Source: a phage. Taken from it: a DNA stretch of 64,000 nt. Position numbers and translations under genes: made by a program. Each line of letters starts with the position of its first letter. Position 1 is the stretch's first letter. The stretch lies in assembly GCA_010671865.1 (NCBI GenBank), contig GCA_010671865.1_4083.1. The stretch is one strand, 5' to 3'. Under the pieces are notes generated by a model. That model was not told the DNA's origin and did not search any database. It saw nothing but the letters and a program-made list of their open reading frames with translations. Shown piece after piece: positions 1 through 64,000 of the stretch.

Positions 1-305
1 ACTGTCTGGTGGTGACCAACCCAAAAGATAGCTTTTGAGTTAATGTTATTACAACCCCATCCTTTCCCCATCTTTTGGTGAATAGCAAATACACAGGAAT
101 CATACAAATTAATGCTCAGACGTTCTTCGTCTGCATGGATAGTTACACCATCAATAGATAGTGTATATTTGAAATCCATAGCCCCCTCACTTCGTGCACG
201 AGAACTAAAGACCAGATATCGATGAATTATGGTATTGATTTTATCTGTCCATCCATCAACACATTTGGATGCACATAATGTAAAAAGATCATGATTGTAG
301 TTCAT
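1..305 (-). CDS. hypothetical protein (5' part only; gene runs off window start)
   Basis: minus-strand ATG near 305, frame open to position 1; co-directional with downstream array; hand-read, approximate. Confidence 0.4.
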   Translation of the reverse strand, partial: MNYNHDLFTLCASKCVDGWTDKINTIIHRYLVFSSRARSEGAMDFKYTLSIDGVTIHADEERLSINLYDSCVFAIHQKMGKGWGCNNINSKAIFWVGHHQT

Positions 306-366
306 AAAATTCTCCTTTAGGACAATGTATCATACAAAAATACCAGAGTCAACCCCTGGTACGAAT

Positions 367-948
367 TTAATCCATCATAAGTGGGATAATTGCCCATATC
401 TTTTTCATAATCATATCTTCAGTAAAAACAAATGTTTTAGGAGCAGTATATGATATTGACACACCAAATGGAAGTTTGATTGCATCATCAATTATATTAT
501 GAATATCAAACCATGTTTTAACATAATCATACGGTGGAAGTTCATGAATTGTACTTAACTGAAAGTAATTCTCTTCACCAAAATCACTATATTCAATTTC
601 ACAAATTTTAGTGAATTGATGATTCCATTTAGATATAATACTATTTTTATTATTGTACATAGTAGTTCTATGCATAAAACCATTTTTGCTAGTATGATTT
701 GATATTACGTTTTCTTCAATGTCAGTATCTATTTTAAAATTCATATCAAAGTTGTAGTACGGACTTGACGATTCTTTGAATTTTAAATGTAAATTGCGAT
801 TGTTATTAATTTCAATTTCAATACAAAACACATCTGAATCAAAACGATTAAACTTGTAATCGTTATCTTCCGGTAGATTCTGTATTTTTTTCATAATACT
901 AAGCATAGGGTGTACTACACTTTTAATAAAATCATTTGTTATTTTCAT
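367..948 (-). CDS. hypothetical protein, FQ-motif superfamily
   Basis: 193-aa ORF; motif ENYFQLSTIHE. Confidence 0.6.
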   Translation of the reverse strand: MKITNDFIKSVVHPMLSIMKKIQNLPEDNDYKFNRFDSDVFCIEIEINNNRNLHLKFKESSSPYYNFDMNFKIDTDIEENVISNHTSKNGFMHRTTMYNNKNSIISKWNHQFTKICEIEYSDFGEENYFQLSTIHELPPYDYVKTWFDIHNIIDDAIKLPFGVSISYTAPKTFVFTEDMIMKKIWAIIPLMMD

Positions 949-1441
949 AGTATTCCTTTAGAACTTTATATGATTCAACAATACTATCTTGTGTATAATT
1001 TGAACTATATACAACAGCACTTGTTTTAGTTGACCATAGATATGACATAAAGGTTATAACACTACTACATGGACTTAATGTATTGTTTTGAAATTCAATT
1101 TCTTCAATGTTATCAGTACTGGTATAGATGAATTGGAAAGTACCCATTGATTTATTGGACAGCGATACTATAGTAGAATCCGTACCAGGACTATACATGA
1201 ATGTCTCATTACTAATTGAACTATCATTAGTATATGATGGTTTGGGAATATAAATCAAACGCATGATATCGCGTTCAAGACCTGACTTATTACTTTCCAC
1301 CAAAGAAATCATATCTATATTTGATATATGTTCAACACTGACATGGAACTTTTTGTCGAGAATCACATCTCCATGAGAATTTTTATATGAAGACAAAATC
1401 TCATACATCTCAACTAATTCGCGTGCATTTAATAAACTCAT
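932..1441 (-). CDS. hypothetical protein (MSL-type N-terminus)
   Basis: 169-aa ORF; N-term MSLLNARELVEMYEIL resembles MSLQSALEKAK subfamily; motif degenerate. Confidence 0.55.
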   Translation of the reverse strand: MSLLNARELVEMYEILSSYKNSHGDVILDKKFHVSVEHISNIDMISLVESNKSGLERDIMRLIYIPKPSYTNDSSISNETFMYSPGTDSTIVSLSNKSMGTFQFIYTSTDNIEEIEFQNNTLSPCSSVITFMSYLWSTKTSAVVYSSNYTQDSIVESYKVLKEYYENNK

Positions 1442-1866
1442 GTTTTGTCTCTTAATGAAAGAATATCCTTAGTATAAACTGAAACAGAAATATGATTATA
1501 TTTCATCATTAATTTATACACATAAGAAGCTAGTACTAAATCGTAAATTAATTTAGTATTATACAGTACTTGGTATTGTAACGCAAGTGAATCAATATCA
1601 TCTTTACTTTCAATATCCAGAAATGTACCGAAAAATGTAGTACCGTAGAGATGAAAAGTGGAATTAATGCAATCAATGCATTCATTGTCCAATAGAGTAG
1701 ATGCTGATGCCCTCGGTGAATCCCAAATAGTCACTGCGTGTATGCCCTCAACGAACAAATCTATCCATATTTTGTGTCGTTGTCTTTTTTTTGTTTTATA
1801 ATTTTCTGGATTTGAAAGTGTAGTTTCAATTATATCCCATATGTACAAACAATCATCTCTTGTCAT
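1438..1866 (-). CDS. hypothetical protein
   Basis: 142-aa ORF, 4-nt overlap with neighbours; degenerate motif LALQYQVLYN. Confidence 0.5.
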   Translation of the reverse strand: MTRDDCLYIWDIIETTLSNPENYKTKKRQRHKIWIDLFVEGIHAVTIWDSPRASASTLLDNECIDCINSTFHLYGTTFFGTFLDIESKDDIDSLALQYQVLYNTKLIYDLVLASYVYKLMMKYNHISVSVYTKDILSLRDKT

Positions 1867-2444
1867 TGTAGCACCTTATCCATTGCTGCATTTAATGCGT
1901 TTAAACGATCAACATTCAAAGTATTGAAGATGTACGTTCCTAAAATGTGGAAATCGAATTGGTTCTTTTTGTATGTATGATAAATTAAACTACAAAAAAC
2001 AACAGTACTAAGAACCTCTTCAGGTATAACAGTGCTCATCTGGAACAGTTCTTCTTCAACTGTACTTGAATCTGGATTGATAGCTTTTAACACATACTCT
2101 TCATCACCGAATAGTACTTTAATATTATATAAAACACCAATAGTACTAATATGGAATGGGTGATGTGAAAAACTTCCATCATCCTTAATTTGTATATCGG
2201 TTCTAATCTCACACTCTTCATTACTTTTACTTTTATTTTTTACAATACAAATATTTCTGGCCCCAGAAATAGTAAGAATACCGTGGTCGTAATATTCATT
2301 TGACCAACATTTGGATGAAATTGATACATCACGGATGAGATATTGTTTTTCAATTTCTTTCGCACTACCAACAATTGATAGCATTTTTTTACTGATATCA
2401 TATAATAACTGATGGCGTTCTGTCATATAACTATAAGCGTTCAT
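1863..2444 (-). CDS. hypothetical protein, FQ-motif superfamily
   Basis: 193-aa ORF; motif EEELFQMSTVIP. Confidence 0.6.
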   Translation of the reverse strand: MNAYSYMTERHQLLYDISKKMLSIVGSAKEIEKQYLIRDVSISSKCWSNEYYDHGILTISGARNICIVKNKSKSNEECEIRTDIQIKDDGSFSHHPFHISTIGVLYNIKVLFGDEEYVLKAINPDSSTVEEELFQMSTVIPEEVLSTVVFCSLIYHTYKKNQFDFHILGTYIFNTLNVDRLNALNAAMDKVLQ

Positions 2445-3015
2445 ATTTTTCCTTAACAGATTCTATATTTTGAAGTAGTGTATTCAGAACATCAGTCTTG
2501 CAATTGATAAAATCATTGTACATAACTAGTTCACCACAATCAAGAATTTTTGCAGTATCGTAACAAAGCATTAAGTACTCGAATTCTTTGTAATTGTCCA
2601 ACAAGGATTTCTGGAAAATGAATGCATCTCGAATATCTTCACTTTGGTCTAATTCTGGTGGAACATCCAACCCAATAAAACCATCATCTTCACTGAAATT
2701 AGATTCTACAATTTTATTCATTTTTTCATGTAATGCATTCGCAAATACCATATTATAAGAAATAGAACCAATACGTTCACGATTTCTGGATGTGCGAATG
2801 TACATAGTAATCGTATCCCATGAACTTTTAATTTTTTTAGAAAATTCATAAGTTTTATATACATCCAACTGAACTGAACCAAAACGATGTTTGGATTTGT
2901 TTTCAATTTTCAGTCGATAATTATCAAATTCAACAATTTCTGTAATGTCATGAATCTCTGAAAGTTCTGCAATGTCATGCATGAGTCTCAAAATTTTAGT
3001 TCTGATATGGTTCAT
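2431..3015 (-). CDS. hypothetical protein, FQ-motif superfamily
   Basis: 194-aa ORF; motif DAFIFQKSLLD. Confidence 0.6.
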   Translation of the reverse strand: MNHIRTKILRLMHDIAELSEIHDITEIVEFDNYRLKIENKSKHRFGSVQLDVYKTYEFSKKIKSSWDTITMYIRTSRNRERIGSISYNMVFANALHEKMNKIVESNFSEDDGFIGLDVPPELDQSEDIRDAFIFQKSLLDNYKEFEYLMLCYDTAKILDCGELVMYNDFINCKTDVLNTLLQNIESVKEKYERL

Positions 3016-3590
3016 TGTGCATCCTCGAATTTAACAGGTACATGTTCATTAATGAAATTCTTAAGAGCCTGTACTAAATCCTCTAATTCTTTTGTACTGT
3101 ATTTTAAAATAGTTTTAAAGTGAATCAAATCTTTTCTTTCCATGATCTTTGGAATTTTATATGCTAACTCTAAACAGCGTACAGTACTGGCATCATACAA
3201 AAGGTTTGCGTTGAACATTAGAACATTGTATTCATCAGATGAAATTTTATAATTATATGTATCAATCACTTCATGTGTGTATAAATTCTTATACACAATT
3301 TTATTCTCACTGAAGTTTGAGCAAACACACAGATGATCGTTGTAAAATGAAGAACGATAATCTTGTTTACGTTGTACATCTGATATGATTTGTAATACTG
3401 TATATTTTTCTTCAGAATCCAACTCAATGTTAGCATAACTGCTTGCAGTTTCGGATGCAAGGATATTGATGTTATATTTCTCATTGACTTTAATGTACTG
3501 GCGGGAACCAGTATCAGGAATGAACTTAAAACAATGCTTCAGAAGTAATGTGACTTCTTTAATTAATTCAGTACTCATAGATTCCTCCAA
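3012..3590 (-). CDS. hypothetical protein
   Basis: 192-aa ORF in array; no clear family motif. Confidence 0.5.
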   Translation of the reverse strand: MEESMSTELIKEVTLLLKHCFKFIPDTGSRQYIKVNEKYNINILASETASSYANIELDSEEKYTVLQIISDVQRKQDYRSSFYNDHLCVCSNFSENKIVYKNLYTHEVIDTYNYKISSDEYNVLMFNANLLYDASTVRCLELAYKIPKIMERKDLIHFKTILKYSTKELEDLVQALKNFINEHVPVKFEDAQ

Positions 3591-3634
3591 CTCTATTTAA
3601 AATCAAGTATAACACACCTGAATGCTCTTGTAAA

Positions 3635-3667
3635 GCCATAAACACAAAAAGACCCATACGGGTCTTT
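3635..3667 (-). terminator. intrinsic terminator-like hairpin
   Basis: AAAGACCC-gtat-GGGTCTTT stem-loop overlapping stop of 3666..4232, followed on minus strand by U-rich run; approximate. Confidence 0.45.
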
Positions 3668-4232
3668 ATTTTGGTAAAACACTGTCAATGTACGCTAGAA
3701 CCTCATCTCGAAGGTACGTTCCATCTATAGTTAGGTAATAGTTCATGGGAATATCACTCCCAACCTTCTCATAAATTTTCATACATGATATCACATCTTC
3801 ATCACAAATGGTACTCAATTGAAAAAGAACTTCATCGGTTAACGGTACGATATCATGTTTAGATAGGGGATTTGTATTTTCATTCAACACAATATTAATC
3901 AAGTTAGGAGTATTCTTTGACGAAATATAACGATGCTTACTACGAATTACCATTCTCGATAGTGAAATACTGGAACTCCATCTTGGATCAACATCTTCAT
4001 ATGATAACGATATTAACATCTCGTGAAAATCTTGAAATTTCATTGACGCATAATATGTTTTATCCTCACCGTACATACCAAATGATTTAAATTCAATATC
4101 CCCTACTTTGTATGTATCGACATCATTATTTGAGAACTTTATTAAACTATTAATTAGTCTAATTAGAATATCATCTTTATCCATTCTTAAATAACTCCAA
4201 GTGCATGTCGTATAAATCTCTGAAGTCTTCAT
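3666..4232 (-). CDS. hypothetical protein, FQ-motif superfamily
   Basis: 188-aa ORF; motif EVLFQLSTICD; probable true start at internal Met near 4184 (GGAG RBS). Confidence 0.55.
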   Translation of the reverse strand: MKTSEIYTTCTWSYLRMDKDDILIRLINSLIKFSNNDVDTYKVGDIEFKSFGMYGEDKTYYASMKFQDFHEMLISLSYEDVDPRWSSSISLSRMVIRSKHRYISSKNTPNLINIVLNENTNPLSKHDIVPLTDEVLFQLSTICDEDVISCMKIYEKVGSDIPMNYYLTIDGTYLRDEVLAYIDSVLPK

Positions 4233-4740
4233 AGAAATCTTTTTCTTCCAGAATATCCTTTAAACTAGGAAACACTGCCATAATTTCTTCTATATCCGAT
4301 TCTATGAAAAACCCTGATGGATTATCGTAGTTTTGTAACAGATAACTGAAAGTAATAATGTAAAGAAGTTCATTAGGATTGTGAATTAAACTTAGCTGGA
4401 ACATAGCTGATTCTAAATCTGATTCAGTACTAAGATCAACCCAACGTGAATTTCTATAATCAATTCGCACTTGACTTGTATTTGGATTCCATGTGAAGCA
4501 ATGTGTACCAATATGACCTATACAACCAACCCTTGTACTGTCTCCGGTATCAACACTGATATCAACAAATAGTTCAATACCGATATCGGTTGATGTTACA
4601 CGACCTTTTTTCAGAAATAAATCATTATCCTTACGAAATTGTTTGGATGAAAGAGTGTCAATGATGCACATCAATGTTTTTGCAAATGCAACACAATGAC
4701 GAAATTCAAGCCTATGAAATTGGTAATCATTGATATTCAT
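4177..4740 (-). CDS. hypothetical protein, FQ-motif superfamily
   Basis: 187-aa ORF; motif ESAMFQLSLIHNP. Confidence 0.6.
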   Translation of the reverse strand: MNINDYQFHRLEFRHCVAFAKTLMCIIDTLSSKQFRKDNDLFLKKGRVTSTDIGIELFVDISVDTGDSTRVGCIGHIGTHCFTWNPNTSQVRIDYRNSRWVDLSTESDLESAMFQLSLIHNPNELLYIITFSYLLQNYDNPSGFFIESDIEEIMAVFPSLKDILEEKDFYEDFRDLYDMHLELFKNG

Positions 4741-5279
4741 AATTCAACCCTCAATATTTTATCAGCAATTGATATAACCTTATCATTGAATACATTACCA
4801 ATCTCAATCCTTATATACATAGCAGGTGGAATCTTTCCTTGTAGTGAATAATATGTTTGTATACCTAAGTACTCATTATCTGATAATGAAAATTTGATTC
4901 TCTCCATATCAATGTCTGTTACTGGTAAATCTATCATTTCATAATGGTAGTCAACGTTTTCAGTGTATATTTTATCGAAGTAATTTGAATAATCACTACT
5001 AATGTAGATGCTATCATCACGAATAATTACTTTATAATCAGAAGGTTCAAATTTATCTTTACAGGAAAAGAATGCATCATCTATTTTCTCTTCTCTTATA
5101 CCGAATAACATTTTACCATCATATTTTACATCAAGAATACTACCTAGTATATTAATGGTACAATGCTCATCAATATTATGATGTAATGAACGTTTTTTGT
5201 ATTTTGGGTTAATGAAAATTTTCATTAATTTTATACAAATGTCAGTAATGCATTTTACATTCTCATTTTCTATGTACAT
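4737..5279 (-). CDS. hypothetical protein
   Basis: 180-aa ORF, ATGA-type overlap with neighbours; no clear motif. Confidence 0.5.
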   Translation of the reverse strand: MYIENENVKCITDICIKLMKIFINPKYKKRSLHHNIDEHCTINILGSILDVKYDGKMLFGIREEKIDDAFFSCKDKFEPSDYKVIIRDDSIYISSDYSNYFDKIYTENVDYHYEMIDLPVTDIDMERIKFSLSDNEYLGIQTYYSLQGKIPPAMYIRIEIGNVFNDKVISIADKILRVEL

Positions 5280-5766
5280 TAAAAGCCCTCTTTAATTCTT
5301 TTACATTTTTAATGAATACTTTCATTGCAGAAATCTCAAAAGATAATGTATTAAATTTGCAGTACTTTTTAAAGTACGACATAATATATAACATTTTGAG
5401 TTCTTTTTCTGTATAAATTAAACTGTTTTGAAAGTAACTTTCTTCGGAAATGTCCGTAAGAAAAGAATAAAATGTATTTTGCTTGTGCACAATTTTAATA
5501 CTATCAGACCAAGATTTGTATGAAACGTAATCAGTACGTGCAAAATCATATAGTGAATTAGATGTATCTGTGTATGTTTCCGAGAACACAATCTTATATA
5601 TCTTATCTTGAATTCGAGAACATATGTACCTATGGTCATCTGTCTCACTGATTGCAATGTATCTATGGAGTAAATCTTTATGAGCATTGATGAACTCAAA
5701 CACTTCTAAACACTCCTTAGCGAACTTCATAGTTTCTCTGTACTTTCGGTTCATTAGTCTCTCCAA
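5263..5766 (-). CDS. hypothetical protein, FQ-motif superfamily
   Basis: 167-aa ORF; motif EESYFQNSLIYT. Confidence 0.6.
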   Translation of the reverse strand: MERLMNRKYRETMKFAKECLEVFEFINAHKDLLHRYIAISETDDHRYICSRIQDKIYKIVFSETYTDTSNSLYDFARTDYVSYKSWSDSIKIVHKQNTFYSFLTDISEESYFQNSLIYTEKELKMLYIMSYFKKYCKFNTLSFEISAMKVFIKNVKELKRAFNVHRK

Positions 5767-6167
5767 ACTTTACCAGGGAAGTGTTTCTCGTAGTACTCAT
5801 CATCACTTAACATATAATCAGGAGTTTCTACTTCTATGGTTTTGAAGATTGTTTCTGGAATGTGTGTGACTTTATTGGGTTGTACTTTATGTTCGCGTAA
5901 AACCTTCTGTATCGCTCCTAGACGTTGTAAATCGATACATGTAGGAAAGACTAAGCTGTACTGAAATAACTCATCAGGGGTCATTATAGACACATCTTTA
6001 GCTTGTTTGATTTGATAATTAGTACTAATGAATATATCAAATCCTTGTACAGCATTATAGCTTACATAGGTTGTTTTATTTTTGTCAATAGGAGCACTTA
6101 AACGATATCCATATATCCCGTGTTGGTCAACAAGACAGCGTTGCATAATTTTAATCATTTCTAACAT
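5754..6167 (-). CDS. hypothetical protein, FQ-motif superfamily
   Basis: 137-aa ORF; motif DELFQYSLVFP. Confidence 0.6.
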   Translation of the reverse strand: MLEMIKIMQRCLVDQHGIYGYRLSAPIDKNKTTYVSYNAVQGFDIFISTNYQIKQAKDVSIMTPDELFQYSLVFPTCIDLQRLGAIQKVLREHKVQPNKVTHIPETIFKTIEVETPDYMLSDDEYYEKHFPGKVWRD

Positions 6168-6513
6168 AATTTACCTCATATGTATTGTAACACCACGGTT
6201 TAACAATATCGATTTGTATATCATTTGCTTCATGAAAATGTTTAAGTACCTTCTGGTATTCCATTATTTCGTACACATCTTCAGTACTTATAGTGCTCTC
6301 CTGAAATAATTCCTCTTCTGATAAAGTACTATAATCAGGGATTTTTATTTCTGAATATATATCATTTATCTTTCCATTATATTGATAAATCTGGATATAA
6401 AATTGATTGTATTCTGGAATATAGGTTACATAATGGTTGTGGTTGATTACATATCTTGAAACAAAGTATTCAGTACCATCAGTCATGTACTGAATTGTTG
6501 TCGTATTTTGCAT
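6151..6513 (-). CDS. hypothetical protein, FQ-motif superfamily
   Basis: 120-aa ORF; motif EEELFQESTIST. Confidence 0.6.
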   Translation of the reverse strand: MQNTTTIQYMTDGTEYFVSRYVINHNHYVTYIPEYNQFYIQIYQYNGKINDIYSEIKIPDYSTLSEEELFQESTISTEDVYEIMEYQKVLKHFHEANDIQIDIVKPWCYNTYEVNYVRND

Positions 6514-6973
6514 TCAAATAATCCACGCATTTATAGTATACTGCTAAATCTAAAAAGAATCGTTGTTTGTATTTGTAATGATGAAGTAGTGCACCATAAA
6601 ATAACATAGCATTAAGTACTTTTGTATCATTAATCAATGATTTCTGAAAGTACATTTCCTCTGACATGAATACTAAATCATTATATGGAACTTGTACTGC
6701 TTCTCTAAATGTATCAATATTAATCTTCAAATCAGACCCAGGGCAATATGAAATGTATTCTGCTTTGTAATGAAAGTCATTATCATCAAAGTACTCCGCG
6801 TAGATTTGATTACCTCTACCATTAGTAAATGCTAGTCTTCCTTTAGATGAACTGAACTCATCGTATTGAAACATACCACCAAAAGGTTTAGGACTTCTGA
6901 ACTCCTTTGCAATGCGATAGATATTTTCTGCAAATTCTAAAACACCATCGTAATCATATTCTGTAGTAATCAT
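6479..6973 (-). CDS. hypothetical protein, FQ-motif superfamily
   Basis: 164-aa ORF; motif EEMYFQKSLIND. Confidence 0.6.
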   Translation of the reverse strand: MITTEYDYDGVLEFAENIYRIAKEFRSPKPFGGMFQYDEFSSSKGRLAFTNGRGNQIYAEYFDDNDFHYKAEYISYCPGSDLKINIDTFREAVQVPYNDLVFMSEEMYFQKSLINDTKVLNAMLFYGALLHHYKYKQRFFLDLAVYYKCVDYLNAKYDNNSVHD

Positions 6974-7446
6974 AAACCATTTTTCTCCAGGTACTCAATA
7001 ATACAATCGACATTGTTCAGGTCCAAGTAGAAATGATCACTATCGGAATTTAGTTCATTTTTAAGGGCTGTTAAAATCACTGAACTGAAAACAATCCTCT
7101 CTGGATACACAGTACTGTACTGGAAGAACTCTTCTTCAGTGTTAATTACAATCGTATCAAATGCTTCATTTATAAGAAGATGATTGTAGTATTTGAAATT
7201 ATCTGAACTTGGGAAATGGTATGAAATAAAATCACCACTTGGTACTTCATCAAGCACTCTAATACTACAAGTTGATTCATCTGAGCTATAGAGTAACCCA
7301 TCCATAAAGGAAAGATATCCATTTCGTTTAATAACTTTATTTTTATCAATTAAAAAATCTTCAGTAACATTCGCAAGGAATTTATAAACCCTGATAATGT
7401 CTTTTGCTATTTTTTGTGCATTGCTAAATGATAGGTCTTTGGACAT
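6970..7446 (-). CDS. hypothetical protein, FQ-motif superfamily
   Basis: 158-aa ORF; motif EEEFFQYSTVYP; N-term MSKDLSFSNAQKIAKDIIRVYKF. Confidence 0.6.
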   Translation of the reverse strand: MSKDLSFSNAQKIAKDIIRVYKFLANVTEDFLIDKNKVIKRNGYLSFMDGLLYSSDESTCSIRVLDEVPSGDFISYHFPSSDNFKYYNHLLINEAFDTIVINTEEEFFQYSTVYPERIVFSSVILTALKNELNSDSDHFYLDLNNVDCIIEYLEKNGL

Positions 7447-7505
7447 TGTGTTATAACCCTTTACAATTAATATAAAGGGATTATATCACAAAAAATCGGT
7501 GGGTG

Positions 7506-8090
7506 TCAAGAGTGGTTGCGAAGTTCTACCATTTCTTCCCAAACTAATTGGTAATCTTCTAAGTCCAGATAGAAGTCTTCATTCCAGTGCTCATGAAAGT
7601 ACTTATACATGAATAGAACTCCTAAATCGTATGCAGGAAACAATAATGATAGTTGAAAGTAGTATTCCTGATTTAAAACTATATCAATAAACTCTAATGT
7701 ACGTATGCCACCTTTCGATGAACGTATCTCAATGTGTGAGGTATCCTTCATACTGTAACACATGAAACCACCTCTAAATTCTGGATCATATTCACATTCG
7801 AACTGCTCACTGTTGTTATAGAAATCTCTCCCACTTTCTTGATCTTTCGGTCTACGTACTGATACATGAATATTTTTATCACGGTACATTGAACGATTTA
7901 GTATTTTCAAACATTTGAACTTATCTTCTTTAATGAACTTGATAATATCAATTATATCTTGTGCTGTACTGATAGCTGATTCGAATGTATCCAACTTAAG
8001 ATGATTATATTGGGTTCCAGAGTTCATTTTTTTATCTAACATATAAACCTCATAATTCATACATTTTTGATTTGAACTGCATATGACCAC
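7506..8090 (-). CDS. hypothetical protein, FQ-motif superfamily
   Basis: 194-aa ORF; motif QEYYFQLSLLFP; likely true start at internal Met near 8042. Confidence 0.55.
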   Translation of the reverse strand: MVICSSNQKCMNYEVYMLDKKMNSGTQYNHLKLDTFESAISTAQDIIDIIKFIKEDKFKCLKILNRSMYRDKNIHVSVRRPKDQESGRDFYNNSEQFECEYDPEFRGGFMCYSMKDTSHIEIRSSKGGIRTLEFIDIVLNQEYYFQLSLLFPAYDLGVLFMYKYFHEHWNEDFYLDLEDYQLVWEEMVELRNHS

Positions 8091-8391
8091 CTATTTCACA
8101 TGGATAACAATTCATAATTTTGTTCAATAGAATCTGGTATTTTTTAATAACTTCTATATCAATTTTTATATTACTATTAAAAACTAATGATTCTTGAAAT
8201 AATTCCCCCTCGTCAAGTGAAGTAAAATCATTTATCTTCAAGGGTATATTGTTGCATCGCAAGGAGAATGTATTTTCATCACGAATTAAAGTATAGAAAT
8301 CATTATGTTTTTTATTATAATCAAATTTAACAAGTAGTAGTTTAATATGAGTAGCGTACATTACTTTAACTAATTCAGATTCACGTCGCAT
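8050..8391 (-). CDS. hypothetical protein, FQ-motif superfamily
   Basis: 113-aa ORF; motif EGELFQESLVFN. Confidence 0.6.
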   Translation of the reverse strand: MRRESELVKVMYATHIKLLLVKFDYNKKHNDFYTLIRDENTFSLRCNNIPLKINDFTSLDEGELFQESLVFNSNIKIDIEVIKKYQILLNKIMNCYPCEIGGHMQFKSKMYEL

Positions 8392-8813
8392 ACAATACCT
8401 CTCTTATGATGCAAACATTCTTGCATAATGTGTTGTATTTTTCGTAACAGAAACACATCCAGTTCATTAAAAACAGTACTGTACTGGAACATCTCTTCTT
8501 CCCCGTACTCAGTTAAATCATCAATTTCATCTCTAGAAACAGCTACAATATTAAAACCACGTGTACTACAATAACCCTTAGTAAGATAATATATGTACTT
8601 GTACTCTCCGTTGATATCTAAGAGATCTTGTGTGATACAGAAGCTTTTGGGTGACAGTTTATCATCAGGAACCATATGCCTTGCTTGTACATAGCAACGG
8701 ATACCATCACCTATACTATATGTAATAACTTCAAATTCAATCTTCATAGGTGAATATAATCCTTTTATATTGCTCAGGTGCAGTACTGAAACGTTTGATT
8801 GGATAATTATCAA
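8370..8813 (-). CDS. hypothetical protein, FQ-motif superfamily
   Basis: 147-aa ORF; motif EEEMFQYSTVFN; likely true start near 8747. Confidence 0.55.
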   Translation of the reverse strand: MIIIQSNVSVLHLSNIKGLYSPMKIEFEVITYSIGDGIRCYVQARHMVPDDKLSPKSFCITQDLLDINGEYKYIYYLTKGYCSTRGFNIVAVSRDEIDDLTEYGEEEMFQYSTVFNELDVFLLRKIQHIMQECLHHKRGIVCDVNLN

Positions 8814-9099
8814 AGATTCTTTTCATTTCTTTCTGGATTAAACATAAGAAATCAAAGTTACAATCGTACTTATTATCCCATACTAAACTTTCTTGGAATA
8901 ACTCATCCTCTTGCATTAGTGTAGTGTCAATTACATCTTCACGGACATAGCTATATACTTCATAGCTCTTGAAGCCATCTTCTGATAATTCTAATTCATA
9001 TGCAGCCATATCAAACATATCATCATGGTTTGTCTTCAAAGATATTAAACAAGTAACTAATTTTTTAGTTGTATAGTATGTAATACTTAATGTGTTCAT
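8737..9099 (-). CDS. hypothetical protein, FQ-motif superfamily
   Basis: 120-aa ORF; motif EDELFQESLVWD. Confidence 0.6.
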   Translation of the reverse strand: MNTLSITYYTTKKLVTCLISLKTNHDDMFDMAAYELELSEDGFKSYEVYSYVREDVIDTTLMQEDELFQESLVWDNKYDCNFDFLCLIQKEMKRIFDNYPIKRFSTAPEQYKRIIFTYED

Positions 9100-9104
9100 T
9101 TGTT

Positions 9105-9641
9105 TTATACCTCAGTGTATAGCTTACAATAACTTTCATCGAAGTCACAAACACTTCTCAAGTACTGACACAGGTCATTGAAAATATTTACATTTGATAT
9201 ATATACATTATCAAATTCTGTTCGTTGAAAGAATGTATGCATAGAATTTGTAATATATCGCATTGCATCTTCACGTCCCATAGTTATATCATTTGTGAAC
9301 ATTGCATCTTCATCAGTACTGATGTGTTCTATTTTAAATGATTTCATAAATGGAATACTCTTTCCTAGGGCATAACCATCACCATATGATGCTTCTACTG
9401 CACCTTTGGAATAAAGGAATTGATATAAGTCCGAATCACGATTATAAAAAGTACGACATACGGAGGAACATAATTTATTATCTATATGAAATAAAAATCT
9501 TTTAGCATTTTTGTCTAATACTATTCGCAATGCATCACTCTCTAGAAATATATCACCATCAAGCATAAATGAGAACTGTACTAATGCTTTTTCTAAATCC
9601 GCTCGTTTGTGATAAATCATTTCCTGCATATATAATATCAT
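9105..9641 (-). CDS. hypothetical protein
   Basis: 178-aa ORF; degenerate motif DEDAMFTNDITM. Confidence 0.5.
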   Translation of the reverse strand: MILYMQEMIYHKRADLEKALVQFSFMLDGDIFLESDALRIVLDKNAKRFLFHIDNKLCSSVCRTFYNRDSDLYQFLYSKGAVEASYGDGYALGKSIPFMKSFKIEHISTDEDAMFTNDITMGREDAMRYITNSMHTFFQRTEFDNVYISNVNIFNDLCQYLRSVCDFDESYCKLYTEV

Positions 9642-9695
9642 TTGCTAATTTCTTAAAAAACAAATGCACATCTGCACTACAACATTTATTTGCAT

Positions 9696-10256
9696 TTATT
9701 GACATAATAGTTCCTTATACATATGATGTACTTTACAAATCTCATTATAGTATTTCATATCAATGTCATTTGTATTAAAAACGGAAACAGACAATACTGC
9801 TAACTTATCAATTAAGTAATTATTATCGGCGTACTGTTTTAACTTATTGAACATATAGATGCATTTTATGCTTAATTCATCATGCAACACACTGTTCTGA
9901 AAAATATTCTCTTCAGTATTAGGAGATAAGTAATCTTCAATTATATACGATAAACTACTATCGCAATCTTTATAGATTGAAATTGATGGATGTAATGTGT
10001 CATACATTACACTAAACAGAACACCGTCATATGTGGATATTAAACTATTATTGGAAACAGTAGGATGATAATATTTCAGTACTGAAAACTTTGAACAATC
10101 AGTGCAGTAAAAATGATCCATCCCTCGACGACTTTCGTATGAGAATAGTTTACTTGTATATTCAATCCCTTTGGTGCGACGGATTGTTTCATGCATTTCT
10201 GCACATTGCATTAAAATTACCATACGTTCAAACGCAATATCTAAATCATCGTACAT
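9696..10256 (-). CDS. hypothetical protein, FQ-motif superfamily
   Basis: 186-aa ORF; motif EENIFQNSVLHD. Confidence 0.6.
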   Translation of the reverse strand: MYDDLDIAFERMVILMQCAEMHETIRRTKGIEYTSKLFSYESRRGMDHFYCTDCSKFSVLKYYHPTVSNNSLISTYDGVLFSVMYDTLHPSISIYKDCDSSLSYIIEDYLSPNTEENIFQNSVLHDELSIKCIYMFNKLKQYADNNYLIDKLAVLSVSVFNTNDIDMKYYNEICKVHHMYKELLCQ

Positions 10257-10437
10257 AACGGATATCCTTCTTCAGCGAATTAATATATTCCAAAATAACT
10301 TGTTCCTGATATTGGGTTCCCAAGTACATCAGGACTTTCAACTCTTTGAATTCAGTACTATATGAGTCTGTTTGCATCATTCTAGTAGAATATATATTGA
10401 ATAGTTTAGCAATGTCATTTTGGTCTATTATTTTCAT
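10246..10437 (-). CDS. hypothetical small protein, family B (LGTNYQE-type)
   Basis: 63-aa ORF; motif LGTQYQEQV. Confidence 0.55.
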   Translation of the reverse strand: MKIIDQNDIAKLFNIYSTRMMQTDSYSTEFKELKVLMYLGTQYQEQVILEYINSLKKDIRYVR

Positions 10438-10636
10438 ATATTCTCTTCTGGATTAGTTCCTGTAAGTGCTGAATATAACCCTTCATTGCAACATCCTGTT
10501 TGTTAGAGCCAACGAAGAACAAGAGCTTAAAGTCATGGTAATCCATTTTTGGTTTAGTAGTGAACCATATGTCCCACACTGCACTCACAGTTCTCATGTA
10601 TTCAATTCGATTAAATGTTTTTGAATACTTCATCAA
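10415..10636 (-). CDS. hypothetical small protein, family B-like
   Basis: 73-aa ORF; motif VGSNKQDVA. Confidence 0.5.
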   Translation of the reverse strand: MMKYSKTFNRIEYMRTVSAVWDIWFTTKPKMDYHDFKLLFFVGSNKQDVAMKGYIQHLQELIQKRIYENNRPK

Positions 10637-11147
10637 TGTTAATCGCCAATAAGTTAATATACAAATTACTGTTAAATGCTATCTGCAATTCCATATAGAA
10701 CTGAATGATAGCATAGTCAGGGTCAGTACACGATAGTTGAAAACACTGTTCGTCAAATGCATTGTAATTGTACTTAGGGATGTGAATTTCACGCTTCAAA
10801 TCAGGTTGACCCCACTTCATCGCATACACACCAATGTTATTGTTCTTTTTCCTTTTCTTAAATGTTAATTGTTGAATATTTCCAGCGTTGTCTAGGAAAA
10901 TAGTATTATTCGACACAGGTGCACCAATAGAAAACAATGATGTATCAATTACGTGTGTCTCACGCACCTCACACTTCTGGAATGCCCCAGTACCCTGTAA
11001 TACATAATGAAAATTGTACTTCTCATTAACAACAGTACTAGGATCGATTAAACCAGTACTGCATTTTTTGAGTACTGGTACAATGGTGCGAATCTTTTTT
11101 GATAAATCTTGTAATGCATCAAAGTCATTGATGTTAACTTTCATCAC
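10611..11147 (-). CDS. hypothetical protein, FQ-motif superfamily
   Basis: 178-aa ORF; motif DEQCFQLSCTDP. Confidence 0.55.
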   Translation of the reverse strand: MMKVNINDFDALQDLSKKIRTIVPVLKKCSTGLIDPSTVVNEKYNFHYVLQGTGAFQKCEVRETHVIDTSLFSIGAPVSNNTIFLDNAGNIQQLTFKKRKKNNNIGVYAMKWGQPDLKREIHIPKYNYNAFDEQCFQLSCTDPDYAIIQFYMELQIAFNSNLYINLLAINIDEVFKNI

Positions 11148-11593
11148 TCGAATGTAGCCTCTTCAGTAGTAACAAAATTGGTTAGTGTATCCAGTTCAGC
11201 AGTGTCAAGATAAAATACATCTAGTACAGATTTCTGATATATTACACTGAATGTGCATAGATTGTCAAGTGTCCCTTGTTCATAAACAGTACTACCCTGG
11301 AAGTACCCTTCTTCAGTACTCAGGGATAAAATATCTGAAATTTTAAAAGATTCTTCAGTTGCATGTCTTTCTATATTAACTATATTGCCGTTTCGGTTCA
11401 ATGAAATATAATCGTATGCTAACTCAATTAGACTATAATTATCCGCATTAGTGTCAAATAAAGCGACAATTTTTCGTCTCAATCTCTCATCGTGATCATG
11501 GTTTTCATCAGCTAAGTATTCAGGATTTTCTTTGAAGAATTTAACGACGCGTAGAATATCATTTGCTTTCTTGATTGCACTTTCGTAACTCAT
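11144..11593 (-). CDS. hypothetical protein, FQ-motif superfamily
   Basis: 149-aa ORF; motif EEGYFQGSTVYE; MSxxSAIKKA N-terminus. Confidence 0.6.
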   Translation of the reverse strand: MSYESAIKKANDILRVVKFFKENPEYLADENHDHDERLRRKIVALFDTNADNYSLIELAYDYISLNRNGNIVNIERHATEESFKISDILSLSTEEGYFQGSTVYEQGTLDNLCTFSVIYQKSVLDVFYLDTAELDTLTNFVTTEEATFE

Positions 11594-11898
11594 AATAATT
11601 CAACCACTCCATCTCTAAAGTACATATAACTACCACCATTGGATACTGTGAATTCTATTGTCCCCAATAATATATTATATTTTTTTATTTCACATGTAGT
11701 ACTTGTAGTGTAAGGCTCACCATCTCCTAAGTACATTGACATATGACATAGAACTTTTCTACCAGCATATTTCTCTTCAAACGATTGTTCAAAACTATGC
11801 ATAATTTGATTTAAAGCTGAAATGTAATTAATAAAGTCAGGTATTTCTGTCAATGAATTATAAACCGTACAAAGTGAATCAAATTCATTTTTAGTCAT
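11590..11898 (-). CDS. hypothetical protein
   Basis: 102-aa ORF; 4-nt overlaps; no family motif. Confidence 0.5.
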   Translation of the reverse strand: MTKNEFDSLCTVYNSLTEIPDFINYISALNQIMHSFEQSFEEKYAGRKVLCHMSMYLGDGEPYTTSTTCEIKKYNILLGTIEFTVSNGGSYMYFRDGVVELL

Positions 11899-12212
11899 TA
11901 TATTTCTATCTCAATGTAATCCTGTGTGATTAAGTAATTCCAATGATACTTCACCTGCTTTTGTAATTCAATTAACGTAAAGAAGTTGATCGATTTATCC
12001 CACACGAGCGATTCCTGGAAAATAAATGATTCATGTTCATCGTAATAATCACACTCTAAAAAATCAGGTATATATTCACTATCGTGAATGTATTCAACAA
12101 ATGAACTAGCTTGGCATTTCTTTACTACTAGTAATAATGAATTATCATGATCAAACAGATACAATAAACTAATTTCACCAGGGACGTACTGAACACTGAA
12201 TAAGTTTTTCAT
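11898..12212 (-). CDS. hypothetical protein, FQ-motif superfamily
   Basis: 104-aa ORF; motif ESFIFQESLVWD. Confidence 0.6.
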   Translation of the reverse strand: MKNLFSVQYVPGEISLLYLFDHDNSLLLVVKKCQASSFVEYIHDSEYIPDFLECDYYDEHESFIFQESLVWDKSINFFTLIELQKQVKYHWNYLITQDYIEIEI

Positions 12213-12661
12213 TCTATACCTTCTGGATCTTTACGAAGTTCTTCGAAATCCAAATAAAATCGAGGACAGTTAACACTCTTTAAGTACCACATAATAACTA
12301 ATGCTTCAAGTACTTCATCATCGTAAACAGTACTGTTTTGGAAGTAATACTCTTCACTATCCCACGGACCTTCCAGTACTTCATAATTCAAAATTAATGG
12401 TTTTTTGCGATTAATAAAACGAATGCTACCATTTTCAACATAACTAATAAATTCTGCATCTCTATTGTATTCAGAAAACGATATAGGACTATTGGAATTC
12501 AACCCAAGAATAACCCTTACACCAACGGAGTTATTATACATTTCATCCTTGTAGTAGTTGCCGTTCTCGGCTTTGTACACTTCTTTGAACTTTCCTGCCT
12601 TTATATCGTCAAAGTATCCATGTAGTTCTTTTGCTTTTTCAAGAGCACTTTGTAATGACAT
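12209..12661 (-). CDS. hypothetical protein, FQ-motif superfamily, MSL subfamily
   Basis: 150-aa ORF; N-term MSLQSALEKAKELHGY; motif WDSEEYYFQNSTVYD...IMWYLK. Confidence 0.65.
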   Translation of the reverse strand: MSLQSALEKAKELHGYFDDIKAGKFKEVYKAENGNYYKDEMYNNSVGVRVILGLNSNSPISFSEYNRDAEFISYVENGSIRFINRKKPLILNYEVLEGPWDSEEYYFQNSTVYDDEVLEALVIMWYLKSVNCPRFYLDFEELRKDPEGIE

Positions 12662-13127
12662 TACCTTCTCCTACAGTATTCTCTACATATTCATAATCAA
12701 AATAGAAACTACTGGAGTCAATACTTTTGAAATACCACATAATTACAATAACATCTAATTCTTCTTCATTGTACAACGTACTATTCTGGAAGTAATATTC
12801 TTCACTATCCCACGGTCCTTCCAGTACTGAATAAGGAATGATAGTGTCATCAGCATCACTATCTGTGTTGTAGATGGTAATATCTTCATTACGACAATAA
12901 CTAATGTACTGATTGTACATATGATATTCACAGTTATCACTGTCACCAGTATCAGTGTGCAGTACTAATGTTTCTGCACATATCTCGGACTCGTCATAAT
13001 CGTCACGGTCTTTTACAAAAAATTCAGTATCAGATGTTTTATATACACCTGGTACTGAACCTTCCTGTACCATAATCATGTACTCATGAATCTTCTTTGC
13101 TTCTTTCAATGCACTTTGTAATGACAT
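12639..13127 (-). CDS. hypothetical protein, FQ-motif superfamily, MSL subfamily
   Basis: 162-aa ORF; N-term MSLQSALKEAKKIHEY; motif WDSEEYYFQNSTLYN. Confidence 0.65.
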   Translation of the reverse strand: MSLQSALKEAKKIHEYMIMVQEGSVPGVYKTSDTEFFVKDRDDYDESEICAETLVLHTDTGDSDNCEYHMYNQYISYCRNEDITIYNTDSDADDTIIPYSVLEGPWDSEEYYFQNSTLYNEEELDVIVIMWYFKSIDSSSFYFDYEYVENTVGEGNVITKCS

Positions 13128-13570
13128 TACAAATCCCCTGTACTTAAATATTCACATGCTCCCCAGTCAAGAAAGAATGGTTCAAAATTCAATTCCTTAA
13201 AGTACCACAACACAACCAAGGAATCAAGAATTTCTTGGTTAAAAATGAGACTCTGTTGGAAGTAATACTCTTCAGTACCCCACGGGCCATCAAGTACCCC
13301 GAAGTCAACAGGTGTATTTGTTGTGTCAAAAGTAATCTTAGTACCTGGAATATATACAAAAAAATTAGTATATTGACTACATGAAGAGTACTGTATAGTA
13401 TTGTCTTTATCCTGTCCCATAAGTAAAATATCATCAGAGTATGTCTTTATACCTGATAGATAATACTCATCACCAAATGCACTTACTTTATCACCATAGA
13501 ACCCACTTTTTATGTTATCGTGGAAGTGATGTATTCTGTGTGCTAGTTCAAGTGCACTTGCTAAACTCAT
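13127..13570 (-). CDS. hypothetical protein, FQ-motif superfamily, MSL subfamily
   Basis: 147-aa ORF; N-term MSLASALELAHRIHHF; motif WGTEEYYFQQSLIFN. Confidence 0.65.
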   Translation of the reverse strand: MSLASALELAHRIHHFHDNIKSGFYGDKVSAFGDEYYLSGIKTYSDDILLMGQDKDNTIQYSSCSQYTNFFVYIPGTKITFDTTNTPVDFGVLDGPWGTEEYYFQQSLIFNQEILDSLVVLWYFKELNFEPFFLDWGACEYLSTGDL

Positions 13571-14037
13571 ATATCCTCTTTAATAACTCGTAGTAGATCC
13601 AAGTCCAAATAGAAGCTAGGACAATCTGTATTATTAAAGTACCACAGAATGACAAGCTTGTCAAGTACATCTTCCTCGTAGATAGTATTCTGCTGGAAGT
13701 AGTACTCTTCACTTCCCCAGTCATTATCCAGTACTGAATACGGAAGATGTTTCTCTGCTGCACCAGATATAATGTCAGAATCTTGTATTAAAATATCAGC
13801 ATCACGACAGAAGTACATGTAATTATCTTCCAAATTAACATCACACCCATTGAGTGTTGTTTCAGAAGAATCTAAGTTTTCTTCATACATGTGAATGTAC
13901 TCACTACTGTCATCGTATCTCATTCGACAATATGATTTACCTTCCTTGAATAGATATCCATTAAGACAATTTGCTACAATTTCTTTGCTGCATAAATCAA
14001 TTAACTTCGCAATCTCTAATGCTCTTTCTAAACTCAT
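13567..14037 (-). CDS. hypothetical protein, FQ-motif superfamily, MSL subfamily
   Basis: 156-aa ORF; N-term MSLERALEIAKLIDLC; motif WGSEEYYFQQNTIYE. Confidence 0.65.
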   Translation of the reverse strand: MSLERALEIAKLIDLCSKEIVANCLNGYLFKEGKSYCRMRYDDSSEYIHMYEENLDSSETTLNGCDVNLEDNYMYFCRDADILIQDSDIISGAAEKHLPYSVLDNDWGSEEYYFQQNTIYEEDVLDKLVILWYFNNTDCPSFYLDLDLLRVIKEDI

Positions 14038-14038
14038 T

Positions 14039-14530
14039 TCAACCCCTGTTAATACCGTTATCTACAGTTTTCTTTACGTATTTGTAATCGAAATAGAAGT
14101 TCCCAGAACCAATACTTTTAAAGTACCACATAATTATAATAACATCAAGTACTTCATTATCATATACAGTACTTTGTTGGAAGTAATACTCTTCACTATC
14201 CCACGGACCTTCCAGTACTTCACTCGGAATTATAATGTCATTGGAATCGCTGTCAGTACTGTTGATGGTATCTGTATCATTAATATAGACCATGTACTCA
14301 TTATGCATATTAATGAAGCATTCATAATCATTAGGGTCGGTATCTAGTATGCACGTTTCTGTATCCAGTACACACGTTTCTGTATCTGAGTAGTCATTAT
14401 TAAGGAGGTTATCCGGCACATAATATTGAGTACTTGTGTCTTTGAAAACACCGTAAACTGAACCTTCTTTTACCATATTCATGTACTCATGAATCTTCTT
14501 TGCTTTTTCCAATGAACTCTGTAATGTCAT
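14039..14530 (-). CDS. hypothetical protein, FQ-motif superfamily, MSL subfamily
   Basis: 163-aa ORF; N-term MTLQSSLEKAKKIHEY; motif WDSEEYYFQQSTVYD; internal TETC[VI]LDT tandem repeat. Confidence 0.65.
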   Translation of the reverse strand: MTLQSSLEKAKKIHEYMNMVKEGSVYGVFKDTSTQYYVPDNLLNNDYSDTETCVLDTETCILDTDPNDYECFINMHNEYMVYINDTDTINSTDSDSNDIIIPSEVLEGPWDSEEYYFQQSTVYDNEVLDVIIIMWYFKSIGSGNFYFDYKYVKKTVDNGINRG

Positions 14531-14539
14531 TTTATAATC

Positions 14540-14899
14540 TCATATATTGAAATAATAATTATTCGTTCTTGATGGGGATGGATTAAATACGTTTTCTTTT
14601 TCAAATCTCTTCATTTCATTTTGCAAAGAAACCATTTCTTCAAATGTACAGGAGTACTTATTCTTATCAAACACTAATGCTTCCTGAAATAGTTCACCAT
14701 CGTCCAGTACTGTATAATCTATAAGACTCTCAGATTCATAGTCATAGTCGTCATGTGATACATGAATAAATTTAAAACAAGAATCTTTGTAATGCATATA
14801 TAAACTCAACTCATGTTCCGAGTCGCCCTTAATAAGATTACAGCACAAGTCCCATCCTTTAGGTAACTTATAATAGTACATAGAATAATCATATGTCAT
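14540..14899 (-). CDS. hypothetical protein, FQ-motif superfamily (LFQE-LVFDK subfamily)
   Basis: 119-aa ORF; motif DGELFQEALVFDKNKYSCTFEEMVSLQ. Confidence 0.65.
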   Translation of the reverse strand: MTYDYSMYYYKLPKGWDLCCNLIKGDSEHELSLYMHYKDSCFKFIHVSHDDYDYESESLIDYTVLDDGELFQEALVFDKNKYSCTFEEMVSLQNEMKRFEKENVFNPSPSRTNNYYFNI

Positions 14900-15252
14900 T
14901 CTTGAATTCCTAAATTGAATTTGTATTCTTGATTAATACTTGCATTGGGTTTATGCAAAGCAGCATACTCTTTCATTTCATTTTGTATTGCAATAACTTC
15001 TTCAAATGTACACAAGTACTTCTTATCAAATACTAATGATTCTTGGAATAGTTCTGCGGTATCCATTAATGTATAGTCCGGCATATCTTGGTGTGGATAC
15101 TGTAATGAACTGTAATCAATGAATGTAAATTTACCCTGAGTGTAATGAATATACTCATTTGCACTGTGCATTAAATCACCTTTGTTTAAATTACAAAAGT
15201 ACTGATAACTGTGCTTGAAAGTATGTACTGATATTAAAAAATCAAATTCCAT
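14896..15252 (-). CDS. hypothetical protein, FQ-motif superfamily (LFQE-LVFDK subfamily)
   Basis: 118-aa ORF; motif TAELFQESLVFDKKYLCTFEEVIAIQ. Confidence 0.65.
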   Translation of the reverse strand: MEFDFLISVHTFKHSYQYFCNLNKGDLMHSANEYIHYTQGKFTFIDYSSLQYPHQDMPDYTLMDTAELFQESLVFDKKYLCTFEEVIAIQNEMKEYAALHKPNASINQEYKFNLGIQE

Positions 15253-15623
15253 CAGTACTCAACCTCTACATAAATAGATTCAGGAAACTTAGTCATATAA
15301 TCTTCTGGATAGTTCTGCATTACTTTGATCATTTCTGCCTGTGTAGCACGGACGTATTCAATTGGTGCTCCTGGTAAATTCCAGACAGTACTTTCCTGAA
15401 AGAATTCCTCTTCTGACAGTACTGTCAGATTTACAAAATCATTACGGTAATTTTTTGAATCATCATATGTGAAGATTTTAAAAGACCCATTTTCATATAG
15501 TACAAGAACAAAATGGGAGAATTTTTGTAATGCACCACCAAGGCTTTCCACGACCGCATGATTCAGTGTACAGATGACCTCTCTTTTCCTCATACCGAAT
15601 TGAATTCTAATTTCTTTTTTCAT
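15252..15623 (-). CDS. hypothetical protein, FQ-motif superfamily
   Basis: 123-aa ORF; motif EEEFFQESTVWN. Confidence 0.6.
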   Translation of the reverse strand: MKKEIRIQFGMRKREVICTLNHAVVESLGGALQKFSHFVLVLYENGSFKIFTYDDSKNYRNDFVNLTVLSEEEFFQESTVWNLPGAPIEYVRATQAEMIKVMQNYPEDYMTKFPESIYVEVEY

Positions 15624-15781
15624 AAAATCTCCTTCAGATTAGTACTGAATTTGTACAGAATATTAGAACTGTATACAGCCTCTGTATCTGTATCCATAAT
15701 CAAATCACCTTTGTTTAAATTACAAAAGTACTGATAACTGTGCTTAAAAGAATGTACTGATATTAAAAAATCAAATTCCAT
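15620..15781 (-). pseudogene. truncated duplicate of the 5' end of gene 14896..15252
   Basis: ~85 bp at 15697-15781 nearly identical to 15170-15255, including start codon and ATGA junction; encodes MEFDFLISVHSFKHSYQYFCNLNKGDL then diverges to a stop. Confidence 0.55.
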
Positions 15782-16158
15782 CACACTTCCCCTAGATTGA
15801 AATGATTACAAAAATCATCTTCACCAGTACTGCACCAGATATCTATACATTCCCTGTGAATACATTTAATTCTACGCTGTAATTCAATCATCTCTTCTAA
15901 TGTACAGATGTACTTCTTATCAAATACTAATGCCGCCTGAAACAGTGCAGCATCATCAAGTACTGTATAGTCCAACATCTCGGTTGCTTTACCCCTAAAC
16001 CCAGTACTAAAATCCATCAAATAAAAGTCAGCATTCCAGTACTTTAAAATCTTGTCCCTAGCGTAGTTTAAATCACCCTTGTATAAGTTAGAGTGCGTAA
16101 CTAACTCACCAGTGTACATCCATGTCCTTGCACAAAATTCATTATATTTTATTTCCAT
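15781..16158 (-). CDS. hypothetical protein, FQ-motif superfamily (LFQE-LVFDK subfamily)
   Basis: track ORF 15781..16299 trimmed to internal Met (MEIKYNEF) matching paralog length; motif DAALFQAALVFDKKYICTLEEMIELQ. Confidence 0.5.
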   Translation of the reverse strand: MEIKYNEFCARTWMYTGELVTHSNLYKGDLNYARDKILKYWNADFYLMDFSTGFRGKATEMLDYTVLDDAALFQAALVFDKKYICTLEEMIELQRRIKCIHRECIDIWCSTGEDDFCNHFNLGEV

Positions 16159-16355
16159 CTTAATCTCTACTATAATTAATAAGGTAAACTCCAATATAAG
16201 GAGAACGTTCGGCGGCGGGGTATTTTTTGTTTCAAGAAACATGAACTGTACTCTGAAAAACACAATATAAAACTTTATATTAAACATATACCTTAGCATG
16301 TTTTTCAGCGGAAATTTTTTTGACCCCCCCTGCGGCCTGTCAAAATGAAACGTCT

Positions 16356-16580
16356 CTATTTATTCAGCCTAGAAACCTTGATTTCTTCAATCCTTTTCAT
16401 TGCACAAAGCCTTCGACTCGTCCTCTCGTATATATTCAATACTCGCTGTAATGCATTATCTGTATTATCTGCAACTGCAATCTGAACCAAATATGTATCC
16501 TTCAAAATAGAATCCATCATGAATTCAAAACCTTTCACACTAAAGCAATATGCCACTTCCGGCTCTTCAAACGTAATCAT
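16356..16580 (-). CDS. hypothetical protein
   Basis: 74-aa ORF; no family motif. Confidence 0.45.
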   Translation of the reverse strand: MITFEEPEVAYCFSVKGFEFMMDSILKDTYLVQIAVADNTDNALQRVLNIYERTSRRLCAMKRIEEIKVSRLNK

Positions 16581-16770
16581 AATTCCAATCCCCTATTCCC
16601 TCTAACCTTCTAAGATATCTTGCGTAAATTATTTCGAAATATCTGTGCAACGAAATTACGGATTGCTCATAATCATCATTCCTGTACATTGTGCATGTCA
16701 GAAAATCATTTAACCCAAAATCTAAACTGCACTTGAACTTCTCCTTAGCAACATCTCTAAAATTATTCAT
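16567..16770 (-). CDS. hypothetical protein
   Basis: 67-aa ORF overlapping 16356..16580 by 14 nt. Confidence 0.45.
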   Translation of the reverse strand: MNNFRDVAKEKFKCSLDFGLNDFLTCTMYRNDDYEQSVISLHRYFEIIYARYLRRLEGIGDWNYDYV

Positions 16771-16952
16771 AATATGTCCTCTGTACAGCGTAGGTGTACT
16801 GTGAACTCAGCACCACTAATAGGTAATCTATATTGTAAGCACGATTTCCTCGTTGACTAGCACGGCTGGAATAAAGAATATTATCCACATATGTATTGAA
16901 CTGATCTTCAAATAACTCTTTCATCAGCATTATACCATCACATAATCATACA

Positions 16953-17495
16953 TCATACATTAACAACTTTATCGATGTAATCTTCTAACATATCAATATA
17001 TCTGGTATTGGTTCTAACTAAAAGGTATGCAAATCCAGAAAACTCCTGTGTATAATGCTTTACAGCGTACATACAACGAAGCTTATCATTGTCATACATT
17101 GTACTGTACTGAAACAAACTCTCGTCTGATAGCTCTAATAACGCTTGGGCTTCACTTCTCGTGAACTTCATAGGGTCATGTACTGCATCACAAAAACAAA
17201 CCTGTGTCTCGCTATTGAAACCCTGTGATAGATATATACCTTCACACTCTGAACGCACCGATACTGCATTATAACTATGTGTTGCCCCCATCATATCTGA
17301 ACTCAAAACTAAAATCAACCCATTTTTATTTTTAATCAACAAATCTGACTTAAGGGATTTGATCTCCGTATGGGAAATATCACCAAATCTTCCTGGGACT
17401 TCAAACTTATCAACGTTGTATACAATCTTTTGTACTTGCTCTTTTAAACGCTTAATTGCACTTCTGTCTTTTTCTAATGTATCTAATAAACTCAT
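16953..17495 (-). CDS. hypothetical protein, FQ-motif superfamily
   Basis: track ORF 16953..17567 trimmed to Met with AAGGAAAG RBS (MSLLDTLEK); motif DESLFQYSTMYD. Confidence 0.55.
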   Translation of the reverse strand: MSLLDTLEKDRSAIKRLKEQVQKIVYNVDKFEVPGRFGDISHTEIKSLKSDLLIKNKNGLILVLSSDMMGATHSYNAVSVRSECEGIYLSQGFNSETQVCFCDAVHDPMKFTRSEAQALLELSDESLFQYSTMYDNDKLRCMYAVKHYTQEFSGFAYLLVRTNTRYIDMLEDYIDKVVNV

Positions 17496-17505
17496 TGTAC
17501 TTTCC

Positions 17506-17850
17506 TTACATATTTGTACCGAACAAAACGGAACTTTGAATGCCATTAATCGACACTTCATGTACATATATATTTTGTCTGAACAAAGGAACTAATTGAA
17601 CTAAACTCGTTTGCATAATAATATGCATATGTACATTGTCATATGCCGTTTCGTATTGGAATCGTGCAGCTTCATCTTCTATGAAATTCGGAACTTGGAC
17701 TGGATTCTCAAAATTTGTCCTTGTACTGAACTGTACATCATTGTCCTGTACCTTAATACCATATGAATTATCATTGTTATCAACTACATCAAATTCAATT
17801 AAACTACCATCTTTACTGACGTTTACTATATAAACCGAAAATCGACTCAT
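17506..17850 (-). CDS. hypothetical protein, FQ-motif superfamily (divergent)
   Basis: 114-aa ORF; motif DEAARFQYETAYD. Confidence 0.55.
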   Translation of the reverse strand: MSRFSVYIVNVSKDGSLIEFDVVDNNDNSYGIKVQDNDVQFSTRTNFENPVQVPNFIEDEAARFQYETAYDNVHMHIIMQTSLVQLVPLFRQNIYVHEVSINGIQSSVLFGTNM

Positions 17851-18362
17851 AAACCTATTTCCTCTAAATCTTTGACAAATGTATCATAATCCGATAATGA
17901 CAAAAATATGTCTGTACTGATGTTTTGACGTAATGTATTAAACAAATTATGTACCTGTAATAAATCAGGTGCATAAATCAGGGATTGCTGGAAATACGAT
18001 TCTTCTGTATCTAATATATCCCTGCACTCAATTTCACGAACTCGTTGGTATATTGAATTTAATAATACATTTTCATCTTTGAGCATTGGAAGGTATCGGA
18101 TGTACATGTTCTCCATCAACTCATCTTGGATTGAACCCCTGAACTGCAACACGTATTCAAAACACATCACTACATCTTGTAGGTAATTGGCACTGTACTG
18201 ATTACTATACACGATTTTATGACAACTGAACTCGGAATCATTTCTGAACCAATTGTTACCCTCTTTCCTGTACTTATGACTAAGCTTCCCATCCTCCAAC
18301 GCTCGAATGAACTTCATAATGTTAATTGCAAAATCATATGAATGATGCTTGTGTTGATGCAT
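17847..18362 (-). CDS. hypothetical protein, FQ-motif superfamily
   Basis: 171-aa ORF; motif EESYFQQSLIYA. Confidence 0.6.
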   Translation of the reverse strand: MHQHKHHSYDFAINIMKFIRALEDGKLSHKYRKEGNNWFRNDSEFSCHKIVYSNQYSANYLQDVVMCFEYVLQFRGSIQDELMENMYIRYLPMLKDENVLLNSIYQRVREIECRDILDTEESYFQQSLIYAPDLLQVHNLFNTLRQNISTDIFLSLSDYDTFVKDLEEIGL

Positions 18363-18370
18363 TTTTTACC

Positions 18371-18565
18371 TCAATTCTGTCCGAAAAAATAACCAAAATG
18401 TTTAAAGCAAGAAAGCATTACTATGTTCATCACTCTATCATCAAATTCATCTTGTGTTTCTGCACATAATGTTTCACAGATATTCAAATGTAATAATTCA
18501 AGCTGGAAACTGTCGGTGAACCAATCAAACTTACGGTATTTTTGTTTAACATCAACTGTAAGCAT
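18371..18565 (-). CDS. hypothetical protein
   Basis: 64-aa ORF; weak motif TDSFQLELLHL. Confidence 0.45.
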   Translation of the reverse strand: MLTVDVKQKYRKFDWFTDSFQLELLHLNICETLCAETQDEFDDRVMNIVMLSCFKHFGYFFGQN

Positions 18566-18566
18566 A

Positions 18567-19190
18567 CTATATATCCAACCCTTTTACAACATCTACGAAA
18601 TGTTCAAACACTTCTTTTGAAAAATAACCACCTTCACAAAAAAGCATACTAAACGGTGGCAGCATGTCCGATAACTCTTTAGCTAAATTGATTTCTGCTC
18701 TTAACTCTTGAACATCAATGATATCATGTACTAAAGATAATTGAAACATGAATGCATCTACATCTTCATTCATTTCTGAATTGTAATATAACTCTTCAGG
18801 GAATTTGTCGGTTTCGTAATAATAAAAAACTTTATTGTTGAACACACCACTAATAGGAACATCATTTTCATCTTTCTTTGAAATGTTTGTTTCCCATGAC
18901 TCTATATTATTAGGAACAAAAAAATCATAGGCTGATTTTGAACCCTGTACTGAATCCAACTTTATTCCATAATATTCCGTATCCATGTATTTCTGCTGTA
19001 ATGTAATACCACGTGTACTGACATTCACTTGGAATATATCATCTTTATCTGGAACACTAAATGGAATACATAACACTGAATTCTCAGGGTATTTGGCAAT
19101 GAATGCATCCAGCACTTTATTAAGCACTGGAATGGCAATTTTACTGTACTGCATCAAATCATACATTTTAATTCTGGTCATATCATTCAC
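18567..19190 (-). CDS. hypothetical protein, FQ-motif superfamily
   Basis: 207-aa ORF; motif DAFMFQLSLVHD. Confidence 0.6.
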   Translation of the reverse strand: MNDMTRIKMYDLMQYSKIAIPVLNKVLDAFIAKYPENSVLCIPFSVPDKDDIFQVNVSTRGITLQQKYMDTEYYGIKLDSVQGSKSAYDFFVPNNIESWETNISKKDENDVPISGVFNNKVFYYYETDKFPEELYYNSEMNEDVDAFMFQLSLVHDIIDVQELRAEINLAKELSDMLPPFSMLFCEGGYFSKEVFEHFVDVVKGLDI

Positions 19191-19710
19191 CTGTGTATGT
19201 TTTCACCCTTAGCGATTCAAAATCCCATACATCACTGATTGTACCATTGTGCCTGTAATCATAATATTCTACTAATACATTATACAATAACTTCAACGAT
19301 ACAAATTCATGATTCCACGGAGCTTTATTCTCATGAACACATTTGGTGATATAAGGTATAATATATAAACTAAACAACACTAATGGTGAATGTATACATT
19401 GCATTTGAAAATATTCTTCTTCTTGCATACAATGTTCAGGAATAATTAGATCATAATGTGTCTCAAATAAATGTAAACCTATTGTGGTTTTTTTCGTATC
19501 ACATGCGTACCATATTGTACTATCCGAAATAAATGGAATGATACCATTATTGTTTGCAATGTACATCATATGGTAAGAGCGATTTGTCTTGTTAAATATC
19601 TCGATACTTTCGATATTACTACAAATCATGTATTCAAGACAATCAATGATCTTATCTTTAAATGCACCAATTTCATTGAATGTCATTGATTTCTGCACGT
19701 CACTGCTCAT
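19183..19710 (-). CDS. hypothetical protein, FQ-motif superfamily
   Basis: 175-aa ORF; motif EEEYFQMQCIHS. Confidence 0.6.
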   Translation of the reverse strand: MSSDVQKSMTFNEIGAFKDKIIDCLEYMICSNIESIEIFNKTNRSYHMMYIANNNGIIPFISDSTIWYACDTKKTTIGLHLFETHYDLIIPEHCMQEEEYFQMQCIHSPLVLFSLYIIPYITKCVHENKAPWNHEFVSLKLLYNVLVEYYDYRHNGTISDVWDFESLRVKTYTGE

Positions 19711-20219
19711 ATGTTCTCCTTAAAAAAATTCAAATACTCTTCATTGAAAGCATATGTATCATCTTTTTTGTTATGCACCACATAATCATAAAGAGCTATG
19801 AATGCAGGGATTATGATCTTACATGATTTATTATTGTATTTGTACTGCTCCAAATCAACGGTATTCAATTTAGCAATAAGCATAGCAACAAAGATATCTT
19901 CATGGCGGTGTACTGTACTGTACTGAAAATATTCATCCTCTCCAATATCAGGATGATATAACGGTATATCCAAATTATTACGAATTGACATTTTATATTT
20001 TTGTAATGCAGCTAAATGCATGAACCACAATCTATCTTCATTGAAATATGGAAAAATAATTTGGTCTGTGCTAACAAAAATTTCCTCATTTTTATCGTAT
20101 TCCACAAGAGGTGCATACATTTTATTTTTTGCAGATCTAATAATTAAATTAAAAATATAATGAATCTTATGAACTGCACTTGATGCATCTTCGTATGTAC
20201 TTGGGATTATGAAACTCAC
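19707..20219 (-). CDS. hypothetical protein, FQ-motif superfamily
   Basis: track ORF 19707..20381 trimmed to in-frame GTG preceded by AAAGGAGAA RBS (alternative starts possible); motif EDEYFQYSTVHR. Confidence 0.45.
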   Translation of the reverse strand: MSFIIPSTYEDASSAVHKIHYIFNLIIRSAKNKMYAPLVEYDKNEEIFVSTDQIIFPYFNEDRLWFMHLAALQKYKMSIRNNLDIPLYHPDIGEDEYFQYSTVHRHEDIFVAMLIAKLNTVDLEQYKYNNKSCKIIIPAFIALYDYVVHNKKDDTYAFNEEYLNFFKENI

Positions 20220-20301
20220 TATATGTTCTCCTTTAAAATGATTACACATGATAACAGCTTTGCACTTCTTTGTCAATACCAAAACGAAAAAAGCCCATAT
20301 C

Positions 20302-20808
20302 TTACGATACAGGCGTGCTGGGCATGTTGATTTGAATTTCATTGTACAAATCATCAATATATAGACATGAAAAAAACACACTATCTTGTACTATATTGTT
20401 GTGATAAAGCATTTTAAATACTACATAAAAAAATAAATCAATATCATCGTGGACTAAATTCTGCTGGAACCACCACTCGTCTGTTAAATCTTGTGCATTA
20501 AAATCATCAGGAACTTCAATGAACGACATATCACAATCTTCTTTGTACTCAAACCACATGTCGTCATTCGGATAACGTTCATGCTTCTCTGGGTAACAAT
20601 TGCTGGGATTAAATGTTAAAATATTAAACCCCGTAGAGCAACGTTCTTTATTTAAAAATGTATTATTCCATACCTGATATTTTTCACCAACATCAAGCTC
20701 TTCTGTTACTGATTTTATTGCACATAATGTACTGTATATTGTTTCTATCTTGTGAACATATTTAAATGCAGCATCTAAGCTGAACTCTAAATCATACATG
20801 TACTGCAT
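20302..20808 (-). CDS. hypothetical protein, FQ-motif superfamily
   Basis: 168-aa ORF; motif DEWWFQQNLVHD. Confidence 0.6.
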   Translation of the reverse strand: MQYMYDLEFSLDAAFKYVHKIETIYSTLCAIKSVTEELDVGEKYQVWNNTFLNKERCSTGFNILTFNPSNCYPEKHERYPNDDMWFEYKEDCDMSFIEVPDDFNAQDLTDEWWFQQNLVHDDIDLFFYVVFKMLYHNNIVQDSVFFSCLYIDDLYNEIQINMPSTPVS

Positions 20809-21128
20809 AAAATTACCTCAACTAAAGCAAGAACTGTATTAAATTCAACTATACTTGTAATTCCTTGAAGGTACATGTACTTTGCTACTACATATTTCTG
20901 TACTAAATTATAATTATTAAATTCCTCAAAATTGTAATTTAGAACAAAATCTGTACTCAAAAATATCTTATGCATCTCTAATGCACTTTGATAATACGCG
21001 TACAACTCACGGATATCAATACTGGTTAAATTATATTGTTCATATCTATGATACGGGATGGCTTCAATTTCAATACTATAAAACCATTCTCTTAACTTAT
21101 TAATATCAAATGTATTATTCAGCTTCAT
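20787..21128 (-). CDS. hypothetical protein
   Basis: 113-aa ORF; no clear motif. Confidence 0.5.
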   Translation of the reverse strand: MKLNNTFDINKLREWFYSIEIEAIPYHRYEQYNLTSIDIRELYAYYQSALEMHKIFLSTDFVLNYNFEEFNNYNLVQKYVVAKYMYLQGITSIVEFNTVLALVEVILCSTCMI

Positions 21129-21681
21129 AACTCAATACCTCCATTAAACACTCATACACACCATCAATCGCATAAGCACAAAAATTGAAATTAATTTTGT
21201 GATTCTTGTGTAATGGACTATTGTGTACTGTACTCATTATGACATTATAAAATAACAAACGCACTGGTACAAGCATTGAACCTTGGAAAAATTCTTCCTC
21301 TGATTTATATGTATTGTACTCTATTGTTTTGTTCGTTTCTTTATCATATGTTACCATTACTAATGGGGAATTTTTATTATACCATGCGTACTCTAAATCA
21401 TTCTTTCCAATAACAGCACCAGGTGCGAAATCCAAAAGACCAATAACACTACGGGCATTTGGTATATCTGGTGTATTGAATCGTTTATCAAAATGACTCG
21501 TGCACGCAATATATGTATTGTACTTCGATGGAATAATACCAATACATTTGTGGAAATGACGCTTGTGATATTTCTGGGCATTATATAAGGATGCAACAAT
21601 ACAAGCTAACTTTTGTCCCATAAGGATTGCATTAGCGTAGGTGTACTGAATTTCATTGCTGGTACGGTACTTCGAGGTCAT
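21115..21681 (-). CDS. hypothetical protein, FQ-motif superfamily
   Basis: 188-aa ORF; motif EEEFFQGSMLVP. Confidence 0.6.
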   Translation of the reverse strand: MTSKYRTSNEIQYTYANAILMGQKLACIVASLYNAQKYHKRHFHKCIGIIPSKYNTYIACTSHFDKRFNTPDIPNARSVIGLLDFAPGAVIGKNDLEYAWYNKNSPLVMVTYDKETNKTIEYNTYKSEEEFFQGSMLVPVRLLFYNVIMSTVHNSPLHKNHKINFNFCAYAIDGVYECLMEVLSYEAE

Positions 21682-21964
21682 AATATTTCCTTTGCCATAT
21701 CATGGGCTTAAAATCAATAACAGCTTTCTGTATCTTTTTTAATAATAAGACATCATAACCACCCGTGTCAATCACTAATTGCTGTTGGAACAATTCTTCA
21801 TCGGATAATGTATTGAAATCTACAAAATAATCTGTAACTATCGAATCATTTAAATGTGCCATGTACCAACCTGAACTTCTTGAATAAATCAAATTCCACC
21901 CATCGTCATCATCTTCTAATTCAACATAAATCATATCTGGGGTATACATCATTTTATACTTCAT
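21653..21964 (-). CDS. hypothetical protein, FQ-motif superfamily
   Basis: 103-aa ORF; motif DEELFQQQLVID. Confidence 0.6.
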   Translation of the reverse strand: MKYKMMYTPDMIYVELEDDDDGWNLIYSRSSGWYMAHLNDSIVTDYFVDFNTLSDEELFQQQLVIDTGGYDVLLLKKIQKAVIDFKPMIWQRKYYDLEVPYQQ

Positions 21965-22460
21965 AACTATATCCTTGCATCAAAATATCATAAACGTTTG
22001 AAAGGTACGGAATTTTGATATAAAATTTAAAACCCTTAATTAAAGGATTCGCGTACAATGAACTGAATAACTTTAGATAATGTATTTGACGAGGACTGTA
22101 TAATAACGATTTCTGAAATAATTCAGAACTACAATCTGAACTAATATCAATTAAATCAATTCGTGCTTCTACTTCATCATTTTGTTTCAAATCATAAAAG
22201 AAATAATCGTTTGTGTTGACCCACAAATACCCTTCACTATTTTCGTATATAACAGGAGATGCTTGTTCTGGATTGCCTTGGGCAAATGCTGCAAAACAAA
22301 CTTTTGCATTACTTTCATCTTTAAACAAAAACGATAATTTATCATATCTATCTTCTATGCGTAAATCACCTATATAAATGTACTTATGCATAGAATGATT
22401 ATTCTTGAGCATAAGCATTACTGTACTAATCTTGTGTGCTAATAATTCTATCTCATTCAT
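21954..22460 (-). CDS. hypothetical protein, FQ-motif superfamily (tandem duplicate pair, copy 1)
   Basis: 168-aa ORF; N-term MNEIELLAHKIST, C-term PLIKGFKFYI...LMQGYSYEV; motif SSELFQKSLLYS. Confidence 0.65.
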   Translation of the reverse strand: MNEIELLAHKISTVMLMLKNNHSMHKYIYIGDLRIEDRYDKLSFLFKDESNAKVCFAAFAQGNPEQASPVIYENSEGYLWVNTNDYFFYDLKQNDEVEARIDLIDISSDCSSELFQKSLLYSPRQIHYLKLFSSLYANPLIKGFKFYIKIPYLSNVYDILMQGYSYEV

Positions 22461-22497
22461 ATATTATTACCTATTGATGGATGCATCATCTTCTAAT

Positions 22498-22542
22498 TCA
22501 ACATAAATCATATCTTGGGGTATACAACATTTTATACTTCAT
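22498..22542 (-). pseudogene. frameshifted duplicate of the 5' end of gene 21653..21964
   Basis: 22463-22542 duplicates 21895-21964 with a 1-nt insertion; reads MKYKMLYTPRYDLC-stop; approximate. Confidence 0.5.
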
Positions 22543-23080
22543 AACTATATCCTTGCATTAATAAATCATAAACTACATGGACTAAATTTAATTGAATATA
22601 AAATTTTAAACCTTTAATTAATGGATTCAAATGCATTGTACTGAATAACATTAGATACATCATCTCATGCGGTTTTGTGATTAATGATTTTTGAAATACT
22701 TCAGCTTCATCATAAGGGTCTATGAACTGAAATTTGTCTTCATCATAATTTGTATTGGAATGCTGATATATAAAATAATCATCATTGGTATTGTACCACA
22801 AATATCCTTCGAATCCTGTACTAACATCTTTGGTCAATGGGGATGCTGATACTGGATTTGAACTGATTAATGCACCTACATCAACAATCCCCGTTGTATC
22901 ATATTCGATTTCAACATCAATATCAATGTATTTCCTTGCGATATCTGCGTTTATGGACAAATATAAACTACCACCTGTCCTCTGACTCAGGATTCCATCT
23001 ATATGCGATATAGGATGGTTGTTATTGAGGATAAGCATTATTGTACTTATCTTGTGTGCTAATAACTCTATCTCATTCAT
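22532..23080 (-). CDS. hypothetical protein, FQ-motif superfamily (tandem duplicate pair, copy 2)
   Basis: 182-aa ORF; N-term MNEIELLAHKIST, C-term PLIKGLKFYI...LMQGYSYEV; motif EAEVFQKSLITK. Confidence 0.65.
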   Translation of the reverse strand: MNEIELLAHKISTIMLILNNNHPISHIDGILSQRTGGSLYLSINADIARKYIDIDVEIEYDTTGIVDVGALISSNPVSASPLTKDVSTGFEGYLWYNTNDDYFIYQHSNTNYDEDKFQFIDPYDEAEVFQKSLITKPHEMMYLMLFSTMHLNPLIKGLKFYIQLNLVHVVYDLLMQGYSYEV

Positions 23081-23280
23081 AATTTACCTATCGATGGATA
23101 CCTAGGATTTGTAGGATGTAAAATCCTGTCCTGTACTGAAAGGTGCTCAAATGTAATTAAACTCAAATAATAATCGTAATTATCAATACCACCCTTCAAA
23201 TGTATATTGTAATACATCTTAATACTATCTAATAATGAATCCTGTAATGCATTTAATGTTATCGTATTAATCTTTTGCAT
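23077..23280 (-). CDS. hypothetical protein
   Basis: 67-aa ORF with 4-nt overlap. Confidence 0.5.
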   Translation of the reverse strand: MQKINTITLNALQDSLLDSIKMYYNIHLKGGIDNYDYYLSLITFEHLSVQDRILHPTNPRYPSIGKL

Positions 23281-23441
23281 TAATGTTCTTCTCTTAAAAA
23301 TCGTTTGATAGCATAATCTAAATAAAATTCATAACACATGCTATCTCTGTTCTTTATCCATATTTTGTAATCGGATTTTATATTACGCAACAAATAATTT
23401 GTATTAATTGTGTAATAATCTAATCGCCCTAATCTTTCCAT
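23280..23441 (-). CDS. hypothetical small protein (53 aa)
   Basis: hand-translated MERLGRLDYYTINTNYLL...; 1-nt stop/start overlap with 23077..23280; below track cutoff; approximate. Confidence 0.35.
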   Translation of the reverse strand: MERLGRLDYYTINTNYLLRNIKSDYKIWIKNRDSMCYEFYLDYAIKRFLREEH

Positions 23442-23821
23442 TTAATAGGATACTCCTTTCCTTGTACTATATATGACAAAATCCATCCGTAATGAATAGG
23501 ATGATTTTTGTCTGAATCAGGAATAAAATATAAAGCTGTACTTGGATTATGACTGAATAAATCTTTATTGTCAAATGTAAAATGTGATAATATAATTTTC
23601 CTTGCACTTGGACGAATAACATTCTTAACACTGAACTCTGAACCTTTGTATTTCTCCGATAATTCAAATAATGCATCTGTAATTAAATCACTGATCTCTT
23701 GGATTACAAAATTCTGATAAAATGCATTAATCTCTTTTAACTCTGTATACAATTCACTTCTGGTATTCAAAAGAAATATTACTTTTTTAAGATCCTGAAC
23801 TATTTCTGGATTCATATTCAT
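23429..23821 (-). CDS. hypothetical protein
   Basis: 130-aa ORF. Confidence 0.5.
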   Translation of the reverse strand: MNMNPEIVQDLKKVIFLLNTRSELYTELKEINAFYQNFVIQEISDLITDALFELSEKYKGSEFSVKNVIRPSARKIILSHFTFDNKDLFSHNPSTALYFIPDSDKNHPIHYGWILSYIVQGKEYPIKWKD

Positions 23822-24053
23822 TTATCTCATTCTGTAACTTAAGCATCAAAATTTGCATATTAATTTTTTGTAAAAGGTGCTTGATAAATTTCTGTGCCAT
23901 TTCTTCTTGTTCTTTTGTACCAAGATAAAATAACAGATTAAATTCTGATAATCGCAAAGAAAAATCTTCATCACCACCCTTTAAACAAAAATCCCTGTAC
24001 TTTGTAGCGTACAAATATTGGTTTACCTTTTTATAATACCCTGTGTTTTGCAT
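23787..24053 (-). CDS. hypothetical small protein, family B
   Basis: 88-aa ORF; motif LGTKEQEEM. Confidence 0.55.
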   Translation of the reverse strand: MQNTGYYKKVNQYLYATKYRDFCLKGGDEDFSLRLSEFNLLFYLGTKEQEEMAQKFIKHLLQKINMQILMLKLQNEINEYESRNSSGS

Positions 24054-24241
24054 ACTATCTCCGTTCGCAACGAATTTATATAATAATGAACAAATTGTTC
24101 TTGTGAACGTGTTCCAAGAAAAATAAACATATCAAACTCTGTTGTTTTTAAATTCAATGCATCTTTTGTAAAACTCCTGTTGAATTCCCTGTACTTTTGG
24201 GTCTTCCATTCTTGATTAATTGTCTTGTATATCGATTTCAA
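24023..24241 (-). CDS. hypothetical small protein, family B
   Basis: 72-aa ORF; motif LGTRSQEQF. Confidence 0.55.
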   Translation of the reverse strand: MKSIYKTINQEWKTQKYREFNRSFTKDALNLKTTEFDMFIFLGTRSQEQFVHYYINSLRTEIVCKTQGIIKR

Positions 24242-24542
24242 TGATTCTCCCTGATGTACCTTGTATTAGCTTATCATACATATCGAGCATCACTTTTTGA
24301 ATACTAATTAGTACTGGCATCGTGCAAATATCAATGTCGTATATTAAGCTGTACTGGAATAATTCATCTTCCTGCATTTGTACTAAATTAGGTAAAGGAT
24401 AATTGTCTGCCTCTTCATCCTGGTACTTGAAATGCATAACACCATCCTTTTTGTACAAAAGAATGTCAATATCACCTAACTCTTCTGCATAACCAAAAAT
24501 ACATATACTCGATGTTTTTGCTATATTAAATTTCATCTCCAC
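24216..24542 (-). CDS. hypothetical protein, FQ-motif superfamily
   Basis: 108-aa ORF; motif EDELFQYSLIYD. Confidence 0.6.
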   Translation of the reverse strand: MEMKFNIAKTSSICIFGYAEELGDIDILLYKKDGVMHFKYQDEEADNYPLPNLVQMQEDELFQYSLIYDIDICTMPVLISIQKVMLDMYDKLIQGTSGRIIEIDIQDN

Positions 24543-24778
24543 CTCTCTCCGTCAGCACAAGAGTACTGGTACGTTGTCGTTAGGGTAGGGACCATGTTTG
24601 TAATGGGCATGTTGTTAACAATAACCGTAACAGGCATAAGAATCGTCTCTTCTCTACTCTGTCCTGTCCTTGTGCAATTCATCTTCTGCATTTCATCTGA
24701 ATCCATGAAATACAATACAAATGGTGCAATCCCAAGAACAATACACAAAACGATAAGGAAATTTAAAAAATTTAACAT
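24533..24778 (-). CDS. hypothetical small membrane protein
   Basis: 81-aa ORF; N-terminal hydrophobic helix FLNFLIVLCIVLGIAPFVLYF. Confidence 0.45.
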   Translation of the reverse strand: MLNFLNFLIVLCIVLGIAPFVLYFMDSDEMQKMNCTRTGQSREETILMPVTVIVNNMPITNMVPTLTTTYQYSCADGERWR

Positions 24779-24837
24779 AATTTTTACCCTATGATTAACG
24801 TTAGTGTACTATATCAGTAATGAAAAGTACTGTCAAG

Positions 24838-25242
24838 CTAGTATTGCACTGTTCTAATGAAAGTACCTGAACTCATGGATTTAAGCTTATGAACCTCTTC
24901 CTGCATACCCTTGATTAACCCTAAAGGTATAGGTACATCATGTACTAAGCTGTACTGAAAGTATTCTTCTTCAGATAAAGTACTAACATCTGGAACGCCA
25001 ATTTTAGTTATATAATCTTGATGTGTTGACCAATAAATTATATCTTCAGTAGAATTGTACTCCCCATATACTGAACAATATTGATGAATATCTTTCCTGT
25101 ACCCTTGAGCAATAAAGAACTTATCTACTGCATTACCAGCATTAATAGAATTCACTTCGATTGTCACAGTACTTGAGCTTGTATAACTCTTAGTATTATC
25201 AGTACTTTTAATACTCAACTGTGTGTTCTTCATAATCACCAT
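24838..25242 (-). CDS. hypothetical protein, FQ-motif superfamily
   Basis: 134-aa ORF; motif EEEYFQYSLVHD. Confidence 0.6.
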   Translation of the reverse strand: MVIMKNTQLSIKSTDNTKSYTSSSTVTIEVNSINAGNAVDKFFIAQGYRKDIHQYCSVYGEYNSTEDIIYWSTHQDYITKIGVPDVSTLSEEEYFQYSLVHDVPIPLGLIKGMQEEVHKLKSMSSGTFIRTVQY

Positions 25243-25552
25243 TAGGCTCCTGTTTAGATTCTTTCATTAGTACTATCATCTTATGTACTAATGGCATAGG
25301 AAACTCTAAATCCCATACTAATGATTCCTGAAAGTATTCCTCTGGTGATAAAGTACTTAAATCTTTAATATCAACGTGCTTGTATATTTTATTTTCGTAA
25401 TTAACAAATGATATATATAAATCACTAACATAAGAATCATAGGTAATTGTGAATGGCTTACCCTTGTAATCCATTACATCTCTACATAGACTACTTTTGA
25501 TATATGTATGTTCAAATGATTTATATACCTTGAGTTGTATATTAGTTTTCAT
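25208..25552 (-). CDS. hypothetical protein, FQ-motif superfamily
   Basis: 114-aa ORF; motif PEEYFQESLVWD. Confidence 0.6.
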   Translation of the reverse strand: MKTNIQLKVYKSFEHTYIKSSLCRDVMDYKGKPFTITYDSYVSDLYISFVNYENKIYKHVDIKDLSTLSPEEYFQESLVWDLEFPMPLVHKMIVLMKESKQEPNGDYEEHTVEY

Positions 25553-25817
25553 ATTTCTCTTTATTAGCTTGTTTGGTTTTATAGTGAATTAAATCTATTA
25601 ATGTAATCAAGTACAACGTCAAATAGTACTCTTGTTGATCTGTACCTAATGATACAAAGAACTTGTGCTCATAGATTAAAACCTGTTTCTCTTCAAATGG
25701 ACATTTAATCCTCTGTATAGGCTTAAGTAAATGATAGTACTTATTAAATCTATGATACATTTCTAGTTCTGTCAGTACTTTCATATTAAACACATACTCC
25801 ATTAGCAGTAGCATCAC
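25542..25817 (-). CDS. hypothetical small protein, family B
   Basis: 91-aa ORF; motif LGTDQQEYY. Confidence 0.55.
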   Translation of the reverse strand: MMLLLMEYVFNMKVLTELEMYHRFNKYYHLLKPIQRIKCPFEEKQVLIYEHKFFVSLGTDQQEYYLTLYLITLIDLIHYKTKQANKEKYEN

Positions 25818-26007
25818 GTAAAGCTGTCAAATACTTCTGTACGGCTTGCTCTTGCTTATTTGTACCTAAAAGTATATACATCCATAATTCACTGTAATGT
25901 ACATCTTGTGTATAAGGGTTGTTGTAACTTTTTGATAATATAGCATCAAATTCAGATGCATGAACCCTTGTGAACTTAAGAATATCTTGTTGTGTTATGA
26001 TTCTCAT
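25786..26007 (-). CDS. hypothetical small protein, family B
   Basis: 73-aa ORF; motif LGTNKQEQA. Confidence 0.6.
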   Translation of the reverse strand: MRIITQQDILKFTRVHASEFDAILSKSYNNPYTQDVHYSELWMYILLGTNKQEQAVQKYLTALRDATANGVCV

Positions 26008-26219
26008 ATCTTTTCCTGAACTATCTGCATAAGAATCCCTATGTGTGAATTAACAGTTCTCTCTTGATGCTGTGTTCCTAAGAGTGTCAGTACTATCATC
26101 TCTGAACGCAAAAGATTTTTTTCAAGTTCACTTATATCAGTTCTTGAATCAAGTGCCATATATTTGTGATTATTCTTCCTGAATAGTGCCAAGTACTCTT
26201 GGTTTGATATTATCTTCAT
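26004..26219 (-). CDS. hypothetical small protein, family B
   Basis: 71-aa ORF; motif LGTQHQERT. Confidence 0.6.
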   Translation of the reverse strand: MKIISNQEYLALFRKNNHKYMALDSRTDISELEKNLLRSEMIVLTLLGTQHQERTVNSHIGILMQIVQEKI

Positions 26220-26431
26220 AGTTTACTTTTAATTTCCATTAAAAGTGCTCTAATATGCTCATTGACAAATCTCTCTTGGGAATCTGTGTCTAGGGTGAGA
26301 AGCATTCTTAAATCGGAACCTCTGATGGTATATTCTAAATCATTCTTTGATTCTCGCATAAGTTTCTGAAAGGATGAGAAGTGTAATCCCATGAGTTCAA
26401 TGTATTCTGCTGTTCCTAGTGGTTTTGGCAT
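26216..26431 (-). CDS. hypothetical small protein, family B
   Basis: 71-aa ORF; motif LDTDSQERF. Confidence 0.6.
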   Translation of the reverse strand: MPKPLGTAEYIELMGLHFSSFQKLMRESKNDLEYTIRGSDLRMLLTLDTDSQERFVNEHIRALLMEIKSKL

Positions 26432-26649
26432 TTTAGTTCAATAGCTCGTTTAAGTGTATTAATATAATCTTTAATGTCGTGTTCTTGATAGTTCGTTCCA
26501 AGGGTAGCTAGAACATAGACTTCATTTCTCTTAATAATTTTATCCATATCTGGTATATCTGATGTGTTAATGACGAAGAGCTTCAAAAACAGTCCATTTA
26601 TGATTGTTAGGTATTCTACATCGGTAATGATTTTCATTTGCATTTGCAT
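26416..26649 (-). CDS. hypothetical small protein, family B
   Basis: 77-aa ORF; motif LGTNYQEHD. Confidence 0.6.
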   Translation of the reverse strand: MQMQMKIITDVEYLTIINGLFLKLFVINTSDIPDMDKIIKRNEVYVLATLGTNYQEHDIKDYINTLKRAIELKCQNH

Positions 26650-26855
26650 TTTCTCAGTACTGATTCTTTAAGTTCATTGATGTAGCACTCTACATATTCT
26701 TCTTGTAGGTTTGTTCCGATATGTAACAGTACTCTTAAATCTGCTCTCAGTACTTCTTTGTCATCTTCATCTATATCAGACAGTGTTATGTTTAAGAATT
26801 TACTTGAACTCTCTATAAGTAATATTACTGAATCACCTTTGCTTAAAATTTTCAT
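26634..26855 (-). CDS. hypothetical small protein, family B
   Basis: 73-aa ORF; motif IGTNLQEEY. Confidence 0.6.
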   Translation of the reverse strand: MKILSKGDSVILLIESSSKFLNITLSDIDEDDKEVLRADLRVLLHIGTNLQEEYVECYINELKESVLRKCKCK

Positions 26856-27063
26856 AATCTCTTTTTGCTTTCCTCGCCAAAAGGTACATATACGATTCTT
26901 CGTATTGTGCTTGGTAGTTTGTGTTTAAGAGTCGAAACAACTTCTGTTCTGCTAGAACGAGTTGCTTATCTTCATAACAACGATAGCGTATCAACTTTTT
27001 GTATTCGATGTTGATTACATCCATTACTATAAGCCCATGTTCATCATCTGTCAAGTGTTTCAT
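26833..27063 (-). CDS. hypothetical small protein, family B
   Basis: 76-aa ORF; motif LNTNYQAQY. Confidence 0.6.
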   Translation of the reverse strand: MKHLTDDEHGLIVMDVINIEYKKLIRYRCYEDKQLVLAEQKLFRLLNTNYQAQYEESYMYLLARKAKRDYENFKQR

Positions 27064-27302
27064 GCATTTTTTCTTTTTCTTATATGTTTAGTTAAAAGGT
27101 ATATTAGTTTTCTGATGTATTCTTCTTGATAGTTTGTTCCTAAGAGTGCAAGAAGTTTTGCTTCAACTAAAGCTAGTTGTCGTTCTTCGAATGTGTGTTC
27201 CAGTATGTACTTGGGGTTTGATTTTTTAGCGTAAGCACTATTAGTCTTCATTACAATCTTATGATATTCATTAGCTGTTAGGATTTTTAAATACTTGATC
27301 AT
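27060..27302 (-). CDS. hypothetical small protein, family B
   Basis: 80-aa ORF; motif LGTNYQEEY. Confidence 0.6.
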   Translation of the reverse strand: MIKYLKILTANEYHKIVMKTNSAYAKKSNPKYILEHTFEERQLALVEAKLLALLGTNYQEEYIRKLIYLLTKHIRKRKNA

Positions 27303-27522
27303 GTATCTTTTCCTTTATAGAGAATTTAAGATATCGAAGCATACTTTCAATGTAATACTCTTGTCTGTCAGTGCCAAGAAAGTACATGAGTTGAATGTAT
27401 AAAACTTCTGCACTCCTTTCCGCTGGAGACTTGTTTGTGTCGTTTGGAAGTTGATTTGTATGTTTTCTTGATTTAATTAGTCGTTCTTTTAACTCATCGT
27501 CTGTTAAGTATTTCATTTTCAT
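27271..27522 (-). CDS. hypothetical small protein, family B
   Basis: 83-aa ORF; motif LGTDRQEYY; close paralog of 27494..27748. Confidence 0.6.
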   Translation of the reverse strand: MKMKYLTDDELKERLIKSRKHTNQLPNDTNKSPAERSAEVLYIQLMYFLGTDRQEYYIESMLRYLKFSIKEKIHDQVFKNPNS

Positions 27523-27748
27523 TTACTTTTTCCTTAATAGTGATTTTAAGATATCTAATCATACGTGCAACATATTCCTCTTGTCTATCAGTTCCCAGAA
27601 GATATGGTAGTGATTGGAATAATACTTCTGCACTCCTTTCTGCTGGGGTTTGGTTTAGGTCAATTGGACGTTTATTGGTATATCTCTTGGCACGAACTAA
27701 TCTCTCGACGTATTCATTATAGGTTAAGTATATCATTTCATTTTGCAT
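27494..27748 (-). CDS. hypothetical small protein, family B
   Basis: 84-aa ORF; motif LGTDRQEEY. Confidence 0.6.
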   Translation of the reverse strand: MQNEMIYLTYNEYVERLVRAKRYTNKRPIDLNQTPAERSAEVLFQSLPYLLGTDRQEEYVARMIRYLKITIKEKVNENEILNRR

Positions 27749-27968
27749 TTACTTTTTCCTTAATACTCATTATAAGATGTTCAATCATATTTTGAACCAT
27801 AAATTCTTGTTTATCAGTTCCAAGAACGTATGGTAGCTTCTGAAACAATACATTTGCAGATACTTCAGATATTGATTGATTTGGAACGAACTTAAGAGTA
27901 ATGTTTTTGGTTTTTAACATCTTCTCTTGAAATTCTTCATTCGTTAAGTATATCATTTCATTTTGCAT
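27738..27968 (-). CDS. hypothetical small protein, family B
   Basis: 76-aa ORF; motif LGTDKQEFM. Confidence 0.6.
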   Translation of the reverse strand: MQNEMIYLTNEEFQEKMLKTKNITLKFVPNQSISEVSANVLFQKLPYVLGTDKQEFMVQNMIEHLIMSIKEKVNAK

Positions 27969-28184
27969 TTACATTCTCTCATATATATTTTGGGTTAAAA
28001 GGTCAATCCAGATTTCCACATATCGTTGTTGGTGTTGCGTCCCTAACAGTACACCCAACTTAGCTTCACACTCTAATAACAATCTGGTTTTGTATGGTAG
28101 ACTTTGGAATCCTATAGTAGCATCTAATTTGGTAATTGCATAGTTGATTCGGATGAATCTTTCTTGCAATGTGATGTTGATCAT
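27969..28184 (-). CDS. hypothetical small protein, family B
   Basis: 71-aa ORF; motif LGTQHQQRY. Confidence 0.6.
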   Translation of the reverse strand: MINITLQERFIRINYAITKLDATIGFQSLPYKTRLLLECEAKLGVLLGTQHQQRYVEIWIDLLTQNIYERM

Positions 28185-28471
28185 TTCTTAGTACACCTCA
28201 GTGGTTGGGTCATTTGATGAAAGTACAGCTTACCTCTGATTTCCAGTAGTAACTCCGCGATTAAGCGATTTACTTCTGTATCTTGATAGTTTGTTCCTAA
28301 GAATACACCCATCTTTAACTCACGCATCATAATCATTTTCTTACTGTGTTGAATTTCTGGGTTGTGATAGATTGTATTACGTTTGTGCGTAATTTTTGTC
28401 ATACGCTCGGTATATTCATCTTTACTTAAATTGATCATTTGCATGTTCATCAACCTCACATTTATTTTCAA
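28181..28471 (-). CDS. hypothetical small protein, family B
   Basis: 96-aa ORF; motif LGTNYQDTE. Confidence 0.6.
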   Translation of the reverse strand: MKINVRLMNMQMINLSKDEYTERMTKITHKRNTIYHNPEIQHSKKMIMMRELKMGVFLGTNYQDTEVNRLIAELLLEIRGKLYFHQMTQPLRCTKK

Positions 28472-28473
28472 TA

Positions 28474-28740
28474 CTATTCTTTAGTTTGTAGATATAGTTT
28501 TCTTCCAATATATCTCTTAAGTGCGATTATGTATTCATCTACATAATACTCCTGATAGTTTGTTCCTATGAATGCACCCACCTTTAACTCAAGTTTCATA
28601 ATCATCTTATTTCCGTGTTTAATGACTTCTCCGTGATGGATTTCATTAAGTCCAGGTGCAATTTTTACCAGGCGTTCTTTATATTTTGCTTGAGATAATT
28701 TAATCATTTTCATGTTAATTACCCTTACATTTATTTTCAA
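28474..28740 (-). CDS. hypothetical small protein, family B
   Basis: 88-aa ORF; motif IGTNYQEYY. Confidence 0.6.
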   Translation of the reverse strand: MKINVRVINMKMIKLSQAKYKERLVKIAPGLNEIHHGEVIKHGNKMIMKLELKVGAFIGTNYQEYYVDEYIIALKRYIGRKLYLQTKE

Positions 28741-28945
28741 TACTATTCATGAGTTCTATAAGATAGTTTTCTACCTTACCTTCCTGATAGTTAGTCCCTA
28801 GGAAGTTGCACAACACGGCTTCTATGATTTTGATTTTCCTGATATCAGGCTTCAATCTTTTGTTATTGAATATTTGAATCCTTATATCTCTGGATGCATT
28901 TAAACGTTTTTGATATTCATGGTAAGTTAAATGAATCATTTTCAT
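28715..28945 (-). CDS. hypothetical small protein, family B
   Basis: 76-aa ORF; motif LGTNYQEGK. Confidence 0.6.
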   Translation of the reverse strand: MKMIHLTYHEYQKRLNASRDIRIQIFNNKRLKPDIRKIKIIEAVLCNFLGTNYQEGKVENYLIELMNSIENKCKGN

Positions 28946-29160
28946 TTACGTTTAACCTCTCGCTGGAGGGCATCAATTAACATCAGTACAGCATTCTCTT
29001 GATAGTTTGTTCCTAAGACTGAAAGCATCTTTATCTCATTTACTAAAATCAACTTCTTTGAGGGTTCAATAATGTGACTATCATAAACGGCCTTACGTGC
29101 TGGATAAGTTTTCGCCAGTATAACATAAAATTCGTCTTTACTTAAATTAATCATTTGCAT
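28942..29160 (-). CDS. hypothetical small protein, family B
   Basis: 72-aa ORF; motif LGTNYQENA. Confidence 0.6.
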   Translation of the reverse strand: MQMINLSKDEFYVILAKTYPARKAVYDSHIIEPSKKLILVNEIKMLSVLGTNYQENAVLMLIDALQREVKRK

Positions 29161-29369
29161 TTACTTTTAACCTCTTTCTGTAGAGCGTCAATCCATAGAT
29201 CTACATACATTTGTTGATAGTTTGTGCCTAAGAGTGCACCTACATAGAGTTCAGTTACTAGTGCGTGCTTAAGGTTAGCTTGGATGCTCTTATCGCTTGA
29301 TATCATTCTCCTTCTGCTTCCACATGTTTTCAGGAGTCTGATGTATTCAAAGCCTTGTAAATTTCTCAT
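29151..29369 (-). CDS. hypothetical small protein, family B
   Basis: 72-aa ORF; motif LGTNYQQMY. Confidence 0.6.
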   Translation of the reverse strand: MRNLQGFEYIRLLKTCGSRRRMISSDKSIQANLKHALVTELYVGALLGTNYQQMYVDLWIDALQKEVKSKCK

Positions 29370-29581
29370 ATTTTGGATACCACCTTGTTACGTAAGGAAC
29401 TTAATAATACGTCAGTGTAGATGTTTTGATAGTTTGTCCCTACGAAAGCACCCAACTTCATTTCAGCTATTATAACACATTTGTCCTCTTGTGCAATAGA
29501 TTTGTTTAACACAATACTATACACTTTTGATTTGATAGTTTGTAACCTCCAATGATACTGATACTCATTAAGGATTATCAT
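29366..29581 (-). CDS. hypothetical small protein, family B
   Basis: 71-aa ORF; motif VGTNYQNIY. Confidence 0.6.
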   Translation of the reverse strand: MIILNEYQYHWRLQTIKSKVYSIVLNKSIAQEDKCVIIAEMKLGAFVGTNYQNIYTDVLLSSLRNKVVSKI

Positions 29582-29828
29582 TCTCTTTCCTCCAGATTTC
29601 GGTTCTCATGTGTTGGCAGTGTGCATCAATATATTGCTCTATCGATCTGGCGATTGCTGTTTTATCAGTGCCTGTCATCAGTACAAGCATCTCGGCCTCA
29701 CAGTGAAGTAAACGCATGATATCATAGGGTAATATTTCAGATACCGTGTCATAGTGTTTCTGTGCCAGTGTCTGCAATAGTTTACAATACATTTTGTGAT
29801 TTAGTCTTTGTCGCATTGTTTCTTCCAT
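29568..29828 (-). CDS. hypothetical small protein, family B (divergent)
   Basis: 86-aa ORF; degenerate motif TGTDKTAIA. Confidence 0.5.
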   Translation of the reverse strand: MEETMRQRLNHKMYCKLLQTLAQKHYDTVSEILPYDIMRLLHCEAEMLVLMTGTDKTAIARSIEQYIDAHCQHMRTEIWRKENDNP

Positions 29829-30073
29829 TCTCTTCTGGCTTGGCGGGTTTTATCTGATATTTCGTTTCTCAATGCAGAGATATATCGTAGAGTGAACAGT
29901 TCTTGATAGTTAGTCCCTATGAATTTATTAAGATATACATCAGCGTTGACGATATCAGCTTCACGGGAATTATAAAGTTTATTGTTAGTGCGAAGGGTGT
30001 TTAGAAGAGAGAAGAGGGCAGTCTGATACTCAGTGCTTGATAAAGTTTTCATATTTTTCCACAATTCGTTCAT
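29801..30073 (-). CDS. hypothetical small protein, family B
   Basis: 90-aa ORF; motif IGTNYQELF. Confidence 0.6.
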   Translation of the reverse strand: MNELWKNMKTLSSTEYQTALFSLLNTLRTNNKLYNSREADIVNADVYLNKFIGTNYQELFTLRYISALRNEISDKTRQARREWKKQCDKD

Positions 30074-30287
30074 TTAGTTTTATCTGTATAAGATCCATTA
30101 GTTGTTCAAGATAATCGGTACAATATTTCTCTTGATATTGGGTTCCCACAAAGTACAGCAACCATAGCTCATGAACTTTAACTTTCATCTCGTTCCATGA
30201 AAGTGCATCGTCATCGTAGATTACTCTTGCTTCTGGGGTGAGCTTTCGAATTCTAAGTGAATATTCATCGTCCGTCAAGTGTTTCAT
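30030..30287 (-). CDS. hypothetical small protein, family B
   Basis: 85-aa ORF; motif VGTQYQEKY. Confidence 0.6.
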   Translation of the reverse strand: MKHLTDDEYSLRIRKLTPEARVIYDDDALSWNEMKVKVHELWLLYFVGTQYQEKYCTDYLEQLMDLIQIKLNERIVEKYENFIKH

Positions 30288-30442
30288 TTACATTTATCCC
30301 TTATTAGATTTGTGAGTGCAACTATGTGTTCATGGATATAAAAATTTTGATGAGAAGTTCCAAGAAAGTACAGCATCCATCCCTCACTCTGCTCGACTTC
30401 TAGTTTAGTATCGAGTTGGTCAGATATGTTAATGAAAACCAT
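30284..30442 (-). CDS. hypothetical small protein, family B (52 aa)
   Basis: hand-translated ...LGTSHQNFYIHEHIVALTNLIRDKCK; ATGA overlaps with both neighbours; below track cutoff; approximate. Confidence 0.45.
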   Translation of the reverse strand: MVFINISDQLDTKLEVEQSEGWMLYFLGTSHQNFYIHEHIVALTNLIRDKCK

Positions 30443-30699
30443 TAGTTCTTTTCCTTTCTTTCTATTTGTTTCATAAGAACATCGATATACTCACCCGCAA
30501 ACCTATTCTGATACTGCGTCCCCATGAATTCCAACATCCATACTTCAGCAACCTTTTCTTCAATTTCAGTCCATTGTAAGTACATCATAGTGAAGTAAAT
30601 GGTGTTCTCTTTTTTTCTGGCACTCTTAGCACGGGCCTCGTATTCAAAGTTATTAATGATGTTCATTACATTTGTCCATAATGTAATTCTTGAGTGCAA
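30442..30699 (-). CDS. hypothetical small protein, family B
   Basis: 85-aa ORF; motif MGTQYQNRF. Confidence 0.6.
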   Translation of the reverse strand: MHSRITLWTNVMNIINNFEYEARAKSARKKENTIYFTMMYLQWTEIEEKVAEVWMLEFMGTQYQNRFAGEYIDVLMKQIERKEKN

Positions 30700-30880
30700 C
30701 TATGTGTGCAATAACATACTCTTCCTGGAAGTTCGTCCCCAGTACAGCCAACATGCGTACATCGGTGGTGTTTATCTTGTGTTCCAATCGAGTTAAACCT
30801 TTTATTTGTAAAAGGGTATCGTATTTGTTTAATGCATCAATGATAATTCTCATCTTCTCAATATTACTTAAATGTTTCAT
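30653..30880 (-). CDS. hypothetical small protein, family B
   Basis: 75-aa ORF; motif LGTNFQEEY. Confidence 0.6.
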   Translation of the reverse strand: MKHLSNIEKMRIIIDALNKYDTLLQIKGLTRLEHKINTTDVRMLAVLGTNFQEEYVIAHIVALKNYIMDKCNEHH

Positions 30881-31089
30881 AGTTTACTCTTAATGTAGTT
30901 CTGAAGTTCAATTAAGTATTTCCCTACATAATACTCCTGAAAGTCTGTATCCAAAAATGCACCCATAAGTAAATCCTTCTCCATTGCCCTTGATAAGTTA
31001 AGGTCTGCATTTGAAAGGTATATAAGTAATATTTCAGTCTGGACAGAATTAAAACGTTTCTTATATTCTTCAGGTGTTAATATAATCAT
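30877..31089 (-). CDS. hypothetical small protein, family B
   Basis: 70-aa ORF; motif LDTDFQEYY. Confidence 0.6.
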   Translation of the reverse strand: MIILTPEEYKKRFNSVQTEILLIYLSNADLNLSRAMEKDLLMGAFLDTDFQEYYVGKYLIELQNYIKSKL

Positions 31090-31301
31090 AATTTGCTCCT
31101 GATGTATTTCTCAAGAGATGACAAATACTTTTCCTCATAATACTCCTGATAGTCTGTTCCCAAGAATGCACCCAAAAGTATTTCATTTTCCAATACCTCG
31201 GCTAAGTTTAAATCAGACGTCTCTTCGTATATTATGAGGATTTCAAGTTGTCTGGCAGCGATGCGTTCAGTATATTGATATGAGTTTTCTATAATAATCA
31301 T
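31086..31301 (-). CDS. hypothetical small protein, family B
   Basis: 71-aa ORF; motif LGTDYQEYY. Confidence 0.6.
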   Translation of the reverse strand: MIIIENSYQYTERIAARQLEILIIYEETSDLNLAEVLENEILLGAFLGTDYQEYYEEKYLSSLEKYIRSKL

Positions 31302-31507
31302 ATTTTACTCTTAATATCTTCTATTAAAAATCGAATCCATTCTTCAACATAATCTTCCTGATGGTTTGTGTTCAGTACAGCCAACATGCGGATCTCTGCT
31401 CTTGCAACTTCAATTTCAGTTTTAGGCAGGTCTTTGCTGATATCCACCATTAAGTCCATGTATTTCAAGATAAGACCGTATGATTGGGTTCGTGTTATAG
31501 TTTTCAT
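31298..31507 (-). CDS. hypothetical small protein, family B
   Basis: 69-aa ORF; motif LNTNHQEDY. Confidence 0.6.
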   Translation of the reverse strand: MKTITRTQSYGLILKYMDLMVDISKDLPKTEIEVARAEIRMLAVLNTNHQEDYVEEWIRFLIEDIKSKI

Positions 31508-31704
31508 TGTTTCCTCGTGGACAATATTTTATTTTTCAATGTATCCATATATTGCCACACCCATCTACCCTGATAGTTTGTTCCCAATGTAATCAAAAGG
31601 TATAACTCCATTCGTTCTACGTGTGTGTCTGTGTTGTAAATCTTTACGTAGTTTTTACGTAACAGTGATTGATATTCTTCTTTATTTAAAATACGCATTT
31701 TCAT
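31504..31704 (-). CDS. hypothetical small protein, family B
   Basis: 66-aa ORF; motif LGTNYQGRW. Confidence 0.6.
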   Translation of the reverse strand: MKMRILNKEEYQSLLRKNYVKIYNTDTHVERMELYLLITLGTNYQGRWVWQYMDTLKNKILSTRKQ

Positions 31705-31898
31705 AGTTTACTCGTTATATCTTCAATTAAATACCAAATCCAATCGTTGACATACCTTTCCTGAAAGTTAGTTCCAATGAATAGTGCCATAATTAATTCA
31801 CGCTTATAGGCAATACCACGGTCATGGGACTTATACATTATCATAGCCATGTTATTGATAAGTCTTTCGTGGTGCTGTTCTTTAGTTAAAATACGCAT
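31701..31898 (-). CDS. hypothetical small protein, family B (first gene of array)
   Basis: track ORF 31701..31928 trimmed to Met preceded by AAGGGAG RBS (MRILTKEQ); motif IGTNFQERY. Confidence 0.55.
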   Translation of the reverse strand: MRILTKEQHHERLINNMAMIMYKSHDRGIAYKRELIMALFIGTNFQERYVNDWIWYLIEDITSKL

Positions 31899-31934
31899 AG
31901 GGACTCCCTTAAAATTAATATCAATCATATTTTA

Positions 31935-31965
31935 TACGATTCATATAAAAAGTCAATAACATTTT
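31935..31965 (-). promoter_or_regulatory. candidate sigma70-like promoter for the family B array
   Basis: minus strand reads TTGACT-16 nt-TAAAAT just upstream of RBS of 31701..31898; approximate. Confidence 0.35.
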
Positions 31966-32056
31966 ATTCGTAATACCCCTTTATCGAAGTCGCTAAGGTT
32001 ACCCGCCCTTTAGCCCCCTACGCATTTTGCCATAGTCCAATCCCTTTTATTTCAAA

Positions 32057-32125
32057 AAAGTCAAGGGATTACCTATGCATTTTTTTAACGCATAATTTTA
32101 AAAACGCCTTGACTTTTTTCTGAAT
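32057..32125. repeat. imperfect nested palindrome at module boundary
   Basis: GTCAAGG...TATGCAtttttttaacGCATA...CCTTGAC followed by T-run; lies between gene 32148..32357 and the family B array. Confidence 0.4.
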
Positions 32126-32147
32126 CAGTACTAGATCCCTTTACGCA

Positions 32148-32357
32148 TTAATCCTTCGTTACGCTAACGATTATCTGTGTATCCCCGTAGTCCTGCCATA
32201 CTTCCACGCCATCGGTCGCCCTGGTTAGTCGTGCTGTCATCTGCTTAATGGTCTTAGGCTTTAGTGGAACCTGTTGCAGTACTGTACGCATAGCATCATT
32301 GACGTTATCATGTACGCCTGCAATAGTACCTAGAACGCTGTATACTGTATAGAACAT
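32148..32357 (-). CDS. hypothetical protein
   Basis: 69-aa ORF; AGGAGGG RBS 7 nt upstream of ATG. Confidence 0.55.
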   Translation of the reverse strand: MFYTVYSVLGTIAGVHDNVNDAMRTVLQQVPLKPKTIKQMTARLTRATDGVEVWQDYGDTQIIVSVTKD

Positions 32358-32425
32358 ATGTATGCCCTCCTGATATAGTTAAGGCCGCTACAAGGCGGCC
32401 TATGATGTTTGGTGATGTGTAACGC

Positions 32426-32827
32426 TTACAGTCCTAAGATAGTGCGTGCTTCGTTACGTTCCGTACACAGCTGCATGATGTGAGCAAGTAAGTCCTTGCT
32501 AATGTATCCGGTGTTCATAGCTTCACGAATAGATACATCATAAGCACCGAACCCCGTGCGAACGATACGCACATCATTCAGGTTAGTATTATAGATACCG
32601 CCGAGATCAACGGCTTCGAATACTACATCAACAGAATATTCATTGTTGCCATCGTGGAAGTTTTCCAGTGCAATAGTATTGGATACCGCCCAACGTTTGC
32701 AGTTTCCAATGATGCGGCACTGTTCCGGTTGGATAGTACCATTACTTACAGCGTACTCCAGTGCATCTTTACCGAAAGTCCGAGCCAGTACTAAAACGTC
32801 AGCGAAGGAATTGATTGAGAAGGTCAT
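32426..32827 (-). CDS. hypothetical protein
   Basis: track ORF 32426..32860 trimmed to Met with AAGGAG RBS; upstream ATG lies inside the leader hairpin. Confidence 0.55.
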   Translation of the reverse strand: MTFSINSFADVLVLARTFGKDALEYAVSNGTIQPEQCRIIGNCKRWAVSNTIALENFHDGNNEYSVDVVFEAVDLGGIYNTNLNDVRIVRTGFGAYDVSIREAMNTGYISKDLLAHIMQLCTERNEARTILGL

Positions 32828-32839
32828 GATAAAACTCCT

Positions 32840-32912
32840 TAATTTAGGAGGGAGAACCATTTCCCCCTCTCTATGTAAAACATTATACTTGATTCTAAGT
32901 ACTATGCAAGTA
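32840..32912 (-). promoter_or_regulatory. promoter plus 5'-leader hairpin cassette
   Basis: minus strand: TTGCAT-16-TATAAT-GTTTTACAT then hairpin GAGGGGGAAATGGTTCTCCCTCC then AAGGAG RBS; approximate. Confidence 0.5.
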
Positions 32913-32916
32913 CTTT

Positions 32917-33249
32917 TTACATTTTAATACCTGGATTCAGGTAGCGGTGAGATCCATATTCTGGATCGGTTTCGGTCCAGTACTGTAAATCGATAGTACC
33001 TTTCGCGTTAATCTTGTCTACCAGCTTATTCATCTTAGTGTATACTACGTCAGCATCGATGCGTTTAAAGCCAGTAGCTTTAGTGAAGTAGTAGTGATTT
33101 GCTTCACTATCATTAAGGATATACCGAGCACCGTTTGCAGTCTGTGCGATAATGATTGAGTATTCTACTTCCCGATCCAGACCGTCGATGAATACAGATG
33201 AAACATTGGTACGGATGAAAGCTTTAACGATAGCGATTGAAGTACTCAT
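32917..33249 (-). CDS. hypothetical protein
   Basis: 110-aa ORF; AGGAG RBS. Confidence 0.55.
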   Translation of the reverse strand: MSTSIAIVKAFIRTNVSSVFIDGLDREVEYSIIIAQTANGARYILNDSEANHYYFTKATGFKRIDADVVYTKMNKLVDKINAKGTIDLQYWTETDPEYGSHRYLNPGIKM

Positions 33250-33332
33250 TTTGAATCTCCTAACTTTGTGGGCCGTCGCACCATTGCCGCCCTACGAGAT
33301 ACATTATTGCAGTACTGATATACTTTGTCAAT
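33250..33332 (-). promoter_or_regulatory. promoter plus leader hairpin cassette
   Basis: minus strand TTGACA-17-AATAAT then GC-rich hairpin before RBS of 32917..33249; approximate. Confidence 0.45.
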
Positions 33333-33453
33333 ACTTTTTTTATTAATAGTTTTCACCCCACCAGCAGATAGTTACTCACCGTTATTAACTATATATTTTA
33401 GATACACTCCTGCACCCAGTGGGCTAGTTTTTGTCTATGCGTATATAATAGCA

Positions 33454-33487
33454 AAGGGACTGACCGGAGTCAATCCCTTTTTTTATT
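33454..33487 (-). terminator. bidirectional intrinsic terminator (repeated element, copy 1)
   Basis: hairpin AAGGGACTGAC-CGGA-GTCAATCCCTT flanked by A-run and T-run; 17 nt downstream of stop of 33496..33696. Confidence 0.55.
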
Positions 33488-33495
33488 CTTTTTTG

Positions 33496-33696
33496 TTAGA
33501 TGATTCTCCAATCTTCTACGATCATGGTAAGATAACGGACCATCGATTCAAGTGATTCGAATTCCCGATAGTCTGCCGCTCCACCAGCGGTACAAGTACA
33601 GCCGATTAAACCATTTTGTAATTCCTTAATCTGTACATCGATAAGGTTGGCTTTAGCTTCTTTCAGTACTTCAACCAGGGCGAGAGCGATAGACAT
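33496..33696 (-). CDS. hypothetical protein
   Basis: 66-aa ORF; GGAG RBS; own promoter cassette. Confidence 0.55.
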   Translation of the reverse strand: MSIALALVEVLKEAKANLIDVQIKELQNGLIGCTCTAGGAADYREFESLESMVRYLTMIVEDWRII

Positions 33697-33699
33697 AAT

Positions 33700-33780
33700 G
33701 TTTTACTCCAAACTATTGGCGGGAGAACTATTCCCCCGCTCTATGTAAAACATTATACATTACTGGTTAGTACTGTCAAA
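33700..33780 (-). promoter_or_regulatory. promoter plus leader hairpin cassette
   Basis: minus strand TTGACA-16-TATAAT-GTTTTACAT, hairpin GAGCGGGGGAATAGTTCTCCCGCC; approximate. Confidence 0.5.
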
Positions 33781-33786
33781 TAGTTT

Positions 33787-34044
33787 TTATGAAATATCTT
33801 CGATGTAGTCGGCCCATTTCATTTTTTCAGTACTGTCAATGGCTACCGGATTATTTGGATCAAACCATTCACCATTACCGCAATACATACCAACGGCTAC
33901 GGTTTTATAGCCATCCTGGGCAGTACACCACGACATTGCACGATAGATATGGCCTTTAACTGGTTGCAGTACTGGTAACGTTTTATGGTCTTCTACGTAG
34001 GCCATAGCTTGAGGATTTACCCGATATTGTGTGAACTGTTCCAT
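33787..34044 (-). CDS. hypothetical protein
   Basis: 85-aa ORF; AAGGGG RBS. Confidence 0.55.
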   Translation of the reverse strand: MEQFTQYRVNPQAMAYVEDHKTLPVLQPVKGHIYRAMSWCTAQDGYKTVAVGMYCGNGEWFDPNNPVAIDSTEKMKWADYIEDIS

Positions 34045-34120
34045 TATGTTTCCCCTTGTAGTTAGTAAAGTTATTACATCAGTACTATCAAGCTATGTCA
34101 ATAGTACTGAAATAAAACTT

Positions 34121-34345
34121 TTAGATTAGATTATTGAGGCCGTCAATGGTAGACTCACTTTCTTCTTTCTCCCATTGTCGGTAGTACTTCCATGCTTCAT
34201 GATAGGTGGCGATTAGTTCATCTTTTTGATCCTGGTTACATGCCAGTACTGAATCACGGTGAGCGGTGTTATAGATAGAATCGAATGATTTCTTCTCTTC
34301 TGCCAGGTTAGCTACTTCCCGCATCAGTTCATCAAAGTTAGCCAT
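34121..34345 (-). CDS. hypothetical protein
   Basis: 74-aa ORF; AAGGAG RBS. Confidence 0.55.
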   Translation of the reverse strand: MANFDELMREVANLAEEKKSFDSIYNTAHRDSVLACNQDQKDELIATYHEAWKYYRQWEKEESESTIDGLNNLI

Positions 34346-34422
34346 TTTATTACTCCTTTTAGTGGGGGAGGATATATCCCCCTATGCAAAACATTATACT
34401 TTGTTTTAGTTATTATGCAAGT
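34346..34422 (-). promoter_or_regulatory. promoter plus leader hairpin cassette
   Basis: minus strand TTGCAT-16-TATAAT-GTTTTGCAT, hairpin GGGGGATATATCCTCCCCC; approximate. Confidence 0.5.
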
Positions 34423-34676
34423 ACTTTTTTCATATAAACATTATATTCTACACCGCCGTAACCTTCCACGATGATATGTTTTGCGTTATCACGTTTGCAC
34501 ATAGTGAAACCATCGTTTACGTGTTTTGCATTTTCCAGGGCGACATCACCGATAGCGGCACATACTGAACTAATAACGATATTCCGCAAAGTACTGGTAT
34601 CATTAGCGGTCATAGTAGTTTGCAGTACTACGTTGTCGTATACGTGTGCATTGATAGTGATTTCGATAGTGTTCAT
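34413..34676 (-). CDS. hypothetical protein
   Basis: track ORF 34413..34730 trimmed to MNTIEIT; the upstream MFYIERGKWFPL is a translation of the promoter/hairpin cassette. Confidence 0.55.
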   Translation of the reverse strand: MNTIEITINAHVYDNVVLQTTMTANDTSTLRNIVISSVCAAIGDVALENAKHVNDGFTMCKRDNAKHIIVEGYGGVEYNVYMKKVLA

Positions 34677-34758
34677 GGTGTATCTCCTGGACTTGAGGGG
34701 AAACCATTTCCCCCTCTCGATATAAAACATTATACGTTAATCTAACTACAATGCAAGT
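34677..34758 (-). promoter_or_regulatory. promoter plus leader hairpin cassette
   Basis: TTGCAT-16-TATAAT-GTTTTATATC, hairpin GGGGAAATGGTTTCCCC; approximate. Confidence 0.5.
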
Positions 34759-34763
34759 ACTTT

Positions 34764-34955
34764 TTAAATTTTATTTCCGATATAGTCCGGCCTATTCTTT
34801 TCGGTCATACGCTTTGCTAATGTTTGCATATAGCTTATCGCGTTTAAGGTGTCTTCCTCCAGGGATGAATCAACATAATCAGGATCATTCTTCACCTTGC
34901 AATGATTATGATAGCGTAGTACTGCCAGTACTTTTTTAACTTCTTCAACTGTCAT
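34764..34955 (-). CDS. hypothetical protein
   Basis: 63-aa ORF; ATGA overlap with upstream gene. Confidence 0.5.
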   Translation of the reverse strand: MTVEEVKKVLAVLRYHNHCKVKNDPDYVDSSLEEDTLNAISYMQTLAKRMTEKNRPDYIGNKI

Positions 34956-35224
34956 AATAAGTATTCCACTTCGTTAGCTTTCAGGTTAGTATCAATCATC
35001 AGTGGTTTTTTGTAGTCCACAAAACGATTAGTTTTCTCGATAGCGAAGCCCATATAATCCAGCTTGCTTACAGTACATTCATTCTTAAAAACTTCTTTCG
35101 CGGCATTGATGGCTGATTCAATTGATAACCGACCATCTAAGTTAATGTTACCAAATGATCCACCAGCAGAAGTAGGATTACCGTTCATATCTTTAATAAT
35201 CATAGTAGCGGAGTAGCTGGACAT
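34952..35224 (-). CDS. hypothetical protein
   Basis: 90-aa ORF; AAGGAAAC RBS. Confidence 0.55.
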   Translation of the reverse strand: MSSYSATMIIKDMNGNPTSAGGSFGNINLDGRLSIESAINAAKEVFKNECTVSKLDYMGFAIEKTNRFVDYKKPLMIDTNLKANEVEYLL

Positions 35225-35308
35225 AATTTTGTTTCCTTTTATTGGTGGGGAGAACTATTCTCCCCCTTGATGTAAACTATTATACAGTACTGATATACTT
35301 TGTCAATA
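35225..35308 (-). promoter_or_regulatory. promoter plus leader hairpin cassette
   Basis: TTGACA-16-TATAAT, hairpin GGGGGAGAATAGTTCTCCCCACC; approximate. Confidence 0.5.
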
Positions 35309-35309
35309 C

Positions 35310-35531
35310 TTAATTACGGATAAAGTGATAAAGACCATTATCATCATTAACGCCCCATACTGATTTACCATTTAAACCAGTGAAGCCGGATTGCAATTCA
35401 ATATGGAAACCGTTAGCATCAACGACGAAAACTTTTTTATTTTCATCCCGATAGCATTGATATTCTTCACCTGCTTTAAATGCTGCATCATTCAGAAGAT
35501 TTGAAGCGTGAACGCAGGTCATAGTAGCCAT
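35310..35531 (-). CDS. hypothetical protein
   Basis: track ORF 35310..35588 trimmed to MATMTCVHAS (AAGGAA RBS); upstream part is cassette read-through. Confidence 0.55.
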   Translation of the reverse strand: MATMTCVHASNLLNDAAFKAGEEYQCYRDENKKVFVVDANGFHIELQSGFTGLNGKSVWGVNDDNGLYHFIRN

Positions 35532-35616
35532 CGTCTTGATTCCTTTTAGTACCAGGGGGAACCATTTCCCCCTCTCGATATAAAACATTATACGCTCATT
35601 GAGATAGTTTGCAAGT
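35532..35616 (-). promoter_or_regulatory. promoter plus leader hairpin cassette
   Basis: TTGCAA-17-TATAAT-GTTTTATATC, hairpin GGGGGAAATGGTTCCCCC; approximate. Confidence 0.5.
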
Positions 35617-35717
35617 ACTTTTTATCAAATAGTTTTCAGTACTGAATACTTATATAATAGATACACTTCCGCACCCTATGGGTCAGTGAGTTATCTCTCA
35701 ATGAATATATAATAGCA

Positions 35718-35748
35718 AAGGGACTGACTGGAGTCAATCCCTTTTTTA
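35718..35748 (-). terminator. bidirectional intrinsic terminator (repeated element, copy 2)
   Basis: hairpin AAGGGACTGACTGGAGTCAATCCCTT plus T-run; just downstream of stop of 35756..36340. Confidence 0.55.
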
Positions 35749-35755
35749 ATCTTTT

Positions 35756-36340
35756 TTATCGTGTTATAGTTATCGCGTTAACATCACGTTTTTTATAGTA
35801 CTGATTCCAGATATTGCGGGTTAAACCGTAATCAAGTACTTTAATCAAGCCGTTGCGATCCTGGCCGATATTCTGTTTTCTGATATCTCTTATCGTTAGT
35901 GTGGATAATGTATCATCAACGTGATTGAGAGCATCAGCGAAATGGTGTTGGCGTTCTACCGTATTACGTTTAATATTGTACTTTAACTCATTGCACGCGT
36001 TTACATGCTTTACACTGCCTTTGCTTGCAGTACTCAAACGATCCATAACAATAAACAGATTATCAGGATCGCATAAATGCATATGCACCTTGGCAAAGAA
36101 CTGTTTAAGGTGCGGACGGTCATAATCTAAAAAATTCCATACCTTACATTCAGTTTCATTTTGTTCTACACCCGCATCACAATTCGCGACCTTAATCACT
36201 AACCGATCATTTAAAGCGAATACAATACGGGAAGAACCCGCACCGACGATCTCCAGTCCAGCTAACCGACAAGCTGAAAGGATCTCTTTGTTGGTTTCCA
36301 TTGCATGAAGTGAACGGATGAATTTAGTATAGTTACGCAT
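35756..36340 (-). CDS. putative protein kinase-like protein
   Basis: trimmed to MRNYTKF (AAGGAG RBS); motifs in canonical order: Gly-rich GAGSSRIVF, VIKV, catalytic-loop-like IRDIRKQN, DFG-like LDYG. Confidence 0.4.
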   Translation of the reverse strand: MRNYTKFIRSLHAMETNKEILSACRLAGLEIVGAGSSRIVFALNDRLVIKVANCDAGVEQNETECKVWNFLDYDRPHLKQFFAKVHMHLCDPDNLFIVMDRLSTASKGSVKHVNACNELKYNIKRNTVERQHHFADALNHVDDTLSTLTIRDIRKQNIGQDRNGLIKVLDYGLTRNIWNQYYKKRDVNAITITR

Positions 36341-36371
36341 TGTGTTGACTCCTTGAGTTAATGAAACTATA

Positions 36372-36614
36372 TTACAGTACTTTACTATCAATGGCAACTA
36401 CTTTTTTTACTTGAACTGCGTGGAATACTTCACGCGTATTTTTAGTACTGAATACTTTTGCCGTACCTTGTTCGACCGCAATACGATATCGACCGTTAAC
36501 GTCCACCATGTTGATAAAGTCCGGTGTACTGAATGGAGTTACCCGGCATTTAAGAACGGTTAACAGTTCCACCAGCGTTGTAGTCTCTTTGATACGTTTT
36601 TCTAAAGTAATCAT
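36372..36614 (-). CDS. hypothetical protein
   Basis: track ORF 36372..36671 trimmed to MITLEKR; upstream MTVLKCFSTMYAYQ is promoter read-through. Confidence 0.5.
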   Translation of the reverse strand: MITLEKRIKETTTLVELLTVLKCRVTPFSTPDFINMVDVNGRYRIAVEQGTAKVFSTKNTREVFHAVQVKKVVAIDSKVL

Positions 36615-36671
36615 TTTGTTTTCCCCGTGTTGGTATGCGTACATAGTACTAAAACATTTGAGTACTGTCAA

Positions 36672-36890
36672 TTAGATAATAGAATATTTCTTTAGTGATA
36701 ATGCGTCTTCTGTCGGTTGATATTCTACACCGTTCCCGTTATCAACCTTAGTGAGTAAACCTTTATCAATGAGTTTTTTGATGGTACGGTTTCCCTGTTG
36801 AAAACTGGTGAAGTGTGAATCATTACGAAAGGTATAACCGTGCTTCACTGCTTCATCAATAGTTTTCTTTTCGATTTTAGATAATTTCAT
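36672..36890 (-). CDS. hypothetical protein
   Basis: track ORF 36672..36950 trimmed to MKLSKIEK; same promoter type as 36372..36614. Confidence 0.5.
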   Translation of the reverse strand: MKLSKIEKKTIDEAVKHGYTFRNDSHFTSFQQGNRTIKKLIDKGLLTKVDNGNGVEYQPTEDALSLKKYSII

Positions 36891-36946
36891 TTTGTTTCTC
36901 TCTCTGTGTTGGTATAGATACATAATACTAAAACAATTGAGTACTG

Positions 36947-37201
36947 TCAACGTGATATTAGTTTTATTTTTTTATTGTATTGTTGGTGTTCATATAGATT
37001 AATTTTTCCAGTACTCTCAATTACTATTCTATTGTTAGTGTCTACATCGATAACACGTAGTTTCCCGTTGCTTAACTTCCTGGGTAATAGACTACCATTA
37101 ATAAACTCATTAGCAAGCTGTACGGCCTTTGTGATGATTCTCTGTGGTGCTTTATAGTGTACCCGCAAGATATTATCTTTAGATAGTTGTACCTTCATCA
37201 T
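36947..37201 (-). CDS. hypothetical protein
   Basis: 84-aa ORF. Confidence 0.5.
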   Translation of the reverse strand: MMKVQLSKDNILRVHYKAPQRIITKAVQLANEFINGSLLPRKLSNGKLRVIDVDTNNRIVIESTGKINLYEHQQYNKKIKLISR

Positions 37202-37214
37202 TTTAGTTTATCCT

Positions 37215-37243
37215 ATAAAAAAAGGCGGGAACTGAACCCGCCG
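37215..37243 (-). terminator. intrinsic terminator
   Basis: minus strand GGCGGGTTCAGTTCCCGCC hairpin followed by TTTTTTT; downstream of 37266..37661. Confidence 0.6.
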
Positions 37244-37265
37244 TGTTGTTAGTACTGCAAAGTTT

Positions 37266-37661
37266 TTAGATAACCTGGCGGCGTTTACTGTATACTGTTA
37301 CACGGTTTCCTTTACGGTCATGACGGATCTCTTTCTGGTTACGAATCAGTTCACTTGGACGCTTAAGGTTTGCCAGGTGATCCGCGTGAGTCCATGCATT
37401 TGCGTTAACTGTAACTTCAATATCAGAACCTTTCAAAAAGTCATCTTGAGCGTTCAGTACTTCAGCCAGTTCTTGAGCTTGCTTTAGTTCTGCTTCAGTA
37501 AGTACAGGCTCAGGTGAATTCACAATATCAGAGATCTCTTTGAACTGTACCGCCCAGCGTTGTCCTTTCGGTGCATCTTTGCCCATGTCTTTAAATGTTT
37601 CACCTTCTTCACGAGCAACGATGCGAGCTTGTTCACGGGTAGCGAAGAATTTAGTAATCAT
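37266..37661 (-). CDS. hypothetical protein (paralog of 49170..49436)
   Basis: track ORF trimmed to MITKFFATREQ; shares FATREQARI...FKDMG...DRKGNRVTVY with 49170..49436. Confidence 0.55.
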   Translation of the reverse strand: MITKFFATREQARIVAREEGETFKDMGKDAPKGQRWAVQFKEISDIVNSPEPVLTEAELKQAQELAEVLNAQDDFLKGSDIEVTVNANAWTHADHLANLKRPSELIRNQKEIRHDRKGNRVTVYSKRRQVI

Positions 37662-37760
37662 GGTGTACATCCTATTAGTTAAGTTAATTAGTACTACAAG
37701 TTAGAGTCTATTATAAAGTACTATCTGGGCAATGTCAAATAGTACTTTAAATGGATTCTA

Positions 37761-38084
37761 TTACATGTCTTTTTTACGTTTTACATCGTAGTAACGAACT
37801 GTAATTTCTTTGTTGATCTCATCCTCAATTCTGTGTAGTACTTTCTCTTTCGGGTTGAAACCTATTACAGTTTCTTTAATGATCTCCAAGCCCGTGTATT
37901 CGCCTTGTGTACCGTAACCGTAAGTAAAGGTTTCATGTCCCAGGTCTTCCCAGCGGTCACCAATCAATGCAGACACGTAGCATGAGTGGTAAGTATTGCC
38001 GTGGCTATCAGTCCACCGATTAACTTTAATGTCAAAGGAAGTTACAATTTTCATTTCTACTTTCTGGGCAAGGATCATAGTCAT
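37761..38084 (-). CDS. hypothetical protein (paralog of 43890..44213)
   Basis: 107-aa ORF; shares RWTDSHGNTYHSC...FTYGY...RKKD with 43890..44213. Confidence 0.6.
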   Translation of the reverse strand: MTMILAQKVEMKIVTSFDIKVNRWTDSHGNTYHSCYVSALIGDRWEDLGHETFTYGYGTQGEYTGLEIIKETVIGFNPKEKVLHRIEDEINKEITVRYYDVKRKKDM

Positions 38085-38170
38085 TTTAATTTCTCTCTTT
38101 TTGTTAGGAAGGGAACCATTCCCCTCACTTGATGTAAACTATTATACAGTACTAAGATACTTTGTCAATA
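38085..38170 (-). promoter_or_regulatory. promoter plus leader hairpin cassette
   Basis: TTGACA-16-TATAAT, hairpin GGGGAATGGTTCCC; approximate. Confidence 0.5.
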
Positions 38171-38171
38171 C

Positions 38172-38447
38172 TTAAGTATTGTAAATGTCGTGAATAGTGA
38201 TAAAGTTTTTACGACCGTAAACATGTAAATCAGTATCAATGTAGTGCTTATCAAGTACATCCTCGACGCTTAAAGCCGTGTCGTGAATATCTTCATAGAA
38301 TTGTGGATCTACAATCTTACTTAAATCATCCGGCGTTAACTTATCATTGAGCCATTGCACCGCCTGGATATCTGCATCACGTTTCCAGTCTTCCAGGTTA
38401 GTAGTCAGTACTTGCTCGATTTCGTTAGCTGTCAGTAGAATCCGCAT
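38172..38447 (-). CDS. hypothetical protein
   Basis: 91-aa ORF. Confidence 0.55.
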   Translation of the reverse strand: MRILLTANEIEQVLTTNLEDWKRDADIQAVQWLNDKLTPDDLSKIVDPQFYEDIHDTALSVEDVLDKHYIDTDLHVYGRKNFITIHDIYNT

Positions 38448-38528
38448 TTTAATTTCTCTCTTTGTTAGGTGGGGAACTATTCCCCACTTGATGTAAAATA
38501 TTATACAGTACTAAAAACTATTGTCAAA
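38448..38528 (-). promoter_or_regulatory. promoter plus leader hairpin cassette
   Basis: TTGACA-16-TATAAT, hairpin GTGGGGAATAGTTCCCCAC; approximate. Confidence 0.5.
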
Positions 38529-38536
38529 CTATTTTA

Positions 38537-38737
38537 TCAAATTGTTTCCCATTTCATGTTACCCGCTTTACGCTGTGAAACAGGAATAAACATGTTATTA
38601 ATGTTACTAATATAACCGACCTGTAAGTCACGCTGTGAACCATACGCCCGACTTGCTGCATTTTTAGCACCGCGTTCTGATTTATAAACGCCGCTGGATA
38701 CTGTAAAGCCTACTACACCGAAAGTAAAATGTTTCAT
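38537..38737 (-). CDS. hypothetical protein
   Basis: 66-aa ORF; long leader with tandem promoters. Confidence 0.5.
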   Translation of the reverse strand: MKHFTFGVVGFTVSSGVYKSERGAKNAASRAYGSQRDLQVGYISNINNMFIPVSQRKAGNMKWETI

Positions 38738-39020
38738 TTTGTATTCCTCTTTGTGGTTGATGTAAGTATTATACTCGTTTAATTTCTATTGTCAAACTAT
38801 TTTATCAGGGGAGGTTTTCGTATGTCTTACTCCTGGACTACTTAACGGGGTTACTTATTTCGTTCCCCGTCCTGATGTAAAACATTATACTTGATTCTAA
38901 GTACAATGCAAGTACTTTTTAAAAATAGTTTTCAGTACTTGATAGTACTAGCCACCAGCAAACAATAGATACATTTATGCACCCTGTGGGCTGATTTGTT
39001 TCTATGCGTATATAATAGCA

Positions 39021-39049
39021 AAGGGACTGACCGGAGTCAATCCCTTTTT
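39021..39049 (-). terminator. bidirectional intrinsic terminator (repeated element, copy 3)
   Basis: hairpin AAGGGACTGACCGGAGTCAATCCCTT plus T-run. Confidence 0.55.
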
Positions 39050-39058
39050 CAATTATTT

Positions 39059-39208
39059 TTAAACTTGTTTCGGGTTGCGATAGGTGATAGCGTTCGGGTA
39101 CATTTGTTTAATGTTATTCCATGCCTGGTTAACATTGTAACCACTTGAGCGAATCAGTTGGTTACTACCGACACCTTGAAACACTACTTCGAATAAGAAT
39201 TCTTTCAT
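39059..39208 (-). CDS. hypothetical small protein (49 aa)
   Basis: hand-translated MKEFLFEVVFQGVGSNQLIRSSGYNVNQAWNNIKQMYPNAITYRNPKQV; GAGGTG RBS; approximate. Confidence 0.4.
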   Translation of the reverse strand: MKEFLFEVVFQGVGSNQLIRSSGYNVNQAWNNIKQMYPNAITYRNPKQV

Positions 39209-39378
39209 GCTTTCACCTCGCTATCTGCTTTACCTTTACGCCAGGACATTACTAATTGTTCGCGTTGCCATAAGTCGAGTGATACAAAAAGTTTTGCGGT
39301 ATCACTTTTAGGATACTCGCCAGTAGTACCTAACCGATAAAACAGATCTTTCAGTACTGATAATTCTACTTGAATCAT
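39205..39378 (-). CDS. hypothetical small protein (57 aa)
   Basis: hand-translated MIQVELSVLKDLFYRLGTTGEYPKSDTAKLFVSLDLWQREQLVMSWRKGKADSEVKA; AGGAG RBS; ATGA overlap downstream; approximate. Confidence 0.4.
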   Translation of the reverse strand: MIQVELSVLKDLFYRLGTTGEYPKSDTAKLFVSLDLWQREQLVMSWRKGKADSEVKA

Positions 39379-39467
39379 TTTATTACTCCTGATTGCGTTA
39401 ATACTTCTACTATTGCATGAATGATCATAAGTACAGCTAAAACAATAATCATCGGATTCATTTGCAT
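39375..39467 (-). CDS. hypothetical small hydrophobic peptide (~30 aa)
   Basis: rough hand translation MQMNPMIIVLAVLMIIHAIVEVLTQSGVIK; AGGAG RBS; coordinates and sequence approximate. Confidence 0.3.
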   Translation of the reverse strand: MQMNPMIIVLAVLMIIHAIVEVLTQSGVIK

Positions 39468-39484
39468 AAGCTGTACTCCTTATA

Positions 39485-39697
39485 TTAATCTTTCAGCCAA
39501 TGATCCTGAATGAATTTTTCGCCGGAACCTTGCTGCATTGATTGTAACAGACGTTCACGATGAGCGGCGGCGAATTGCTCAGTACTATGCGTTACGCCAG
39601 GCTGATAACGTGATACCCCATCCGGTCCGATGTATTGTACATCCCACGGTTTTTCGTTAGTATCAGACCATTTACGAACGATTAGTTGACCTTGCAT
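39485..39697 (-). CDS. hypothetical protein
   Basis: 70-aa ORF; GAGGAAAG RBS. Confidence 0.55.
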   Translation of the reverse strand: MQGQLIVRKWSDTNEKPWDVQYIGPDGVSRYQPGVTHSTEQFAAAHRERLLQSMQQGSGEKFIQDHWLKD

Positions 39698-39775
39698 TTT
39701 TCTTTCCTCTCAGTGGGGAGAATCATTTCTCCCCTTCATGTAACTTATTATACAGTACTAGATTATCTTGTCAAT
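39698..39775 (-). promoter_or_regulatory. promoter plus leader hairpin cassette
   Basis: TTGACA-16-TATAAT, hairpin GGGGAGAAATGATTCTCCCC; approximate. Confidence 0.5.
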
Positions 39776-39780
39776 AGTTT

Positions 39781-40104
39781 TTATTCACCTTGTTTGAATT
39801 TAGTTTTCTCCATTGATTCCATGATTGCAACCAATACGCTGTGGATCTCGCTTAACGCGGAATCACTGAAAGCATTAATGAATAGTCGATCATTCTCGCG
39901 AATATTTTTAATGTACTTTTCAGCAGTAGTTGCGAATTCATTCAACGGTAGATCAAATGCTTTATCCCATGATGGATGGCGTAATTGTAACAGTACTGGA
40001 TTATCACGATCACCAGGGGAAAACGTACCAGTGATGAAACATACGCCCGGAATACTTTCGAACTGGCAACGGACTTCCTTTGTGATAGTAGTATGAATGT
40101 ACAT
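39781..40104 (-). CDS. hypothetical protein
   Basis: 107-aa ORF; GAGGA RBS. Confidence 0.55.
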   Translation of the reverse strand: MYIHTTITKEVRCQFESIPGVCFITGTFSPGDRDNPVLLQLRHPSWDKAFDLPLNEFATTAEKYIKNIRENDRLFINAFSDSALSEIHSVLVAIMESMEKTKFKQGE

Positions 40105-40131
40105 TTATTGTTATCCTCTATTAAATTAATA

Positions 40132-40326
40132 TTACAGTTTATGAATCAATTCTTTATCTAAGCGATAGCGTACATTATTAATAGTAACGGCATTGTTTTT
40201 AATGCTACGCTGTACAGGTCCACCAGCAATAACAAATGTTGCTTTATTACCCCGAACAATGATAGCACTTCCAGGATTACCGAAATCATCTTGTACTAAA
40301 ATACTTGATAAGTTTTCCATTTTCAT
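40132..40326 (-). CDS. hypothetical protein
   Basis: 64-aa ORF; true start may be the second Met (MENLSS) by RBS spacing. Confidence 0.5.
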   Translation of the reverse strand: MKMENLSSILVQDDFGNPGSAIIVRGNKATFVIAGGPVQRSIKNNAVTINNVRYRLDKELIHKL

Positions 40327-40401
40327 TTCCTCTTAGTAGGGGAAGATGTTTCCCCTTGATGTAAGTACTATAACACTACTGGATAGTACTGTCAATACTT
40401 T

Positions 40402-40659
40402 TTATCTCATAGATCTATGCCAACAATTACGCGGGGGACGTTTAAAAGTACTATCATGATCCTCCTGGCAAGTTATGCAGTACTTACATCCCTTAACAGC
40501 CCGGCGGCGATTCTCAGGGATTTTATCGCCACAGTCGAGGCAATGTATCAGTGATTCTATTTGTGCGTTAATTTGCTTTCTAGCGTGGTTTACGGCGGCC
40601 TGAATCACTGCGTTAATCTCGTCTTGTTCGGCCCCGTCTTTCGCGAATCCTACAGCCAT
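40402..40659 (-). CDS. DksA/TraR-family C4 zinc-finger protein
   Basis: 85-aa ORF with C-x2-C-x17-C-x2-C and hallmark CLDCGDKIPENRRRAVKG...CITCQ. Confidence 0.6.
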   Translation of the reverse strand: MAVGFAKDGAEQDEINAVIQAAVNHARKQINAQIESLIHCLDCGDKIPENRRRAVKGCKYCITCQEDHDSTFKRPPRNCWHRSMR

Positions 40660-40856
40660 TATTTTAACCTTTTTCTATCATTAATTAATGCTTTCAGTAC
40701 TATACTAATAACTTGCAATGATTCATCAATGACTATAAAATTATTTTCTTTCATTAGATGATAGTTACCATTGATATTATATTCTAACGAGTACTGTTTA
40801 CGTTTAATTTTTGATAATGTTTCTATTTGTTTTTGTACTGATTTCATGCTAATCAT
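40659..40856 (-). CDS. hypothetical protein
   Basis: 65-aa ORF; 1-nt stop/start overlap with 40402..40659. Confidence 0.5.
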   Translation of the reverse strand: MISMKSVQKQIETLSKIKRKQYSLEYNINGNYHLMKENNFIVIDESLQVISIVLKALINDRKRLK

Positions 40857-40961
40857 TGTTAAACGTCCTGTAACGCATTCTAACGAGATAAACGGTTTAG
40901 TACTGGCATTGTATAGGGTAATGAATTAAAGCCCACCAGCGTTAACCAGTGGGCTATAATC

Positions 40962-41105
40962 TTACATCTTGCGGATAATCTTAACAGTATCTTTCACCGA
41001 TTTACCGTTTTGCTGACATTGTTCGATCATCGCGTATTGTTCTGCGGTCAGATCCTCGCCAGTTTTTGCCAGTACTGCATCGATGAATGAATCTAGTGCG
41101 ATCAT
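40962..41105 (-). CDS. hypothetical small protein (~47 aa)
   Basis: rough hand translation MIALDSFIDAVLAKTGEDLTAEQYAMIEQCQQNGKSVKDTVKIIRKM; approximate. Confidence 0.3.
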   Translation of the reverse strand: MIALDSFIDAVLAKTGEDLTAEQYAMIEQCQQNGKSVKDTVKIIRKM

Positions 41106-41204
41106 TTTGTTTCTCTCTTAGGTTAAGTTAACTACTGTTTATAAAACTTATTATACAGTACTATCAAACTATGTCAATATCTTTAATAGTACTGGTAATA
41201 TATT

Positions 41205-41447
41205 TTAGCGGTAGTCGTCGTATGCTTTATTCACCTGTCGAATGTAACTTTCAAAGGCTTCGTCTACCGTTTCATACTCCCGAACATAATCACCATAGGA
41301 AACTACATACATCCCTTTTTGATCTTCAAACGTCATGATGATAGAATCCAGGCCGATGATTTCAGTTTTTGCGATGATAGCCATTTTTAATTCCTTAGTA
41401 GTGTAGTTGATAAAACTTATTATGCCAGTACTATCAATCTTTGTCAA
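41205..41447 (-). CDS. hypothetical protein
   Basis: 80-aa ORF; promoter TTGACA-17-CATAAT without hairpin. Confidence 0.55.
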   Translation of the reverse strand: MTKIDSTGIISFINYTTKELKMAIIAKTEIIGLDSIIMTFEDQKGMYVVSYGDYVREYETVDEAFESYIRQVNKAYDDYR

Positions 41448-41466
41448 TAGTACTGTGATAATATTT

Positions 41467-41679
41467 TTAGTTAATGATAGTCAGTGTAAAATTGTAATCC
41501 CCTGCCTGGTATAGTACTTTGTCGCCGAACGTACCAACACGTTTCATATTGCAATAGATACCCATAACACTTTTTACATCTTTGATATTCCGAACGCCAG
41601 TGATATCCTTGTTGAAATTTTCATGATCAGAAAATAAAACTTGTTTTGCATTTTTCAGTACAGTGCAGATATTAGCCAT
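41467..41679 (-). CDS. hypothetical protein
   Basis: 70-aa ORF. Confidence 0.55.
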   Translation of the reverse strand: MANICTVLKNAKQVLFSDHENFNKDITGVRNIKDVKSVMGIYCNMKRVGTFGDKVLYQAGDYNFTLTIIN

Positions 41680-41762
41680 TTTGTTTTCTCTTTGTTAGTG
41701 GGGAGAATCATTTCTCCCCTTCATGTAACTTATTATACAGTACTATAATCTATTGTCAAACT
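41680..41762 (-). promoter_or_regulatory. promoter plus leader hairpin cassette
   Basis: TTGACA-16-TATAAT, hairpin GGGGAGAAATGATTCTCCCC; approximate. Confidence 0.5.
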
Positions 41763-41773
41763 ATTTTTTAATA

Positions 41774-42115
41774 TTATTCAAAATCTTCTGGACCGGACTG
41801 ATAATCATCTTCACCGTATGCACTTTCTAACTTCTCGCCAGTGTGATCATCAGTTAGTGAGTCATCCTCATAGTTCACGTCTACGCCTACAATGTAAAAC
41901 TGGCTATCGTCTGGATCATTGAAATTAATTTTCTGAATGTTTACAATAACGGTATTGATGCCCAGGACACCGCCATCAGCAGTTACAAAGTACTGATAGT
42001 TTTCACAACCGCCTGAATTGAAACCGTAATTAATTTCGGCCCGACCATCATTTAAACGCAGTACCTGGGCGATGATTTCGTTTTCAAAGTTAGATTGAGC
42101 AATTGAGATAGTCAT
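41774..42115 (-). CDS. hypothetical protein (acidic C-terminus)
   Basis: 113-aa ORF; C-terminal DDHTGEKLESAYGEDDYQSGPEDFE. Confidence 0.55.
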   Translation of the reverse strand: MTISIAQSNFENEIIAQVLRLNDGRAEINYGFNSGGCENYQYFVTADGGVLGINTVIVNIQKINFNDPDDSQFYIVGVDVNYEDDSLTDDHTGEKLESAYGEDDYQSGPEDFE

Positions 42116-42200
42116 GATTCGTTTCCTTATTACCAGGGGAAACCATTTCCCCTTGCGATGTAAAACATTATACGCTTATTGAGATAGTTTGCAAGTACTT
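42116..42200 (-). promoter_or_regulatory. promoter plus leader hairpin cassette
   Basis: TTGCAA-16-TATAAT-GTTTTACATC, hairpin GGGGAAATGGTTTCCCC, then TGGTAATAAGGAAAC RBS; approximate. Confidence 0.5.
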
Positions 42201-42296
42201 TTTAAAAATAGTTTTCAGTACTCAATACTTATATAATAGATACACTTATGCACCCTGTGGGCTAGTGAGCTATCTCTCAATGAATATATAATAGCA

Positions 42297-42327
42297 AAAT
42301 GGCTGACCGGAGTCAACCACTTTTTTT
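42297..42327 (-). terminator. bidirectional intrinsic terminator (repeated element, copy 4, with compensatory stem changes)
   Basis: hairpin TGGCTGAC-CGGA-GTCAACCA plus T-run; stem differs from copies 1-3 by paired substitutions. Confidence 0.55.
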
Positions 42328-42464
42328 CATTTATTTTTAGCTTTTAGAATCGCCGCCTTTCGTGTCATTCCTTGTTTGATGTACTCCTTTACTTTCGCTT
42401 TACGTGCTTTCGCTTTATCTGCTTTCGTTTTAGGAGTACTGTAAATTATACCGTTAGGATTCAT
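42327..42464 (-). CDS. hypothetical small lysine-rich basic protein (45 aa)
   Basis: hand-translated codon by codon: MNPNGIIYSTPKTKADKAKARKAKVKEYIKQGMTRKAAILKAKNK; approximate coordinates. Confidence 0.4.
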   Translation of the reverse strand: MNPNGIIYSTPKTKADKAKARKAKVKEYIKQGMTRKAAILKAKNK

Positions 42465-42554
42465 TTAAATCACCATAAAGAATAGATAGGTTACTAACAA
42501 TGCCGCGATCAATGCACCGACCAGGGCCGAACTGTAATAAGCCAATGATTTCAT
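42465..42554 (-). CDS. hypothetical small hydrophobic peptide (~29 aa)
   Basis: rough hand translation MKSLAYYSSALVGALIAALLVTYLFFMVI; ATGA overlap with upstream ORF; approximate. Confidence 0.3.
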   Translation of the reverse strand: MKSLAYYSSALVGALIAALLVTYLFFMVI

Positions 42555-42703
42555 TTTTTAGCCTGAAAATAGTGTTTAATTTGAGCGGCGGTCAGTGCAC
42601 AATTACGCAGGAAGTTTTCTGTATAACTGCGTCGAGTACTGAAAGAAAATTGACCTTTGCCGTTACCGATAGTAACATCAAACCGAGCATTATATTGTTT
42701 CAT
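42551..42703 (-). CDS. hypothetical small protein (~50 aa)
   Basis: rough hand translation MKQYNARFDVTIGNGKGQFSF...; AGGAG RBS; approximate. Confidence 0.35.
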   Translation of the reverse strand: MKQYNARFDVTIGNGKGQFSFSTRRSYTENFLRNCALTAAQIKHYFQAKK

Positions 42704-42817
42704 TTTGTTTCTCCTGATAGTGGGGAGTACTATTTCTCCCCTTCATGTAAAACATTATACAGTACTGAAAACTAATTGCAAGTATTATTTTTTAGATTTA
42801 CGCAAACTTTCTACCAT

Positions 42818-42931
42818 CTCAGGAGTAAGGCCCGGCGGGTAGGAAACCACTTCATCAACGAAACGTAAAGGGAATACCCCAGCGAAAGGTGAACATGCTT
42901 TCTTAGTATTACTCTTTTTTGATGCTTTCAT
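42818..42931 (-). CDS. hypothetical small protein (~37 aa)
   Basis: hand-translated MKASKKSNTKKACSPFAGVFPLRFVDEVVSLPAGPYS; AAGGAA RBS; own promoter/hairpin; approximate. Confidence 0.3.
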
Positions 42932-43000
42932 TTCATATTCCTTAATTAGTGGGGAGTACTATTTCTCCCCTTCATGTAAAACATTATACAGTACTGAAAA

Positions 43001-43210
43001 CTAATTGCAAGTACTATTTGAAAGTAAATGCTCATACGCTGCATTAACTACATTTTCAATAACCGACTGTACAGAAAGATCCCCCACGTCCTGGCTATAG
43101 TAGAAATTGCTTACAGTGGTGTCATCGTATGCAAATACTTTACCAGGTACGGCATCAATCACATACATATTAACCTTTAAGATGTCGATCTTATCCTGTA
43201 CAGTAAGCAT
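43001..43210 (-). CDS. hypothetical protein
   Basis: 69-aa ORF. Confidence 0.55.
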   Translation of the reverse strand: MLTVQDKIDILKVNMYVIDAVPGKVFAYDDTTVSNFYYSQDVGDLSVQSVIENVVNAAYEHLLSNSTCN

Positions 43211-43215
43211 ATTAA

Positions 43216-43488
43216 TTAACCTTTTAAGTACTGGCTTAAGTAGTCTTTTTGTTCTTCGGTGATTGCAGTCATCTTCCCTAGTACTGGATTGATGATATAA
43301 TCCCCTGTAACGTCCTGTACTGCGTTTTCAGGCTGTTTAACGGCAGGGGTAGCCATAGCCATAGCCTGGACTTGTTCCACACTGTAACGCTCATAAAGGC
43401 GGCATTCTTCCGGTGTTAACATAGCATCAGTACGCTTCATCGGTTTAATGATGCTTTCGATCTCATTCAGTACTTGATTAACGTTCAT
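43216..43488 (-). CDS. hypothetical protein
   Basis: 90-aa ORF. Confidence 0.55.
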   Translation of the reverse strand: MNVNQVLNEIESIIKPMKRTDAMLTPEECRLYERYSVEQVQAMAMATPAVKQPENAVQDVTGDYIINPVLGKMTAITEEQKDYLSQYLKG

Positions 43489-43539
43489 GGTATAATCCCC
43501 AATATAAGCGGCCTAAATCGACCGCTAACGATGTTTTGA

Positions 43540-43809
43540 TTAATAGGTGTATGGTTGACGCTCAAACAATGATTGTACGCTGTACGCCCCGCTAATGGGC
43601 TTCGCTGGTAAATCAATTTTATATTGCTCACGCTTAAAGATAATAAAACGGCAATTGTTTTTAACATCAAAATTGATTGAACGTTCCAGGAGTTTACCAT
43701 CGTGAACAAATACAAGATAACCACTTGGTACTTGTTTTGTAGTACTGGTTGCAACCATAGACCGACGAACATGTGTACCTGCATCGATTAAAGTACTGAT
43801 ATTTTTCAT
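43540..43809 (-). CDS. hypothetical protein
   Basis: 89-aa ORF; preferred over overlapping alternative frame 43485..43784. Confidence 0.5.
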   Translation of the reverse strand: MKNISTLIDAGTHVRRSMVATSTTKQVPSGYLVFVHDGKLLERSINFDVKNNCRFIIFKREQYKIDLPAKPISGAYSVQSLFERQPYTY

Positions 43810-43889
43810 TTTACTTTCCTCTTAAGTTGATTTAATTTCTTTCCCCTATGCAGACACTATATCAAAGTATCTGCATAAAGTAAAGCTAA

Positions 43890-44213
43890 TTAAAGATCTT
43901 TTTTGCGTTTAACATTCTGTACAGTACAATGCAACGGGATATTAAGATCATTGCACAAACGATAGAGGGAGGTTTCAACAGTATCAAGCCCGTCTACTGA
44001 TTCCTTTAAGAGTGATACCGCCGTTTGTTGATATGCATCCTCATAGCCATAAGTAAATGATTCAACCGCCAGATCATTCAAGCCGTTATCCAGTTCAACG
44101 CTTACATGACAAGAATGATAAGTATTGCCATATGAATCAGTCCAACGTTTACCGTCAACATTGATTGCATGGATTGCAGCCAGGGAAACGGTGTTGATGA
44201 TAGTTTTAGCCAT
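43890..44213 (-). CDS. hypothetical protein (paralog of 37761..38084)
   Basis: 107-aa ORF; shares RWTDSYGNTYHSC...FTYGY...KRKKDL. Confidence 0.6.
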   Translation of the reverse strand: MAKTIINTVSLAAIHAINVDGKRWTDSYGNTYHSCHVSVELDNGLNDLAVESFTYGYEDAYQQTAVSLLKESVDGLDTVETSLYRLCNDLNIPLHCTVQNVKRKKDL

Positions 44214-44299
44214 TTTAGTATTCCTTAAATTAATATGTGTCGTCTTGATAAAATCTATTATGCCAGTACTATCAAACTATGTCAATAGTACTGTGATAA

Positions 44300-44448
44300 T
44301 ATTTTTTACTTACTTTTTGCTTTCTTTGCTGCTTCCACCTGGTCGGCCCATTCTTTACCCCATACTTGTAAATTATAATGGTACTGGCAAAGTGCAACGC
44401 CCCGCTTTAAACCCGTAATAGATTTCTGACCACATTGACAAGTTTTCA
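44300..44448 (-). CDS. hypothetical small Cys-containing protein (~47 aa)
   Basis: rough hand translation MKTCQCGQKSITGLKRGVALCQYHYNLQVWGKEWADQVEAAKKAKSK; approximate. Confidence 0.3.
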
Positions 44449-44534
44449 TATTAGTTTCCTTGTAGTGGGGAGAATCATTTCTCCCCTTGATGTAATGTAT
44501 TATACTTTATTCGATTTACTTTGCAAGTACTTTT

Positions 44535-44762
44535 TTAATTTAATTCATCCAGGCAAAGGATACGTTCCACACCAAGATCCGTTAAACTAATGGTCGGTAC
44601 TTGATAGGTTTCAATGTATGCTACACTTGCCCACTGACCGAACTCATTAACGGCCCAGGTATTCATTGCATTTTGCAATTCCACACCTTCCTTGTTGGTA
44701 ATGACTGCAACTACTTGTTCGTTGCCAGTAGTACCAGATACGCGAGTAATGATAATAGCCAT
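44535..44762 (-). CDS. hypothetical protein
   Basis: 75-aa ORF; promoter TTGACA-17-CATAAT. Confidence 0.55.
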   Translation of the reverse strand: MAIIITRVSGTTGNEQVVAVITNKEGVELQNAMNTWAVNEFGQWASVAYIETYQVPTISLTDLGVERILCLDELN

Positions 44763-44837
44763 TTTTTAATTCCTATTCAGTAGTTGATGTATGTATTATG
44801 TCAGTACTTAAAACTATTGTCAAACTATTTTTTAAAG

Positions 44838-44985
44838 TTTATCAATGATTGATGCCGTTTCATTGATAGTCTTGCCGTGTTTTGCACACGCGATAACTGC
44901 TTTAAATTCCTTTGATGACCAATCTTTCTTGCTGCATACTGACATTACTTGTAAAGTAAAACAATCCAGTTCATAAGTATTCATC
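44838..44985 (-). CDS. hypothetical small protein (~49 aa)
   Basis: rough hand translation MNTYELDCFTLQVMSVCSKKDWSSKEFKAVIACAKHGKTINETASIIDKL; approximate. Confidence 0.3.
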
Positions 44986-45209
44986 TTTAAATCCTCAGTT
45001 AGTTAAGGTGTCTCGCCTTGATGTAATTAATTATACGCTAATCTCTTAATCGTGCAAGTACTTTTTATTACTTTTTGCAAAATACTTTAAACGCTCTCAA
45101 TCGCATTCTAACGGCCTTCACGCCACCAGCTAGGGCAATGCATCAGATAATCAGTTTAATGCGTTAGAATCGATTCTATCGGGTGCTAGTGGACTGGTAA
45201 ACGATAGAT

Positions 45210-45238
45210 ACAAAAAAGCCCACTGTTTAAGGTGGGCT
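45210..45238 (-). terminator. intrinsic terminator
   Basis: minus strand AGCCCACCTTAAACAGTGGGCT hairpin followed by TTTTTTG; downstream of 45260..45742. Confidence 0.6.
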
Positions 45239-45259
45239 AGTGATTCAGTACTTTAATTG

Positions 45260-45742
45260 TTATGCTTCAACTTTGCGATGAGCTTCGATCCATTCCTCGC
45301 GAGTCATACCGCTTTCTTTGATAGCGTCCAGTACTACCGCAATGCAGTTACCGCGTACAGGAATCATATGTTCTTCCCCGTTATCAAGTACTACAGTAAC
45401 ACGTTCTTGAATCCATTTTTTAGGTTTAGATTCTGGCTTATCTTCACCATACTTAACCGCCAGGGCTTTATGTGCCATTTCTACAACTACTTCCAGATCC
45501 AATCCAGACACCGCCGCCTGGATACTTTCGATTGTTGCTTGTAGTTCTGCTTCACGGGCTTTTTTCTGTTCTTCCAGTTCTGCTACCTTTTTGGCTTGCA
45601 GTTCTTTAGCTTCACTGTACGCAATGTTAAAATTGTTGCGTACTGCTTTCATGGTATCGTTATCCAGGTCAGCCAACAATTCAGCAGCAATAACAGTATC
45701 GTTTGAAATCAGTGCTTTCAGGAATGATTTTACATTAGCCAT
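45260..45742 (-). CDS. hypothetical protein with predicted coiled-coil segment
   Basis: track ORF trimmed to MANVKSF (GAGGA RBS); heptad-like KELQAKKVAELEEQKKAREAELQATIESIQAA. Confidence 0.55.
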   Translation of the reverse strand: MANVKSFLKALISNDTVIAAELLADLDNDTMKAVRNNFNIAYSEAKELQAKKVAELEEQKKAREAELQATIESIQAAVSGLDLEVVVEMAHKALAVKYGEDKPESKPKKWIQERVTVVLDNGEEHMIPVRGNCIAVVLDAIKESGMTREEWIEAHRKVEA

Positions 45743-45939
45743 TTTATAAATCCTCAATTAAAGTTTAGTTTACGTTTATTAGTGTATCAAAGTTTTATCG
45801 ACGTGTCCAGTTTTTCGTTCGACTTACTGGCGGTCTACTTAGTGCTCCCCGTCTTGATGTAATACATTCTACGCCTTTTTGTGGTAATGTCAACTACTAT
45901 TTTAAAACTATTTTTAAAGTATGCAGTACTACGATACTA

Positions 45940-45973
45940 CAAAAACAAAAAAGCCCACTGTTTAAGGTGGGCT
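45940..45973 (-). terminator. intrinsic terminator (same hairpin sequence as 45210..45238)
   Basis: identical AGCCCACtgtttaaGGTGGGCT hairpin with A/T runs; downstream of 45991..46290. Confidence 0.6.
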
Positions 45974-45990
45974 AGTGATTCAGTACTATA

Positions 45991-46290
45991 TTATAAACAG
46001 TTAATTACTCCGGTGTGCGTTACTTTCTCAGTATCCATAACAGTGACCGAACCGCGTTTAGTACTTGCATCGTAATAAATTGTCGTGCTACCTTTTTCGT
46101 CTTCTTCATGGAACGGCCCGTTTTTAAATGCTTCTGGCTGGATCTCTAAATCCTTTAAAACAATCTCGCCAGTACTTTCATTGGTCATCGCTACAGTGCA
46201 CTGAATGAATTTTTCACTACTTACATCTAACGACGCATTAACAGCGAAAGAGGAAACAGATAAAGCCAGGGCGATGATTGCAACTTTCAT
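45991..46290 (-). CDS. hypothetical secreted/periplasmic protein
   Basis: 99-aa ORF; N-terminal signal-peptide-like MKVAIIALALSVSSFAVNA with A-x-A cleavage context. Confidence 0.5.
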   Translation of the reverse strand: MKVAIIALALSVSSFAVNASLDVSSEKFIQCTVAMTNESTGEIVLKDLEIQPEAFKNGPFHEEDEKGSTTIYYDASTKRGSVTVMDTEKVTHTGVINCL

Positions 46291-46375
46291 TAGTATATCC
46301 TTAGTTACCAGGGGGGAACCGCTCCCCCTTGCGATGTAAAATATTGTACAGTACTAAAAACTAATTGCAAGTACT
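46291..46375 (-). promoter_or_regulatory. promoter plus leader hairpin cassette
   Basis: TTGCAA-16-TGTACAATAT, hairpin GGGGGAGCGGTTCCCCCC then TGGTAACTAAGGA RBS; approximate. Confidence 0.45.
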
Positions 46376-46612
46376 TTATGATTTTTTATAAAACATTTCG
46401 GCAGTGATATTTTTACCCGTTGGTTGTACTTTATCCAGAATTTTTTGATGCCCTGGCCGTCCAAATGAATATGATCCGTAAACCGTAAACCAGTAGTTAC
46501 CCTCAGTGTTTACATGTACAGCACAATAGGGAACGCCCCGCGATTCATCACTAGTAAAGTGTGCTACCGTTCCCGTTACATTCGAAGACGTTGATTTGAT
46601 TTGTTCGACCAT
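46376..46612 (-). CDS. hypothetical protein
   Basis: 78-aa ORF. Confidence 0.55.
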   Translation of the reverse strand: MVEQIKSTSSNVTGTVAHFTSDESRGVPYCAVHVNTEGNYWFTVYGSYSFGRPGHQKILDKVQPTGKNITAEMFYKKS

Positions 46613-46720
46613 TTTCTTATTCCTTAGTTACCAGGGGAACCGCTCCCCCTATGCAAAACATTATACGCGTTTAAAAACTAATTGCAAGTATTTTAATAAA
46701 AAGTATTTGAAAAATAATTG

Positions 46721-46749
46721 TTGACAAGTGCATCCAGTACTGGCATAAT
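46721..46749 (+). promoter_or_regulatory. candidate plus-strand promoter (antisense or small-RNA transcript)
   Basis: TTGACA-17 nt-CATAAT on plus strand in a minus-strand gene region; a palindromic hairpin lies ~80 nt downstream. Confidence 0.4.
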
Positions 46750-46819
46750 TACTACATCAAGACGAAACAGTCACTAACCCACCGGGTGCCGAGATCCGTC
46801 TATTAAATGATTCAGTACT

Positions 46820-46848
46820 GAAAAAAGAAAGGGGATCAATTGATCCCC
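46820..46848. terminator. bidirectional terminator (perfect palindrome)
   Basis: GGGGATCAATTGATCCCC flanked by A-run and T-rich run; downstream of minus gene 46855..47076. Confidence 0.55.
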
Positions 46849-46854
46849 TCGTTG

Positions 46855-47076
46855 TTATTTTGTAAGGTATAAACAGAAGTCACCTTTATTTGCTACGCCG
46901 CCAGTGTAACGCGAGGAATAGTTAGAAACGTCCTGGACTTCTGCTATTACCAGGGTATCATCATTCAATTCGTCGCAGAAGCAAACGGCTGGATCTTGTA
47001 CGCCGATTTTGTCGGCATGTTCCCGCATAGATTTAACCAGTGCTTCCAGTTGGGAAAGAGTAGTGATATTAGCCAT
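46855..47076 (-). CDS. hypothetical protein
   Basis: track ORF trimmed to MANITTL (GAGGAAA RBS). Confidence 0.55.
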   Translation of the reverse strand: MANITTLSQLEALVKSMREHADKIGVQDPAVCFCDELNDDTLVIAEVQDVSNYSSRYTGGVANKGDFCLYLTK

Positions 47077-47160
47077 TTTATTTTCCTCATTACCAGGGAG
47101 AACCATTTCTCCCTTGATGTAAACTATTATACAGTACTGAAAACTAATTGCAAGTACTTT
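47077..47160 (-). promoter_or_regulatory. promoter plus leader hairpin cassette
   Basis: TTGCAA-16-TATAAT, hairpin GGGAGAAATGGTTCTCCC then TGGTAATGAGGAAA RBS; approximate. Confidence 0.5.
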
Positions 47161-47161
47161 T

Positions 47162-47422
47162 TCAATATTGTTTGTCGTCGTCTTCCTCGATGAATTGACC
47201 GACGAAATGATCTACTTTCGCTTTGAGGCTTTTATAATCTTCTTCTACTTCCGTTAAACGTTCCTGGTAGTATTCCAGTGCCTCAAGATACGCCGCCTCA
47301 GCAGTTTTTGCACGCATAGCTAAATTCATTCCACGCGTTTCATCAAATAGCCAATAACCATCGGTGCAATGACTGATAGATAATGACTTGCTTAGTACTG
47401 TATAGTTAATTACTTTACTCAT
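47162..47422 (-). CDS. hypothetical protein
   Basis: track ORF trimmed to MSKVINY; upstream part reads through the leader hairpin. Confidence 0.5.
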   Translation of the reverse strand: MSKVINYTVLSKSLSISHCTDGYWLFDETRGMNLAMRAKTAEAAYLEALEYYQERLTEVEEDYKSLKAKVDHFVGQFIEEDDDKQY

Positions 47423-47480
47423 TAGATAAACCCTCAATAAAGGCGGGAACCATTCCCCGCCATTGTTACAGTACTGAATA

Positions 47481-47720
47481 TTACATTCCAACCATTGCAG
47501 CACGGATCGCAGTAGTGCTATACTTAAAGCCGTCCGGCGTTGTAGTAGTACCGTTGGCTTTTAATCTGCGGTACATGCATTCCGCTGCAATATCTTTAGT
47601 TCTACTTTGTGCGATACAACTTTGTGCAAGCCGATACAATGACTCACCGTTATTAATCCATAAGGAAACATTCCAATGAGTTTTGTTTTTGTGCCCGTTG
47701 TAAGTTTTAGTACTAGCCAT
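47481..47720 (-). CDS. hypothetical protein (mosaic paralog of 49523..49762)
   Basis: 79-aa ORF; conserved GHKNKTHWNVSLWINN and TPDGFKYSTTAIRAAMVGM termini, divergent centre. Confidence 0.6.
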   Translation of the reverse strand: MASTKTYNGHKNKTHWNVSLWINNGESLYRLAQSCIAQSRTKDIAAECMYRRLKANGTTTTPDGFKYSTTAIRAAMVGM

Positions 47721-47812
47721 TTTTTTTAATCCTCGTTTGAGCGGGGAACCATTCCCCGCCTCGATATAAAGTATTATACGCTTTTAAACTTAGTTTGCAA
47801 GTACTTTTTAAA

Positions 47813-48424
47813 TTAATATTCGATTGATTCTACTACACCATCAATGACATTGAATTGATATTCGTTACCCTCAATCAGTGCCGTAATGTTTTCAGTAGTG
47901 AATTGATCCTCATATGCATTCTCTAAATCACGGTACAACTTGCGGGATAATTCACGAATAGTTTCAGTGAGTAGTTCCTCAAGCTCATTAACTAACGTTT
48001 CTTGTTTTGCGGTTAAATCAGTGTAAGCCGATTCAATGTACCCGCTTACAGTATTCTCATGCGAGTAGTGGGAGTGAGAACGCTTTACACTCATCGGCAA
48101 ATCATCTTCATTCAGCAGGTGACGGATTGAGCGATACTTAGTTAATGCTCTTACCTTGCGTAAAAACTTCACTGCGTCAACGTGGTCAGTACTGATTGAT
48201 GCACCGTCACCCTGGGACCAAAAACCACTGAATTGTATTTCAGCGTCATTAATGCCATATTCCGGCAATACTGTTTCTTTATAGTGTTCAATTTCACTTT
48301 CAGAAAAATAATCGTCGTTTGAGTTTTTTTCACGTTCCCGAACTAGTTCGATAGCTGACGTTTTTTGTTCTGCGTTCAATTCAGAAAAAGCCATAACATA
48401 AGTAGTAGTAGTGATAGTTTTCAT
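47813..48424 (-). CDS. hypothetical protein
   Basis: 203-aa ORF; GAGGG RBS; long leader with tandem promoters. Confidence 0.55.
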   Translation of the reverse strand: MKTITTTTYVMAFSELNAEQKTSAIELVREREKNSNDDYFSESEIEHYKETVLPEYGINDAEIQFSGFWSQGDGASISTDHVDAVKFLRKVRALTKYRSIRHLLNEDDLPMSVKRSHSHYSHENTVSGYIESAYTDLTAKQETLVNELEELLTETIRELSRKLYRDLENAYEDQFTTENITALIEGNEYQFNVIDGVVESIEY

Positions 48425-48647
48425 TTTGTAACCCTCATTCAGTAGTTTATGTAAGTATTATACGCTTTTAAAAACAATTGTCAAACTATTTTATCAGGGG
48501 AGTTTTTCGTGTGCCTTACTCCTGGGCTACTTAACGGGAAGTTACTTATTTCGTTCCCCGTCCTGATGTAAAACATTATACGCCTTTAAACATAGTTTGC
48601 AAGTACTTTTTAAAAATAGTTTTCAGTACTGAATAGTAAAAAAAAGT

Positions 48648-48676
48648 ATTGACAGCATTATCAAGTACTGGCATAA
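48648..48676 (+). promoter_or_regulatory. candidate plus-strand promoter
   Basis: TTGACA-17 nt-CATAAT on plus strand; same AGTACTGGCATAAT core as 46721..46749. Confidence 0.4.
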
Positions 48677-48851
48677 TATACCCCATGACAACAGCTAACC
48701 CACCGGGTGCACAATTGTAACTATACTAAACTACTTTTTCTATAGATACACTCCCGCACCCTATGGGCTACGGCTTATCTGCCAATGAATACATTATGCC
48801 AGTACTGACAAAATAAGTCAATACCGGCAATTGTAAAGATTTGTAAACTGC

Positions 48852-49082
48852 TTATACTGCAATCGCGTCCAGGCTATAATAATAATAAGTGCCGTATTGG
48901 TGTACTTTATTACCTTTTATTTCAGTACTGAATGAATCCGAACGGTTTGCATATGATGTTAATTTAAAGTACTTTGATTTGCTGATACGTTGCCATACAC
49001 CGCAGATCCGCTGTAAGTAAGTAGTTTTATTCGTGGTAGTATCTTTTACGGTTTTAACTTCAGTCATATACATATTAGTCAT
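48852..49082 (-). CDS. hypothetical protein
   Basis: 76-aa ORF. Confidence 0.5.
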   Translation of the reverse strand: MTNMYMTEVKTVKDTTTNKTTYLQRICGVWQRISKSKYFKLTSYANRSDSFSTEIKGNKVHQYGTYYYYSLDAIAV

Positions 49083-49169
49083 TTTTATTACTCCAGGTTA
49101 TAGGCGGGAAGTGTTCCCGCTCTCGATGTAAAACATTATACGCCATTAAACATAGTTTGCAAGTACTTT

Positions 49170-49436
49170 TTATTCAAGTACTGCAATCTTTTTAGTACGG
49201 TACACGGTCACGCGGTTGCCCTTTCGGTCGAGCTTTATTTCTACCACTCGACGCGATACACTATCGGGACTTTTTAACGCCGCTAACCAGTACTGTAATG
49301 ATCTGGCGGTACTACGCTTTACAATGGCCCAACGTTCACCACTTGCCGATCCCGCTCCCATATCTTTAAACGTTGCCCCGTCCTGGCGTGCGGCGATCCG
49401 AGCTTGTTCACGCGTCGCAAAATACTTAATATTCAT
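49170..49436 (-). CDS. hypothetical protein (paralog of 37266..37661)
   Basis: track ORF trimmed to MNIKYFATREQ; shares FATREQARI...FKDMG...DRKGNRVTVY. Confidence 0.55.
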   Translation of the reverse strand: MNIKYFATREQARIAARQDGATFKDMGAGSASGERWAIVKRSTARSLQYWLAALKSPDSVSRRVVEIKLDRKGNRVTVYRTKKIAVLE

Positions 49437-49522
49437 GCTGTTACCCTTATCGTTGGTGTATGAATAAAACACTATTATAAAGTACTATCGCAAAAAAATG
49501 ATAGTACTTTAAATAAATTCTA

Positions 49523-49762
49523 TTACATTCCAACCATCGCCGCACGGATCGCAGTAGTGCTATATTTGAATCCGTCCGGTGTTTTATCTTGTCCAGTCTG
49601 TTCTAAAAATAGCATCATATGACGGGCCGCATCATTGCGATTTGTGCTATCGTTAATAAAGTCCTGGGCCAACCGGTATAATGATTCATCGTTATTAATC
49701 CAAAGGCTTACATTCCAATGAGTTTTGTTTTTGTGACCTAAGAACATTTTTGATTTAGCCAT
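49523..49762 (-). CDS. hypothetical protein (mosaic paralog of 47481..47720)
   Basis: 79-aa ORF; identical C-terminal 19 aa and conserved N-terminal block. Confidence 0.6.
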   Translation of the reverse strand: MAKSKMFLGHKNKTHWNVSLWINNDESLYRLAQDFINDSTNRNDAARHMMLFLEQTGQDKTPDGFKYSTTAIRAAMVGM

Positions 49763-49857
49763 TTTTTTTTAATCCTCTTATATAGTGGGGAACTATTCCC
49801 CACCTGATAGAAAGTATTATACGCCTTTAAACTTACTTTGCAAGTACTTTATTAAAC

Positions 49858-50220
49858 TTATTCGTAAATCTTGCCACTGTCAGCCCATACCAGGAAACGA
49901 GGCATATTATCCCATGCATCTTGTTTTAAGTTTAAGCCGTGCAATACTTCTGTACTTTCCATTCCTGGTACTGGCTTGCTATACACTGCAAACATTTCGC
50001 CCATGTACTGATAAGCCATCGTTAAATCAGTCTGGATCATCTTATGGATCATTGCATCCAGCATTGCAGTAGCGGCGTACTGTTCACGCTTAAGCGGCAA
50101 CATTGCAATAAGTTCCCGATAAGCTGAAATGTGAATTTTTACCGTTTCTGCCGGAAGATCTTTCATCTCGTCGCGGAAGTTAACCAGGTTAGCAATAATT
50201 TTATTGATTTGAGTCGCCAT
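49858..50220 (-). CDS. hypothetical protein
   Basis: track ORF trimmed to MATQINK; upstream MFYIESG is promoter/hairpin read-through. Confidence 0.55.
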   Translation of the reverse strand: MATQINKIIANLVNFRDEMKDLPAETVKIHISAYRELIAMLPLKREQYAATAMLDAMIHKMIQTDLTMAYQYMGEMFAVYSKPVPGMESTEVLHGLNLKQDAWDNMPRFLVWADSGKIYE

Positions 50221-50300
50221 CGTTTTAATCTCTCTTAATGTGTAGCGGGAAGTGTTCCCGCTCTCGATGTAAAACATTATACGCTTTTAAACATAGTTTG
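50221..50300 (-). promoter_or_regulatory. promoter plus leader hairpin cassette
   Basis: TTGCAA-16-TATAAT-GTTTTACATC, hairpin GAGCGGGAACACTTCCCGC; approximate. Confidence 0.5.
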
Positions 50301-50557
50301 CAAGTACTTTCTACATGTACTTTTAAAATAGTTTTCTTTCTATATAGGAGTACTATTATTCAGTACTACCAACAACCAGGGGAACTATCTTTCAGTACTG
50401 AATCAACCAAATCACTACTACACCCCATAAAACGGCCTCAGACGCATTCTAACGCATTAATACACCTAAGCTATACATTTGCACCGCCACCAGCTAACCA
50501 GGGCTTTACAGACCGTTTAAACGCGTTAAATTATTTTCAATTATTTTGTTTTTAGCT

Positions 50558-50586
50558 ATTGACTCAGTACTAAAAAAGCGTATAAT
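50558..50586 (+). promoter_or_regulatory. candidate plus-strand promoter
   Basis: TTGACT-17 nt-TATAAT; downstream transcript start resembles that after 46721..46749 (TACTACAT-GACG-GA-AG...CCGAGATCCGTC). Confidence 0.4.
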
Positions 50587-51022
50587 TACTACATAGACGC
50601 GAGAAAGCGGATACCCCAGGGGGTGCCGAGATCCGTCCAAAATTCATAAAATTTAAAAAGAATACACTCCCGCACCCTAGCAGGTCAACGCACTTTCTCA
50701 GTACTGAATTATAGTACCATAGTACGGCCCAGGATAGCAAGCAAATTAATTAAAACTTTTTTCATCCAGGGTATTGCTTTATTTTTCCAGTACTGTATAA
50801 TAGTTCCATCAAGTCGAGAAAGACTCCAGCCCACCGGGTGCATAGTTACGCCCAAAATTCAGTACTGAAAAAATTTTTAAAAATATCCGTCCAGGCCGTT
50901 GACATTGCCCCCAGTTTATAAGATAATGATTCCAGATTCAGAAAAATCTAACTCCAGATACTGCGGGGAAACTATCCCCACGCGGTAGGGGAACTATTGG
51001 AAAAAACAAAATAAAATTTTGA

Positions 51023-51097
51023 TTTAGCCGTTTAGCCGTCCAAACGTCTAGCCATCCAGAAATCTAGCCGTTTAGCCGTCTAGATGGATAGCCATCT
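51023..51097. repeat. tandem octamer direct repeats (iteron-like), unit yTAGCCrT
   Basis: TTAGCCGT TTAGCCGT CCAAACGT CTAGCCAT CCAGAAAT CTAGCCGT TTAGCCGT CTAGATGG ATAGCCAT in strict 8-bp register. Confidence 0.6.
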
Positions 51098-51722
51098 TTA
51101 CTTCCAGACTTCTGGAGGGCTAGACATATCTACGTCCAAAATCCATCCAGGGTAACTACGCCCAAAATCCGTCAGTACTATACCATAGATCTATCTTTTG
51201 AAAGGGAGTATTCAGTACTGCCATCATAGCCCTCACTATGTTACCCTAGGAGGATGAAGACTATCATGTAGTACTGAATACTGTTAGAGGGAACCCACCA
51301 GCACAAGCTGGTGGCATAATGATTTAGATTAAAATCAGTACTGACACCATTCTGTTAATATCAGTACTGTTATTACGATTTTCATATGAGGTTCAAAAAG
51401 ATGTACCACCACAGGAGGAACTATCTTTTCTGTACTGTCTCACGACAGGAGGTAGAGTAAATGAATTGTTCGCAGCAACTCATCACCCTATGTAGAACAT
51501 TATACAGTACTGAATCATAATGTCAATAGCTTTCTTTCATTATTCAGTACTGATATTCTTGAGAACTACCCGACTACAAACATCATTATATCCCACAAAT
51601 CATAAACGTCCCAACGTAAATTTCAACTTTCGAAGATCCAACTTTTATTTCATAGGTACTCCAAAATTTTTAGGATCGAGATTTAGGATGGAGTACTAAC
51701 CAACTTTTTGCTGGAGCCTCAA

Positions 51723-51743
51723 GGGGTAATGGAATTTTACCCC
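51723..51743. repeat. hairpin GGGGTAA-tggaatt-TTACCCC followed by GGGTAA repeats
   Basis: 7-bp perfect inverted repeat; GGGTAAAGGGGTAATTGAAATT downstream. Confidence 0.45.
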
Positions 51744-51949
51744 GAAGGGTAAAGGGGTAATTGAAATTAAGGTGAAAGTAATAATTCAGTACTAATCATT
51801 GCGTGATTACTTTTGATTACATTTGATGTAATTTGCAAAATGGAAAAGGAGCTTGGAAACTACAAAGTACGGCAGACTTCCTCTGCCTACTTAGTGGCAT
51901 ATCAGTACTGCTACGTTCTTGATTAAACGTGAACATTCCTGTACTCTAG

Positions 51950-52040
51950 TACTCACTACTGTTCACTACTGATCACTACAGTGATTATAAATGATTACTT
52001 AAATGTTTATATATGATTACTTATGACTACCTATGATTAC
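51950..52040. repeat. tandem short direct repeats (CACTACTG x3 and ATGATTAC x4)
   Basis: cACTACTGttCACTACTGatCACTACagtg then ATGATTACttaaatgtttatatATGATTACttATGAcTACctATGATTAC. Confidence 0.55.
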
Positions 52041-52154
52041 GGGGTTTAGCCTGGGGAGAATCCTAGTGATCGCATTTGTCCAGGCTGAATTTTAACAATT
52101 CGCCTGTACATAAAGGTTGTTCACTAGGAGCTTCCCCTGTCTCTATGTGTTTAA

Positions 52155-52346
52155 TTACTTTCTATATATAAGCATTAAGATATAGTAGTACTGATTATAC
52201 TGTACATTCTCTTTAATATTATAAGGGTCTATAGCAATCTCGGTACATCTGTTAAATGCATATCTATTAAATGCCAGTGGAATTATAGATCTAATCCATA
52301 CTTGTTCATTTTCTTTTAGTTTACTTATATAGAAGTTTTTATACAT
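52155..52346 (-). CDS. hypothetical small protein, family C
   Basis: 63-aa ORF; C-term YYYILMLIYRK. Confidence 0.55.
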   Translation of the reverse strand: MYKNFYISKLKENEQVWIRSIIPLAFNRYAFNRCTEIAIDPYNIKENVQYNQYYYILMLIYRK

Positions 52347-52361
52347 AGTATTCTCTATTAA

Positions 52362-52544
52362 TTAATATGATAGTACTAGTGTTAGTACTGAGCACAATTG
52401 TTCTTTATAGTTCTTAGGGTATATAGAATCTTTTATGCACTCATTGAAGTGCCATAGGTATAATCTTGGGTCGCATTCTTTATATATTCTTACGGGGACG
52501 AATGTTAGTTTTCGTATATAGAATTCTTTATGTTCTTTATTCAT
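52362..52544 (-). CDS. hypothetical small protein, family C
   Basis: 60-aa ORF; N-term MNKEHKEFYIRKL, C-term VLTLVLSY. Confidence 0.55.
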   Translation of the reverse strand: MNKEHKEFYIRKLTFVPVRIYKECDPRLYLWHFNECIKDSIYPKNYKEQLCSVLTLVLSY

Positions 52545-52549
52545 ATTAG

Positions 52550-52735
52550 TTAGTGTCTGTATATAAGTAATAGTAAGAATACGTATTGCACATCTTCATC
52601 TTTAGTATTGAGTACTGTACGTATTGCGTCATTAAACAAGAATATAGTACTTGGGTCATGAGAATTTAAAGGGGTTCTGGGTACGGCATGTTTGTAGTTC
52701 CCTTTAACAAATTGTGTGTAGTATTCTCTATGCAT
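52550..52735 (-). CDS. hypothetical small protein, family C
   Basis: 61-aa ORF; N-term MHREYYTQF, C-term FLLLLIYRH. Confidence 0.6.
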   Translation of the reverse strand: MHREYYTQFVKGNYKHAVPRTPLNSHDPSTIFLFNDAIRTVLNTKDEDVQYVFLLLLIYRH

Positions 52736-52736
52736 A

Positions 52737-52922
52737 TTAGTACCTATATATTAGGGCGAGAATGTAGTACAATTCATATGGAATGTAATTTGGGGTGATC
52801 GCACACTGTGTATGGTAAATGAATTGTTCGGTATTTTTCTTATCCTTGATATCTATTGGGATTTGTGGTATAAGCATTTGGGAGTTTAGATCGAGATGGC
52901 TTAAGTAGAATTCTTTATGCAT
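52737..52922 (-). CDS. hypothetical small protein, family C
   Basis: 61-aa ORF; N-term MHKEFYLSHL, C-term YILALIYRY. Confidence 0.6.
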   Translation of the reverse strand: MHKEFYLSHLDLNSQMLIPQIPIDIKDKKNTEQFIYHTQCAITPNYIPYELYYILALIYRY

Positions 52923-52931
52923 ATTGTTCTT

Positions 52932-61508: not shown

Positions 61509-62657
61509 ATGTTACCTTTTGTAAGAATGATGAATTATGGGAATATTGCCCCTGGTAAGGATAGGCGTTTTAAAATATATTCAAGTGATTCTATGTATCT
61601 TCATGATACTTATACTAATAAGTTGTATGCATCTTCTTCGACGAATTGGGGTACTGGTACAGGTGTAGCATCGAGTAAATTTATTCTTTGTGCGGAGAAT
61701 GTTAAACGAGTTCTATTGGAAGATAACAGTAGTAGGTGTCAATTGTATGAAGAGAAAGGTACTGGAAAAGTTTTTATCACTGGTAACACGAAGGCATTCA
61801 CTGGTGTAACTGATACAAAAACTTTGTGGACGGACTGTACTACGTGGATAACATCAGGTGGTATTAATGTTTCTGATATAAAATACATGAGTAGTTTTAA
61901 TGATATGAAGGTGAATTTGATAACAAACGATGGTACGTTGTATTGTTGTGGAGTTAACAATAACTCGAACCTATCATCATTTGGTGATGGTACAAACATT
62001 AATTCTTTTAACACATTCAAAAGGGTAGATACTATAACTTCGGTTAAAAAGGCAGTTGGTAACATATACCTAAAAGAAGATAATACTTTATGGGGTTGTG
62101 GTTTTAACTATTACTATCAGTTAGGTACAGGTAATCAAACTTCTATTACTGGGGTGACGATGATTGCTTCGGATGTTATAGATTTTGATGTAAGTTATCA
62201 AAGTACATTTTTTATTAAATCGGATAATAATTTGTACGCTTGTGGTAAACAGTTCGGTGCACAATACGGGAACGAATTTGGCACAGGTGGTACTTCTTCA
62301 TCTACCGATATACAATACAAAACTCCGACATTATTGAGTTCAGGAGTTTATACTCTATATACGTGTGTTAGTAACATGGCATCACATATAGCTAAAGGTG
62401 ATGAAGTTCTATACGCATCTGGGTCGAATGGATTTGGTCAATTAGGTGTTGGTAATAATATTAATCAGTACTCATATACTCCTTCGTATACTTCGTTTAA
62501 TAGTTCGTGTAATTTGGTACGCACTCCATCTGGTTCACTTATACTTACGGACACTGAGCAATTATATTATTGTGGGTATGCTATGGTAGTAATGGGGGGA
62601 ATTGCTGGACAAAACATTCTTAGTTATACAGAAGTTGATATGTCATTTATACAATGA
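61509..62657 (+). CDS. RCC1-like repeat (beta-propeller) protein, paralog 5
   Basis: 382-aa ORF; N-term MLPFVRMMNYGNIAPG. Confidence 0.65.
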   Translation: MLPFVRMMNYGNIAPGKDRRFKIYSSDSMYLHDTYTNKLYASSSTNWGTGTGVASSKFILCAENVKRVLLEDNSSRCQLYEEKGTGKVFITGNTKAFTGVTDTKTLWTDCTTWITSGGINVSDIKYMSSFNDMKVNLITNDGTLYCCGVNNNSNLSSFGDGTNINSFNTFKRVDTITSVKKAVGNIYLKEDNTLWGCGFNYYYQLGTGNQTSITGVTMIASDVIDFDVSYQSTFFIKSDNNLYACGKQFGAQYGNEFGTGGTSSSTDIQYKTPTLLSSGVYTLYTCVSNMASHIAKGDEVLYASGSNGFGQLGVGNNINQYSYTPSYTSFNSSCNLVRTPSGSLILTDTEQLYYCGYAMVVMGGIAGQNILSYTEVDMSFIQ

Positions 62658-62663
62658 TTTAAT

Positions 62664-62693
62664 GCCAGTACTTGATACTGGCTTTCTTATTTG
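62664..62693 (+). terminator. intrinsic terminator between RCC1-like paralogs
   Basis: GCCAGTActtgaTACTGGC hairpin then TTTCTTATTTG. Confidence 0.6.
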
Positions 62694-62728
62694 TATTAAA
62701 TATAGTATAATGAATAAAGGAGGAATTT

Positions 62729-63916
62729 ATGTTACCTTTTGCAAGAATGATGAATTATGGGAATATTGCCCCAGTACCACTTCAAATTAAGAAAATAATC
62801 CCAACTGATTTAGATGTTGTGGTTCTGTATACGGATGGTCAACTATATGCACGTGGGAATAATAGTTTTGGGAAATTCGGTAGAGGAAACAACACTGCAT
62901 TAAAATCATGGACATTAATTAGAGAAAACGTTAACGATTGCTGGCTTACACAAGGAACTTTATTAGTAAAAGACAATGACTCAAATTATTATTACTGTGG
63001 ATATGGTAGTCATATTGGTTTATCAACTAGTACTACTACGTTTTTAAGTTATAACCAATATATTCAAAATTTGTACACACAAAGTTCAAGTACTTCAATT
63101 AAACAGATGTATGGAGGTACTACGTGGTTTACTTTCTTAATGGACAATAATACAATATGGAGTACAGGGTGGAACAGTGCTAGACAATTCGCCGATGGAA
63201 CGGGAACTACTTATGAAATAACCGATGGTTCATTTGTAAAAGCGGTCACACCTAATGTTGATATTGCACAAATACAGTCAACAAATAACTGTGTATTGTT
63301 GTTTGATAAACAAAATAATTTATATATTGGTGGTGTTACATCCGGTATAAGTTCCGCGACTACATGGACTTCATATAATCAATATACTTTATATCAACCA
63401 AATACAACATACACAAAAACGTTACAATACACAGGATGCTCAACTGGTGCAGTAAGTGCTTTAGTTGAAAATCCAAATACAGGAGCACGTCAGTTCCTTG
63501 TCGGTGGGTTAGCTAATAATGGGGCATGGGGAAATAACACTACATCTAGCTCTGTTAATGGAGTTTTAGGAAATAACAGTACGACGTTACCACCCGGTAC
63601 TTTGTATTCAATTCATACTGGATACCCACCACAATCTAGTATACTAATTACGAGTACTGGTGTATATGCAACTGGTTTAAATGCCAGTAGTTATGCTGGT
63701 TCATTGGGTATTGGTACTAGTGCAACTGTTGGTAAGTTTACTGCATGTCCAATGCCTACACAAATAACATATTCTATGTATGATAAAATAAAAATATATA
63801 GAGGTTCATATCGTACATTTCTAACTGATATGAAAAATATATATTCAACCGGAACTTATGATGATGGTGGTCCTAGTACAACTAGATATGTACTAGATAC
63901 ACCCCGACAATTATAA
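62729..63916 (+). CDS. RCC1-like repeat (beta-propeller) protein, paralog 6
   Basis: 395-aa ORF; N-term MLPFARMMNYGNIAPV. Confidence 0.65.
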   Translation: MLPFARMMNYGNIAPVPLQIKKIIPTDLDVVVLYTDGQLYARGNNSFGKFGRGNNTALKSWTLIRENVNDCWLTQGTLLVKDNDSNYYYCGYGSHIGLSTSTTTFLSYNQYIQNLYTQSSSTSIKQMYGGTTWFTFLMDNNTIWSTGWNSARQFADGTGTTYEITDGSFVKAVTPNVDIAQIQSTNNCVLLFDKQNNLYIGGVTSGISSATTWTSYNQYTLYQPNTTYTKTLQYTGCSTGAVSALVENPNTGARQFLVGGLANNGAWGNNTTSSSVNGVLGNNSTTLPPGTLYSIHTGYPPQSSILITSTGVYATGLNASSYAGSLGIGTSATVGKFTACPMPTQITYSMYDKIKIYRGSYRTFLTDMKNIYSTGTYDDGGPSTTRYVLDTPRQL

Positions 63917-63923
63917 TATAATA

Positions 63924-63953
63924 GCCAGTACTTTGTACTGGCTTTCTTATTTG
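63924..63953 (+). terminator. intrinsic terminator between RCC1-like paralogs
   Basis: GCCAGTACtttGTACTGGC hairpin then TTTCTTATTTG; approximate. Confidence 0.55.
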
Positions 63954-63987
63954 TATTAAATATAGTATAATGAATAAAGGAGGAATT

Positions 63988-64000
63988 ATGTTACCTTTTG
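63988..64000 (+). CDS. RCC1-like paralog 7 (first 4 codons only; runs off window end)
   Basis: identical cassette then ATGTTACCTTTTG (MLPF...). Confidence 0.5.

Follow-up and report, generated by a model that had tools for sequence, protein, structure and literature searches.

Immunity proteins against polymorphic toxins (SUKH/SMI1-KNR4 and other Imm families) are encoded in arrays, as Zhang, Iyer and Aravind reportedly described in 2011-2012, and their presumed role is the neutralisation of diverse protein effectors. Large eukaryotic DNA viruses carry multigene families, such as MGF110, MGF360 and MGF505 of ASFV and the ankyrin/PRANC genes of poxviruses, while Ocr, ArdA and Arn are small, acidic, early-expressed anti-restriction proteins that mimic DNA. 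Closer to the locus treated here, Hua et al. (2017; PMC5646251) noted tandem gene arrays in the jumbo phages 121Q and G, and Simoliunas et al. (2013; PMC3622015) reported "~10% paralogues" in RaK2. These reports concern the same phage group and long, head-to-tail arrays of small related genes, but the arrays receive one or two sentences, without a family definition (PMC5646251, PMC3622015). The "very similar genes" of Hua and colleagues are an ill-fitting description of the family analyzed below, in which identity between paralogues is 13-41%; the phrase may concern a different array of that genome, e.g., phrog_4148. What is new beyond the earlier reports is the age, selection, fold and cross-genus synteny of the array.

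The 64-kb stretch of DNA analyzed (the window) derives from an Asteriusvirus jumbo coliphage and is 99.6% identical to SHEFM2K, G17 and Sharanji. Five small genes drew attention in a first-pass annotation, whose coordinates proved exact: the ORFs are consecutive, all lie on the minus strand, and neighbors abut or overlap by 1-23 nt (Table 1). They were found in 28 of 36 related records, and in 121Q their orthologues are genes 374, 373, 372, 371 and 370 for paralogues 1 to 5, respectively; paralogue 1 also corresponds to PBECO4 gp188 and paralogue 5 to phAPEC6 gp442c. All five proteins are acidic (pI 4.05-4.67, net charge -10 to -26) and match PHROG 9317 end to end (E about 1e-55 to 1e-66, profile positions 1 to ~156 of 160; 8e-60 for paralogue 1). 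With a profile built from the five genes, E values of 1e-51 to 1e-72 are obtained both for orthologues from other phages and for the five themselves, whose match is by construction.

Table 1. Features of the five-gene locus and the surrounding FQxS array (window coordinates)
Feature	Position (nt)	Strand	Description
FQxS array	367-25552	(-)	motif [DE][DE]x[YFLMW]FQxS[TL][VIL]; extends past the window's left edge
Nearest out-group paralogue	11144-11593	(-)	149 aa, phrog_12674
Paralogue 1	12209-12661	(-)	150 aa, pI 4.67, net charge -10; ORF call
Paralogue 2	12639-13127	(-)	162 aa, pI 4.05, net charge -26; ORF call
Paralogue 3	13127-13570	(-)	147 aa, pI 4.25; ORF call
Paralogue 4	13567-14037	(-)	156 aa, pI 4.10, net charge -21; ORF call
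Paralogue 5	14039-14530	(-)	163 aa, pI 4.05, net charge -20; ORF call
C-terminal block, paralogue 1	12242-12386	(-)	145 nt; direct-repeat family D1
C-terminal block equivalents, paralogues 2-5	12690-12834, 13160-13304, 13597-13741, 14081-14225	(-)	65-78% nt identity
N-terminal block, paralogue 1	12614-12664	(-)	repeat families D3, D6
N-terminal block equivalents	13080-13130, 13523-13573, 14015-14037, 14483-14533	(-)	61-83% nt identity
Tandem repeat, paralogue 5	14340-14386	(-)	TRF: period 21, 2.2 copies, 88% matches

Immunity-protein arrays resemble this arrangement, being composed of small, often acidic alpha+beta single domains that occur as diverged tandem paralogues with a conserved framework and a varied surface; the FQxS proteins neither match the Pfam SMI1_KNR4/SUKH models nor have a predicted SUKH fold. 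With the ASFV and poxvirus families the array shares dozens of tandem paralogues, a location in non-structural, presumably early regions and a copy number and content that vary by isolate, although sequences and folds are unrelated and the FQxS genes belong to a bacterial virus. The very low pI of the five recalls Ocr, ArdA and Arn, all of them small proteins, but no sequence or fold similarity to Ocr or ArdA was found that would place the FQxS proteins among the DNA mimics, and their charge is concentrated in loops that belong to a beta-sheet domain, whereas a DNA mimic carries it along a helical, elongated surface resembling DNA.

Each of the five proteins carries, 40-60 residues before its C-terminus, the FQxS motif: an acidic pair, a hydrophobic residue, Phe-Gln, any residue, Ser, [TL] and [VIL]. 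Scanning the window for this motif gives 40 ORFs: 39 belong to the array and lie on the minus strand, and the remaining one, on the plus strand (10171-10365), is a chance match. An iterated HMM converges at 38-39 members; in all, the array has 38-40, some long (~145-205 aa) and others short (~103-137 aa). A point missed in the first-pass annotation is that the C-terminal block extends beyond the five genes and characterizes a whole family, at least 38 genes strong. F and Q never vary among the 37 members aligned, and the acidic and Ser positions beside them are well conserved; family members are acidic, with a median pI of 5.0 versus ~8 for other small ORFs on the same strand. The nearest out-group paralogue has a like architecture, MSYESAIKKANDIL being followed by STEEGYFQGSTVYE, and neighboring array genes match phrog 12674, 13866, 15629 and 28680, with weaker cross-matches among these PHROGs. 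Iterated profile searches together with the common FQ motif show that PHROGs splits a single superfamily into separate families; 9317, 12674, 13866, 15629 and 28680 are all annotated "unknown function," and no motif or fold is described for them either.

Beyond the window, 121Q yields 38 family matches, in an array that ends before genes 417/418, and Klebsiella phage RaK2, to which the distant cluster P0036 led, has at least 28 members in a syntenic array that ends before its dam/cytidyltransferase genes gp088/087. The window array is likewise co-directional and upstream of a dam methyltransferase/cytidyltransferase block. Among 1.84 billion proteins the family forms 145 clusters at 50% identity, with EExxFQxS in nearly all of the clusters listed. 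A tblastn search of phage records with another distant cluster, P0144, gave no match. Pfam contains no match informative of function, none of the five has a family match at E<=1 in NCBIfam or PADLOC, word-index protein searches for named homologues recover only Asteriusvirus "hypothetical proteins," and the literature searched holds no characterization of the FQxS family and no report of partner, phenotype or expression for any member.

The pattern that had been noticed among the five genes, conserved termini around a variable core, is borne out by their alignment and diversity profile. Mean pairwise identity between paralogues is 0.53-0.68 over alignment columns 1-15 (the N-terminal ~15 aa), 0.07-0.29 over the centre (columns 26-105) and 0.42-0.80 over the C-terminal block (columns 106-150), which makes the conserved-ends pattern real and far beyond chance. 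Divergence is not uniform along the length, the contrary outcome that the first-pass annotation had named; the observation of the pattern is therefore upheld, but not the process that was read from it. The N-termini are MSLQSALEKAKELHGY, MSLQSALKEAKKIHEY, MSLASALELAHRIHHF, MSLERALEIAKLIDLC and MTLQSSLEKAKKIHEY, the fifth protein beginning with MTL instead of MSL. The C-terminal block is present in all five as W[DG][ST]EEYYFQ[NQ][SN]..., then [IV][IV][ML]WY[FL][KN], and in paralogue 1 it encodes VLEGPW-DSEEYYFQNS-TVYDDEVLEALVIMWYLKS, corresponding to model helices 93-97, 103-109 and 115-129; the N-terminal block of that gene encodes MSLQSALEKAKELHGY, the start of an amphipathic helix (residues 3-21). 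To call the centres "unrelated" holds by sequence for nine of the ten paralogue pairs (centre-only hhalign probability 0.1-23%); the centres of paralogue 5 and of its nearest relative, paralogue 2, are 49% identical (hhalign 98%), and by structure the models of paralogues 1 and 5 share a beta-meander.

Both conserved ends are kept at the protein level and not at the DNA level, and a conserved DNA or RNA element beneath the C-terminal block was rejected on this ground. Gene conversion or concerted evolution behind the conserved ends was also rejected, because synonymous sites of the C-terminal block have diverged (dS 0.56 to saturated, DNA identity 65-78%). The first 16 codons of paralogues 2 and 5 are 90% identical in nucleotides, with a dS of 0.14, over a stretch too short to interpret.

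The genes had been taken for products of recent serial duplication, of which the tandem origin holds and the recency does not. Across 8-12 Asteriusvirus genomes each paralogue forms a separate orthologue clade; orthologue dS is 0.10-0.42, whereas dS between paralogues ranges from 0.56 to saturated and is mostly >1, even inside the conserved C-terminal block, and the five proteins are only 32-41% identical. Separate clades and near-saturated synonymous sites together place the duplications before the origin of the genus. The five genes are thus ancient tandem paralogues, the PHROG 9317 branch of a ~40-member family that takes up some 25 kb of a leftward-transcribed region, and their central sequences drifted beyond recognition between paralogues long ago while the conserved termini were retained. 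No inter-gene DNA repeat above 83% identity is found at 11800-14900, and on this count and that of centres conserved among orthologues the genes do not have the features of diversity-generating retroelement targets.

Comparison of orthologues also disposes of the "hypervariable" middles. Each centre is conserved between phages (dN 0.04-0.15), nearly identical in the orthologue alignments, and therefore not hypervariable. The diversifying selection read from the pattern does not fit a centre that has an orthologue dN/dS of 0.12-0.45 and is a folded beta-sheet rather than an insert; values for the C-terminal block (0.09-0.26) are only mildly lower, and gene-wide values are 0.10-0.36, with paralogue 2 the most strongly constrained of the five (0.10). 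Within each paralogue lineage the centre has been held by purifying selection since divergence. The few 15-codon windows with a dN/dS of about 1 or more lie in loops and are based on few substitutions: columns 76-95 of paralogue 4 (~1.0) and columns 41-55 (2.6) and 91-105 (1.35) of paralogue 5. Each duplication may have been followed long ago by a phase of diversification, and region-averaged values below 1 neither prove nor exclude a few positively selected surface sites. A conserved-ends, variable-middle profile among neighboring paralogues is hence no sign of recent duplication or of ongoing diversifying selection, and an orthologue comparison is needed.

The fold was compared from AlphaFold2 models of two long-form proteins, paralogue 1 (pLDDT 90.2, pTM 0.84) and paralogue 5 (pLDDT 86.6, pTM 0.81), in which the elements come in the same order. 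A single compact alpha/beta domain is predicted, with an N-terminal amphipathic helix (19 residues, pLDDT ~95), a 6-7-stranded beta-meander that makes up the "variable centre," and a C-terminal helical segment, where an acidic turn is followed by the invariant Phe-Gln. In paralogue 1 the FQ motif is modelled in a short helix (pLDDT 96-98) beside a hydrophobic helix. We infer from these models that the conserved ends pack together as a structural framework; judged by secondary structure, the variable residues are probably surface-exposed and the invariant F and Q buried. Conservation of the ends could reflect folding constraints only, which would not speak to binding. The PDB contains neither a sequence match for the five proteins nor a match to the predicted fold, and Foldseek matches in BFVD are confined to uncharacterized proteins of 121Q, SP27, RaK2, GAP32, Serratia BF and Yersinia fHe-Yen9-04, among them a 121Q paralogue (TM 0.87). 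EExYFQ(G/S) looks like the protease site of TEV/3C (ExxYxQ-G/S), but this was dismissed as coincidence, the motif lying in a confidently folded helix; Q is followed by a variable residue (N, Q, E, Y, L, K, M, G), and those regions of 121Q that were examined contain no annotated 3C-like protease.

Several features bear indirectly on when these proteins are made. The sequence ATAAATA is the late promoter in CBB and GAP32 (PMC5259590). The late-promoter motif TATAAATA occurs 0 times in the 64 kb, against 15.2 +/- 3.7 expected, and of the five copies in 121Q at least three immediately precede gene starts, two of them those of annotated virion structural genes. Eleven perfect sigma-70 promoters are located in the region transcriptionally upstream of the array (52 to 32 kb); inside the array sigma-70-like promoters are not enriched (103 found versus 119.5 expected), and one 11/12 match lies within paralogue 5 (14256-14229). 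Acidity and early placement are generic to many phage proteins.

The explanation that we consider best, with the balance tipping modestly in its favor, is that of an ancient family of folded paralogues serving, early or midway in infection, as a repertoire of intracellular binders directed at host or defence proteins; we infer that this is the likeliest role. Soluble, strongly acidic and non-virion, the proteins would be made before late gene expression and would act as intracellular binders or inhibitors, each paralogue showing a distinct sheet and loop surface to a distinct host or defence target, such as a nuclease, a toxin or another protein that binds nucleic acids. If the conserved framework tolerates changes of surface, this would account both for the retention of many diverged copies and for the variation in gene content between phages. 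A bolder and rather doubtful version envisages a "binder library" on a fold without a solved relative, in which a rigid helix/FQ framework would bear freely evolvable sheets and loops in ~40 copies, repertoires would differ between jumbo-phage genera, each copy would neutralize a different host defence or host-takeover target or deliver it via the invariant FQ module to a common partner, and the array would be a main determinant of the broad host range of RaK2-like jumbo phages.

Against these readings stands the very improbable model with which the locus was introduced, that of recent serial duplicates in which diversifying selection, acting on an interaction surface, is still pulling the middles apart. 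It draws on the genuine conserved-ends profile, the few loop windows with dN/dS of about 1 or more and the copy number and content that differ between phages, but it is largely refuted by the orthologue clade of each paralogue, by paralogue dS near saturation even in the conserved block, and by orthologue centres that are nearly identical, with low dN/dS; the windows above 1 depend on very few substitutions. It is unlikely that the C-terminal acidic turn, FQ and helix dock all members to one partner, perhaps a host or phage protease or chaperone, while the variable sheet selects substrates, in parallel with the viral F-box and ankyrin adaptor families. The F-Q invariance, kept in nearly all of the distant clusters listed, is stricter than fold maintenance usually needs, and in 121Q genes for ClpP-like and HslV-like proteins follow downstream, transcribed in the direction of the array; the predicted placement of FQ in a confident short helix by a hydrophobic helix nevertheless fits a core role.

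Capsid filling, an idea proposed for jumbo-phage tandem arrays by Hua et al. (2017; PMC5646251), would make the array mostly dispensable duplicated DNA that occupies a larger capsid, its similar ends being residual. Single slots can indeed be lost or swapped, but the reading is quite improbable here: most genomes carry all five genes in intact form, purifying selection acts on them, the models are confident single domains, and RaK2, which belongs to another genus, shares the array as well as its placement ahead of the dam/cytidyltransferase block. Copies that are old, individually conserved and confidently folded are not junk. Hardly probable at all is packaging and ejection as internal proteins, with the conserved N-terminus acting as a capsid-targeting signal. 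The T4 internal proteins IPI-III possess such an N-terminal signal, and the FQxS proteins have a conserved N-terminus of ~15 aa, followed by variable sequence, and are acidic like the anti-restriction protein IPI*. The virion proteome of phAPEC6 (62 proteins), however, includes none of gp400-469, among which is gp442c; the N-terminus is predicted to be an integral helix of the fold; direct reading reveals no (L/I)-x-E protease site after the N-termini of the five; and the window lacks the late promoter.

The FQxS family accounts for about 7% of the genes in these 350-kb phages. With old, conserved and confidently folded copies, a predicted fold that lacks a solved relative and an array placed as in RaK2, the family is a candidate for supplying proteins of anti-defence or host takeover, and its fold a candidate scaffold, small and stable, whose surface could be changed extensively.

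Gene content at the locus differs between phages. In fEgEco12, ph0011 and Turkey3 the slot of paralogue 5 contains two other genes, one a short-form member of the family (114 aa long in fEgEco12) and one of 61 aa, and a profile search indicates the same swap in TH47, making four phages in all; A4 and Turkey5 carry different paralogue sets, and one metagenome contig has an apparent chimera of paralogues 2 and 1, with one gene fewer. The alleles of paralogue 1 in different phages fall into two classes, one 92-100% and the other about 69% identical; for the C-terminal tail of the ~69% allele, recombination with an A4-type paralogue was examined, and nucleotide identity was 0.82 against 0.78, in one window. 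The internal tandem repeat noted in paralogue 5 was confirmed by TRF: its 21-bp unit encodes DTETCVL-DTETCIL, of which the model shows copy one as a low-confidence loop (residues 47-53, pLDDT <50) and copy two as a strand (58-63). This 7-residue loop repeat is the sole recent duplication at the locus, and its copies vary in the orthologue alignment, with one in UE-S1 and A4 and two in the other six genomes.

Five open reading frames lie end to end on the minus strand (see table), with overlaps of 1-23 nt or a 1-nt gap between neighbours. They are the five consecutive genes claimed in a first-pass annotation of the sequence, and an origin by tandem duplication is borne out. The common MSL start holds for paralogues 1-4 (each gene is also named here by its left coordinate), but paralogue 5 (14039) begins MTL. 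Only 18 columns are invariant in the five-way alignment; the N-terminus contributes M1, L3, L7 and A10, the C-terminus V-L..W..EEYYFQ...L...WY...F..D. Scored in 10-column windows, the five paralogues share a mean pairwise identity of 0.53-0.68 in columns 1-15, falling to 0.07-0.29 in columns 26-105 and rising again to 0.42-0.80 in columns 106-150, so that conserved ends with a variable centre are indeed what the alignment and profile reveal. The centres were said to be unrelated. When they were compared by profile-profile methods with termini removed, nine of ten pairs had no significant similarity (probability 0.1-23%), but 12639 and 14039 were clearly homologous (probability 98%, E 2e-14).

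Coordinates of the five paralogues, a tandem repeat, a repeated hairpin, and elements of the modelled 12209 protein
Feature	Position	Strand	Description
Paralogue 1	12209-12661	minus	ORF, 150 aa
Paralogue 2	12639-13127	minus	ORF, 162 aa
Paralogue 3	13127-13570	minus	ORF, 147 aa
Paralogue 4	13567-14037	minus	ORF, 156 aa
Paralogue 5	14039-14530	minus	ORF, 163 aa
Tandem repeat TETCVLDTETCILDT	14340-14386	minus	21-bp unit, within paralogue 5
28-nt hairpin AAAGGGATTGACTCCGGTCAGTCCCTTT	33453-33480, 35717-35744, 39020-39047, 42296-42323	minus	
12209 model, helix	residues 3-21		
12209 model, seven strands	residues 30 to 91		
12209 model, short helices	residues 93-97 and 103-109		103-109 is EEYYFQN
12209 model, helix	residues 115-129		DEVLEALVIMWYLKS
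12209 model, strand	residues 135-138		followed by terminal helix

These genes are one branch of a family of about 40 small proteins with a C-terminal FQ motif, here called FQxS. The signature, [YFLMW..]FQx[S..] after acidic residues, was found by motif scan in 40 ORFs of the window, of which 39 fall within 367-25552 on the minus strand, and an iterated HMM seeded with the five genes and run on the window ORFs converged at 38-39 members. Family members are either long (~145-205 aa, their N-terminal helix being of 'S..A...A..I' type) or short (~103-137 aa). PHROGs divides them into several unknown-function families, phrog_9317 for the five genes and phrog_12674, 13866, 15629 and 28680 for neighbouring array genes, with cross-hits among them. 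Phage 121Q has 38 detectable members and Klebsiella phage RaK2, of a different genus, at least 28 in a 30-kb array; in both phages the array ends just before a dam methyltransferase/cytidyltransferase pair. RaK2-like jumbo phages of two or more genera thus share the family, array position included. Among 1.84 billion representative proteins a profile search returned 145 clusters; about 100 of these fall below 50% identity to every sequence of the window, and nearly all of those listed have [ST]EEx[YF]FQxS[TL][IVL]; Pfam, NCBIfam, PADLOC and PDB sequences yielded no family match. The 2.3-kb five-gene interval itself is 99.6% identical to Escherichia phages SHEFM2K, vB_EcoM_G17 and Sharanji and matches 36 phage records, all from E. 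coli or Salmonella jumbo phages within or near the genus Asteriusvirus (PBECO4, 121Q, phAPEC6 etc.), where every gene under the match is annotated "hypothetical protein". Tandem arrays in 121Q (PMC5646251) and the paralogue richness of RaK2 (PMC3622015) have been mentioned in passing; no description of the FQxS family, its motif, age or fold was found in the literature searched.

Given a 37-sequence family alignment, AlphaFold2 models the 12209 protein with confidence as one domain (mean pLDDT 90.2, pTM 0.84), and the 14039 model has an identical order of elements (pLDDT 86.6). By this order the variable ~60 residues, taken earlier for an insert, form the beta-sheet of the predicted domain, and the conserved ends are modelled as helices that accompany it. 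Foldseek comparison with predicted viral structures matched only uncharacterised proteins, from 121Q (TM 0.87), SP27, RaK2, GAP32, Serratia phage BF and Yersinia phage fHe-Yen9-04. The locus is an ordinary case of lineage-specific paralogue expansion in a jumbo phage, and its moderate interest comes from the size of the family and the unmatched predicted fold.

The duplications are not recent. In a tree of all subfamily members, built with arrays from 12 additional genomes, each window gene heads a separate clade with orthologues from 8-12 phages, the 12639 and 14039 clades being sisters. Between paralogues dS is near saturation in the centre; in the conserved C-terminal block it runs from 0.56 up to saturation, with most values above 1, as against 0.10-0.42 between orthologues. 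Even the conserved blocks are only 61-83% identical in DNA. The duplications are thus much older than the radiation of the genus, and what has kept the termini alike is selection acting at protein level; recent copying and gene conversion are ruled out by the same C-block dS and DNA identity. Within orthologue groups dN/dS is 0.06-0.59 over the first 25 codons, 0.12-0.45 in the centre and 0.09-0.26 in the C-terminal part, and the centres are nearly identical in alignment; the centre is thus somewhat less constrained than the ends, yet under purifying selection. In 15-codon sliding windows dN/dS reaches ~1 or more only in a few loop segments (g13567 columns 76-95; g14039 columns 41-55 and 91-105), with few changes behind each. 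The first-pass annotation was largely right as an observation; its interpretation holds for tandem duplication and the conservation pattern, and is mistaken as to recency and ongoing diversification of a hypervariable centre.

The sole recent duplication at the locus is the internal repeat noted in paralogue 5, confirmed as a 21-bp tandem duplication. Six of eight orthologues carry the heptad twice, while UE-S1 and A4, the latter the most divergent of the eight, carry it once; database clusters of 157-160 aa also have one copy. The 14039 model shows the first copy as a loop of low confidence (residues 47-53, pLDDT <50) and the second as a strand (58-63). The repeat is a slippage-type microduplication in a loop.

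What varies between phages is gene content. In fEgEco12, ph0011 and Turkey3 the slot of paralogue 5 holds a 114-aa short-form family member and a 61-aa gene; TH47 also lacks paralogue 5 by profile search, and A4 and Turkey5 have differing sets of array genes. Gene 12209 occurs as two allele classes, 92-100% and ~69% identical. A metagenome contig (ENA ERZ28642444 scaffold_10318, 318-788) carries one chimeric gene, with a 12639-type N-terminus and centre and the C-terminus of the alternative 12209 allele, between normal 13127-type and 11898-type neighbours, and so has one gene fewer. This could be the product expected from unequal crossing-over in the conserved block, or it could be an assembly artefact, Ns being present in the scaffold. 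A 102-aa gene at 11590-11898, which has no FQ motif, is replaced in Ecwhy_1, fEgEco12, ph0011, Turkey3 and TH47 by a gene of 147-149 aa (4755-5204 in the compared stretches L006/L007) that matches the family HMM weakly (E ~1e-4), a further cassette swap within the array.

The T4-type late promoter TATAAATA has no copies in the 64-kb window (15.2 +/- 3.7 expected), and the shorter ATAAATA, proposed as late promoter in the related phages CBB and GAP32 (PMC5259590), has two (~52 expected). Five TATAAATA copies occur in the 125 kb of 121Q examined, at least three just upstream of gene starts: two at annotated virion structural genes (54; the 472/471 pair) and a third at hypothetical gene 499. This looks like genome-wide purging of the motif outside functional sites. 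All the Asteriusvirus and RaK2 stretches examined (L001, L013, L014, L015, L017) show strong depletion of the octamer.

Transcriptionally upstream of the array, 32001-52000 (minus) contains 11 perfect TTGACA-16/17-TATAAT promoters, 97 promoter-like sites (66.7 +/- 8.5 expected) and 29 terminator-like hairpins (12 +/- 3.1 expected), placed between very small genes in ~80-100-bp spacers. Monocistronic early genes transcribed by host RNA polymerase are arranged in this way; in CBB and GAP32 a cluster of short hypothetical genes that have RpoD-like promoters forms the proposed early region (PMC5259590). A 28-nt hairpin, AAAGGGATTGACTCCGGTCAGTCCCTTT, followed by GCTATTATAT, is repeated four times on the minus strand; with a -35-like TTGACT in its stem and then a -10-like TATTAT, it may serve as terminator and promoter in one cassette. 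Within the array, genes are tightly packed and promoters are not in excess. Between two of the array genes a terminator-like hairpin (20314-20293) and T run directly precede a TG-extended promoter (20276-20248, minus). The mechanically called ORF 19707-20381 probably starts too far upstream; 121Q gene 354, its presumed counterpart from array position alone, encodes 166 aa.

The five proteins are old, individually conserved, confidently folded by prediction, acidic and non-virion. Median pI is 5.0 in the FQxS family, of which the five genes are the acidic extreme (pI 4.05-4.67, net charge -10 to -26), and ~8 in other small ORFs of the same strand. A tentative reading, whose chances at best approach even, is that FQxS proteins would work within the infected cell, ahead of late gene expression, as a set of binders or inhibitors whose specificity would lie in the diverged sheet and loops. 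The F and Q of the motif are probably buried and the variable strands exposed. A variant in which the conserved FQ module is an adaptor that docks a common partner seems unlikely. Slightly less probable again, for genes individually conserved, is the filler hypothesis of Hua et al. That these are packaged internal proteins is very improbable: phAPEC6 gp442c is the orthologue of paralogue 5, and the 62 proteins of the phAPEC6 virion include none of gp400-469.

Other tandem families occur in the window. Immediately upstream of the FQxS array in the direction of transcription are ~25 genes of ~70 aa (~25550-31400, minus; phrog_4148 in the SHEFM2K annotation) with a common '[FL]GT[ND]YQ'-like motif and stray copies at 10246-10437 and 10415-10636. 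A third family, of ~15-20 genes that each encode ~60 aa (phrog_11711, with neighbours that have no assignment), lies at ~51600-56400 (minus). On the plus strand, 56639-63916 holds six or more paralogues in tandem (376-433 aa), which the SHEFM2K annotation calls "regulator of chromosome condensation" (RCC1-like, phrog_4219); the phAPEC6 virion proteome includes proteins named "DNA condensation protein" (gp003-gp010).

Follow-up and report, generated by a model that had tools for sequence, protein, structure and literature searches.

A Short Chimeric ORF in an Asteriusvirus Paralog Array as the Probable Scar of an Ectopic, Microhomology-Mediated Insertion

Introduction

In a phage contig (GCA_010671865.1_4083.1), the beginning of a small gene is present twice, and the second copy opens a short ORF within a dense run of related genes. 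The locus raises the questions of how one gene start came to be duplicated and what the short ORF is. A sequence-only reading had taken it for the fossil of a duplication, i.e., a truncated copy of a gene start retained between two paralogs. Here, the locus is analyzed by comparison with related phage genomes and assembled contigs.

The Array and Its Gene Family

The window, i.e., the whole stretch of 64,000 nt analyzed here, derives from an Asteriusvirus jumbo coliphage of the 121Q/PBECO4/G17 type: over 7.5 kb it is 94–99% identical to 121Q, PBECO4, G17, slurp01, phAPEC6 and others, and BF17 is locally 99.9% identical to it. Small genes with overlapping stops and starts form an unbroken minus-strand run from 367 to about 25,550 (25552). 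At least 39 tandem ORFs of this array (about 100–215 aa) have in common an FQxS[LT][VIL] motif located 40–74 aa before the C-terminus. The PHROGs of the array genes (15629, 13866, 9317, 12674, 34600 and others) match each other mutually, and these cross-hits suggest that the array is one large paralog superfamily. This superfamily comprises the FQxS-motif paralogs of RaK2/Asteriusvirus jumbo phages, and its feature is a complete alpha+beta domain with the FQxS[LT][VIL] helix.

A Pfam scan of ten array proteins gave no match, and the PHROGs matched by array proteins are all families of unknown function. The AF2 model of gene A has a pLDDT of 87.3. A BFVD structure search with the model of an array member returned only uncharacterized proteins from phages of this group, Klebsiella phage RaK2 among them; informative structural neighbors were not found for this confidently modeled protein. 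Papers on the genus (UE-S1, Sharanji and a jumbo-phage review) mention neither the locus nor the array.

Two further observations concern the array itself. Two phrog_9317 paralogs share about 70% identity except in a stretch of 113 nt (12272–12383 and 14111–14222) with 88.5% identity, which may be a gene-conversion tract in the conserved C-terminal region. Upstream of gene C, the non-coding gap at 16160–16355 is unusually long for the array; it includes a 19-nt inverted repeat (16244–16262/16299–16317) and a minus-strand promoter-like site (TTGACA-N18-AAAAAT, 16343–16314), and a transcription unit may begin here.

The locus is transcribed from the minus strand in the order gene C, short ORF, gene B, gene A, followed by a further phrog_15629 gene (14540..14899). 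Its parts are as follows, with the assignments to donor and target explained below.

15781..16158, minus strand: gene C, 125 aa from the ATG at 16158; phrog_15629, the family of A; upstream neighbor
15702..15783, minus strand: copy 2 of the duplicated target, TGATG plus codons 1–27 of A (repeat search, alignments)
15620..15781, minus strand: short chimeric ORF, 53 aa, ATG at 15781–15779, TGA at 15622–15620 (translations, alignments)
15624..15701, minus strand: tail of the short ORF, donor-derived, 3′ end of a 364-type gene (sequence comparison)
15629..15634, minus strand: Shine-Dalgarno AAGGAG of gene B (read directly)
15252..15623, minus strand: gene B, 123 aa, phrog_13866, the putatively imported gene; 92.7% identical in amino acids to A4_365
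15173..15254, minus strand: copy 1 of the duplicated target, functional 5′ end of A (repeat search, alignments)
14896..15252, minus strand: gene A, 118 aa, phrog_15629, intact; its start is the presumed insertion target

Genes A, B and C all have the domain of the superfamily with the FQxS helix 40–74 aa before the C-terminus. The TGA of C (15783–15781) overlaps the ATG of the short ORF by 1 nt (TGATG), the ATG of B overlaps the stop of the short ORF (ATGA), and the TGA of B overlaps the ATG of A (TGATG).

A Repeat at the Start of Gene A

The two copies form a direct repeat of 85 nt with 96% identity (15170–15254 and 15699–15783) at a spacing of 529 nt. The near-identical copy of a gene start noticed in the sequence-only reading is real, although it had been placed about 2 nt off. 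The self-comparison proposed there was run as a whole-window self-BLAST (64 kb), in which no match other than this repeat reached 95% identity over 60 nt or more; the remaining paralog pairs of the array are 65–90% identical. The longest exact run in the repeat is 44 nt; when the 5-kb region was simulated 100 times with a first-order Markov model, the longest runs averaged 12.6 nt and reached at most 16.

The repeat consists of a TGATG stop/start overlap, which is a 1-nt overlap and not the ATGA junction first read there, followed by codons 1–27 of A. A truncated start of A is indeed kept together with its stop/start junction, but it spans 27 codons rather than about 28. The last 3 of the 85 nt match at two of three positions because the donor described below happens to read GAT where A has AAT, and the duplication that truly derives from A is 82 nt (15173–15254 and 15702–15783). 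The ORF at 15620–15781 continues from the copy, as had been described.

Repetitive arrays carry a general risk of misassembly, and the 529-bp unit could on that ground alone be ascribed to mis-assembled paralogous reads. In the comparison with related genomes, which had also been proposed, the arrangement recurs, with variants specific to lineages, in 11 phages that come from different countries and were sequenced independently, as well as in contigs of NCBI and ENA assemblies; the probability of an artefact is negligible.

Composition of the Short ORF

The short ORF combines residues 1–27 of A with the 26 C-terminal residues of a 364-type protein (46 residues in 121Q) in one fusion. In relatives it is annotated as a hypothetical protein (e.g., G17_00559); in 121Q, where it is called PBI_121Q_366, it comprises 74 aa, and its 20 extra codons also match A4_364. 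The PHROG match of the chimeric ORF is confined to residues 2–40, which align with positions 1–39 of phrog_15629. The feature of the superfamily is absent from the chimeric ORF, whose 364 part begins after the FQ of the motif.

The parent of the tail, A4_364, has 192 aa and lies directly upstream of the B orthologue in phage A4; it is also found in a metagenomic contig (L023). Its C-terminus (...FQQDLIMDVDSAATYSSNVLCKEFQNSKILELLYIADCNILYKFCTHLKEIL) is the tail of the short ORF. At the DNA level, the 121Q tail is identical to A4 at 131 of 149 positions, and the 121Q tail together with B aligns to L023 without gaps over 514 nt at 94.6% identity. The gene order is 364→B→366 in A4 and likewise 364, B and a 366-type start in L023; these are the two of 15 cluster sequences for which the donor context was read, and this context is known only from the A4 lineage. 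The cluster of full-length 364 proteins (n = 15) spans 192–202 aa, and several members are encoded on phage-sized contigs of 352–359 kb. Like 39 other array genes, 364 holds the superfamily motif, here FQQDLI, about 50 aa from the C-terminus; this motif at the usual distance suggests that 364 is the intact parent and the short ORF the derived fusion. The Shine-Dalgarno AAGGAG of B is situated 5 nt upstream of its ATG, within the last codons of the tail (LKEIL), and is identical in the A4 and L023 donors. A piece of 364 would have travelled with B because the tail holds this signal.

Searches for further copies had narrow yields: tblastn of 364 against GenBank phages found just the full-length gene in A4 and the tail in 121Q, and IMG/VR scans with 364 and B found only 121Q itself and one distant B-like match. 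In the carrier genomes, no 364 gene was found elsewhere. The A4 array is collinear with that of the window, and the A4 364-B-366 locus maps to about 8–10 kb of the window, indicating that B at 15.3 kb is ectopic. At about 8–10 kb, the window carries a native phrog_13866 member that is very divergent (8737..9099), together with a 178-aa gene that is unrelated. The source of the tail and B could be either a co-infecting A4-like phage or an ancestral copy within the same genome.

This composition bears on an earlier model, in which A was duplicated in tandem together with its upstream junction (C→A′→A) and A′ was later truncated or overwritten. The copy does include the stop/start overlap, and an array of paralogs makes duplication plausible. 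What follows the copy, however, is not degraded A: it is 88–95% identical to the 3′ end of 364 and continues into B as in the donors. In the 19 loci of carriers that were read closely, namely those of the window, six relatives, three 121Q duplicates and nine contigs, no longer A′ was found, nor do match lengths and positions indicate one in the other carrier records. The longest version, that of 121Q, extends the 364 part and leaves the A part unextended. Moreover, TGATGGA is common to the B→A junction and the donor B→366 junction, and a single insertion explains both joints, whereas duplication followed by replacement takes two steps and needs additional events. Local tandem duplication is thus quite improbable. 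A pseudogene left by tandem duplication was also rejected, given that the tail is from 364 and that relatives contain no fuller copy of A. Of the fossil first proposed, the duplicated gene start and the past rearrangement stand, whereas a junction-carrying tandem paralog that was later truncated does not, the tail being 364 and not A. The description of the flanking genes as two paralogs fits C, which belongs to the same PHROG family as A; B belongs to a different one, 13866.

The polarity might also be reversed, with the carrier arrangement ancestral, A4_364 built from the tail of the chimera plus another gene, and genomes with C→A derived by deletion. Recombination between the 82-nt repeats would restore C→A precisely, and a non-carrier with carrier-identical flanks exists (SD-15_S21). 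Against this, 364 is a complete protein throughout its length range with an FQxxL[IV] motif at the usual C-terminal distance, while the chimera begins in mid-motif and bears a partial copy of an A that lies intact next door, as expected of a derived sequence; the reversal is very improbable. A partial A fused to a partial 364 beside an intact A points to the carrier as the derived state, and we infer that the event proceeded from C→A to the carrier arrangement.

Junctions and Proposed History

Both joints can be read to the nucleotide. At the left junction, A reads AAAGGTGATTT|AATGCAC, 364 reads CAACAGGATTT|GATTATGG, and the chimera reads AAAGGTGATTT|GATTATGG. The microhomology is 5–8 nt: GATTT, which forms the last 5 nt of copy 2 (15706–15702) and lengthens to GATTTGAT where the A allele is that of WPEC3 or Turkey3. 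Codon 27 of A is here joined to 364 halfway through its conserved FQQDL|IMD motif. The right junction is compared in three contexts:

Donor: GAGTAC TGATGGA TTTAG (stop of B, start of 366)
Non-carriers: GAAGNG TGATGGA ATTTG (stop of C, start of A; GAAGTG in E9.1, GAAGAG in PBECO4)
Window: GAGTAC TGATGGA ATTTG (stop of B, start of A)

The right microhomology is the 7 nt TGATGGA, located at 15254–15248 in the window and common to the donor B→366 and non-carrier C→A junctions. The stretch of 82 nt is duplicated because both joints lie 82 nt apart in A. At both joints, identity is limited to a few nt and the positions are non-homologous; the parents are identifiable and otherwise unrelated. On these alignments, the 82-nt duplication is the target duplication that flanks an insertion, and not what is left of a tandem pair of A and A′.

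The short ORF is very likely the scar of one ectopic, microhomology-mediated insertion of foreign DNA into the start of A. Chimeric composition, donor arrangement, junctions, presence/absence polymorphism, uncoupling of cassette and flanks, and later deletions are read from the sequences, and the following course would connect them. The recipient would have been an Asteriusvirus ancestor in which A directly followed C, as it does today in PBECO4, E9.1 and SD-15_S21, and the donor would have had the arrangement 364→B→366, which A4 has about 6 kb further on in this array. About 447 nt would have been imported, comprising the last 139 nt of gene 364, with the Shine-Dalgarno sequence of B, and all of B. 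Re-entry into the recipient 82 nt upstream of the exit point would have doubled 82 nt of A.

Two template switches during replication would yield this pattern, and a staggered break-and-join or two successive illegitimate crossovers would give the same product; we infer template switching rather than break-and-join. All translation signals would have been kept in the process: the chimera would have taken over the old start of A, overlapping the stop of C; B would have retained its own ribosome-binding site; and A would now start in the former context of donor gene 366. Later, the 82-nt copies would serve as direct repeats, through which homologous recombination could lose the cassette or transfer it between genomes, and the chimeric remnant would decay by further slippage deletions and conversion patches.

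Carriers, Non-carriers and Their Flanks

The start of gene A was matched in 35 records, corresponding to 33 distinct phages without two RefSeq duplicates. The 444-nt insert is found in 11 of these 33 phages, always singly and always in the same context, and A4 has the donor context. C→A was read directly in E9.1, PBECO4, JP4, SD-15_S21, WPEC3, TH47, CMSTMSU, ph0011 and Ec-M-J; E9.1 is exactly 529 bp shorter than the window at this locus. The tenth non-carrier locus read, that of UE-S1, is a C-A fusion: in L008 (1501–2229), a frame change reads through the overlap and joins C and A into one ORF of 242 aa (...NHFNLGERVMEFDF...).

The junctions are identical in every carrier read (the window, six carrier relatives and eight contigs with a complete copy 2), suggesting a single origin. 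The flanks are variable: the cassette is found on at least three C alleles and at least three A alleles. Between Turkey3 and the window, the cassette is 99.8% identical (a single base differs in the tract that starts within copy 2 and ends with copy 1), whereas the flanks are 85% and 90% identical, the remainders of C and A differing by 15% and 10%. The Turkey3 flanks are 98% identical to those of the non-carriers TH47, CMSTMSU and WPEC3, and the window flanks are 100% identical to those of the non-carrier SD-15_S21. All four combinations of copy-2 allele and B allele are present. In contig L026, copy 2 carries the copy-1 alleles and has apparently been converted to them. This uncoupling of flanks from cassette suggests that the cassette has been transferred or lost repeatedly by homologous recombination whose exchange points fell within the repeats or beside them. 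Taken together, the comparison points to a single origin of the cassette followed by spread or loss through homologous recombination.

At two informative SNPs in the repeat, the single copy of the non-carriers is of either allele type. Because repeat recombination would regenerate C→A seamlessly, the non-carriers do not divide into primary and secondary ones; with both allele types among them, loss of the cassette and its never having been present look alike in E9.1 and SD-15_S21.

Decay and Possible Function of the Short ORF

The tail differs in length between genomes. The window and most carriers have a 60-bp in-frame deletion at about 15662–15666, between imperfect direct repeats (TAAT[G/A]TTCTGT[G/A]CAA); the sequence is retained in 121Q and the donors. 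In contig L024, a frameshifting 26-nt deletion between TATCAGTAC repeats cuts the ORF to 11 aa, and B is 100% identical. In 121Q and CRJP21, copy 2 (2364–2448 in L003 for 121Q and 2304–2388 in L021 for CRJP21) contains a 25-nt patch that differs from every other copy by 12 substitutions and changes five residues, one of them to proline. In the window, the patch corresponds to 15727–15751. A source for it was found neither in the phage collection nor, with up to 6 mismatches allowed, in the fetched loci; gene conversion by an allele outside the sample or a complex mutation could have produced it.

These variants are relevant to the possibility that the chimeric ORF is a functional new gene, e.g., a micro-protein or a leader that couples translation of C to that of B, kept by selection. 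The ORF is open in all genomes but one, with its ATG and its TGATG and ATGA overlaps, across the 11 phage genomes and most contigs; its known length changes are in frame but for one, the 60-bp deletion included; and annotators call it a CDS. However, the carriers are too little diverged for an open frame to mean much. The L024 frameshift leaves 11 codons beside an unchanged B, copy 2 of 121Q and CRJP21 carries the five amino-acid changes including the proline, 20 codons are dispensable as judged from 121Q and the window, and B has its own strong AAGGAG signal. In the AF2 model of A, residues 1–27 correspond to only the first two strands of a five-strand sheet, suggesting that the chimera, which lacks the other three, cannot form the family fold. 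A selected function is therefore unlikely. The variants and the model are consistent with a decaying, non-functional scar that would at most be a translated leader, and a leader-ORF role can still be envisaged.

Comparison With Known Systems

As judged from the aligned sequences, the locus is an example of a known process, phage mosaicism, in which illegitimate recombination is followed by homologous reassortment. Mosaicism by illegitimate or homeologous recombination is described in the Hendrix-type model and has been discussed experimentally (Martinsohn et al., 2008, PMC2327257). The likenesses are a novel joint at a few nt of identity, partly at gene boundaries, and a presence/absence polymorphism in near-identical genomes, as arises from homologous reassortment among co-infecting relatives. 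Unlike in usual mosaic joints, one joint here connects the interiors of two coding sequences at positions that are not homologous in the fold, and an in-frame chimeric ORF and an 82-nt target duplication have been left in addition. Both the recipient and the donor types still exist among sequenced relatives, which is uncommon for mosaic joints.

The promoter-early stem-loop (PeSL) cassettes of T4-type phages undergo modular shuffling that involves mini-circles (Arbiol et al., 2010, PMC2839356; PMC4122927). Repeats flanking single ORFans mediate their deletion and insertion and form mini-circles (PMC2839356), and reversible excision and insertion by the general recombination system of the phage is the proposed mechanism. 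As with PeSL, a single small non-essential gene is here bracketed by direct repeats of about 80–100 nt; some close relatives carry it and others lack it, and the exchange points fall within the repeats. Unlike PeSL, the repeats are coding, consist of the first 27 codons of A present twice, would have been made by the insertion itself, and are not a regulatory cassette. A promoter/terminator scan of 14400–16600 found 11 promoter-like sites where 10.8 were expected, none of them at the repeats, and one terminator-like site elsewhere; with no signal above chance at the locus, a PeSL-type unit or a moron was rejected.

Sequences that resemble the PeSL cassettes of T4-type phages occur elsewhere in the window. 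Between 32000 and 51000, the minus strand carries at least 17 copies of a 73–100-nt intergenic cassette (e.g., 42718–42790, 42947–43019, 47711–47810 and 49073–49172), in which a sigma70-like promoter (TTGCAA/TTGACA-N17-TATAAT) precedes a GC-rich stem-loop (GGGGAGAA..TTCTCCCC), with small ORFs shortly downstream. On the plus strand, 56639–63916 encodes six tandem paralogs of about 376–433 aa that match RCC1-like repeats (beta-propeller; PF25390, PF00415 and PF13540), and these genes are separated by 90–120-nt repeats that are 88–94% identical to one another.

The microhomology template-switching models FoSTeS and MMBIR have been defined mainly in cellular genomes. The locus resembles their products in the ectopic insertion, the microhomology of 5–8 nt at both joints and the duplication of the sequence from exit to re-entry. 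A replication fork is part of these models; the joints described here are known as sequences, with which end-joining would be equally compatible. The later losses of 60 and 26 nt between direct repeats of 9–15 nt resemble slipped-strand deletions.

An extra gene in a conserved order, flanked by a direct target duplication, is also reminiscent of morons and transposon insertions. A transposon insertion was rejected: transposase, nuclease gene and terminal inverted repeats are absent, and the insert encodes only B and the 364 tail. In addition, 82 nt is far longer than the target duplications made by transposases. As for a moron, neither a promoter nor a terminator of its own was found; B has only its own Shine-Dalgarno sequence and is embedded in overlapping stop/start junctions.

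Implications

The locus offers a natural example of gene gain in a multigene array, in which recipient, donor, product and stages of decay are all extant and the junctions are readable nucleotide by nucleotide. This expansion of the array, at least, would reflect the ectopic capture of a divergent family member, whether from elsewhere in the array or from a different phage, rather than local tandem duplication. As a consequence of ectopic capture, carriers would hold both the native phrog_13866 gene (8737..9099) and the imported B. Conserved stop/start overlaps such as TGATGGA can act as splice points that preserve translation signals, and the by-product duplication makes the new gene easy to lose or pass on. 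For annotation, G17_00559, PBI_121Q_366 and their homologues would be chimeric remnants for which a protein-family label is unwarranted.

By analogy, it is conceivable, though doubtful, that the 529-bp unit is a recombination-mobile cassette in which the 82-nt copies give B portable homology arms. If so, the cassette would hop by an excised mini-circle or by unequal crossover into any co-infecting Asteriusvirus with A, and would be lost as easily; it would then be the coding-sequence equivalent of PeSL cassettes, and huge paralog arrays would grow by ectopic capture of the divergent alleles of relatives, not by tandem duplication in situ. Current views of phage evolution are illustrated by this locus and unchanged by it.

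Follow-up and report, generated by a model that had tools for sequence, protein, structure and literature searches.

The window, the whole 64,000-nucleotide stretch of DNA considered here, belongs to the genome of a jumbo coliphage in the genus Asteriusvirus (121Q/PBECO4 group), for which there are 34 related records at no more than 98.6% identity over 5 kb. All genes at 19.7-25.3 kb lie on the minus strand, and the order along that strand at the locus is gene D, gene B, a stub of the start of gene C (C'), a copy of the end of D, gene A and gene C itself. Gene D (23077..23280, 67 aa) has no family match; its last ~20 nt (TATCCATCGATAGGTAAATTATGA), which have been co-duplicated, hold the Shine-Dalgarno sequence of B and overlap the B start (ATGA). 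Gene B (22532..23080, 182 aa) and gene A (21954..22460, 168 aa) match phrog_19795 with E = 1.9e-94 and E = 1.7e-32, respectively, and are separated by a spacer of 72 nt. Gene C (21653..21964, 103 aa, phrog_33987) is the intact neighbour whose start was duplicated, and it shares 11 nt with the end of A. A third, older paralog, gene E (21115..21681, 188 aa; phrog_19795, E = 6e-83), terminates in ...SYEAE and overlaps the ATGAAG of the next gene in the same manner as A and B. The matches of A, B and E to the phrog_19795 HMM are full length, and no function is annotated for the family.

Homology between A and B extends from end to end (BLASTP E = 4e-43, 43% identity), and the two share an identical N-terminus (MNEIELLAHKIST) and C-terminus (LMQGYSYEV). 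A preliminary description of the locus had presented them as close paralogs. Both open reading frames exist and their paralogy is borne out by this score and by the shared termini, but "close" is not an apt description of genes with a saturated core dS of ~1.55. B is the copy found in every PBECO4/121Q-type relative, single-copy or two-copy, and A is the polymorphic, horizontally exchanged copy of the pair. The locus shows adjacent same-strand homologues, a novel junction with truncated pieces of the neighbouring genes, and unduplicated relatives that are one unit shorter, which are the marks of a tandem segmental duplication.

The stub and its junction

The stub C' (22484..22542, minus strand) is 59 nt in length and corresponds to the first 58 nt of C, altered by a single substitution and by an inserted A. 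Read from 22542 to 22484, it matches the start of C at 21964..21907, the inserted A being evident from CCCCAAGAT versus CCCCAGAT. The repetition of the start of C 5' of A had been recognised previously, although it extends over 58-59 nt and not the ~70-80 nt proposed. The single-base insertion and ensuing stop had been read correctly, as had the frameshifted state of the remnant start in this genome, where the stub open reading frame (22542..22498) is of 14 codons and reads MKYKMLYTPRYDLC-stop. The ribosome-binding site of C (AAGGA) is retained within the end of B, 7 nt before the ATG of the stub, and the stub of this genome is therefore probably translated; its translation would end 37 nt before A.

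Between the stub and A lies the copy of the D end (22461..22483, minus strand, 23 nt, CATCCATCAATAGGTAATAATAT), which is the last stretch before the ATG of A and copies the 3' end of D. This segment gives A its Shine-Dalgarno sequence (AGGT, 8 nt upstream of A), and the same AGGT is given to B by the end of D itself. The presence of the D-end copy in front of A implies that the duplicated unit was composed of the D end, the gene and the start of C. The earlier definition of the unit, as a gene plus the start of its neighbour, thus holds but is incomplete, since the last ~20 nt of D with the Shine-Dalgarno sequence were also included. The novel junction at 22483/22484, where 58 nt from the start of C run into the last ~20 nt of D, is an illegitimate junction at the 5' edge of the D-end copy.

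The junction was aligned in eight two-copy sequences (the window, slurp01, fEgEco12, WPEC3, TH47, CMSTMSU, BF17 and JP4). It occurs at the same place in 8/8, and the A-specific leader ATCAATAGGTAATAATATATG is likewise present in 8/8; the sole differences across these junctions are a 6-nt deletion and the additional A in the clade of the window. One metagenome scaffold carries the same B-C'-A arrangement, and the duplicated junction of the preliminary description is accordingly real, being found in the window, seven fetched relatives and this contig. The junction of the fEgEco12 clade has 6 nt more than that of the window clade, and the stub there is in frame, forming a 26-codon open reading frame that ends in TAATAA 3 nt before the ATG of A. 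The additional A and the 6-nt deletion are later changes of the window's clade. A programmed ribosomal frameshift at the stub was considered and rejected, as the fEgEco12 clade has no additional A and its stub reads in frame without it; moreover, no downstream structure is predicted, and restoring the frame yields merely a 25-residue peptide (26 in the fEgEco12 clade). In BF17 (record L012) the stub contains an extra 12-nt tandem repeat (ATGAAGTATAAA) at ~1406-1430, and B is annotated shorter (983-1417).

No RNA structure beyond that of shuffled controls was predicted for the spacer and junction (z = 0.86), and no convincing promoter or terminator was found in the spacer between B and A. A promoter scan of the region returned 38 sigma-70-like sites, fewer than the 54 expected from shuffled sequence, and none of these pointed into A from the 72-nt spacer. 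Modular shuffling in the hyperplastic regions of T4-type phages has reportedly been described by Arbiol et al. in 2010, as occurring via the conserved flanking sequences of PeSL cassettes. The present locus is similar in that related phages gain, lose and swap small early-region genes of unknown function by homologous recombination at short conserved flanks. However, the flanks here are the coding ends of genes plus a duplicated gene start, and not a promoter plus stem-loop, and a cassette of the T4 PeSL type was rejected on the structure score and the count of promoter-like sites.

Repeats, copy number and transfer between clades

Two pairs of direct repeats frame the locus on the minus strand. 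The first copy of repeat R1 (23010..23099; the D end and first ~85 nt of B) is 87% identical to the second (22390..22482; the D-end copy and first ~85 nt of A). The first copy of repeat R2 (22484..22573; the last ~30 nt of B and the stub) is 93-97% identical to the second (21907..21995; the last ~30 nt of A and the real start of C), and the two form putative left and right homology arms, respectively. The segment that is present or absent among relatives, hereafter the cassette, extends over 578 bp (21950..22527, minus strand) as placed by alignment to the single-copy phage G17, and its exact ends are ambiguous within R2. The repeat families D7 (36 nt, 97%), D4 (58 nt, 93%) and D2 (77 nt, 87%) have a spacing of 577-620 nt throughout, which rules out a chance match.

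Divergence between A and B is uneven. Codon-based dS reaches ~1.55 (saturated) in the gene core, compared with 0.42 over the first 24 codons and 0.63 over the last 20, and between the stub and a real C start there is 0-1 substitution in 58 nt, plus the indel. One duplication followed by clock-like decay would be unable to give saturated cores with near-identical ends. The contrast between the near-identical stub and the saturated cores indicates that the ends of the pair have undergone recombinational homogenisation or recent exchange, and does not imply a recent duplication.

Searches by tblastn with A and B recovered the same two-gene arrangement from 14 independent phage genome assemblies. 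B is accompanied by A in seven of these (slurp01, ECO103 4-12-1, EC22.5-2, JP4, BAU.Micro_ELP-22, BF17 and TH47), and in the other seven (vB_Ec-M-J, WPEC3, WPEC5, EC.P1, fEgEco12, Turkey3 and CMSTMSU) A is paired with B', a variant of B that is 54% identical. Single-copy relatives number about 20 in all, of which about 18 records have B or B' alone: B is the single gene in ~16 records, including G17, Sharanji, SHEFM2K, phAPEC6, SP27, PBECO4 and 121Q; B' is single in ph0011 and Ecwhy_1; and phage A4 has a single A-like gene (79% identical). The one junction position and the derived leader, common to all of the aligned two-copy sequences, point to a single event, and the duplication thus arose once. 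It is also old and shared, the same junction being present in two divergent Asteriusvirus clades.

The difference in copy number is clean in both clades. G17 is identical to the window over most of the flanks and is without exactly 578 bp, and an alignment of fEgEco12 with Ecwhy_1 contains 14 mismatches in 3504 columns and one clean gap of 583 bp. Near-identical genomes in two clades therefore differ by one repeat period, as predicted by recombination between the R2 copies. In recombination-proficient phages such as T4 and lambda, deletion and unequal crossing-over take place between direct repeats. The resemblance is that repeats of ~90 nt, more than 93% identical, flank the segment, and that the indels correspond to one repeat period (578/583 bp); the difference is that for the present phage the process is deduced from genome comparison. 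The single-copy phage SHEFM2K has a B gene 100% identical to that of the window and no A, and A itself is 100% identical in nucleotides across six other phages. The second copy is accordingly a presence/absence cassette that moves between genomes.

In a three-way comparison, the window follows slurp01 at 20042-20318 and G17 at 20323-21591 and 23798-24600, and in the centre the three are virtually identical except for the 578 bp missing from G17. The local region is mosaic, and the window may be regarded as a G17/SHEFM2K-like backbone bearing the cassette. The SNPs linked to the indel (22624, 22700 and 22701) were considered as a possible recombination patch; this was rejected, as single-copy SHEFM2K has the B sequence of the window. 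In the window clade, loss of the cassette from the single-copy phages or its gain by the two-copy phages would both fit, and neither would be expected to leave a scar.

When the window is compared with fEgEco12, A has a pS of 0.027, as against 0.60 for B/B', 0.54 for C, 0.55 for D and 0.37 for E, and the tract of >95% identity is limited to 22461..~21965. The stub of fEgEco12 matches the C type of phage A4, unlike fEgEco12's own C, and its D-end copy matches a PBECO4-type D end, while its own D ends in ...CCACCAAATTAAGGAATACCAAT. The low pS of A, together with the foreign stub and D-end copy, indicates that the cassette spread horizontally via its repeated flanks. In the fEgEco12 clade the whole cassette is thus foreign and bounded by R2, which implies that gains occur and not just losses. 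TH47 contains a different, larger patch (B through C), which is also bounded at gene boundaries. From genome comparison, at least two events of gain or loss, plus at least one transfer between clades, would be required. Since the inter-clade transfer, A has acquired ~8 nonsynonymous and 2 synonymous changes (window 21954-22460 versus records L004, fEgEco12, and L008). Its pN/pS is ~0.8-1.1, compared with 0.24-0.5 for its neighbours, although this is derived from ~10 substitutions, too few for significance. In the fEgEco12 clade C is followed by a second C-like gene (L004, 1997-2655; L011, Ecwhy_1, 2051-2709), a duplication that the window does not have.

Origin of the second copy

The locus is probably the product of a single illegitimate duplication in a PBECO4-type ancestor, followed by loss, gain and transfer of the cassette via its repeated ends. 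Illegitimate recombination, with 1-2 nt of microhomology, would have joined C at nt ~58-65 to the last ~20 nt of D, giving rise to the tandem D-B-C'-(D-end)-A-C inside a long array of distant paralogs. The second copy would have been expressible at once, because the unit carried the Shine-Dalgarno sequence of D. Subsequently, R1 (the D end and 5' 85 nt) and R2 (the gene 3' end and C start) may have served as homology arms for phage recombination. A crossover between R2 and R2' inside one genome would delete the cassette of 578-583 bp (C'-junction-A), and a double crossover in both R2 copies would insert it into a co-infecting genome with a B|C boundary. Exchanges within R2 would also hold the stub near-identical to a real C start, and a PBECO4-type cassette would later have been put into a B'|C boundary by homologous recombination in the fEgEco12 clade. 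The architecture, the one junction in common, the clean difference in copy number in two clades and the foreign cassette of the fEgEco12 clade are seen directly in the sequences, and the recombination mechanism is inferred from comparing them. The related phage phAPEC6 encodes a RecA-like recombinase and an SSB, according to the account of its genome (PMC7247149).

A different origin is conceivable, in which A-type and B-type genes were already diverged alleles and an unequal illegitimate crossover of D-B-C with D-A-C made the tandem; divergence after duplication would then be unnecessary. Such a capture of an allele is possible, if somewhat doubtful. It would account for a stub that is almost undiverged beside saturated cores, and for the leader of A (the TAATAATAT spacer) being unlike that of B (AAATT). 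The leader of A is also present in A4 and contig L020, where the A-type gene is the sole copy, and the region is a mosaic in which alleles are swapped at gene boundaries. However, the plain D-A-C arrangement occurs in no sequenced phage. A4 and L020 have an unrelated gene X between D and A, together with an altered D end, and their layout could just as well have come about if B-C' had been replaced in a two-copy ancestor; for this reason A4 was rejected as proof of a single-copy A allele. Furthermore, continuing exchange with genuine starts of C would be another way for the stub to stay unchanged, and its apparent youth therefore gives no date. The unrelated gene encodes a protein of ~116-119 aa in place of B and the stub (A4, record L005, 1144-1494; L020, 2635-2994), and in both the A-type gene lies directly downstream with the same leader kept. 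The A4 copy of gene X has an N-terminal signal-peptide-like sequence.

A single duplication with later transfer can also be set against independent duplications recurring at a hotspot in each clade, which are very unlikely. The junctions of the two clades do differ by 6 nt, and the window has another stub of this kind (15620-15781), which indicates that such events recur. Nevertheless, both clades share the derived D-end copy (ATCAATAGG, versus ATCGATAGG upstream of B) and the TAATAATAT spacer, the D-end copy and stub of fEgEco12 mismatch its own D and C, and the pS of A between clades is as low as 0.027. If the window alone is considered, the near-identical stub and gene ends might be taken for a recent duplication, private to this genome and followed by very fast divergence of the core. 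This is extremely improbable in view of a junction common to two clades that are separated by a pS of 0.37-0.60 in the neighbouring genes, of the A genes that are identical in nucleotides in six other phages, and of the core dS of ~1.55. The chance of an assembly artefact, whether a mis-joined or a falsely expanded repeat, is negligible; just the generic risk that repeats pose to assemblers speaks for it. Copies that are 43% identical in protein do not constitute a collapsed or expanded repeat, and the tandem pair occurs in 14 independent assemblies from different laboratories, with the junction read as identical in seven and in the metagenome scaffold.

Paralog arrays and the protein family

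All-against-all BLASTP of the open reading frames of the window revealed several tandem paralog families, and the A/B pair is one duplication among dozens in a region that is built of tandem paralog arrays. The superfamily to which A, B, C and E belong has ~28-30 members of 100-215 aa on the minus strand at 367-25552. A phenylalanine and a glutamine are invariant in 30 window paralogs, within the motif [ST]xEE[YF]FQxS[LT][VI], after which helices follow; the FQ-motif paralog superfamily of Rak2-like jumbo phages is defined here and is not a curated family.

Other repeated elements were observed across the window. A tandem array of 31 paralogs of ~70-90 aa occupies 25542-31928 (minus strand), with further members at 10246-10633 and 23787-24053. 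Two tandem families of ~60-aa proteins lie at 52155-56125 (minus strand), one of 10 members (52.1-56.1 kb) and one of 6 (54.5-55.7 kb). On the plus strand, six tandem paralogs of ~400 aa (56639-63916) are separated by repeats of ~120 nt that are 85-94% identical (57832-57954, 60222-60343, 61433-61552, 62653-62772 and 63913-64000) and may represent recurring regulatory or junction elements. A second stranded gene start at 15620-15783 repeats 85 nt of the start of gene 14896-15252 (15170-15254) with 96.5% identity; it lies 529 nt upstream of the original, opens a 53-aa open reading frame and has gene 15252-15623 in between, an architecture like that of B-C'-A-C. Scattered repeats of 60-220 nt with 85-93% identity occur at 32.8-50.3 kb (for example, 35530-35747 versus 42108-42326, and 38732-38947 versus 48419-48638). 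GC skew turns from negative to positive at ~52 kb, ~4 kb before the minus-to-plus gene switch, where the minus-strand paralogs extend to ~56.1 kb and those of the plus strand start at 56.6 kb.

Neither Pfam nor PADLOC gave a match for A, B, C, D or E, and the PHROGs matches are to unannotated families only. The cassette contains no nuclease, integrase or transposase domain that would denote a homing endonuclease or an autonomous mobile element. Only Asteriusvirus-like sequences contain the phrog_19795 family, which forms 22 clusters at 90% identity. When 1.84 billion representative proteins were searched exhaustively with a HMMER profile, six proteins matched, and a profile of the 30 paralogs matched 17, every one of them in sequence from phages of E. 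coli or Salmonella. AF2 gave a usable model of A only with the paralog superfamily as the alignment (pLDDT 75.6, pTM 0.75). In the predicted fold, an N-terminal helix precedes a beta-rich middle, and the FQ motif is followed by C-terminal helices. This model has no PDB-fold match, and its structural neighbours are only uncharacterised proteins of Rak2-like jumbo phages, namely 121Q, RaK2, GAP32, fHe-Yen9-03/04, Serratia BF and CBB.

Terminal repeats of ~21 kb have been described (PMC11895373; PMC8273493), and from relatives whose records apparently start at the terminal repeat the locus would be placed ~28-33 kb from the left end and transcribed rightwards. The best guess, with low confidence, is that A and B may be non-structural host-interaction proteins under fast turnover. 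The pN/pS of A is compatible with this guess, resting as it does on the same ~10 substitutions. A more speculative and rather unlikely proposal is that the cassette is a recombination-mobilised module, whose portable arms target the same gene boundary in co-infecting relatives, and that the FQ superfamily is an arms-race repertoire (e.g. early host-takeover or counter-defence proteins) diversified by cassette exchange. Such a repertoire would fit the hint that selection on A is relaxed or positive.

Expansion of the 121Q and phAPEC6 genomes through tandem gene arrays has been described in publications (Hua et al. 2017, mBio, PMC5646251; PMC7247149) that concern the same phage group and the same process as the arrays of the window. 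In their treatment of arrays these papers note them without appearing to resolve a single event, whereas here the junction, unit boundaries, population polymorphism and horizontal transfer of one event are resolved. No paper on this particular duplication was found in the literature. The locus is an ordinary case among the many duplications of the genome, albeit an unusually legible one, and it does not amount to a genetic element of a new kind.

Tandem gene duplication is believed to have enlarged the jumbo phages of the 121Q/Rak2 group, and at this locus a single such event can be read base by base, including the unit boundaries, the microhomology junction, the co-duplicated ribosome-binding site and the later loss, gain and transfer between clades. 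The locus also points to a large, structurally novel protein superfamily of unknown function, and it offers a concrete, PCR-testable system for the dynamics of duplication and deletion, and for cassette exchange, in a genus of therapeutic phages.

Follow-up and report, generated by a model that had tools for sequence, protein, structure and literature searches.

HIP1 (GCGATCGC) of cyanobacteria is a short palindrome that is many-fold over-represented throughout the genome, in coding and non-coding DNA alike. It occurs about once per kb or more densely, lies in genes regardless of frame and is reportedly associated with methyltransferases. Chi (GCTGGTGG), DNA uptake sequences and KOPS are also kept at a high and fairly even density by DNA-level selection, and their density tells one genome from another, but these signals are asymmetric, oriented and enriched in the cell's own genome. 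A palindromic word is likewise found in the binding sequence of SlmA (reportedly GTGAGTACTCAC in E. coli), a protein that occurs in Enterobacterales and allied orders. Restriction-site avoidance in phage genomes is recognized by the same class of palindrome word statistics. In addition, T4-type phages contain PeSLs (promoter-early plus stem-loop), i.e., repeated sigma70 promoters with an AT-rich upstream region and a G/C stem-loop, associated with ORFans (PMC2839356, PMC4122927).

Here, we describe the palindrome AGTACT in a 64,000-nucleotide stretch of phage DNA (the window), which derives from an Asteriusvirus-type jumbo coliphage. A preliminary description had drawn attention to AGTACT between 32000 and 52000, and this interval is the phage's direct terminal repeat (DTR) of about 19.9 kb. 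By blastn against the 375-kb relative fEgEco12, window position 51891 corresponds to record position 1 and position 31995, approximately, to record position 20993; the DTR of fEgEco12 comprises 20,993 bp, as shown by PhageTerm and restriction digests (PMC13070987). The site field and the terminal features are as follows:

1..64000, unstranded: AGTACT site field, 258 sites, 55 of them as CAGTACTG; 171 in genes and 86 between genes.
31995..51891, genes on the minus strand: DTR, present as a single collapsed copy, delimited by blastn to fEgEco12.
50278..51891, unstranded: terminal non-coding region beside the physical genome end, 17 AGTACT (0.56 expected), mostly TTCAGTACTGAA-like.

AGTACT is the commonest hexamer of the window, and the expectation from dinucleotide shuffles is 19.8 ± 4.7, an observed/expected ratio that is not near 1; for CAGTACTG, 0.75 copies are expected. 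The enrichment proposed for 32000-52000 is real and far larger than first described, with 133 AGTACT versus 6.2-6.4 expected (sd 2.4, maximum 14) and 32 CAGTACTG versus 0.24; 58 of these AGTACT sites are coding and 75 are intergenic or at gene edges. When coding and intergenic DNA of the window are counted separately, both are enriched (171 versus 15-17 and 86 versus about 4, respectively), and AGTACT does recur through the non-coding region at 50-52 kb, as had been stated. Describing AGTACT as a promoter-spacer and intergenic motif of 32-52 kb is nevertheless too narrow, because it is a genome-wide word and about two thirds of the window sites are coding. In fEgEco12, it is again the top hexamer (1,115 versus about 117 expected; 977 versus 111 in the unique genome, where CAGTACTG is the top octamer), and roughly 90% of the sites genome-wide are intragenic. 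The runner-up palindrome is enriched only 1.7-fold.

The phage as a whole has about 3 sites per kb. This density rises to about 7 per kb within the terminal repeat, whereas 50 kb of host DNA sampled for comparison has about 0.06 per kb. The local peak in the DTR coincides with the interval noted at the outset. Coding and intergenic densities are equal in the core genome (2.4 versus 2.8 per kb), and the intergenic excess is specific to the DTR, where about 4-5 sites per kb are found in coding and 10-12 per kb in intergenic DNA.

Like HIP1, AGTACT is therefore a palindrome that is many-fold over-represented across a whole genome, and it also exceeds what protein sequence and codon usage account for, in all frames. 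The coding sites of the window are distributed over the three frames as 64/39/69, and the 172 observed sites compare with 58 ± 6 after synonymous-codon shuffling and 24 ± 5 after codon-order shuffling. Genome-wide, 409 of 782 Ser-Thr dipeptides (52%) are written AGT-ACT, while 120 are expected; in the other two frames, A-GTA-CTN is used in 268 of 753 cases (74 expected) and xAG-TAC-Txx in 147 of 370 (28 expected). Genes on either strand show the enrichment, and the sites are accordingly selected at the DNA level. AGTACT differs from HIP1 in the word itself, in belonging to a virus rather than a cell and in the lack of an encoded matching methyltransferase. It also stands alongside an extreme purge of palindromes, is common to two unrelated virus families and shows an additional promoter-associated layer and polar variant islands. 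The purge leaves 25 hexamer palindromes at zero in the same genome in which AGTACT is about 9-fold enriched, which is the opposite of what restriction-site avoidance does to a palindrome. A published description of AGTACT enrichment was not found in the literature.

Between the window and fEgEco12, 202 of 234 AGTACT sites are conserved, as against the 151 predicted by how often control hexamers are retained in these alignment blocks. Seven of eight unrelated control words deviated from expectation by no more than about 2.5 sites, and the eighth, ATGCAT, was 4.6 above. Judged from this alignment, individual AGTACT sites are under purifying selection. The base at position -1 is C in a fraction of 0.46 and G in 0.08, with the mirror image at +1, and G is disfavoured at -1 in all four phage genera. 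The flanks are thus symmetric, the extended consensus is ttCAGTACTGaa, and TCAGTACTGA occurs 55 times versus 0.5 expected. Against this conservation, two thirds of the AGTACT sites in core genes have moved across genera, and it is therefore the density of sites, more than their position, that is selected. In the 290-kb core, the sites are spread a little more evenly than by chance (CV 0.89), and no gap exceeds 1,976 bp. The DTR has an excess of paired sites separated by 20-24 bp, and neither LexA-like nor TrpR-like spacings between AGTACT sites were seen.

Two blocks of the window, which the preliminary description did not mention, are devoid of AGTACT:

16356..24053, minus strand: island 1, about 20 Asteriusvirus-specific genes; zero AGTACT, 0 of 44 coding opportunities used.
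26833..31928, minus strand: island 2, belonging to a tandem array in which 24 paralogous genes of about 75 aa are lined up; zero AGTACT, 0 of 25 opportunities used.

Island 1 contains 41 one-base variants in a single orientation (41:0), TGTACT on the plus strand and hence cAGTACAg on the sense strand; 37 of the AGTACA copies are within called genes, in all three frames. The pattern is repeated in fEgEco12, where AGTACA between 25 and 60 kb has a sense:antisense ratio of 100:18. Island 2 shows a weaker variant with the opposite polarity (11 AGTACA on the plus strand versus 1.4 expected). Because both islands escape completely (0 of 69 opportunities in the same genome), a uniform mutational drive is excluded.

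The promoter-associated layer was observed in the DTR. Here, cassettes recur in which a near-consensus sigma70 promoter is preceded by A-rich DNA and followed by a GGGG...CCCC stem-loop and a small ORFan gene. These cassettes are of the same kind as the PeSLs and share their defining features, but the stem-loop follows the promoter and the order of elements thus differs from published PeSLs. No AGTACT element has been reported in PeSLs, and the 2010 paper does not contain the string GTAC at all (PMC2839356). Moreover, PeSLs cannot account for the roughly nine tenths of sites that lie within genes. Examples of the promoters and the hairpins with site-containing arms are:

50276..50308, minus strand: register A promoter, AAAGTAC-TTGCAA-N16-TATAAT, with AGTACT at 50303-50308, its last T being the first base of the -35.
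35279..35306, minus strand: register B promoter, TTGACA-N9-CAGTACTG-TATAAT, with AGTACT at 35286-35291 abutting the -10.
33752..33779, minus strand: register C promoter, TTGAC-AGTACT, with AGTACT at 33769-33774.
60234..60252, plus strand: hairpin GCCAGTAC-AGA-GTACTGGC, after an RCC1-like paralog.
61444-61462 and 63924-63942: sister hairpins of the latter, GCCAGTAC-N3-GTACTGGC.
51336-51369: the only hairpin with CAGTACTG arms inside 32000-52000.

The gene strand of the DTR has 39 strong sigma70-like promoters, of which 29 contain AGTACT between -45 and +6 of the -10 hexamer. The claim that most promoter spacers carry the word accordingly applies to most promoters, but to three registers rather than to the spacer alone. 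In 10 promoters AGTACT abuts the -35 (AAAAAGTAC followed by TTGCAA; register A), in 16 it abuts the -10, as AGTACTG-TATAAT or as AGTACTGG followed by CATAAT (register B), and in 4 it overlaps the 3' end of the -35 (register C); taken over all registers, the offsets from the start of the -10 have the values -27, -17/-18 and -7/-8. A palindrome that overlaps the -35 or the spacer of so many promoters in three registers fits an operator rather than an RNA polymerase contact, and the fixed registers could partly result from duplication of promoter cassettes instead of independent selection. AGTACT was also considered as a sigma70 promoter element and rejected, because it occurs in three registers, is two thirds intragenic and has equal intergenic and coding densities in the core genome. 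The placement in terminator stems holds for the three hairpins at 60234, 61444 and 63924, but these are outside the flagged interval.

AGTACT enrichment is retained in phages of four genera that infect Escherichia, Klebsiella, Cronobacter and Yersinia (8-fold in RaK2, 18-fold in GAP32 and 16-fold in fEHe-Yen9-04, i.e., fHe-Yen9-04). It is absent in the Pseudomonas-infecting relative PA5oct (3 versus 14 expected), in T5 (7 versus 7.4), in the coliphage DCP80 (5 versus 7.3) or in a 50-kb sample of E. coli K-12 (3 versus 4.8). An unrelated family of temperate siphoviruses of about 33 kb, present as Leclercia prophages, also has AGTACT as its top hexamer, with the same flanks: there are 86-100 copies per 22 kb (14-fold) and none in the host DNA next to the prophage, 66% of the sites have C at -1, and AGT-ACT encodes 101 of the 166 Ser-Thr pairs. 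The use of the same word by an unrelated enterobacterial virus family argues that something reads AGTACT. Except for a lysozyme domain, no proteins common to the two families were detectable. Hence, either a reader encoded by both kinds of phage has diverged beyond detection, or the reader is a host protein. True Chi is enriched as well (24 in fEgEco12 versus 1.7 expected, 10 of them co-oriented in the DTR), and Chi is co-oriented 4:0 and 3:0 at the Leclercia prophage loci; thus, both lineages adapt to host DNA-processing signals. AGTACT itself is unlike Chi-type signals in being palindromic and in being enriched in the virus but not in the sampled host DNA, and only the AGTACA of island 1 is polar.

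We consider that there is about an even chance that AGTACT is the positively selected recognition site of a sequence-specific double-stranded DNA-binding protein acting as a symmetric dimer. Among the three readings proposed initially, a protein site fits best, given the palindrome with its symmetric flanks, the selection in all frames, the conservation and the operator-like overlap with DTR promoters, while modification has been weakened and recombination has found no support. The putative reader could be encoded by phage or host with roughly equal likelihood. None of the annotated 'regulators' of fEgEco12 has a Pfam hit and no candidate reader was found among them; likewise, no host protein with a known site matching AGTACT and its flanks could be named. 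The SlmA box, a 12-bp palindrome with the identical central hexamer, was rejected because its defining flanks are disfavoured: the full box with GTGAG half-sites, GTGAGTACTCAC, occurs 0 times and G is the rarest base at -1 (8%); GAGTACTC occurs 6 times versus 3.3 expected.

A possible but on balance doubtful variant is that AGTACT protects the phage DNA or labels it as 'self' because a nuclease, translocase or defence system of the enterobacterial host recognizes it, comparable to Chi and RecBCD, and that unrelated phages have converged on this word; DNA with dense sites would then be spared or favoured. It overlaps with the dimer-site reading and differs only in the identity of the reader and the effect of binding. 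The identical motif and flanks in two lineages that share only a lysozyme domain, the lack of enrichment in PA5oct, the co-oriented Chi of both lineages and the polar variant of island 1, which looks like an oriented signal, would all suit a host reader. On the other hand, the sampled host DNA is not enriched, in contrast to Chi in E. coli, and the coliphages T5 and DCP80 lack the enrichment. We know of no enterobacterial protein with this site: SlmA is at odds in its flanks, and spacings of the LexA or TrpR kind were not seen.

That a methyltransferase or another DNA-modifying enzyme acts at AGTACT and that sites are kept for an epigenetic function appears unlikely. Hexamer palindromes are typical methyltransferase targets, and HIP1 is reportedly associated with methyltransferases. 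RaK2 DNA has been reported to be methylated and to carry m5CpG (PMC3622015). Yet a scan of fEgEco12 for adenine and cytosine methyltransferase signatures (xPPY; PCQ plus ENV) retrieved only two Pfam-confirmed ORFs, a 174-aa protein of the phage-Dam family PF05869 and a 286-aa C5 enzyme with the DNMT3A/B catalytic domains as best solved relatives, and neither specificity class suits a motif without GATC or CpG. Furthermore, C>T and G>A are not in excess among the lost sites, where they make up 7 of 34 single changes, and targets of modification systems are usually avoided rather than enriched. It is quite improbable that AGTACT is a signal for a nuclease that cuts both strands at the palindrome, nicks one strand at the AGTACA half-site and thereby serves recombination-dependent replication or gene shuffling. 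This would agree with the reliance of T4-type phages on recombination-primed replication, and one-strand nicks would arise in the half-site islands. It would also agree with the frequency of AGTACT in PeSL-like cassettes, as PeSLs mediate shuffling in T4-type phages (PMC2839356). However, in a crude comparison of BLAST block ends between the window and fEgEco12, homology breakpoints are no nearer to AGTACT than random positions (median 52 versus 68 bp, P 0.11; 15% versus 14% within 15 bp). Cutting a genome at about 1,100 sites would also be hazardous, and fEgEco12 virion DNA gives clean restriction patterns as predicted in silico, in digests that did not include ScaI (PMC13070987). An RNA-level or neutral origin, by CAGUACUG transcript stems, codon usage, mutation bias or duplication of cassettes and paralogs, is very improbable. 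The word is self-complementary and the region is rich in paralogous promoter cassettes and gene families, but both codon shuffles remain far below the observed counts, core coding and intergenic enrichment are equal, genes on either strand are enriched, and the two islands escape. Unrelated viruses also use the identical word, although any palindrome would serve RNA pairing.

If AGTACT is the site of a dimeric protein, the phage would have written it at nearly every place that its encoded proteins tolerate, and its function would probably depend on site density. The bound putative protein may mark, coat or protect the DNA of the phage and so set it apart from that of the host. Within the terminal repeat, sites are located on the -35 or in the spacer next to the -10 of strong, host-type early promoters; because of this overlap, the same putative protein would act there as an operator-bound repressor, and early genes would be shut off as it accumulates. 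Binding by a symmetric dimer leaves one feature unexplained, namely that the strand-polarised, half-mutated AGTACA fully replaces AGTACT in island 1.

More tentatively, and with less than an even chance, CAGTACTG may be a virus-side 'self' code for phages of Enterobacteriaceae, with a putative reader that discriminates DNA by the density of the palindrome. The reader would then belong to the host, as an enzyme or a defence system, or it would be a protein of the jumbo phage that resident prophages have evolved to mimic. Unrelated viruses would have independently recoded over half of their permissive codon pairs, and the polarised AGTACA islands would mark regions in which only one direction or strand of recognition is wanted.

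AGTACT is the commonest single hexamer of the window, with 258 copies against 19.8 ± 4.7 expected from shuffled sequence. Within 32000-52000, where the preliminary description had judged the palindrome pervasive by eye, 133 copies were counted against about 6.3 expected (sd 2.4, maximum 14), and the octamer CAGTACTG occurs 55 times in the window (0.75 expected) and 32 times in this interval (0.24 expected). When the two are counted separately, with genes assigned by a simple greedy model (157 genes, 82% coding), coding DNA holds 171 sites against 15-17 expected and intergenic DNA 86 against about 4. The initial observation is borne out by these counts and reaches much further: in the entire genome of fEgEco12, a 375-kb relative, AGTACT is the top hexamer (1,115 copies against 117 expected) and CAGTACTG the top octamer. 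A composition artefact is ruled out, because Markov models of orders 0-2 expect only 20-50 sites in the window; at orders above 2, the expectations are contaminated by the sub-words of AGTACT itself.

Sequence matches place the source of the window among the Asteriusvirus-type jumbo coliphages of the PBECO4/121Q/G17 group; phage CRJP21 is the best megablast match to 32-52 kb (~94% identity). Direct terminal repeats (DTRs) of about 20-21 kb are described for published relatives, with 20,668 bp in Sharanji and 20,993 bp in fEgEco12, the latter confirmed by PhageTerm and restriction digests (PMC13070987). In the alignment of the window with fEgEco12, position 1 of the fEgEco12 record, which is the physical left end, falls at window 51,891 and the inner DTR boundary (20,993) at about 31,995. 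The interval 32,000-52,000 is thus the DTR, of which the window contains a single collapsed copy, and the window past 52,000 matches the unique right end of the fEgEco12 genome. The small DTR genes lie on the minus strand, and scans of the window detected no tRNA gene and no Rfam match. With 32000-52000 as megablast query, 13 Campylobacter phage records as well as Acinetobacter and Erwinia records also match the DTR.

Landmarks of the window
16356-24053: island 1, free of AGTACT
25786-31928: tandem array of 24 paralogous genes (~66-96 aa, about 75 aa), abutting the inner DTR boundary
26833-31928: island 2, free of AGTACT
51022-51109: 8-bp periodic array (TAGCCGTN / GTTTAGCC / GTCTAGCC, ~7-11 units), ~800 bp from the physical genome end, which may be a binding array for a terminase or replication protein
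51804-52040: TGATTAC-type repeats with a 10-bp period, across the DTR boundary
52.1-56.5 kb: second paralog array, ~60-aa products
56.6-64 kb: five RCC1-like paralogs, ~400 aa

Along fEgEco12, the DTR and the neighbouring right-end region carry 6-8 AGTACT per kb, and the remainder carries 2-3 per kb throughout, structural and replication genes included. In the core (60-345 kb), coding and intergenic DNA carry 2.37 and 2.84 sites per kb, and in the DTR 4.9 and 10.3. There are therefore two layers, one uniform across the genome and an extra one in the DTR, chiefly between genes. The original emphasis on promoters and intergenic DNA at 32-52 kb captured the DTR promoter layer, but the motif is not confined there, as sites occur genome-wide and mostly in genes.

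The association with promoters was confirmed for 29 of the 39 strong sigma70-like promoters on the DTR gene strand, many of which are perfect TTGACA-16-TATAAT. Three registers were observed:

Abutting the -35 element: AAAAAGTAC joined to TTGCAA, 10 cases
Abutting the -10 element: AGTACTG joined to TATAAT, or AGTACTGG joined to CATAAT, 16 cases
Over the end of the -35 element: TTGAC joined to AGTACT, 4 cases

Because the registers differ, AGTACT is no contact element for RNA polymerase; it lies over core promoter elements in the manner of an operator, and some DTR promoters carry two sites ~20 bp apart. A promoter-only motif is ruled out by the location of most sites in genes and by a core intergenic density close to the coding density. 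The DTR promoters belong to repeated cassettes, similar to the PeSL cassettes of T4-type phages, in which an A-rich upstream region and the promoter are followed by a GGGGAGAA...TTCTCCCC stem-loop, and cassette duplication may be behind part of the regularity of the registers. Terminator stems with the motif, also mentioned in the preliminary description, do exist (GCCAGTAC-N3-GTACTGGC), but are limited to three places downstream of RCC1-like paralogs (60234, 61444 and 63924). Its remark on the non-coding region at 50-52 kb proved accurate, with 17 AGTACT in the terminal 1.6 kb (50278-51891) against 0.56 expected.

The DTR contains further elements. A third promoter type, without AGTACT, has its -35 TTGACT within the stem of a 12-bp hairpin (AAAGGGATTGACTCCGGTCAGTCCCTTT), followed by GCTATTAT, and is a terminator and a promoter overlapping in one element. 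True Chi (GCTGGTGG) is ~14-fold enriched in fEgEco12 (24 against 1.7 expected), ten co-oriented copies lie in the DTR (window 33358-51314), and a hairpin with Chi on both arms (CCACCAGCacaaGCTGGTGG) is located ~590 bp from the physical end.

Third-type promoters and Chi positions in the DTR
33453-33480, minus strand: third-type promoter
35717-35744, minus strand: third-type promoter
39020-39047, minus strand: third-type promoter
42296-42323, minus strand: third-type promoter
33358, 33581, 35160, 36569, 38952, 40220, 40933, 45123, 50487, 51295: CCACCAGC
51307: GCTGGTGG

Coding sites of the window occupy all three frames (64/39/69), where they encode Ser-Thr, x-Tyr-x or x-Val-Leu. The 172 sites in window genes compare with 58 ± 6 after a within-gene synonymous-codon shuffle and with 24 ± 5 after a codon-order shuffle, and since both lie far below the observed count, a codon-usage artefact is ruled out. 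The enrichment acts at the DNA level. Genome-wide, AGTACT is chosen at roughly 35-50% of the positions that the protein permits:

Ser-Thr as AGT-ACT: 409/782, 120 expected from codon usage
x-Val-Leu as A GTA CTN: 268/753, 74 expected
[KEQ]-Tyr-x as xAG TAC Txx: 147/370, 28 expected

Between the window and fEgEco12, AGTACT is kept at 202 of 234 sites, against 151.2 predicted by control hexamers from the same blocks of the alignment, a difference of ~7 standard deviations by our own arithmetic. Seven of eight unrelated control words fall within ~2.5 sites of expectation (ATGCAT lies 4.6 above), and AAGTAC and GTACTT, which overlap the motif, also exceed it. In core genes of RaK2 and fEgEco12, which are 71% identical in nucleotide sequence, just 22 of 66 sites coincide in position, a number not above that of A-rich control words; site density is nonetheless held, with 66 and 62 sites in 31 kb. 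Selection therefore keeps the sites in the short term and their density in the long term. Spacing in the 290-kb core is slightly over-even (CV 0.89), and by our calculation a maximum gap as small as the observed 1,976 bp has P ~0.003 under a Poisson process of the same density. The flanks are symmetric, with C at 0.46 and G at 0.08 at position -1, mirrored at +1, and the rule that -1 is not G is true in four of four genera examined. Further out, TTC...GAA is the most frequent context; TCAGTACTGA is present in 55 copies where 0.5 would be expected. The resulting 12-bp palindrome ttCAGTACTGaa is of the kind expected for a protein that would contact double-stranded DNA as a symmetric dimer.

In the two islands, none of the coding opportunities is used (0/44 in island 1, 0/25 in island 2), against 35-61% in every other segment. 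Island 1 instead contains TGTACT 41 times on the plus strand (3.6 expected) and AGTACA never, so that the sense strand reads AGTACA, with the usual motif flanks (cAGTACAg). Of these copies, 37 lie in genes (frames 15/13/9), and 22 of the 37 cannot derive synonymously from AGTACT. Paralogy as their source is ruled out by the spread over all frames and many genes. Island 2, which sits within the array of 24 paralogous ~75-aa genes, shows a weaker variant of opposite polarity (11 against 1.4 expected), to which paralogy may contribute. The independently sequenced fEgEco12 has the same pattern, with 100 sense and 18 antisense variants at 25-60 kb, and the islands are therefore biological and not a sequencing artefact. 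A foreign origin of island 1 is without support, as its genes are confined to Asteriusvirus; the slurp01 counterpart of one of its proteins is 98.7% identical. No such islands were found in GAP32 and fHe-Yen9-04. In the baseplate hub genes of RaK2 (L009:1-5000, minus strand), TGTACT occurs 11 times on the plus strand, i.e., sense AGTACA, beside 7 AGTACT, and polar-variant patches may thus exist in other genera too. The strictly polar half-site version of the palindrome in island 1 is the main observation outside a simple symmetric-dimer model.

The enrichment extends across several genera of jumbo phages, and PA5oct, a more distant relative, is depleted rather than enriched in the sampled region.

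AGTACT in phages and host, observed and expected
RaK2 (Klebsiella), structural/replication genes: 80, 10
GAP32 (Cronobacter), genome sample: 253, 13.8
fHe-Yen9-04 (Yersinia), genome sample: 215, 13.6
PA5oct (Pseudomonas), sample 100-150 kb: 3, 14.3
T5, genome sample: 7, 7.4
E. coli K-12, 50 kb: 3, 4.8

The three K-12 sites are at ordinary intragenic positions. Other palindromes are subject to an extreme purge. GCGC is absent from the window and from the 354-kb unique fEgEco12 genome (~215 expected), and 25 hexamer palindromes are at exactly zero in fEgEco12, including CCATGG (50 expected), TGGCCA (46), GCATGC (44), CTGCAG (43) and GGTACC (36); CAGCTG occurs once (43 expected). GCGC is also at zero in the RaK2, GAP32 and Yen9-04 samples and normal in PA5oct (47 against 49).

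A search of viral contigs for closely spaced CAGTACTG pairs returned jumbo-phage contigs and a large set of ~31-35 kb contigs (GC ~0.42) with 4-7 AGTACT per kb. The latter have nothing in common with fEgEco12 beyond a lysozyme domain (blastx; phmmer E<1e-3). Their gene set includes a portal of their own, a protease-capsid fusion, a siphovirus tail module, a large serine integrase and HNH endonucleases, and integrated copies at 97% identity were found in Leclercia chromosomes. These contigs represent temperate siphoviruses in complete form, which rules out jumbo-phage fragments or satellites. Thirty-two clustered loci form one family (302 kb in total, 4.2 sites per kb) that is apparently not previously described and matched nothing in the GenBank phage collection by megablast.

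Members of the family
L135: Leclercia MAG NZ_DAIQCE010000001.1, 1614321-1636501
L136: L. tamurae H6S3
About 30 IMG/VR loci, e.g., L061, L109, L111

No hexamer is more frequent than AGTACT in the two Leclercia loci (86 and 100 copies per 22 kb, ~14x), position -1 is C in 66% and G in 5% of sites, and 101 of 166 Ser-Thr pairs are written AGT-ACT (18 expected). The count drops to zero at the border with host DNA. AGTACT is not enriched in phage DCP80, which has the nearest GenBank relative of the J-like protein of this family. The same iterated palindrome is therefore present in two unrelated virus lineages of Enterobacteriaceae. The family also shows a similar palindrome purge, and the Leclercia loci have co-oriented Chi (4:0 and 3:0). 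A stricter three-copy scan of viral contigs revealed mostly local clusters and no further large motif-dense lineage. Two unrelated IMG/VR contigs carry tandem CAGTACTG at a fixed spacing of 54 or 81 bp (L048:3435-3631, L146:2042-2346), probably local repeat or operator arrays, and their overall AGTACT density of ~0.9 per kb is modest but well above expectation.

Several explanations for such a motif can be weighed. A modification target, one of the options raised initially, is weakened by the methyltransferases present. Scanning fEgEco12 for adenine- and cytosine-methyltransferase signature motifs identified two Pfam-confirmed ORFs, a 174-aa Dam-family protein (PF05869) and a 286-aa C5 enzyme (L006:29943-30803), and neither fits AGTACT, which contains no GATC and no CpG. 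The best solved relatives of the C5 enzyme are the mammalian DNMT3A/3B catalytic domains (E ~1e-23, full length), with bacterial enzymes as more distant matches, and m5CpG reported for RaK2 is consistent with it. A drive by deamination or very-short-patch-type repair is ruled out by the site losses between the window and fEgEco12, in which C>T and G>A changes are not over-represented, and is also contradicted by the enrichment of the neighbours AGTATT and AATACT and by the two untouched islands; a uniform mutational drive is excluded by the polar half-sites. The suggestion of a recombination signal found no support, as homology breakpoints are no nearer to AGTACT than chance (median 52 against 68 bp, P 0.11; 15% against 14% within 15 bp). 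An SlmA box is ruled out by its flanks, and LexA-like and TrpR-like arrangements by the absence of the expected spacings.

Among the initial options, a protein-binding site agrees best with the sequence features. AGTACT would be the selected recognition site of a putative dimeric DNA-binding protein, encoded by phage or host, the function of which would rest on how densely the sites cover the genome, and the same sites in the DTR would double as an operator on early promoters. We consider this the most likely reading as a whole and hold it with middling confidence. The same word and flanks in an unrelated temperate family of the same host family point to one reader for both, which may be a system of the host. 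No reader gene common to both virus families was found by blastx and phmmer, and the sharing could reflect a host reader, a diverged common reader gene or one virus mimicking the marking of the other.

The papers on CBB/GAP32, RaK2, PA5oct, phAPEC6, Sharanji and fEgEco12 describe RpoD-like, TGAAACG-type and ATAAATA promoters and methyltransferases, and do not mention AGTACT. No literature linking the motif to jumbo phages was found in a search that left most subscription journals outside its scope, so this absence is no proof. Among published systems, the HIP1 palindrome of cyanobacteria comes closest. Unlike HIP1, AGTACT is found in viruses, has no cognate encoded methyltransferase, occurs alongside an extreme avoidance of palindromes, arose in phages unrelated to each other, and is accompanied by a promoter-associated layer and polar variant islands.

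In a viral genome where about 25 hexamer palindromes have fallen to zero, more than half of the Ser-Thr codon pairs are nevertheless given to AGTACT, which indicates a strong unexplained selection. To our knowledge, no such AGTACT reader is known. The motif provides a simple, testable diagnostic. Knowing the reader could uncover a novel means of marking, protecting, organising or regulating phage DNA. RaK2-like jumbo phages are in use as therapy candidates, and the reader would also provide a way into early-gene shut-off in this group.
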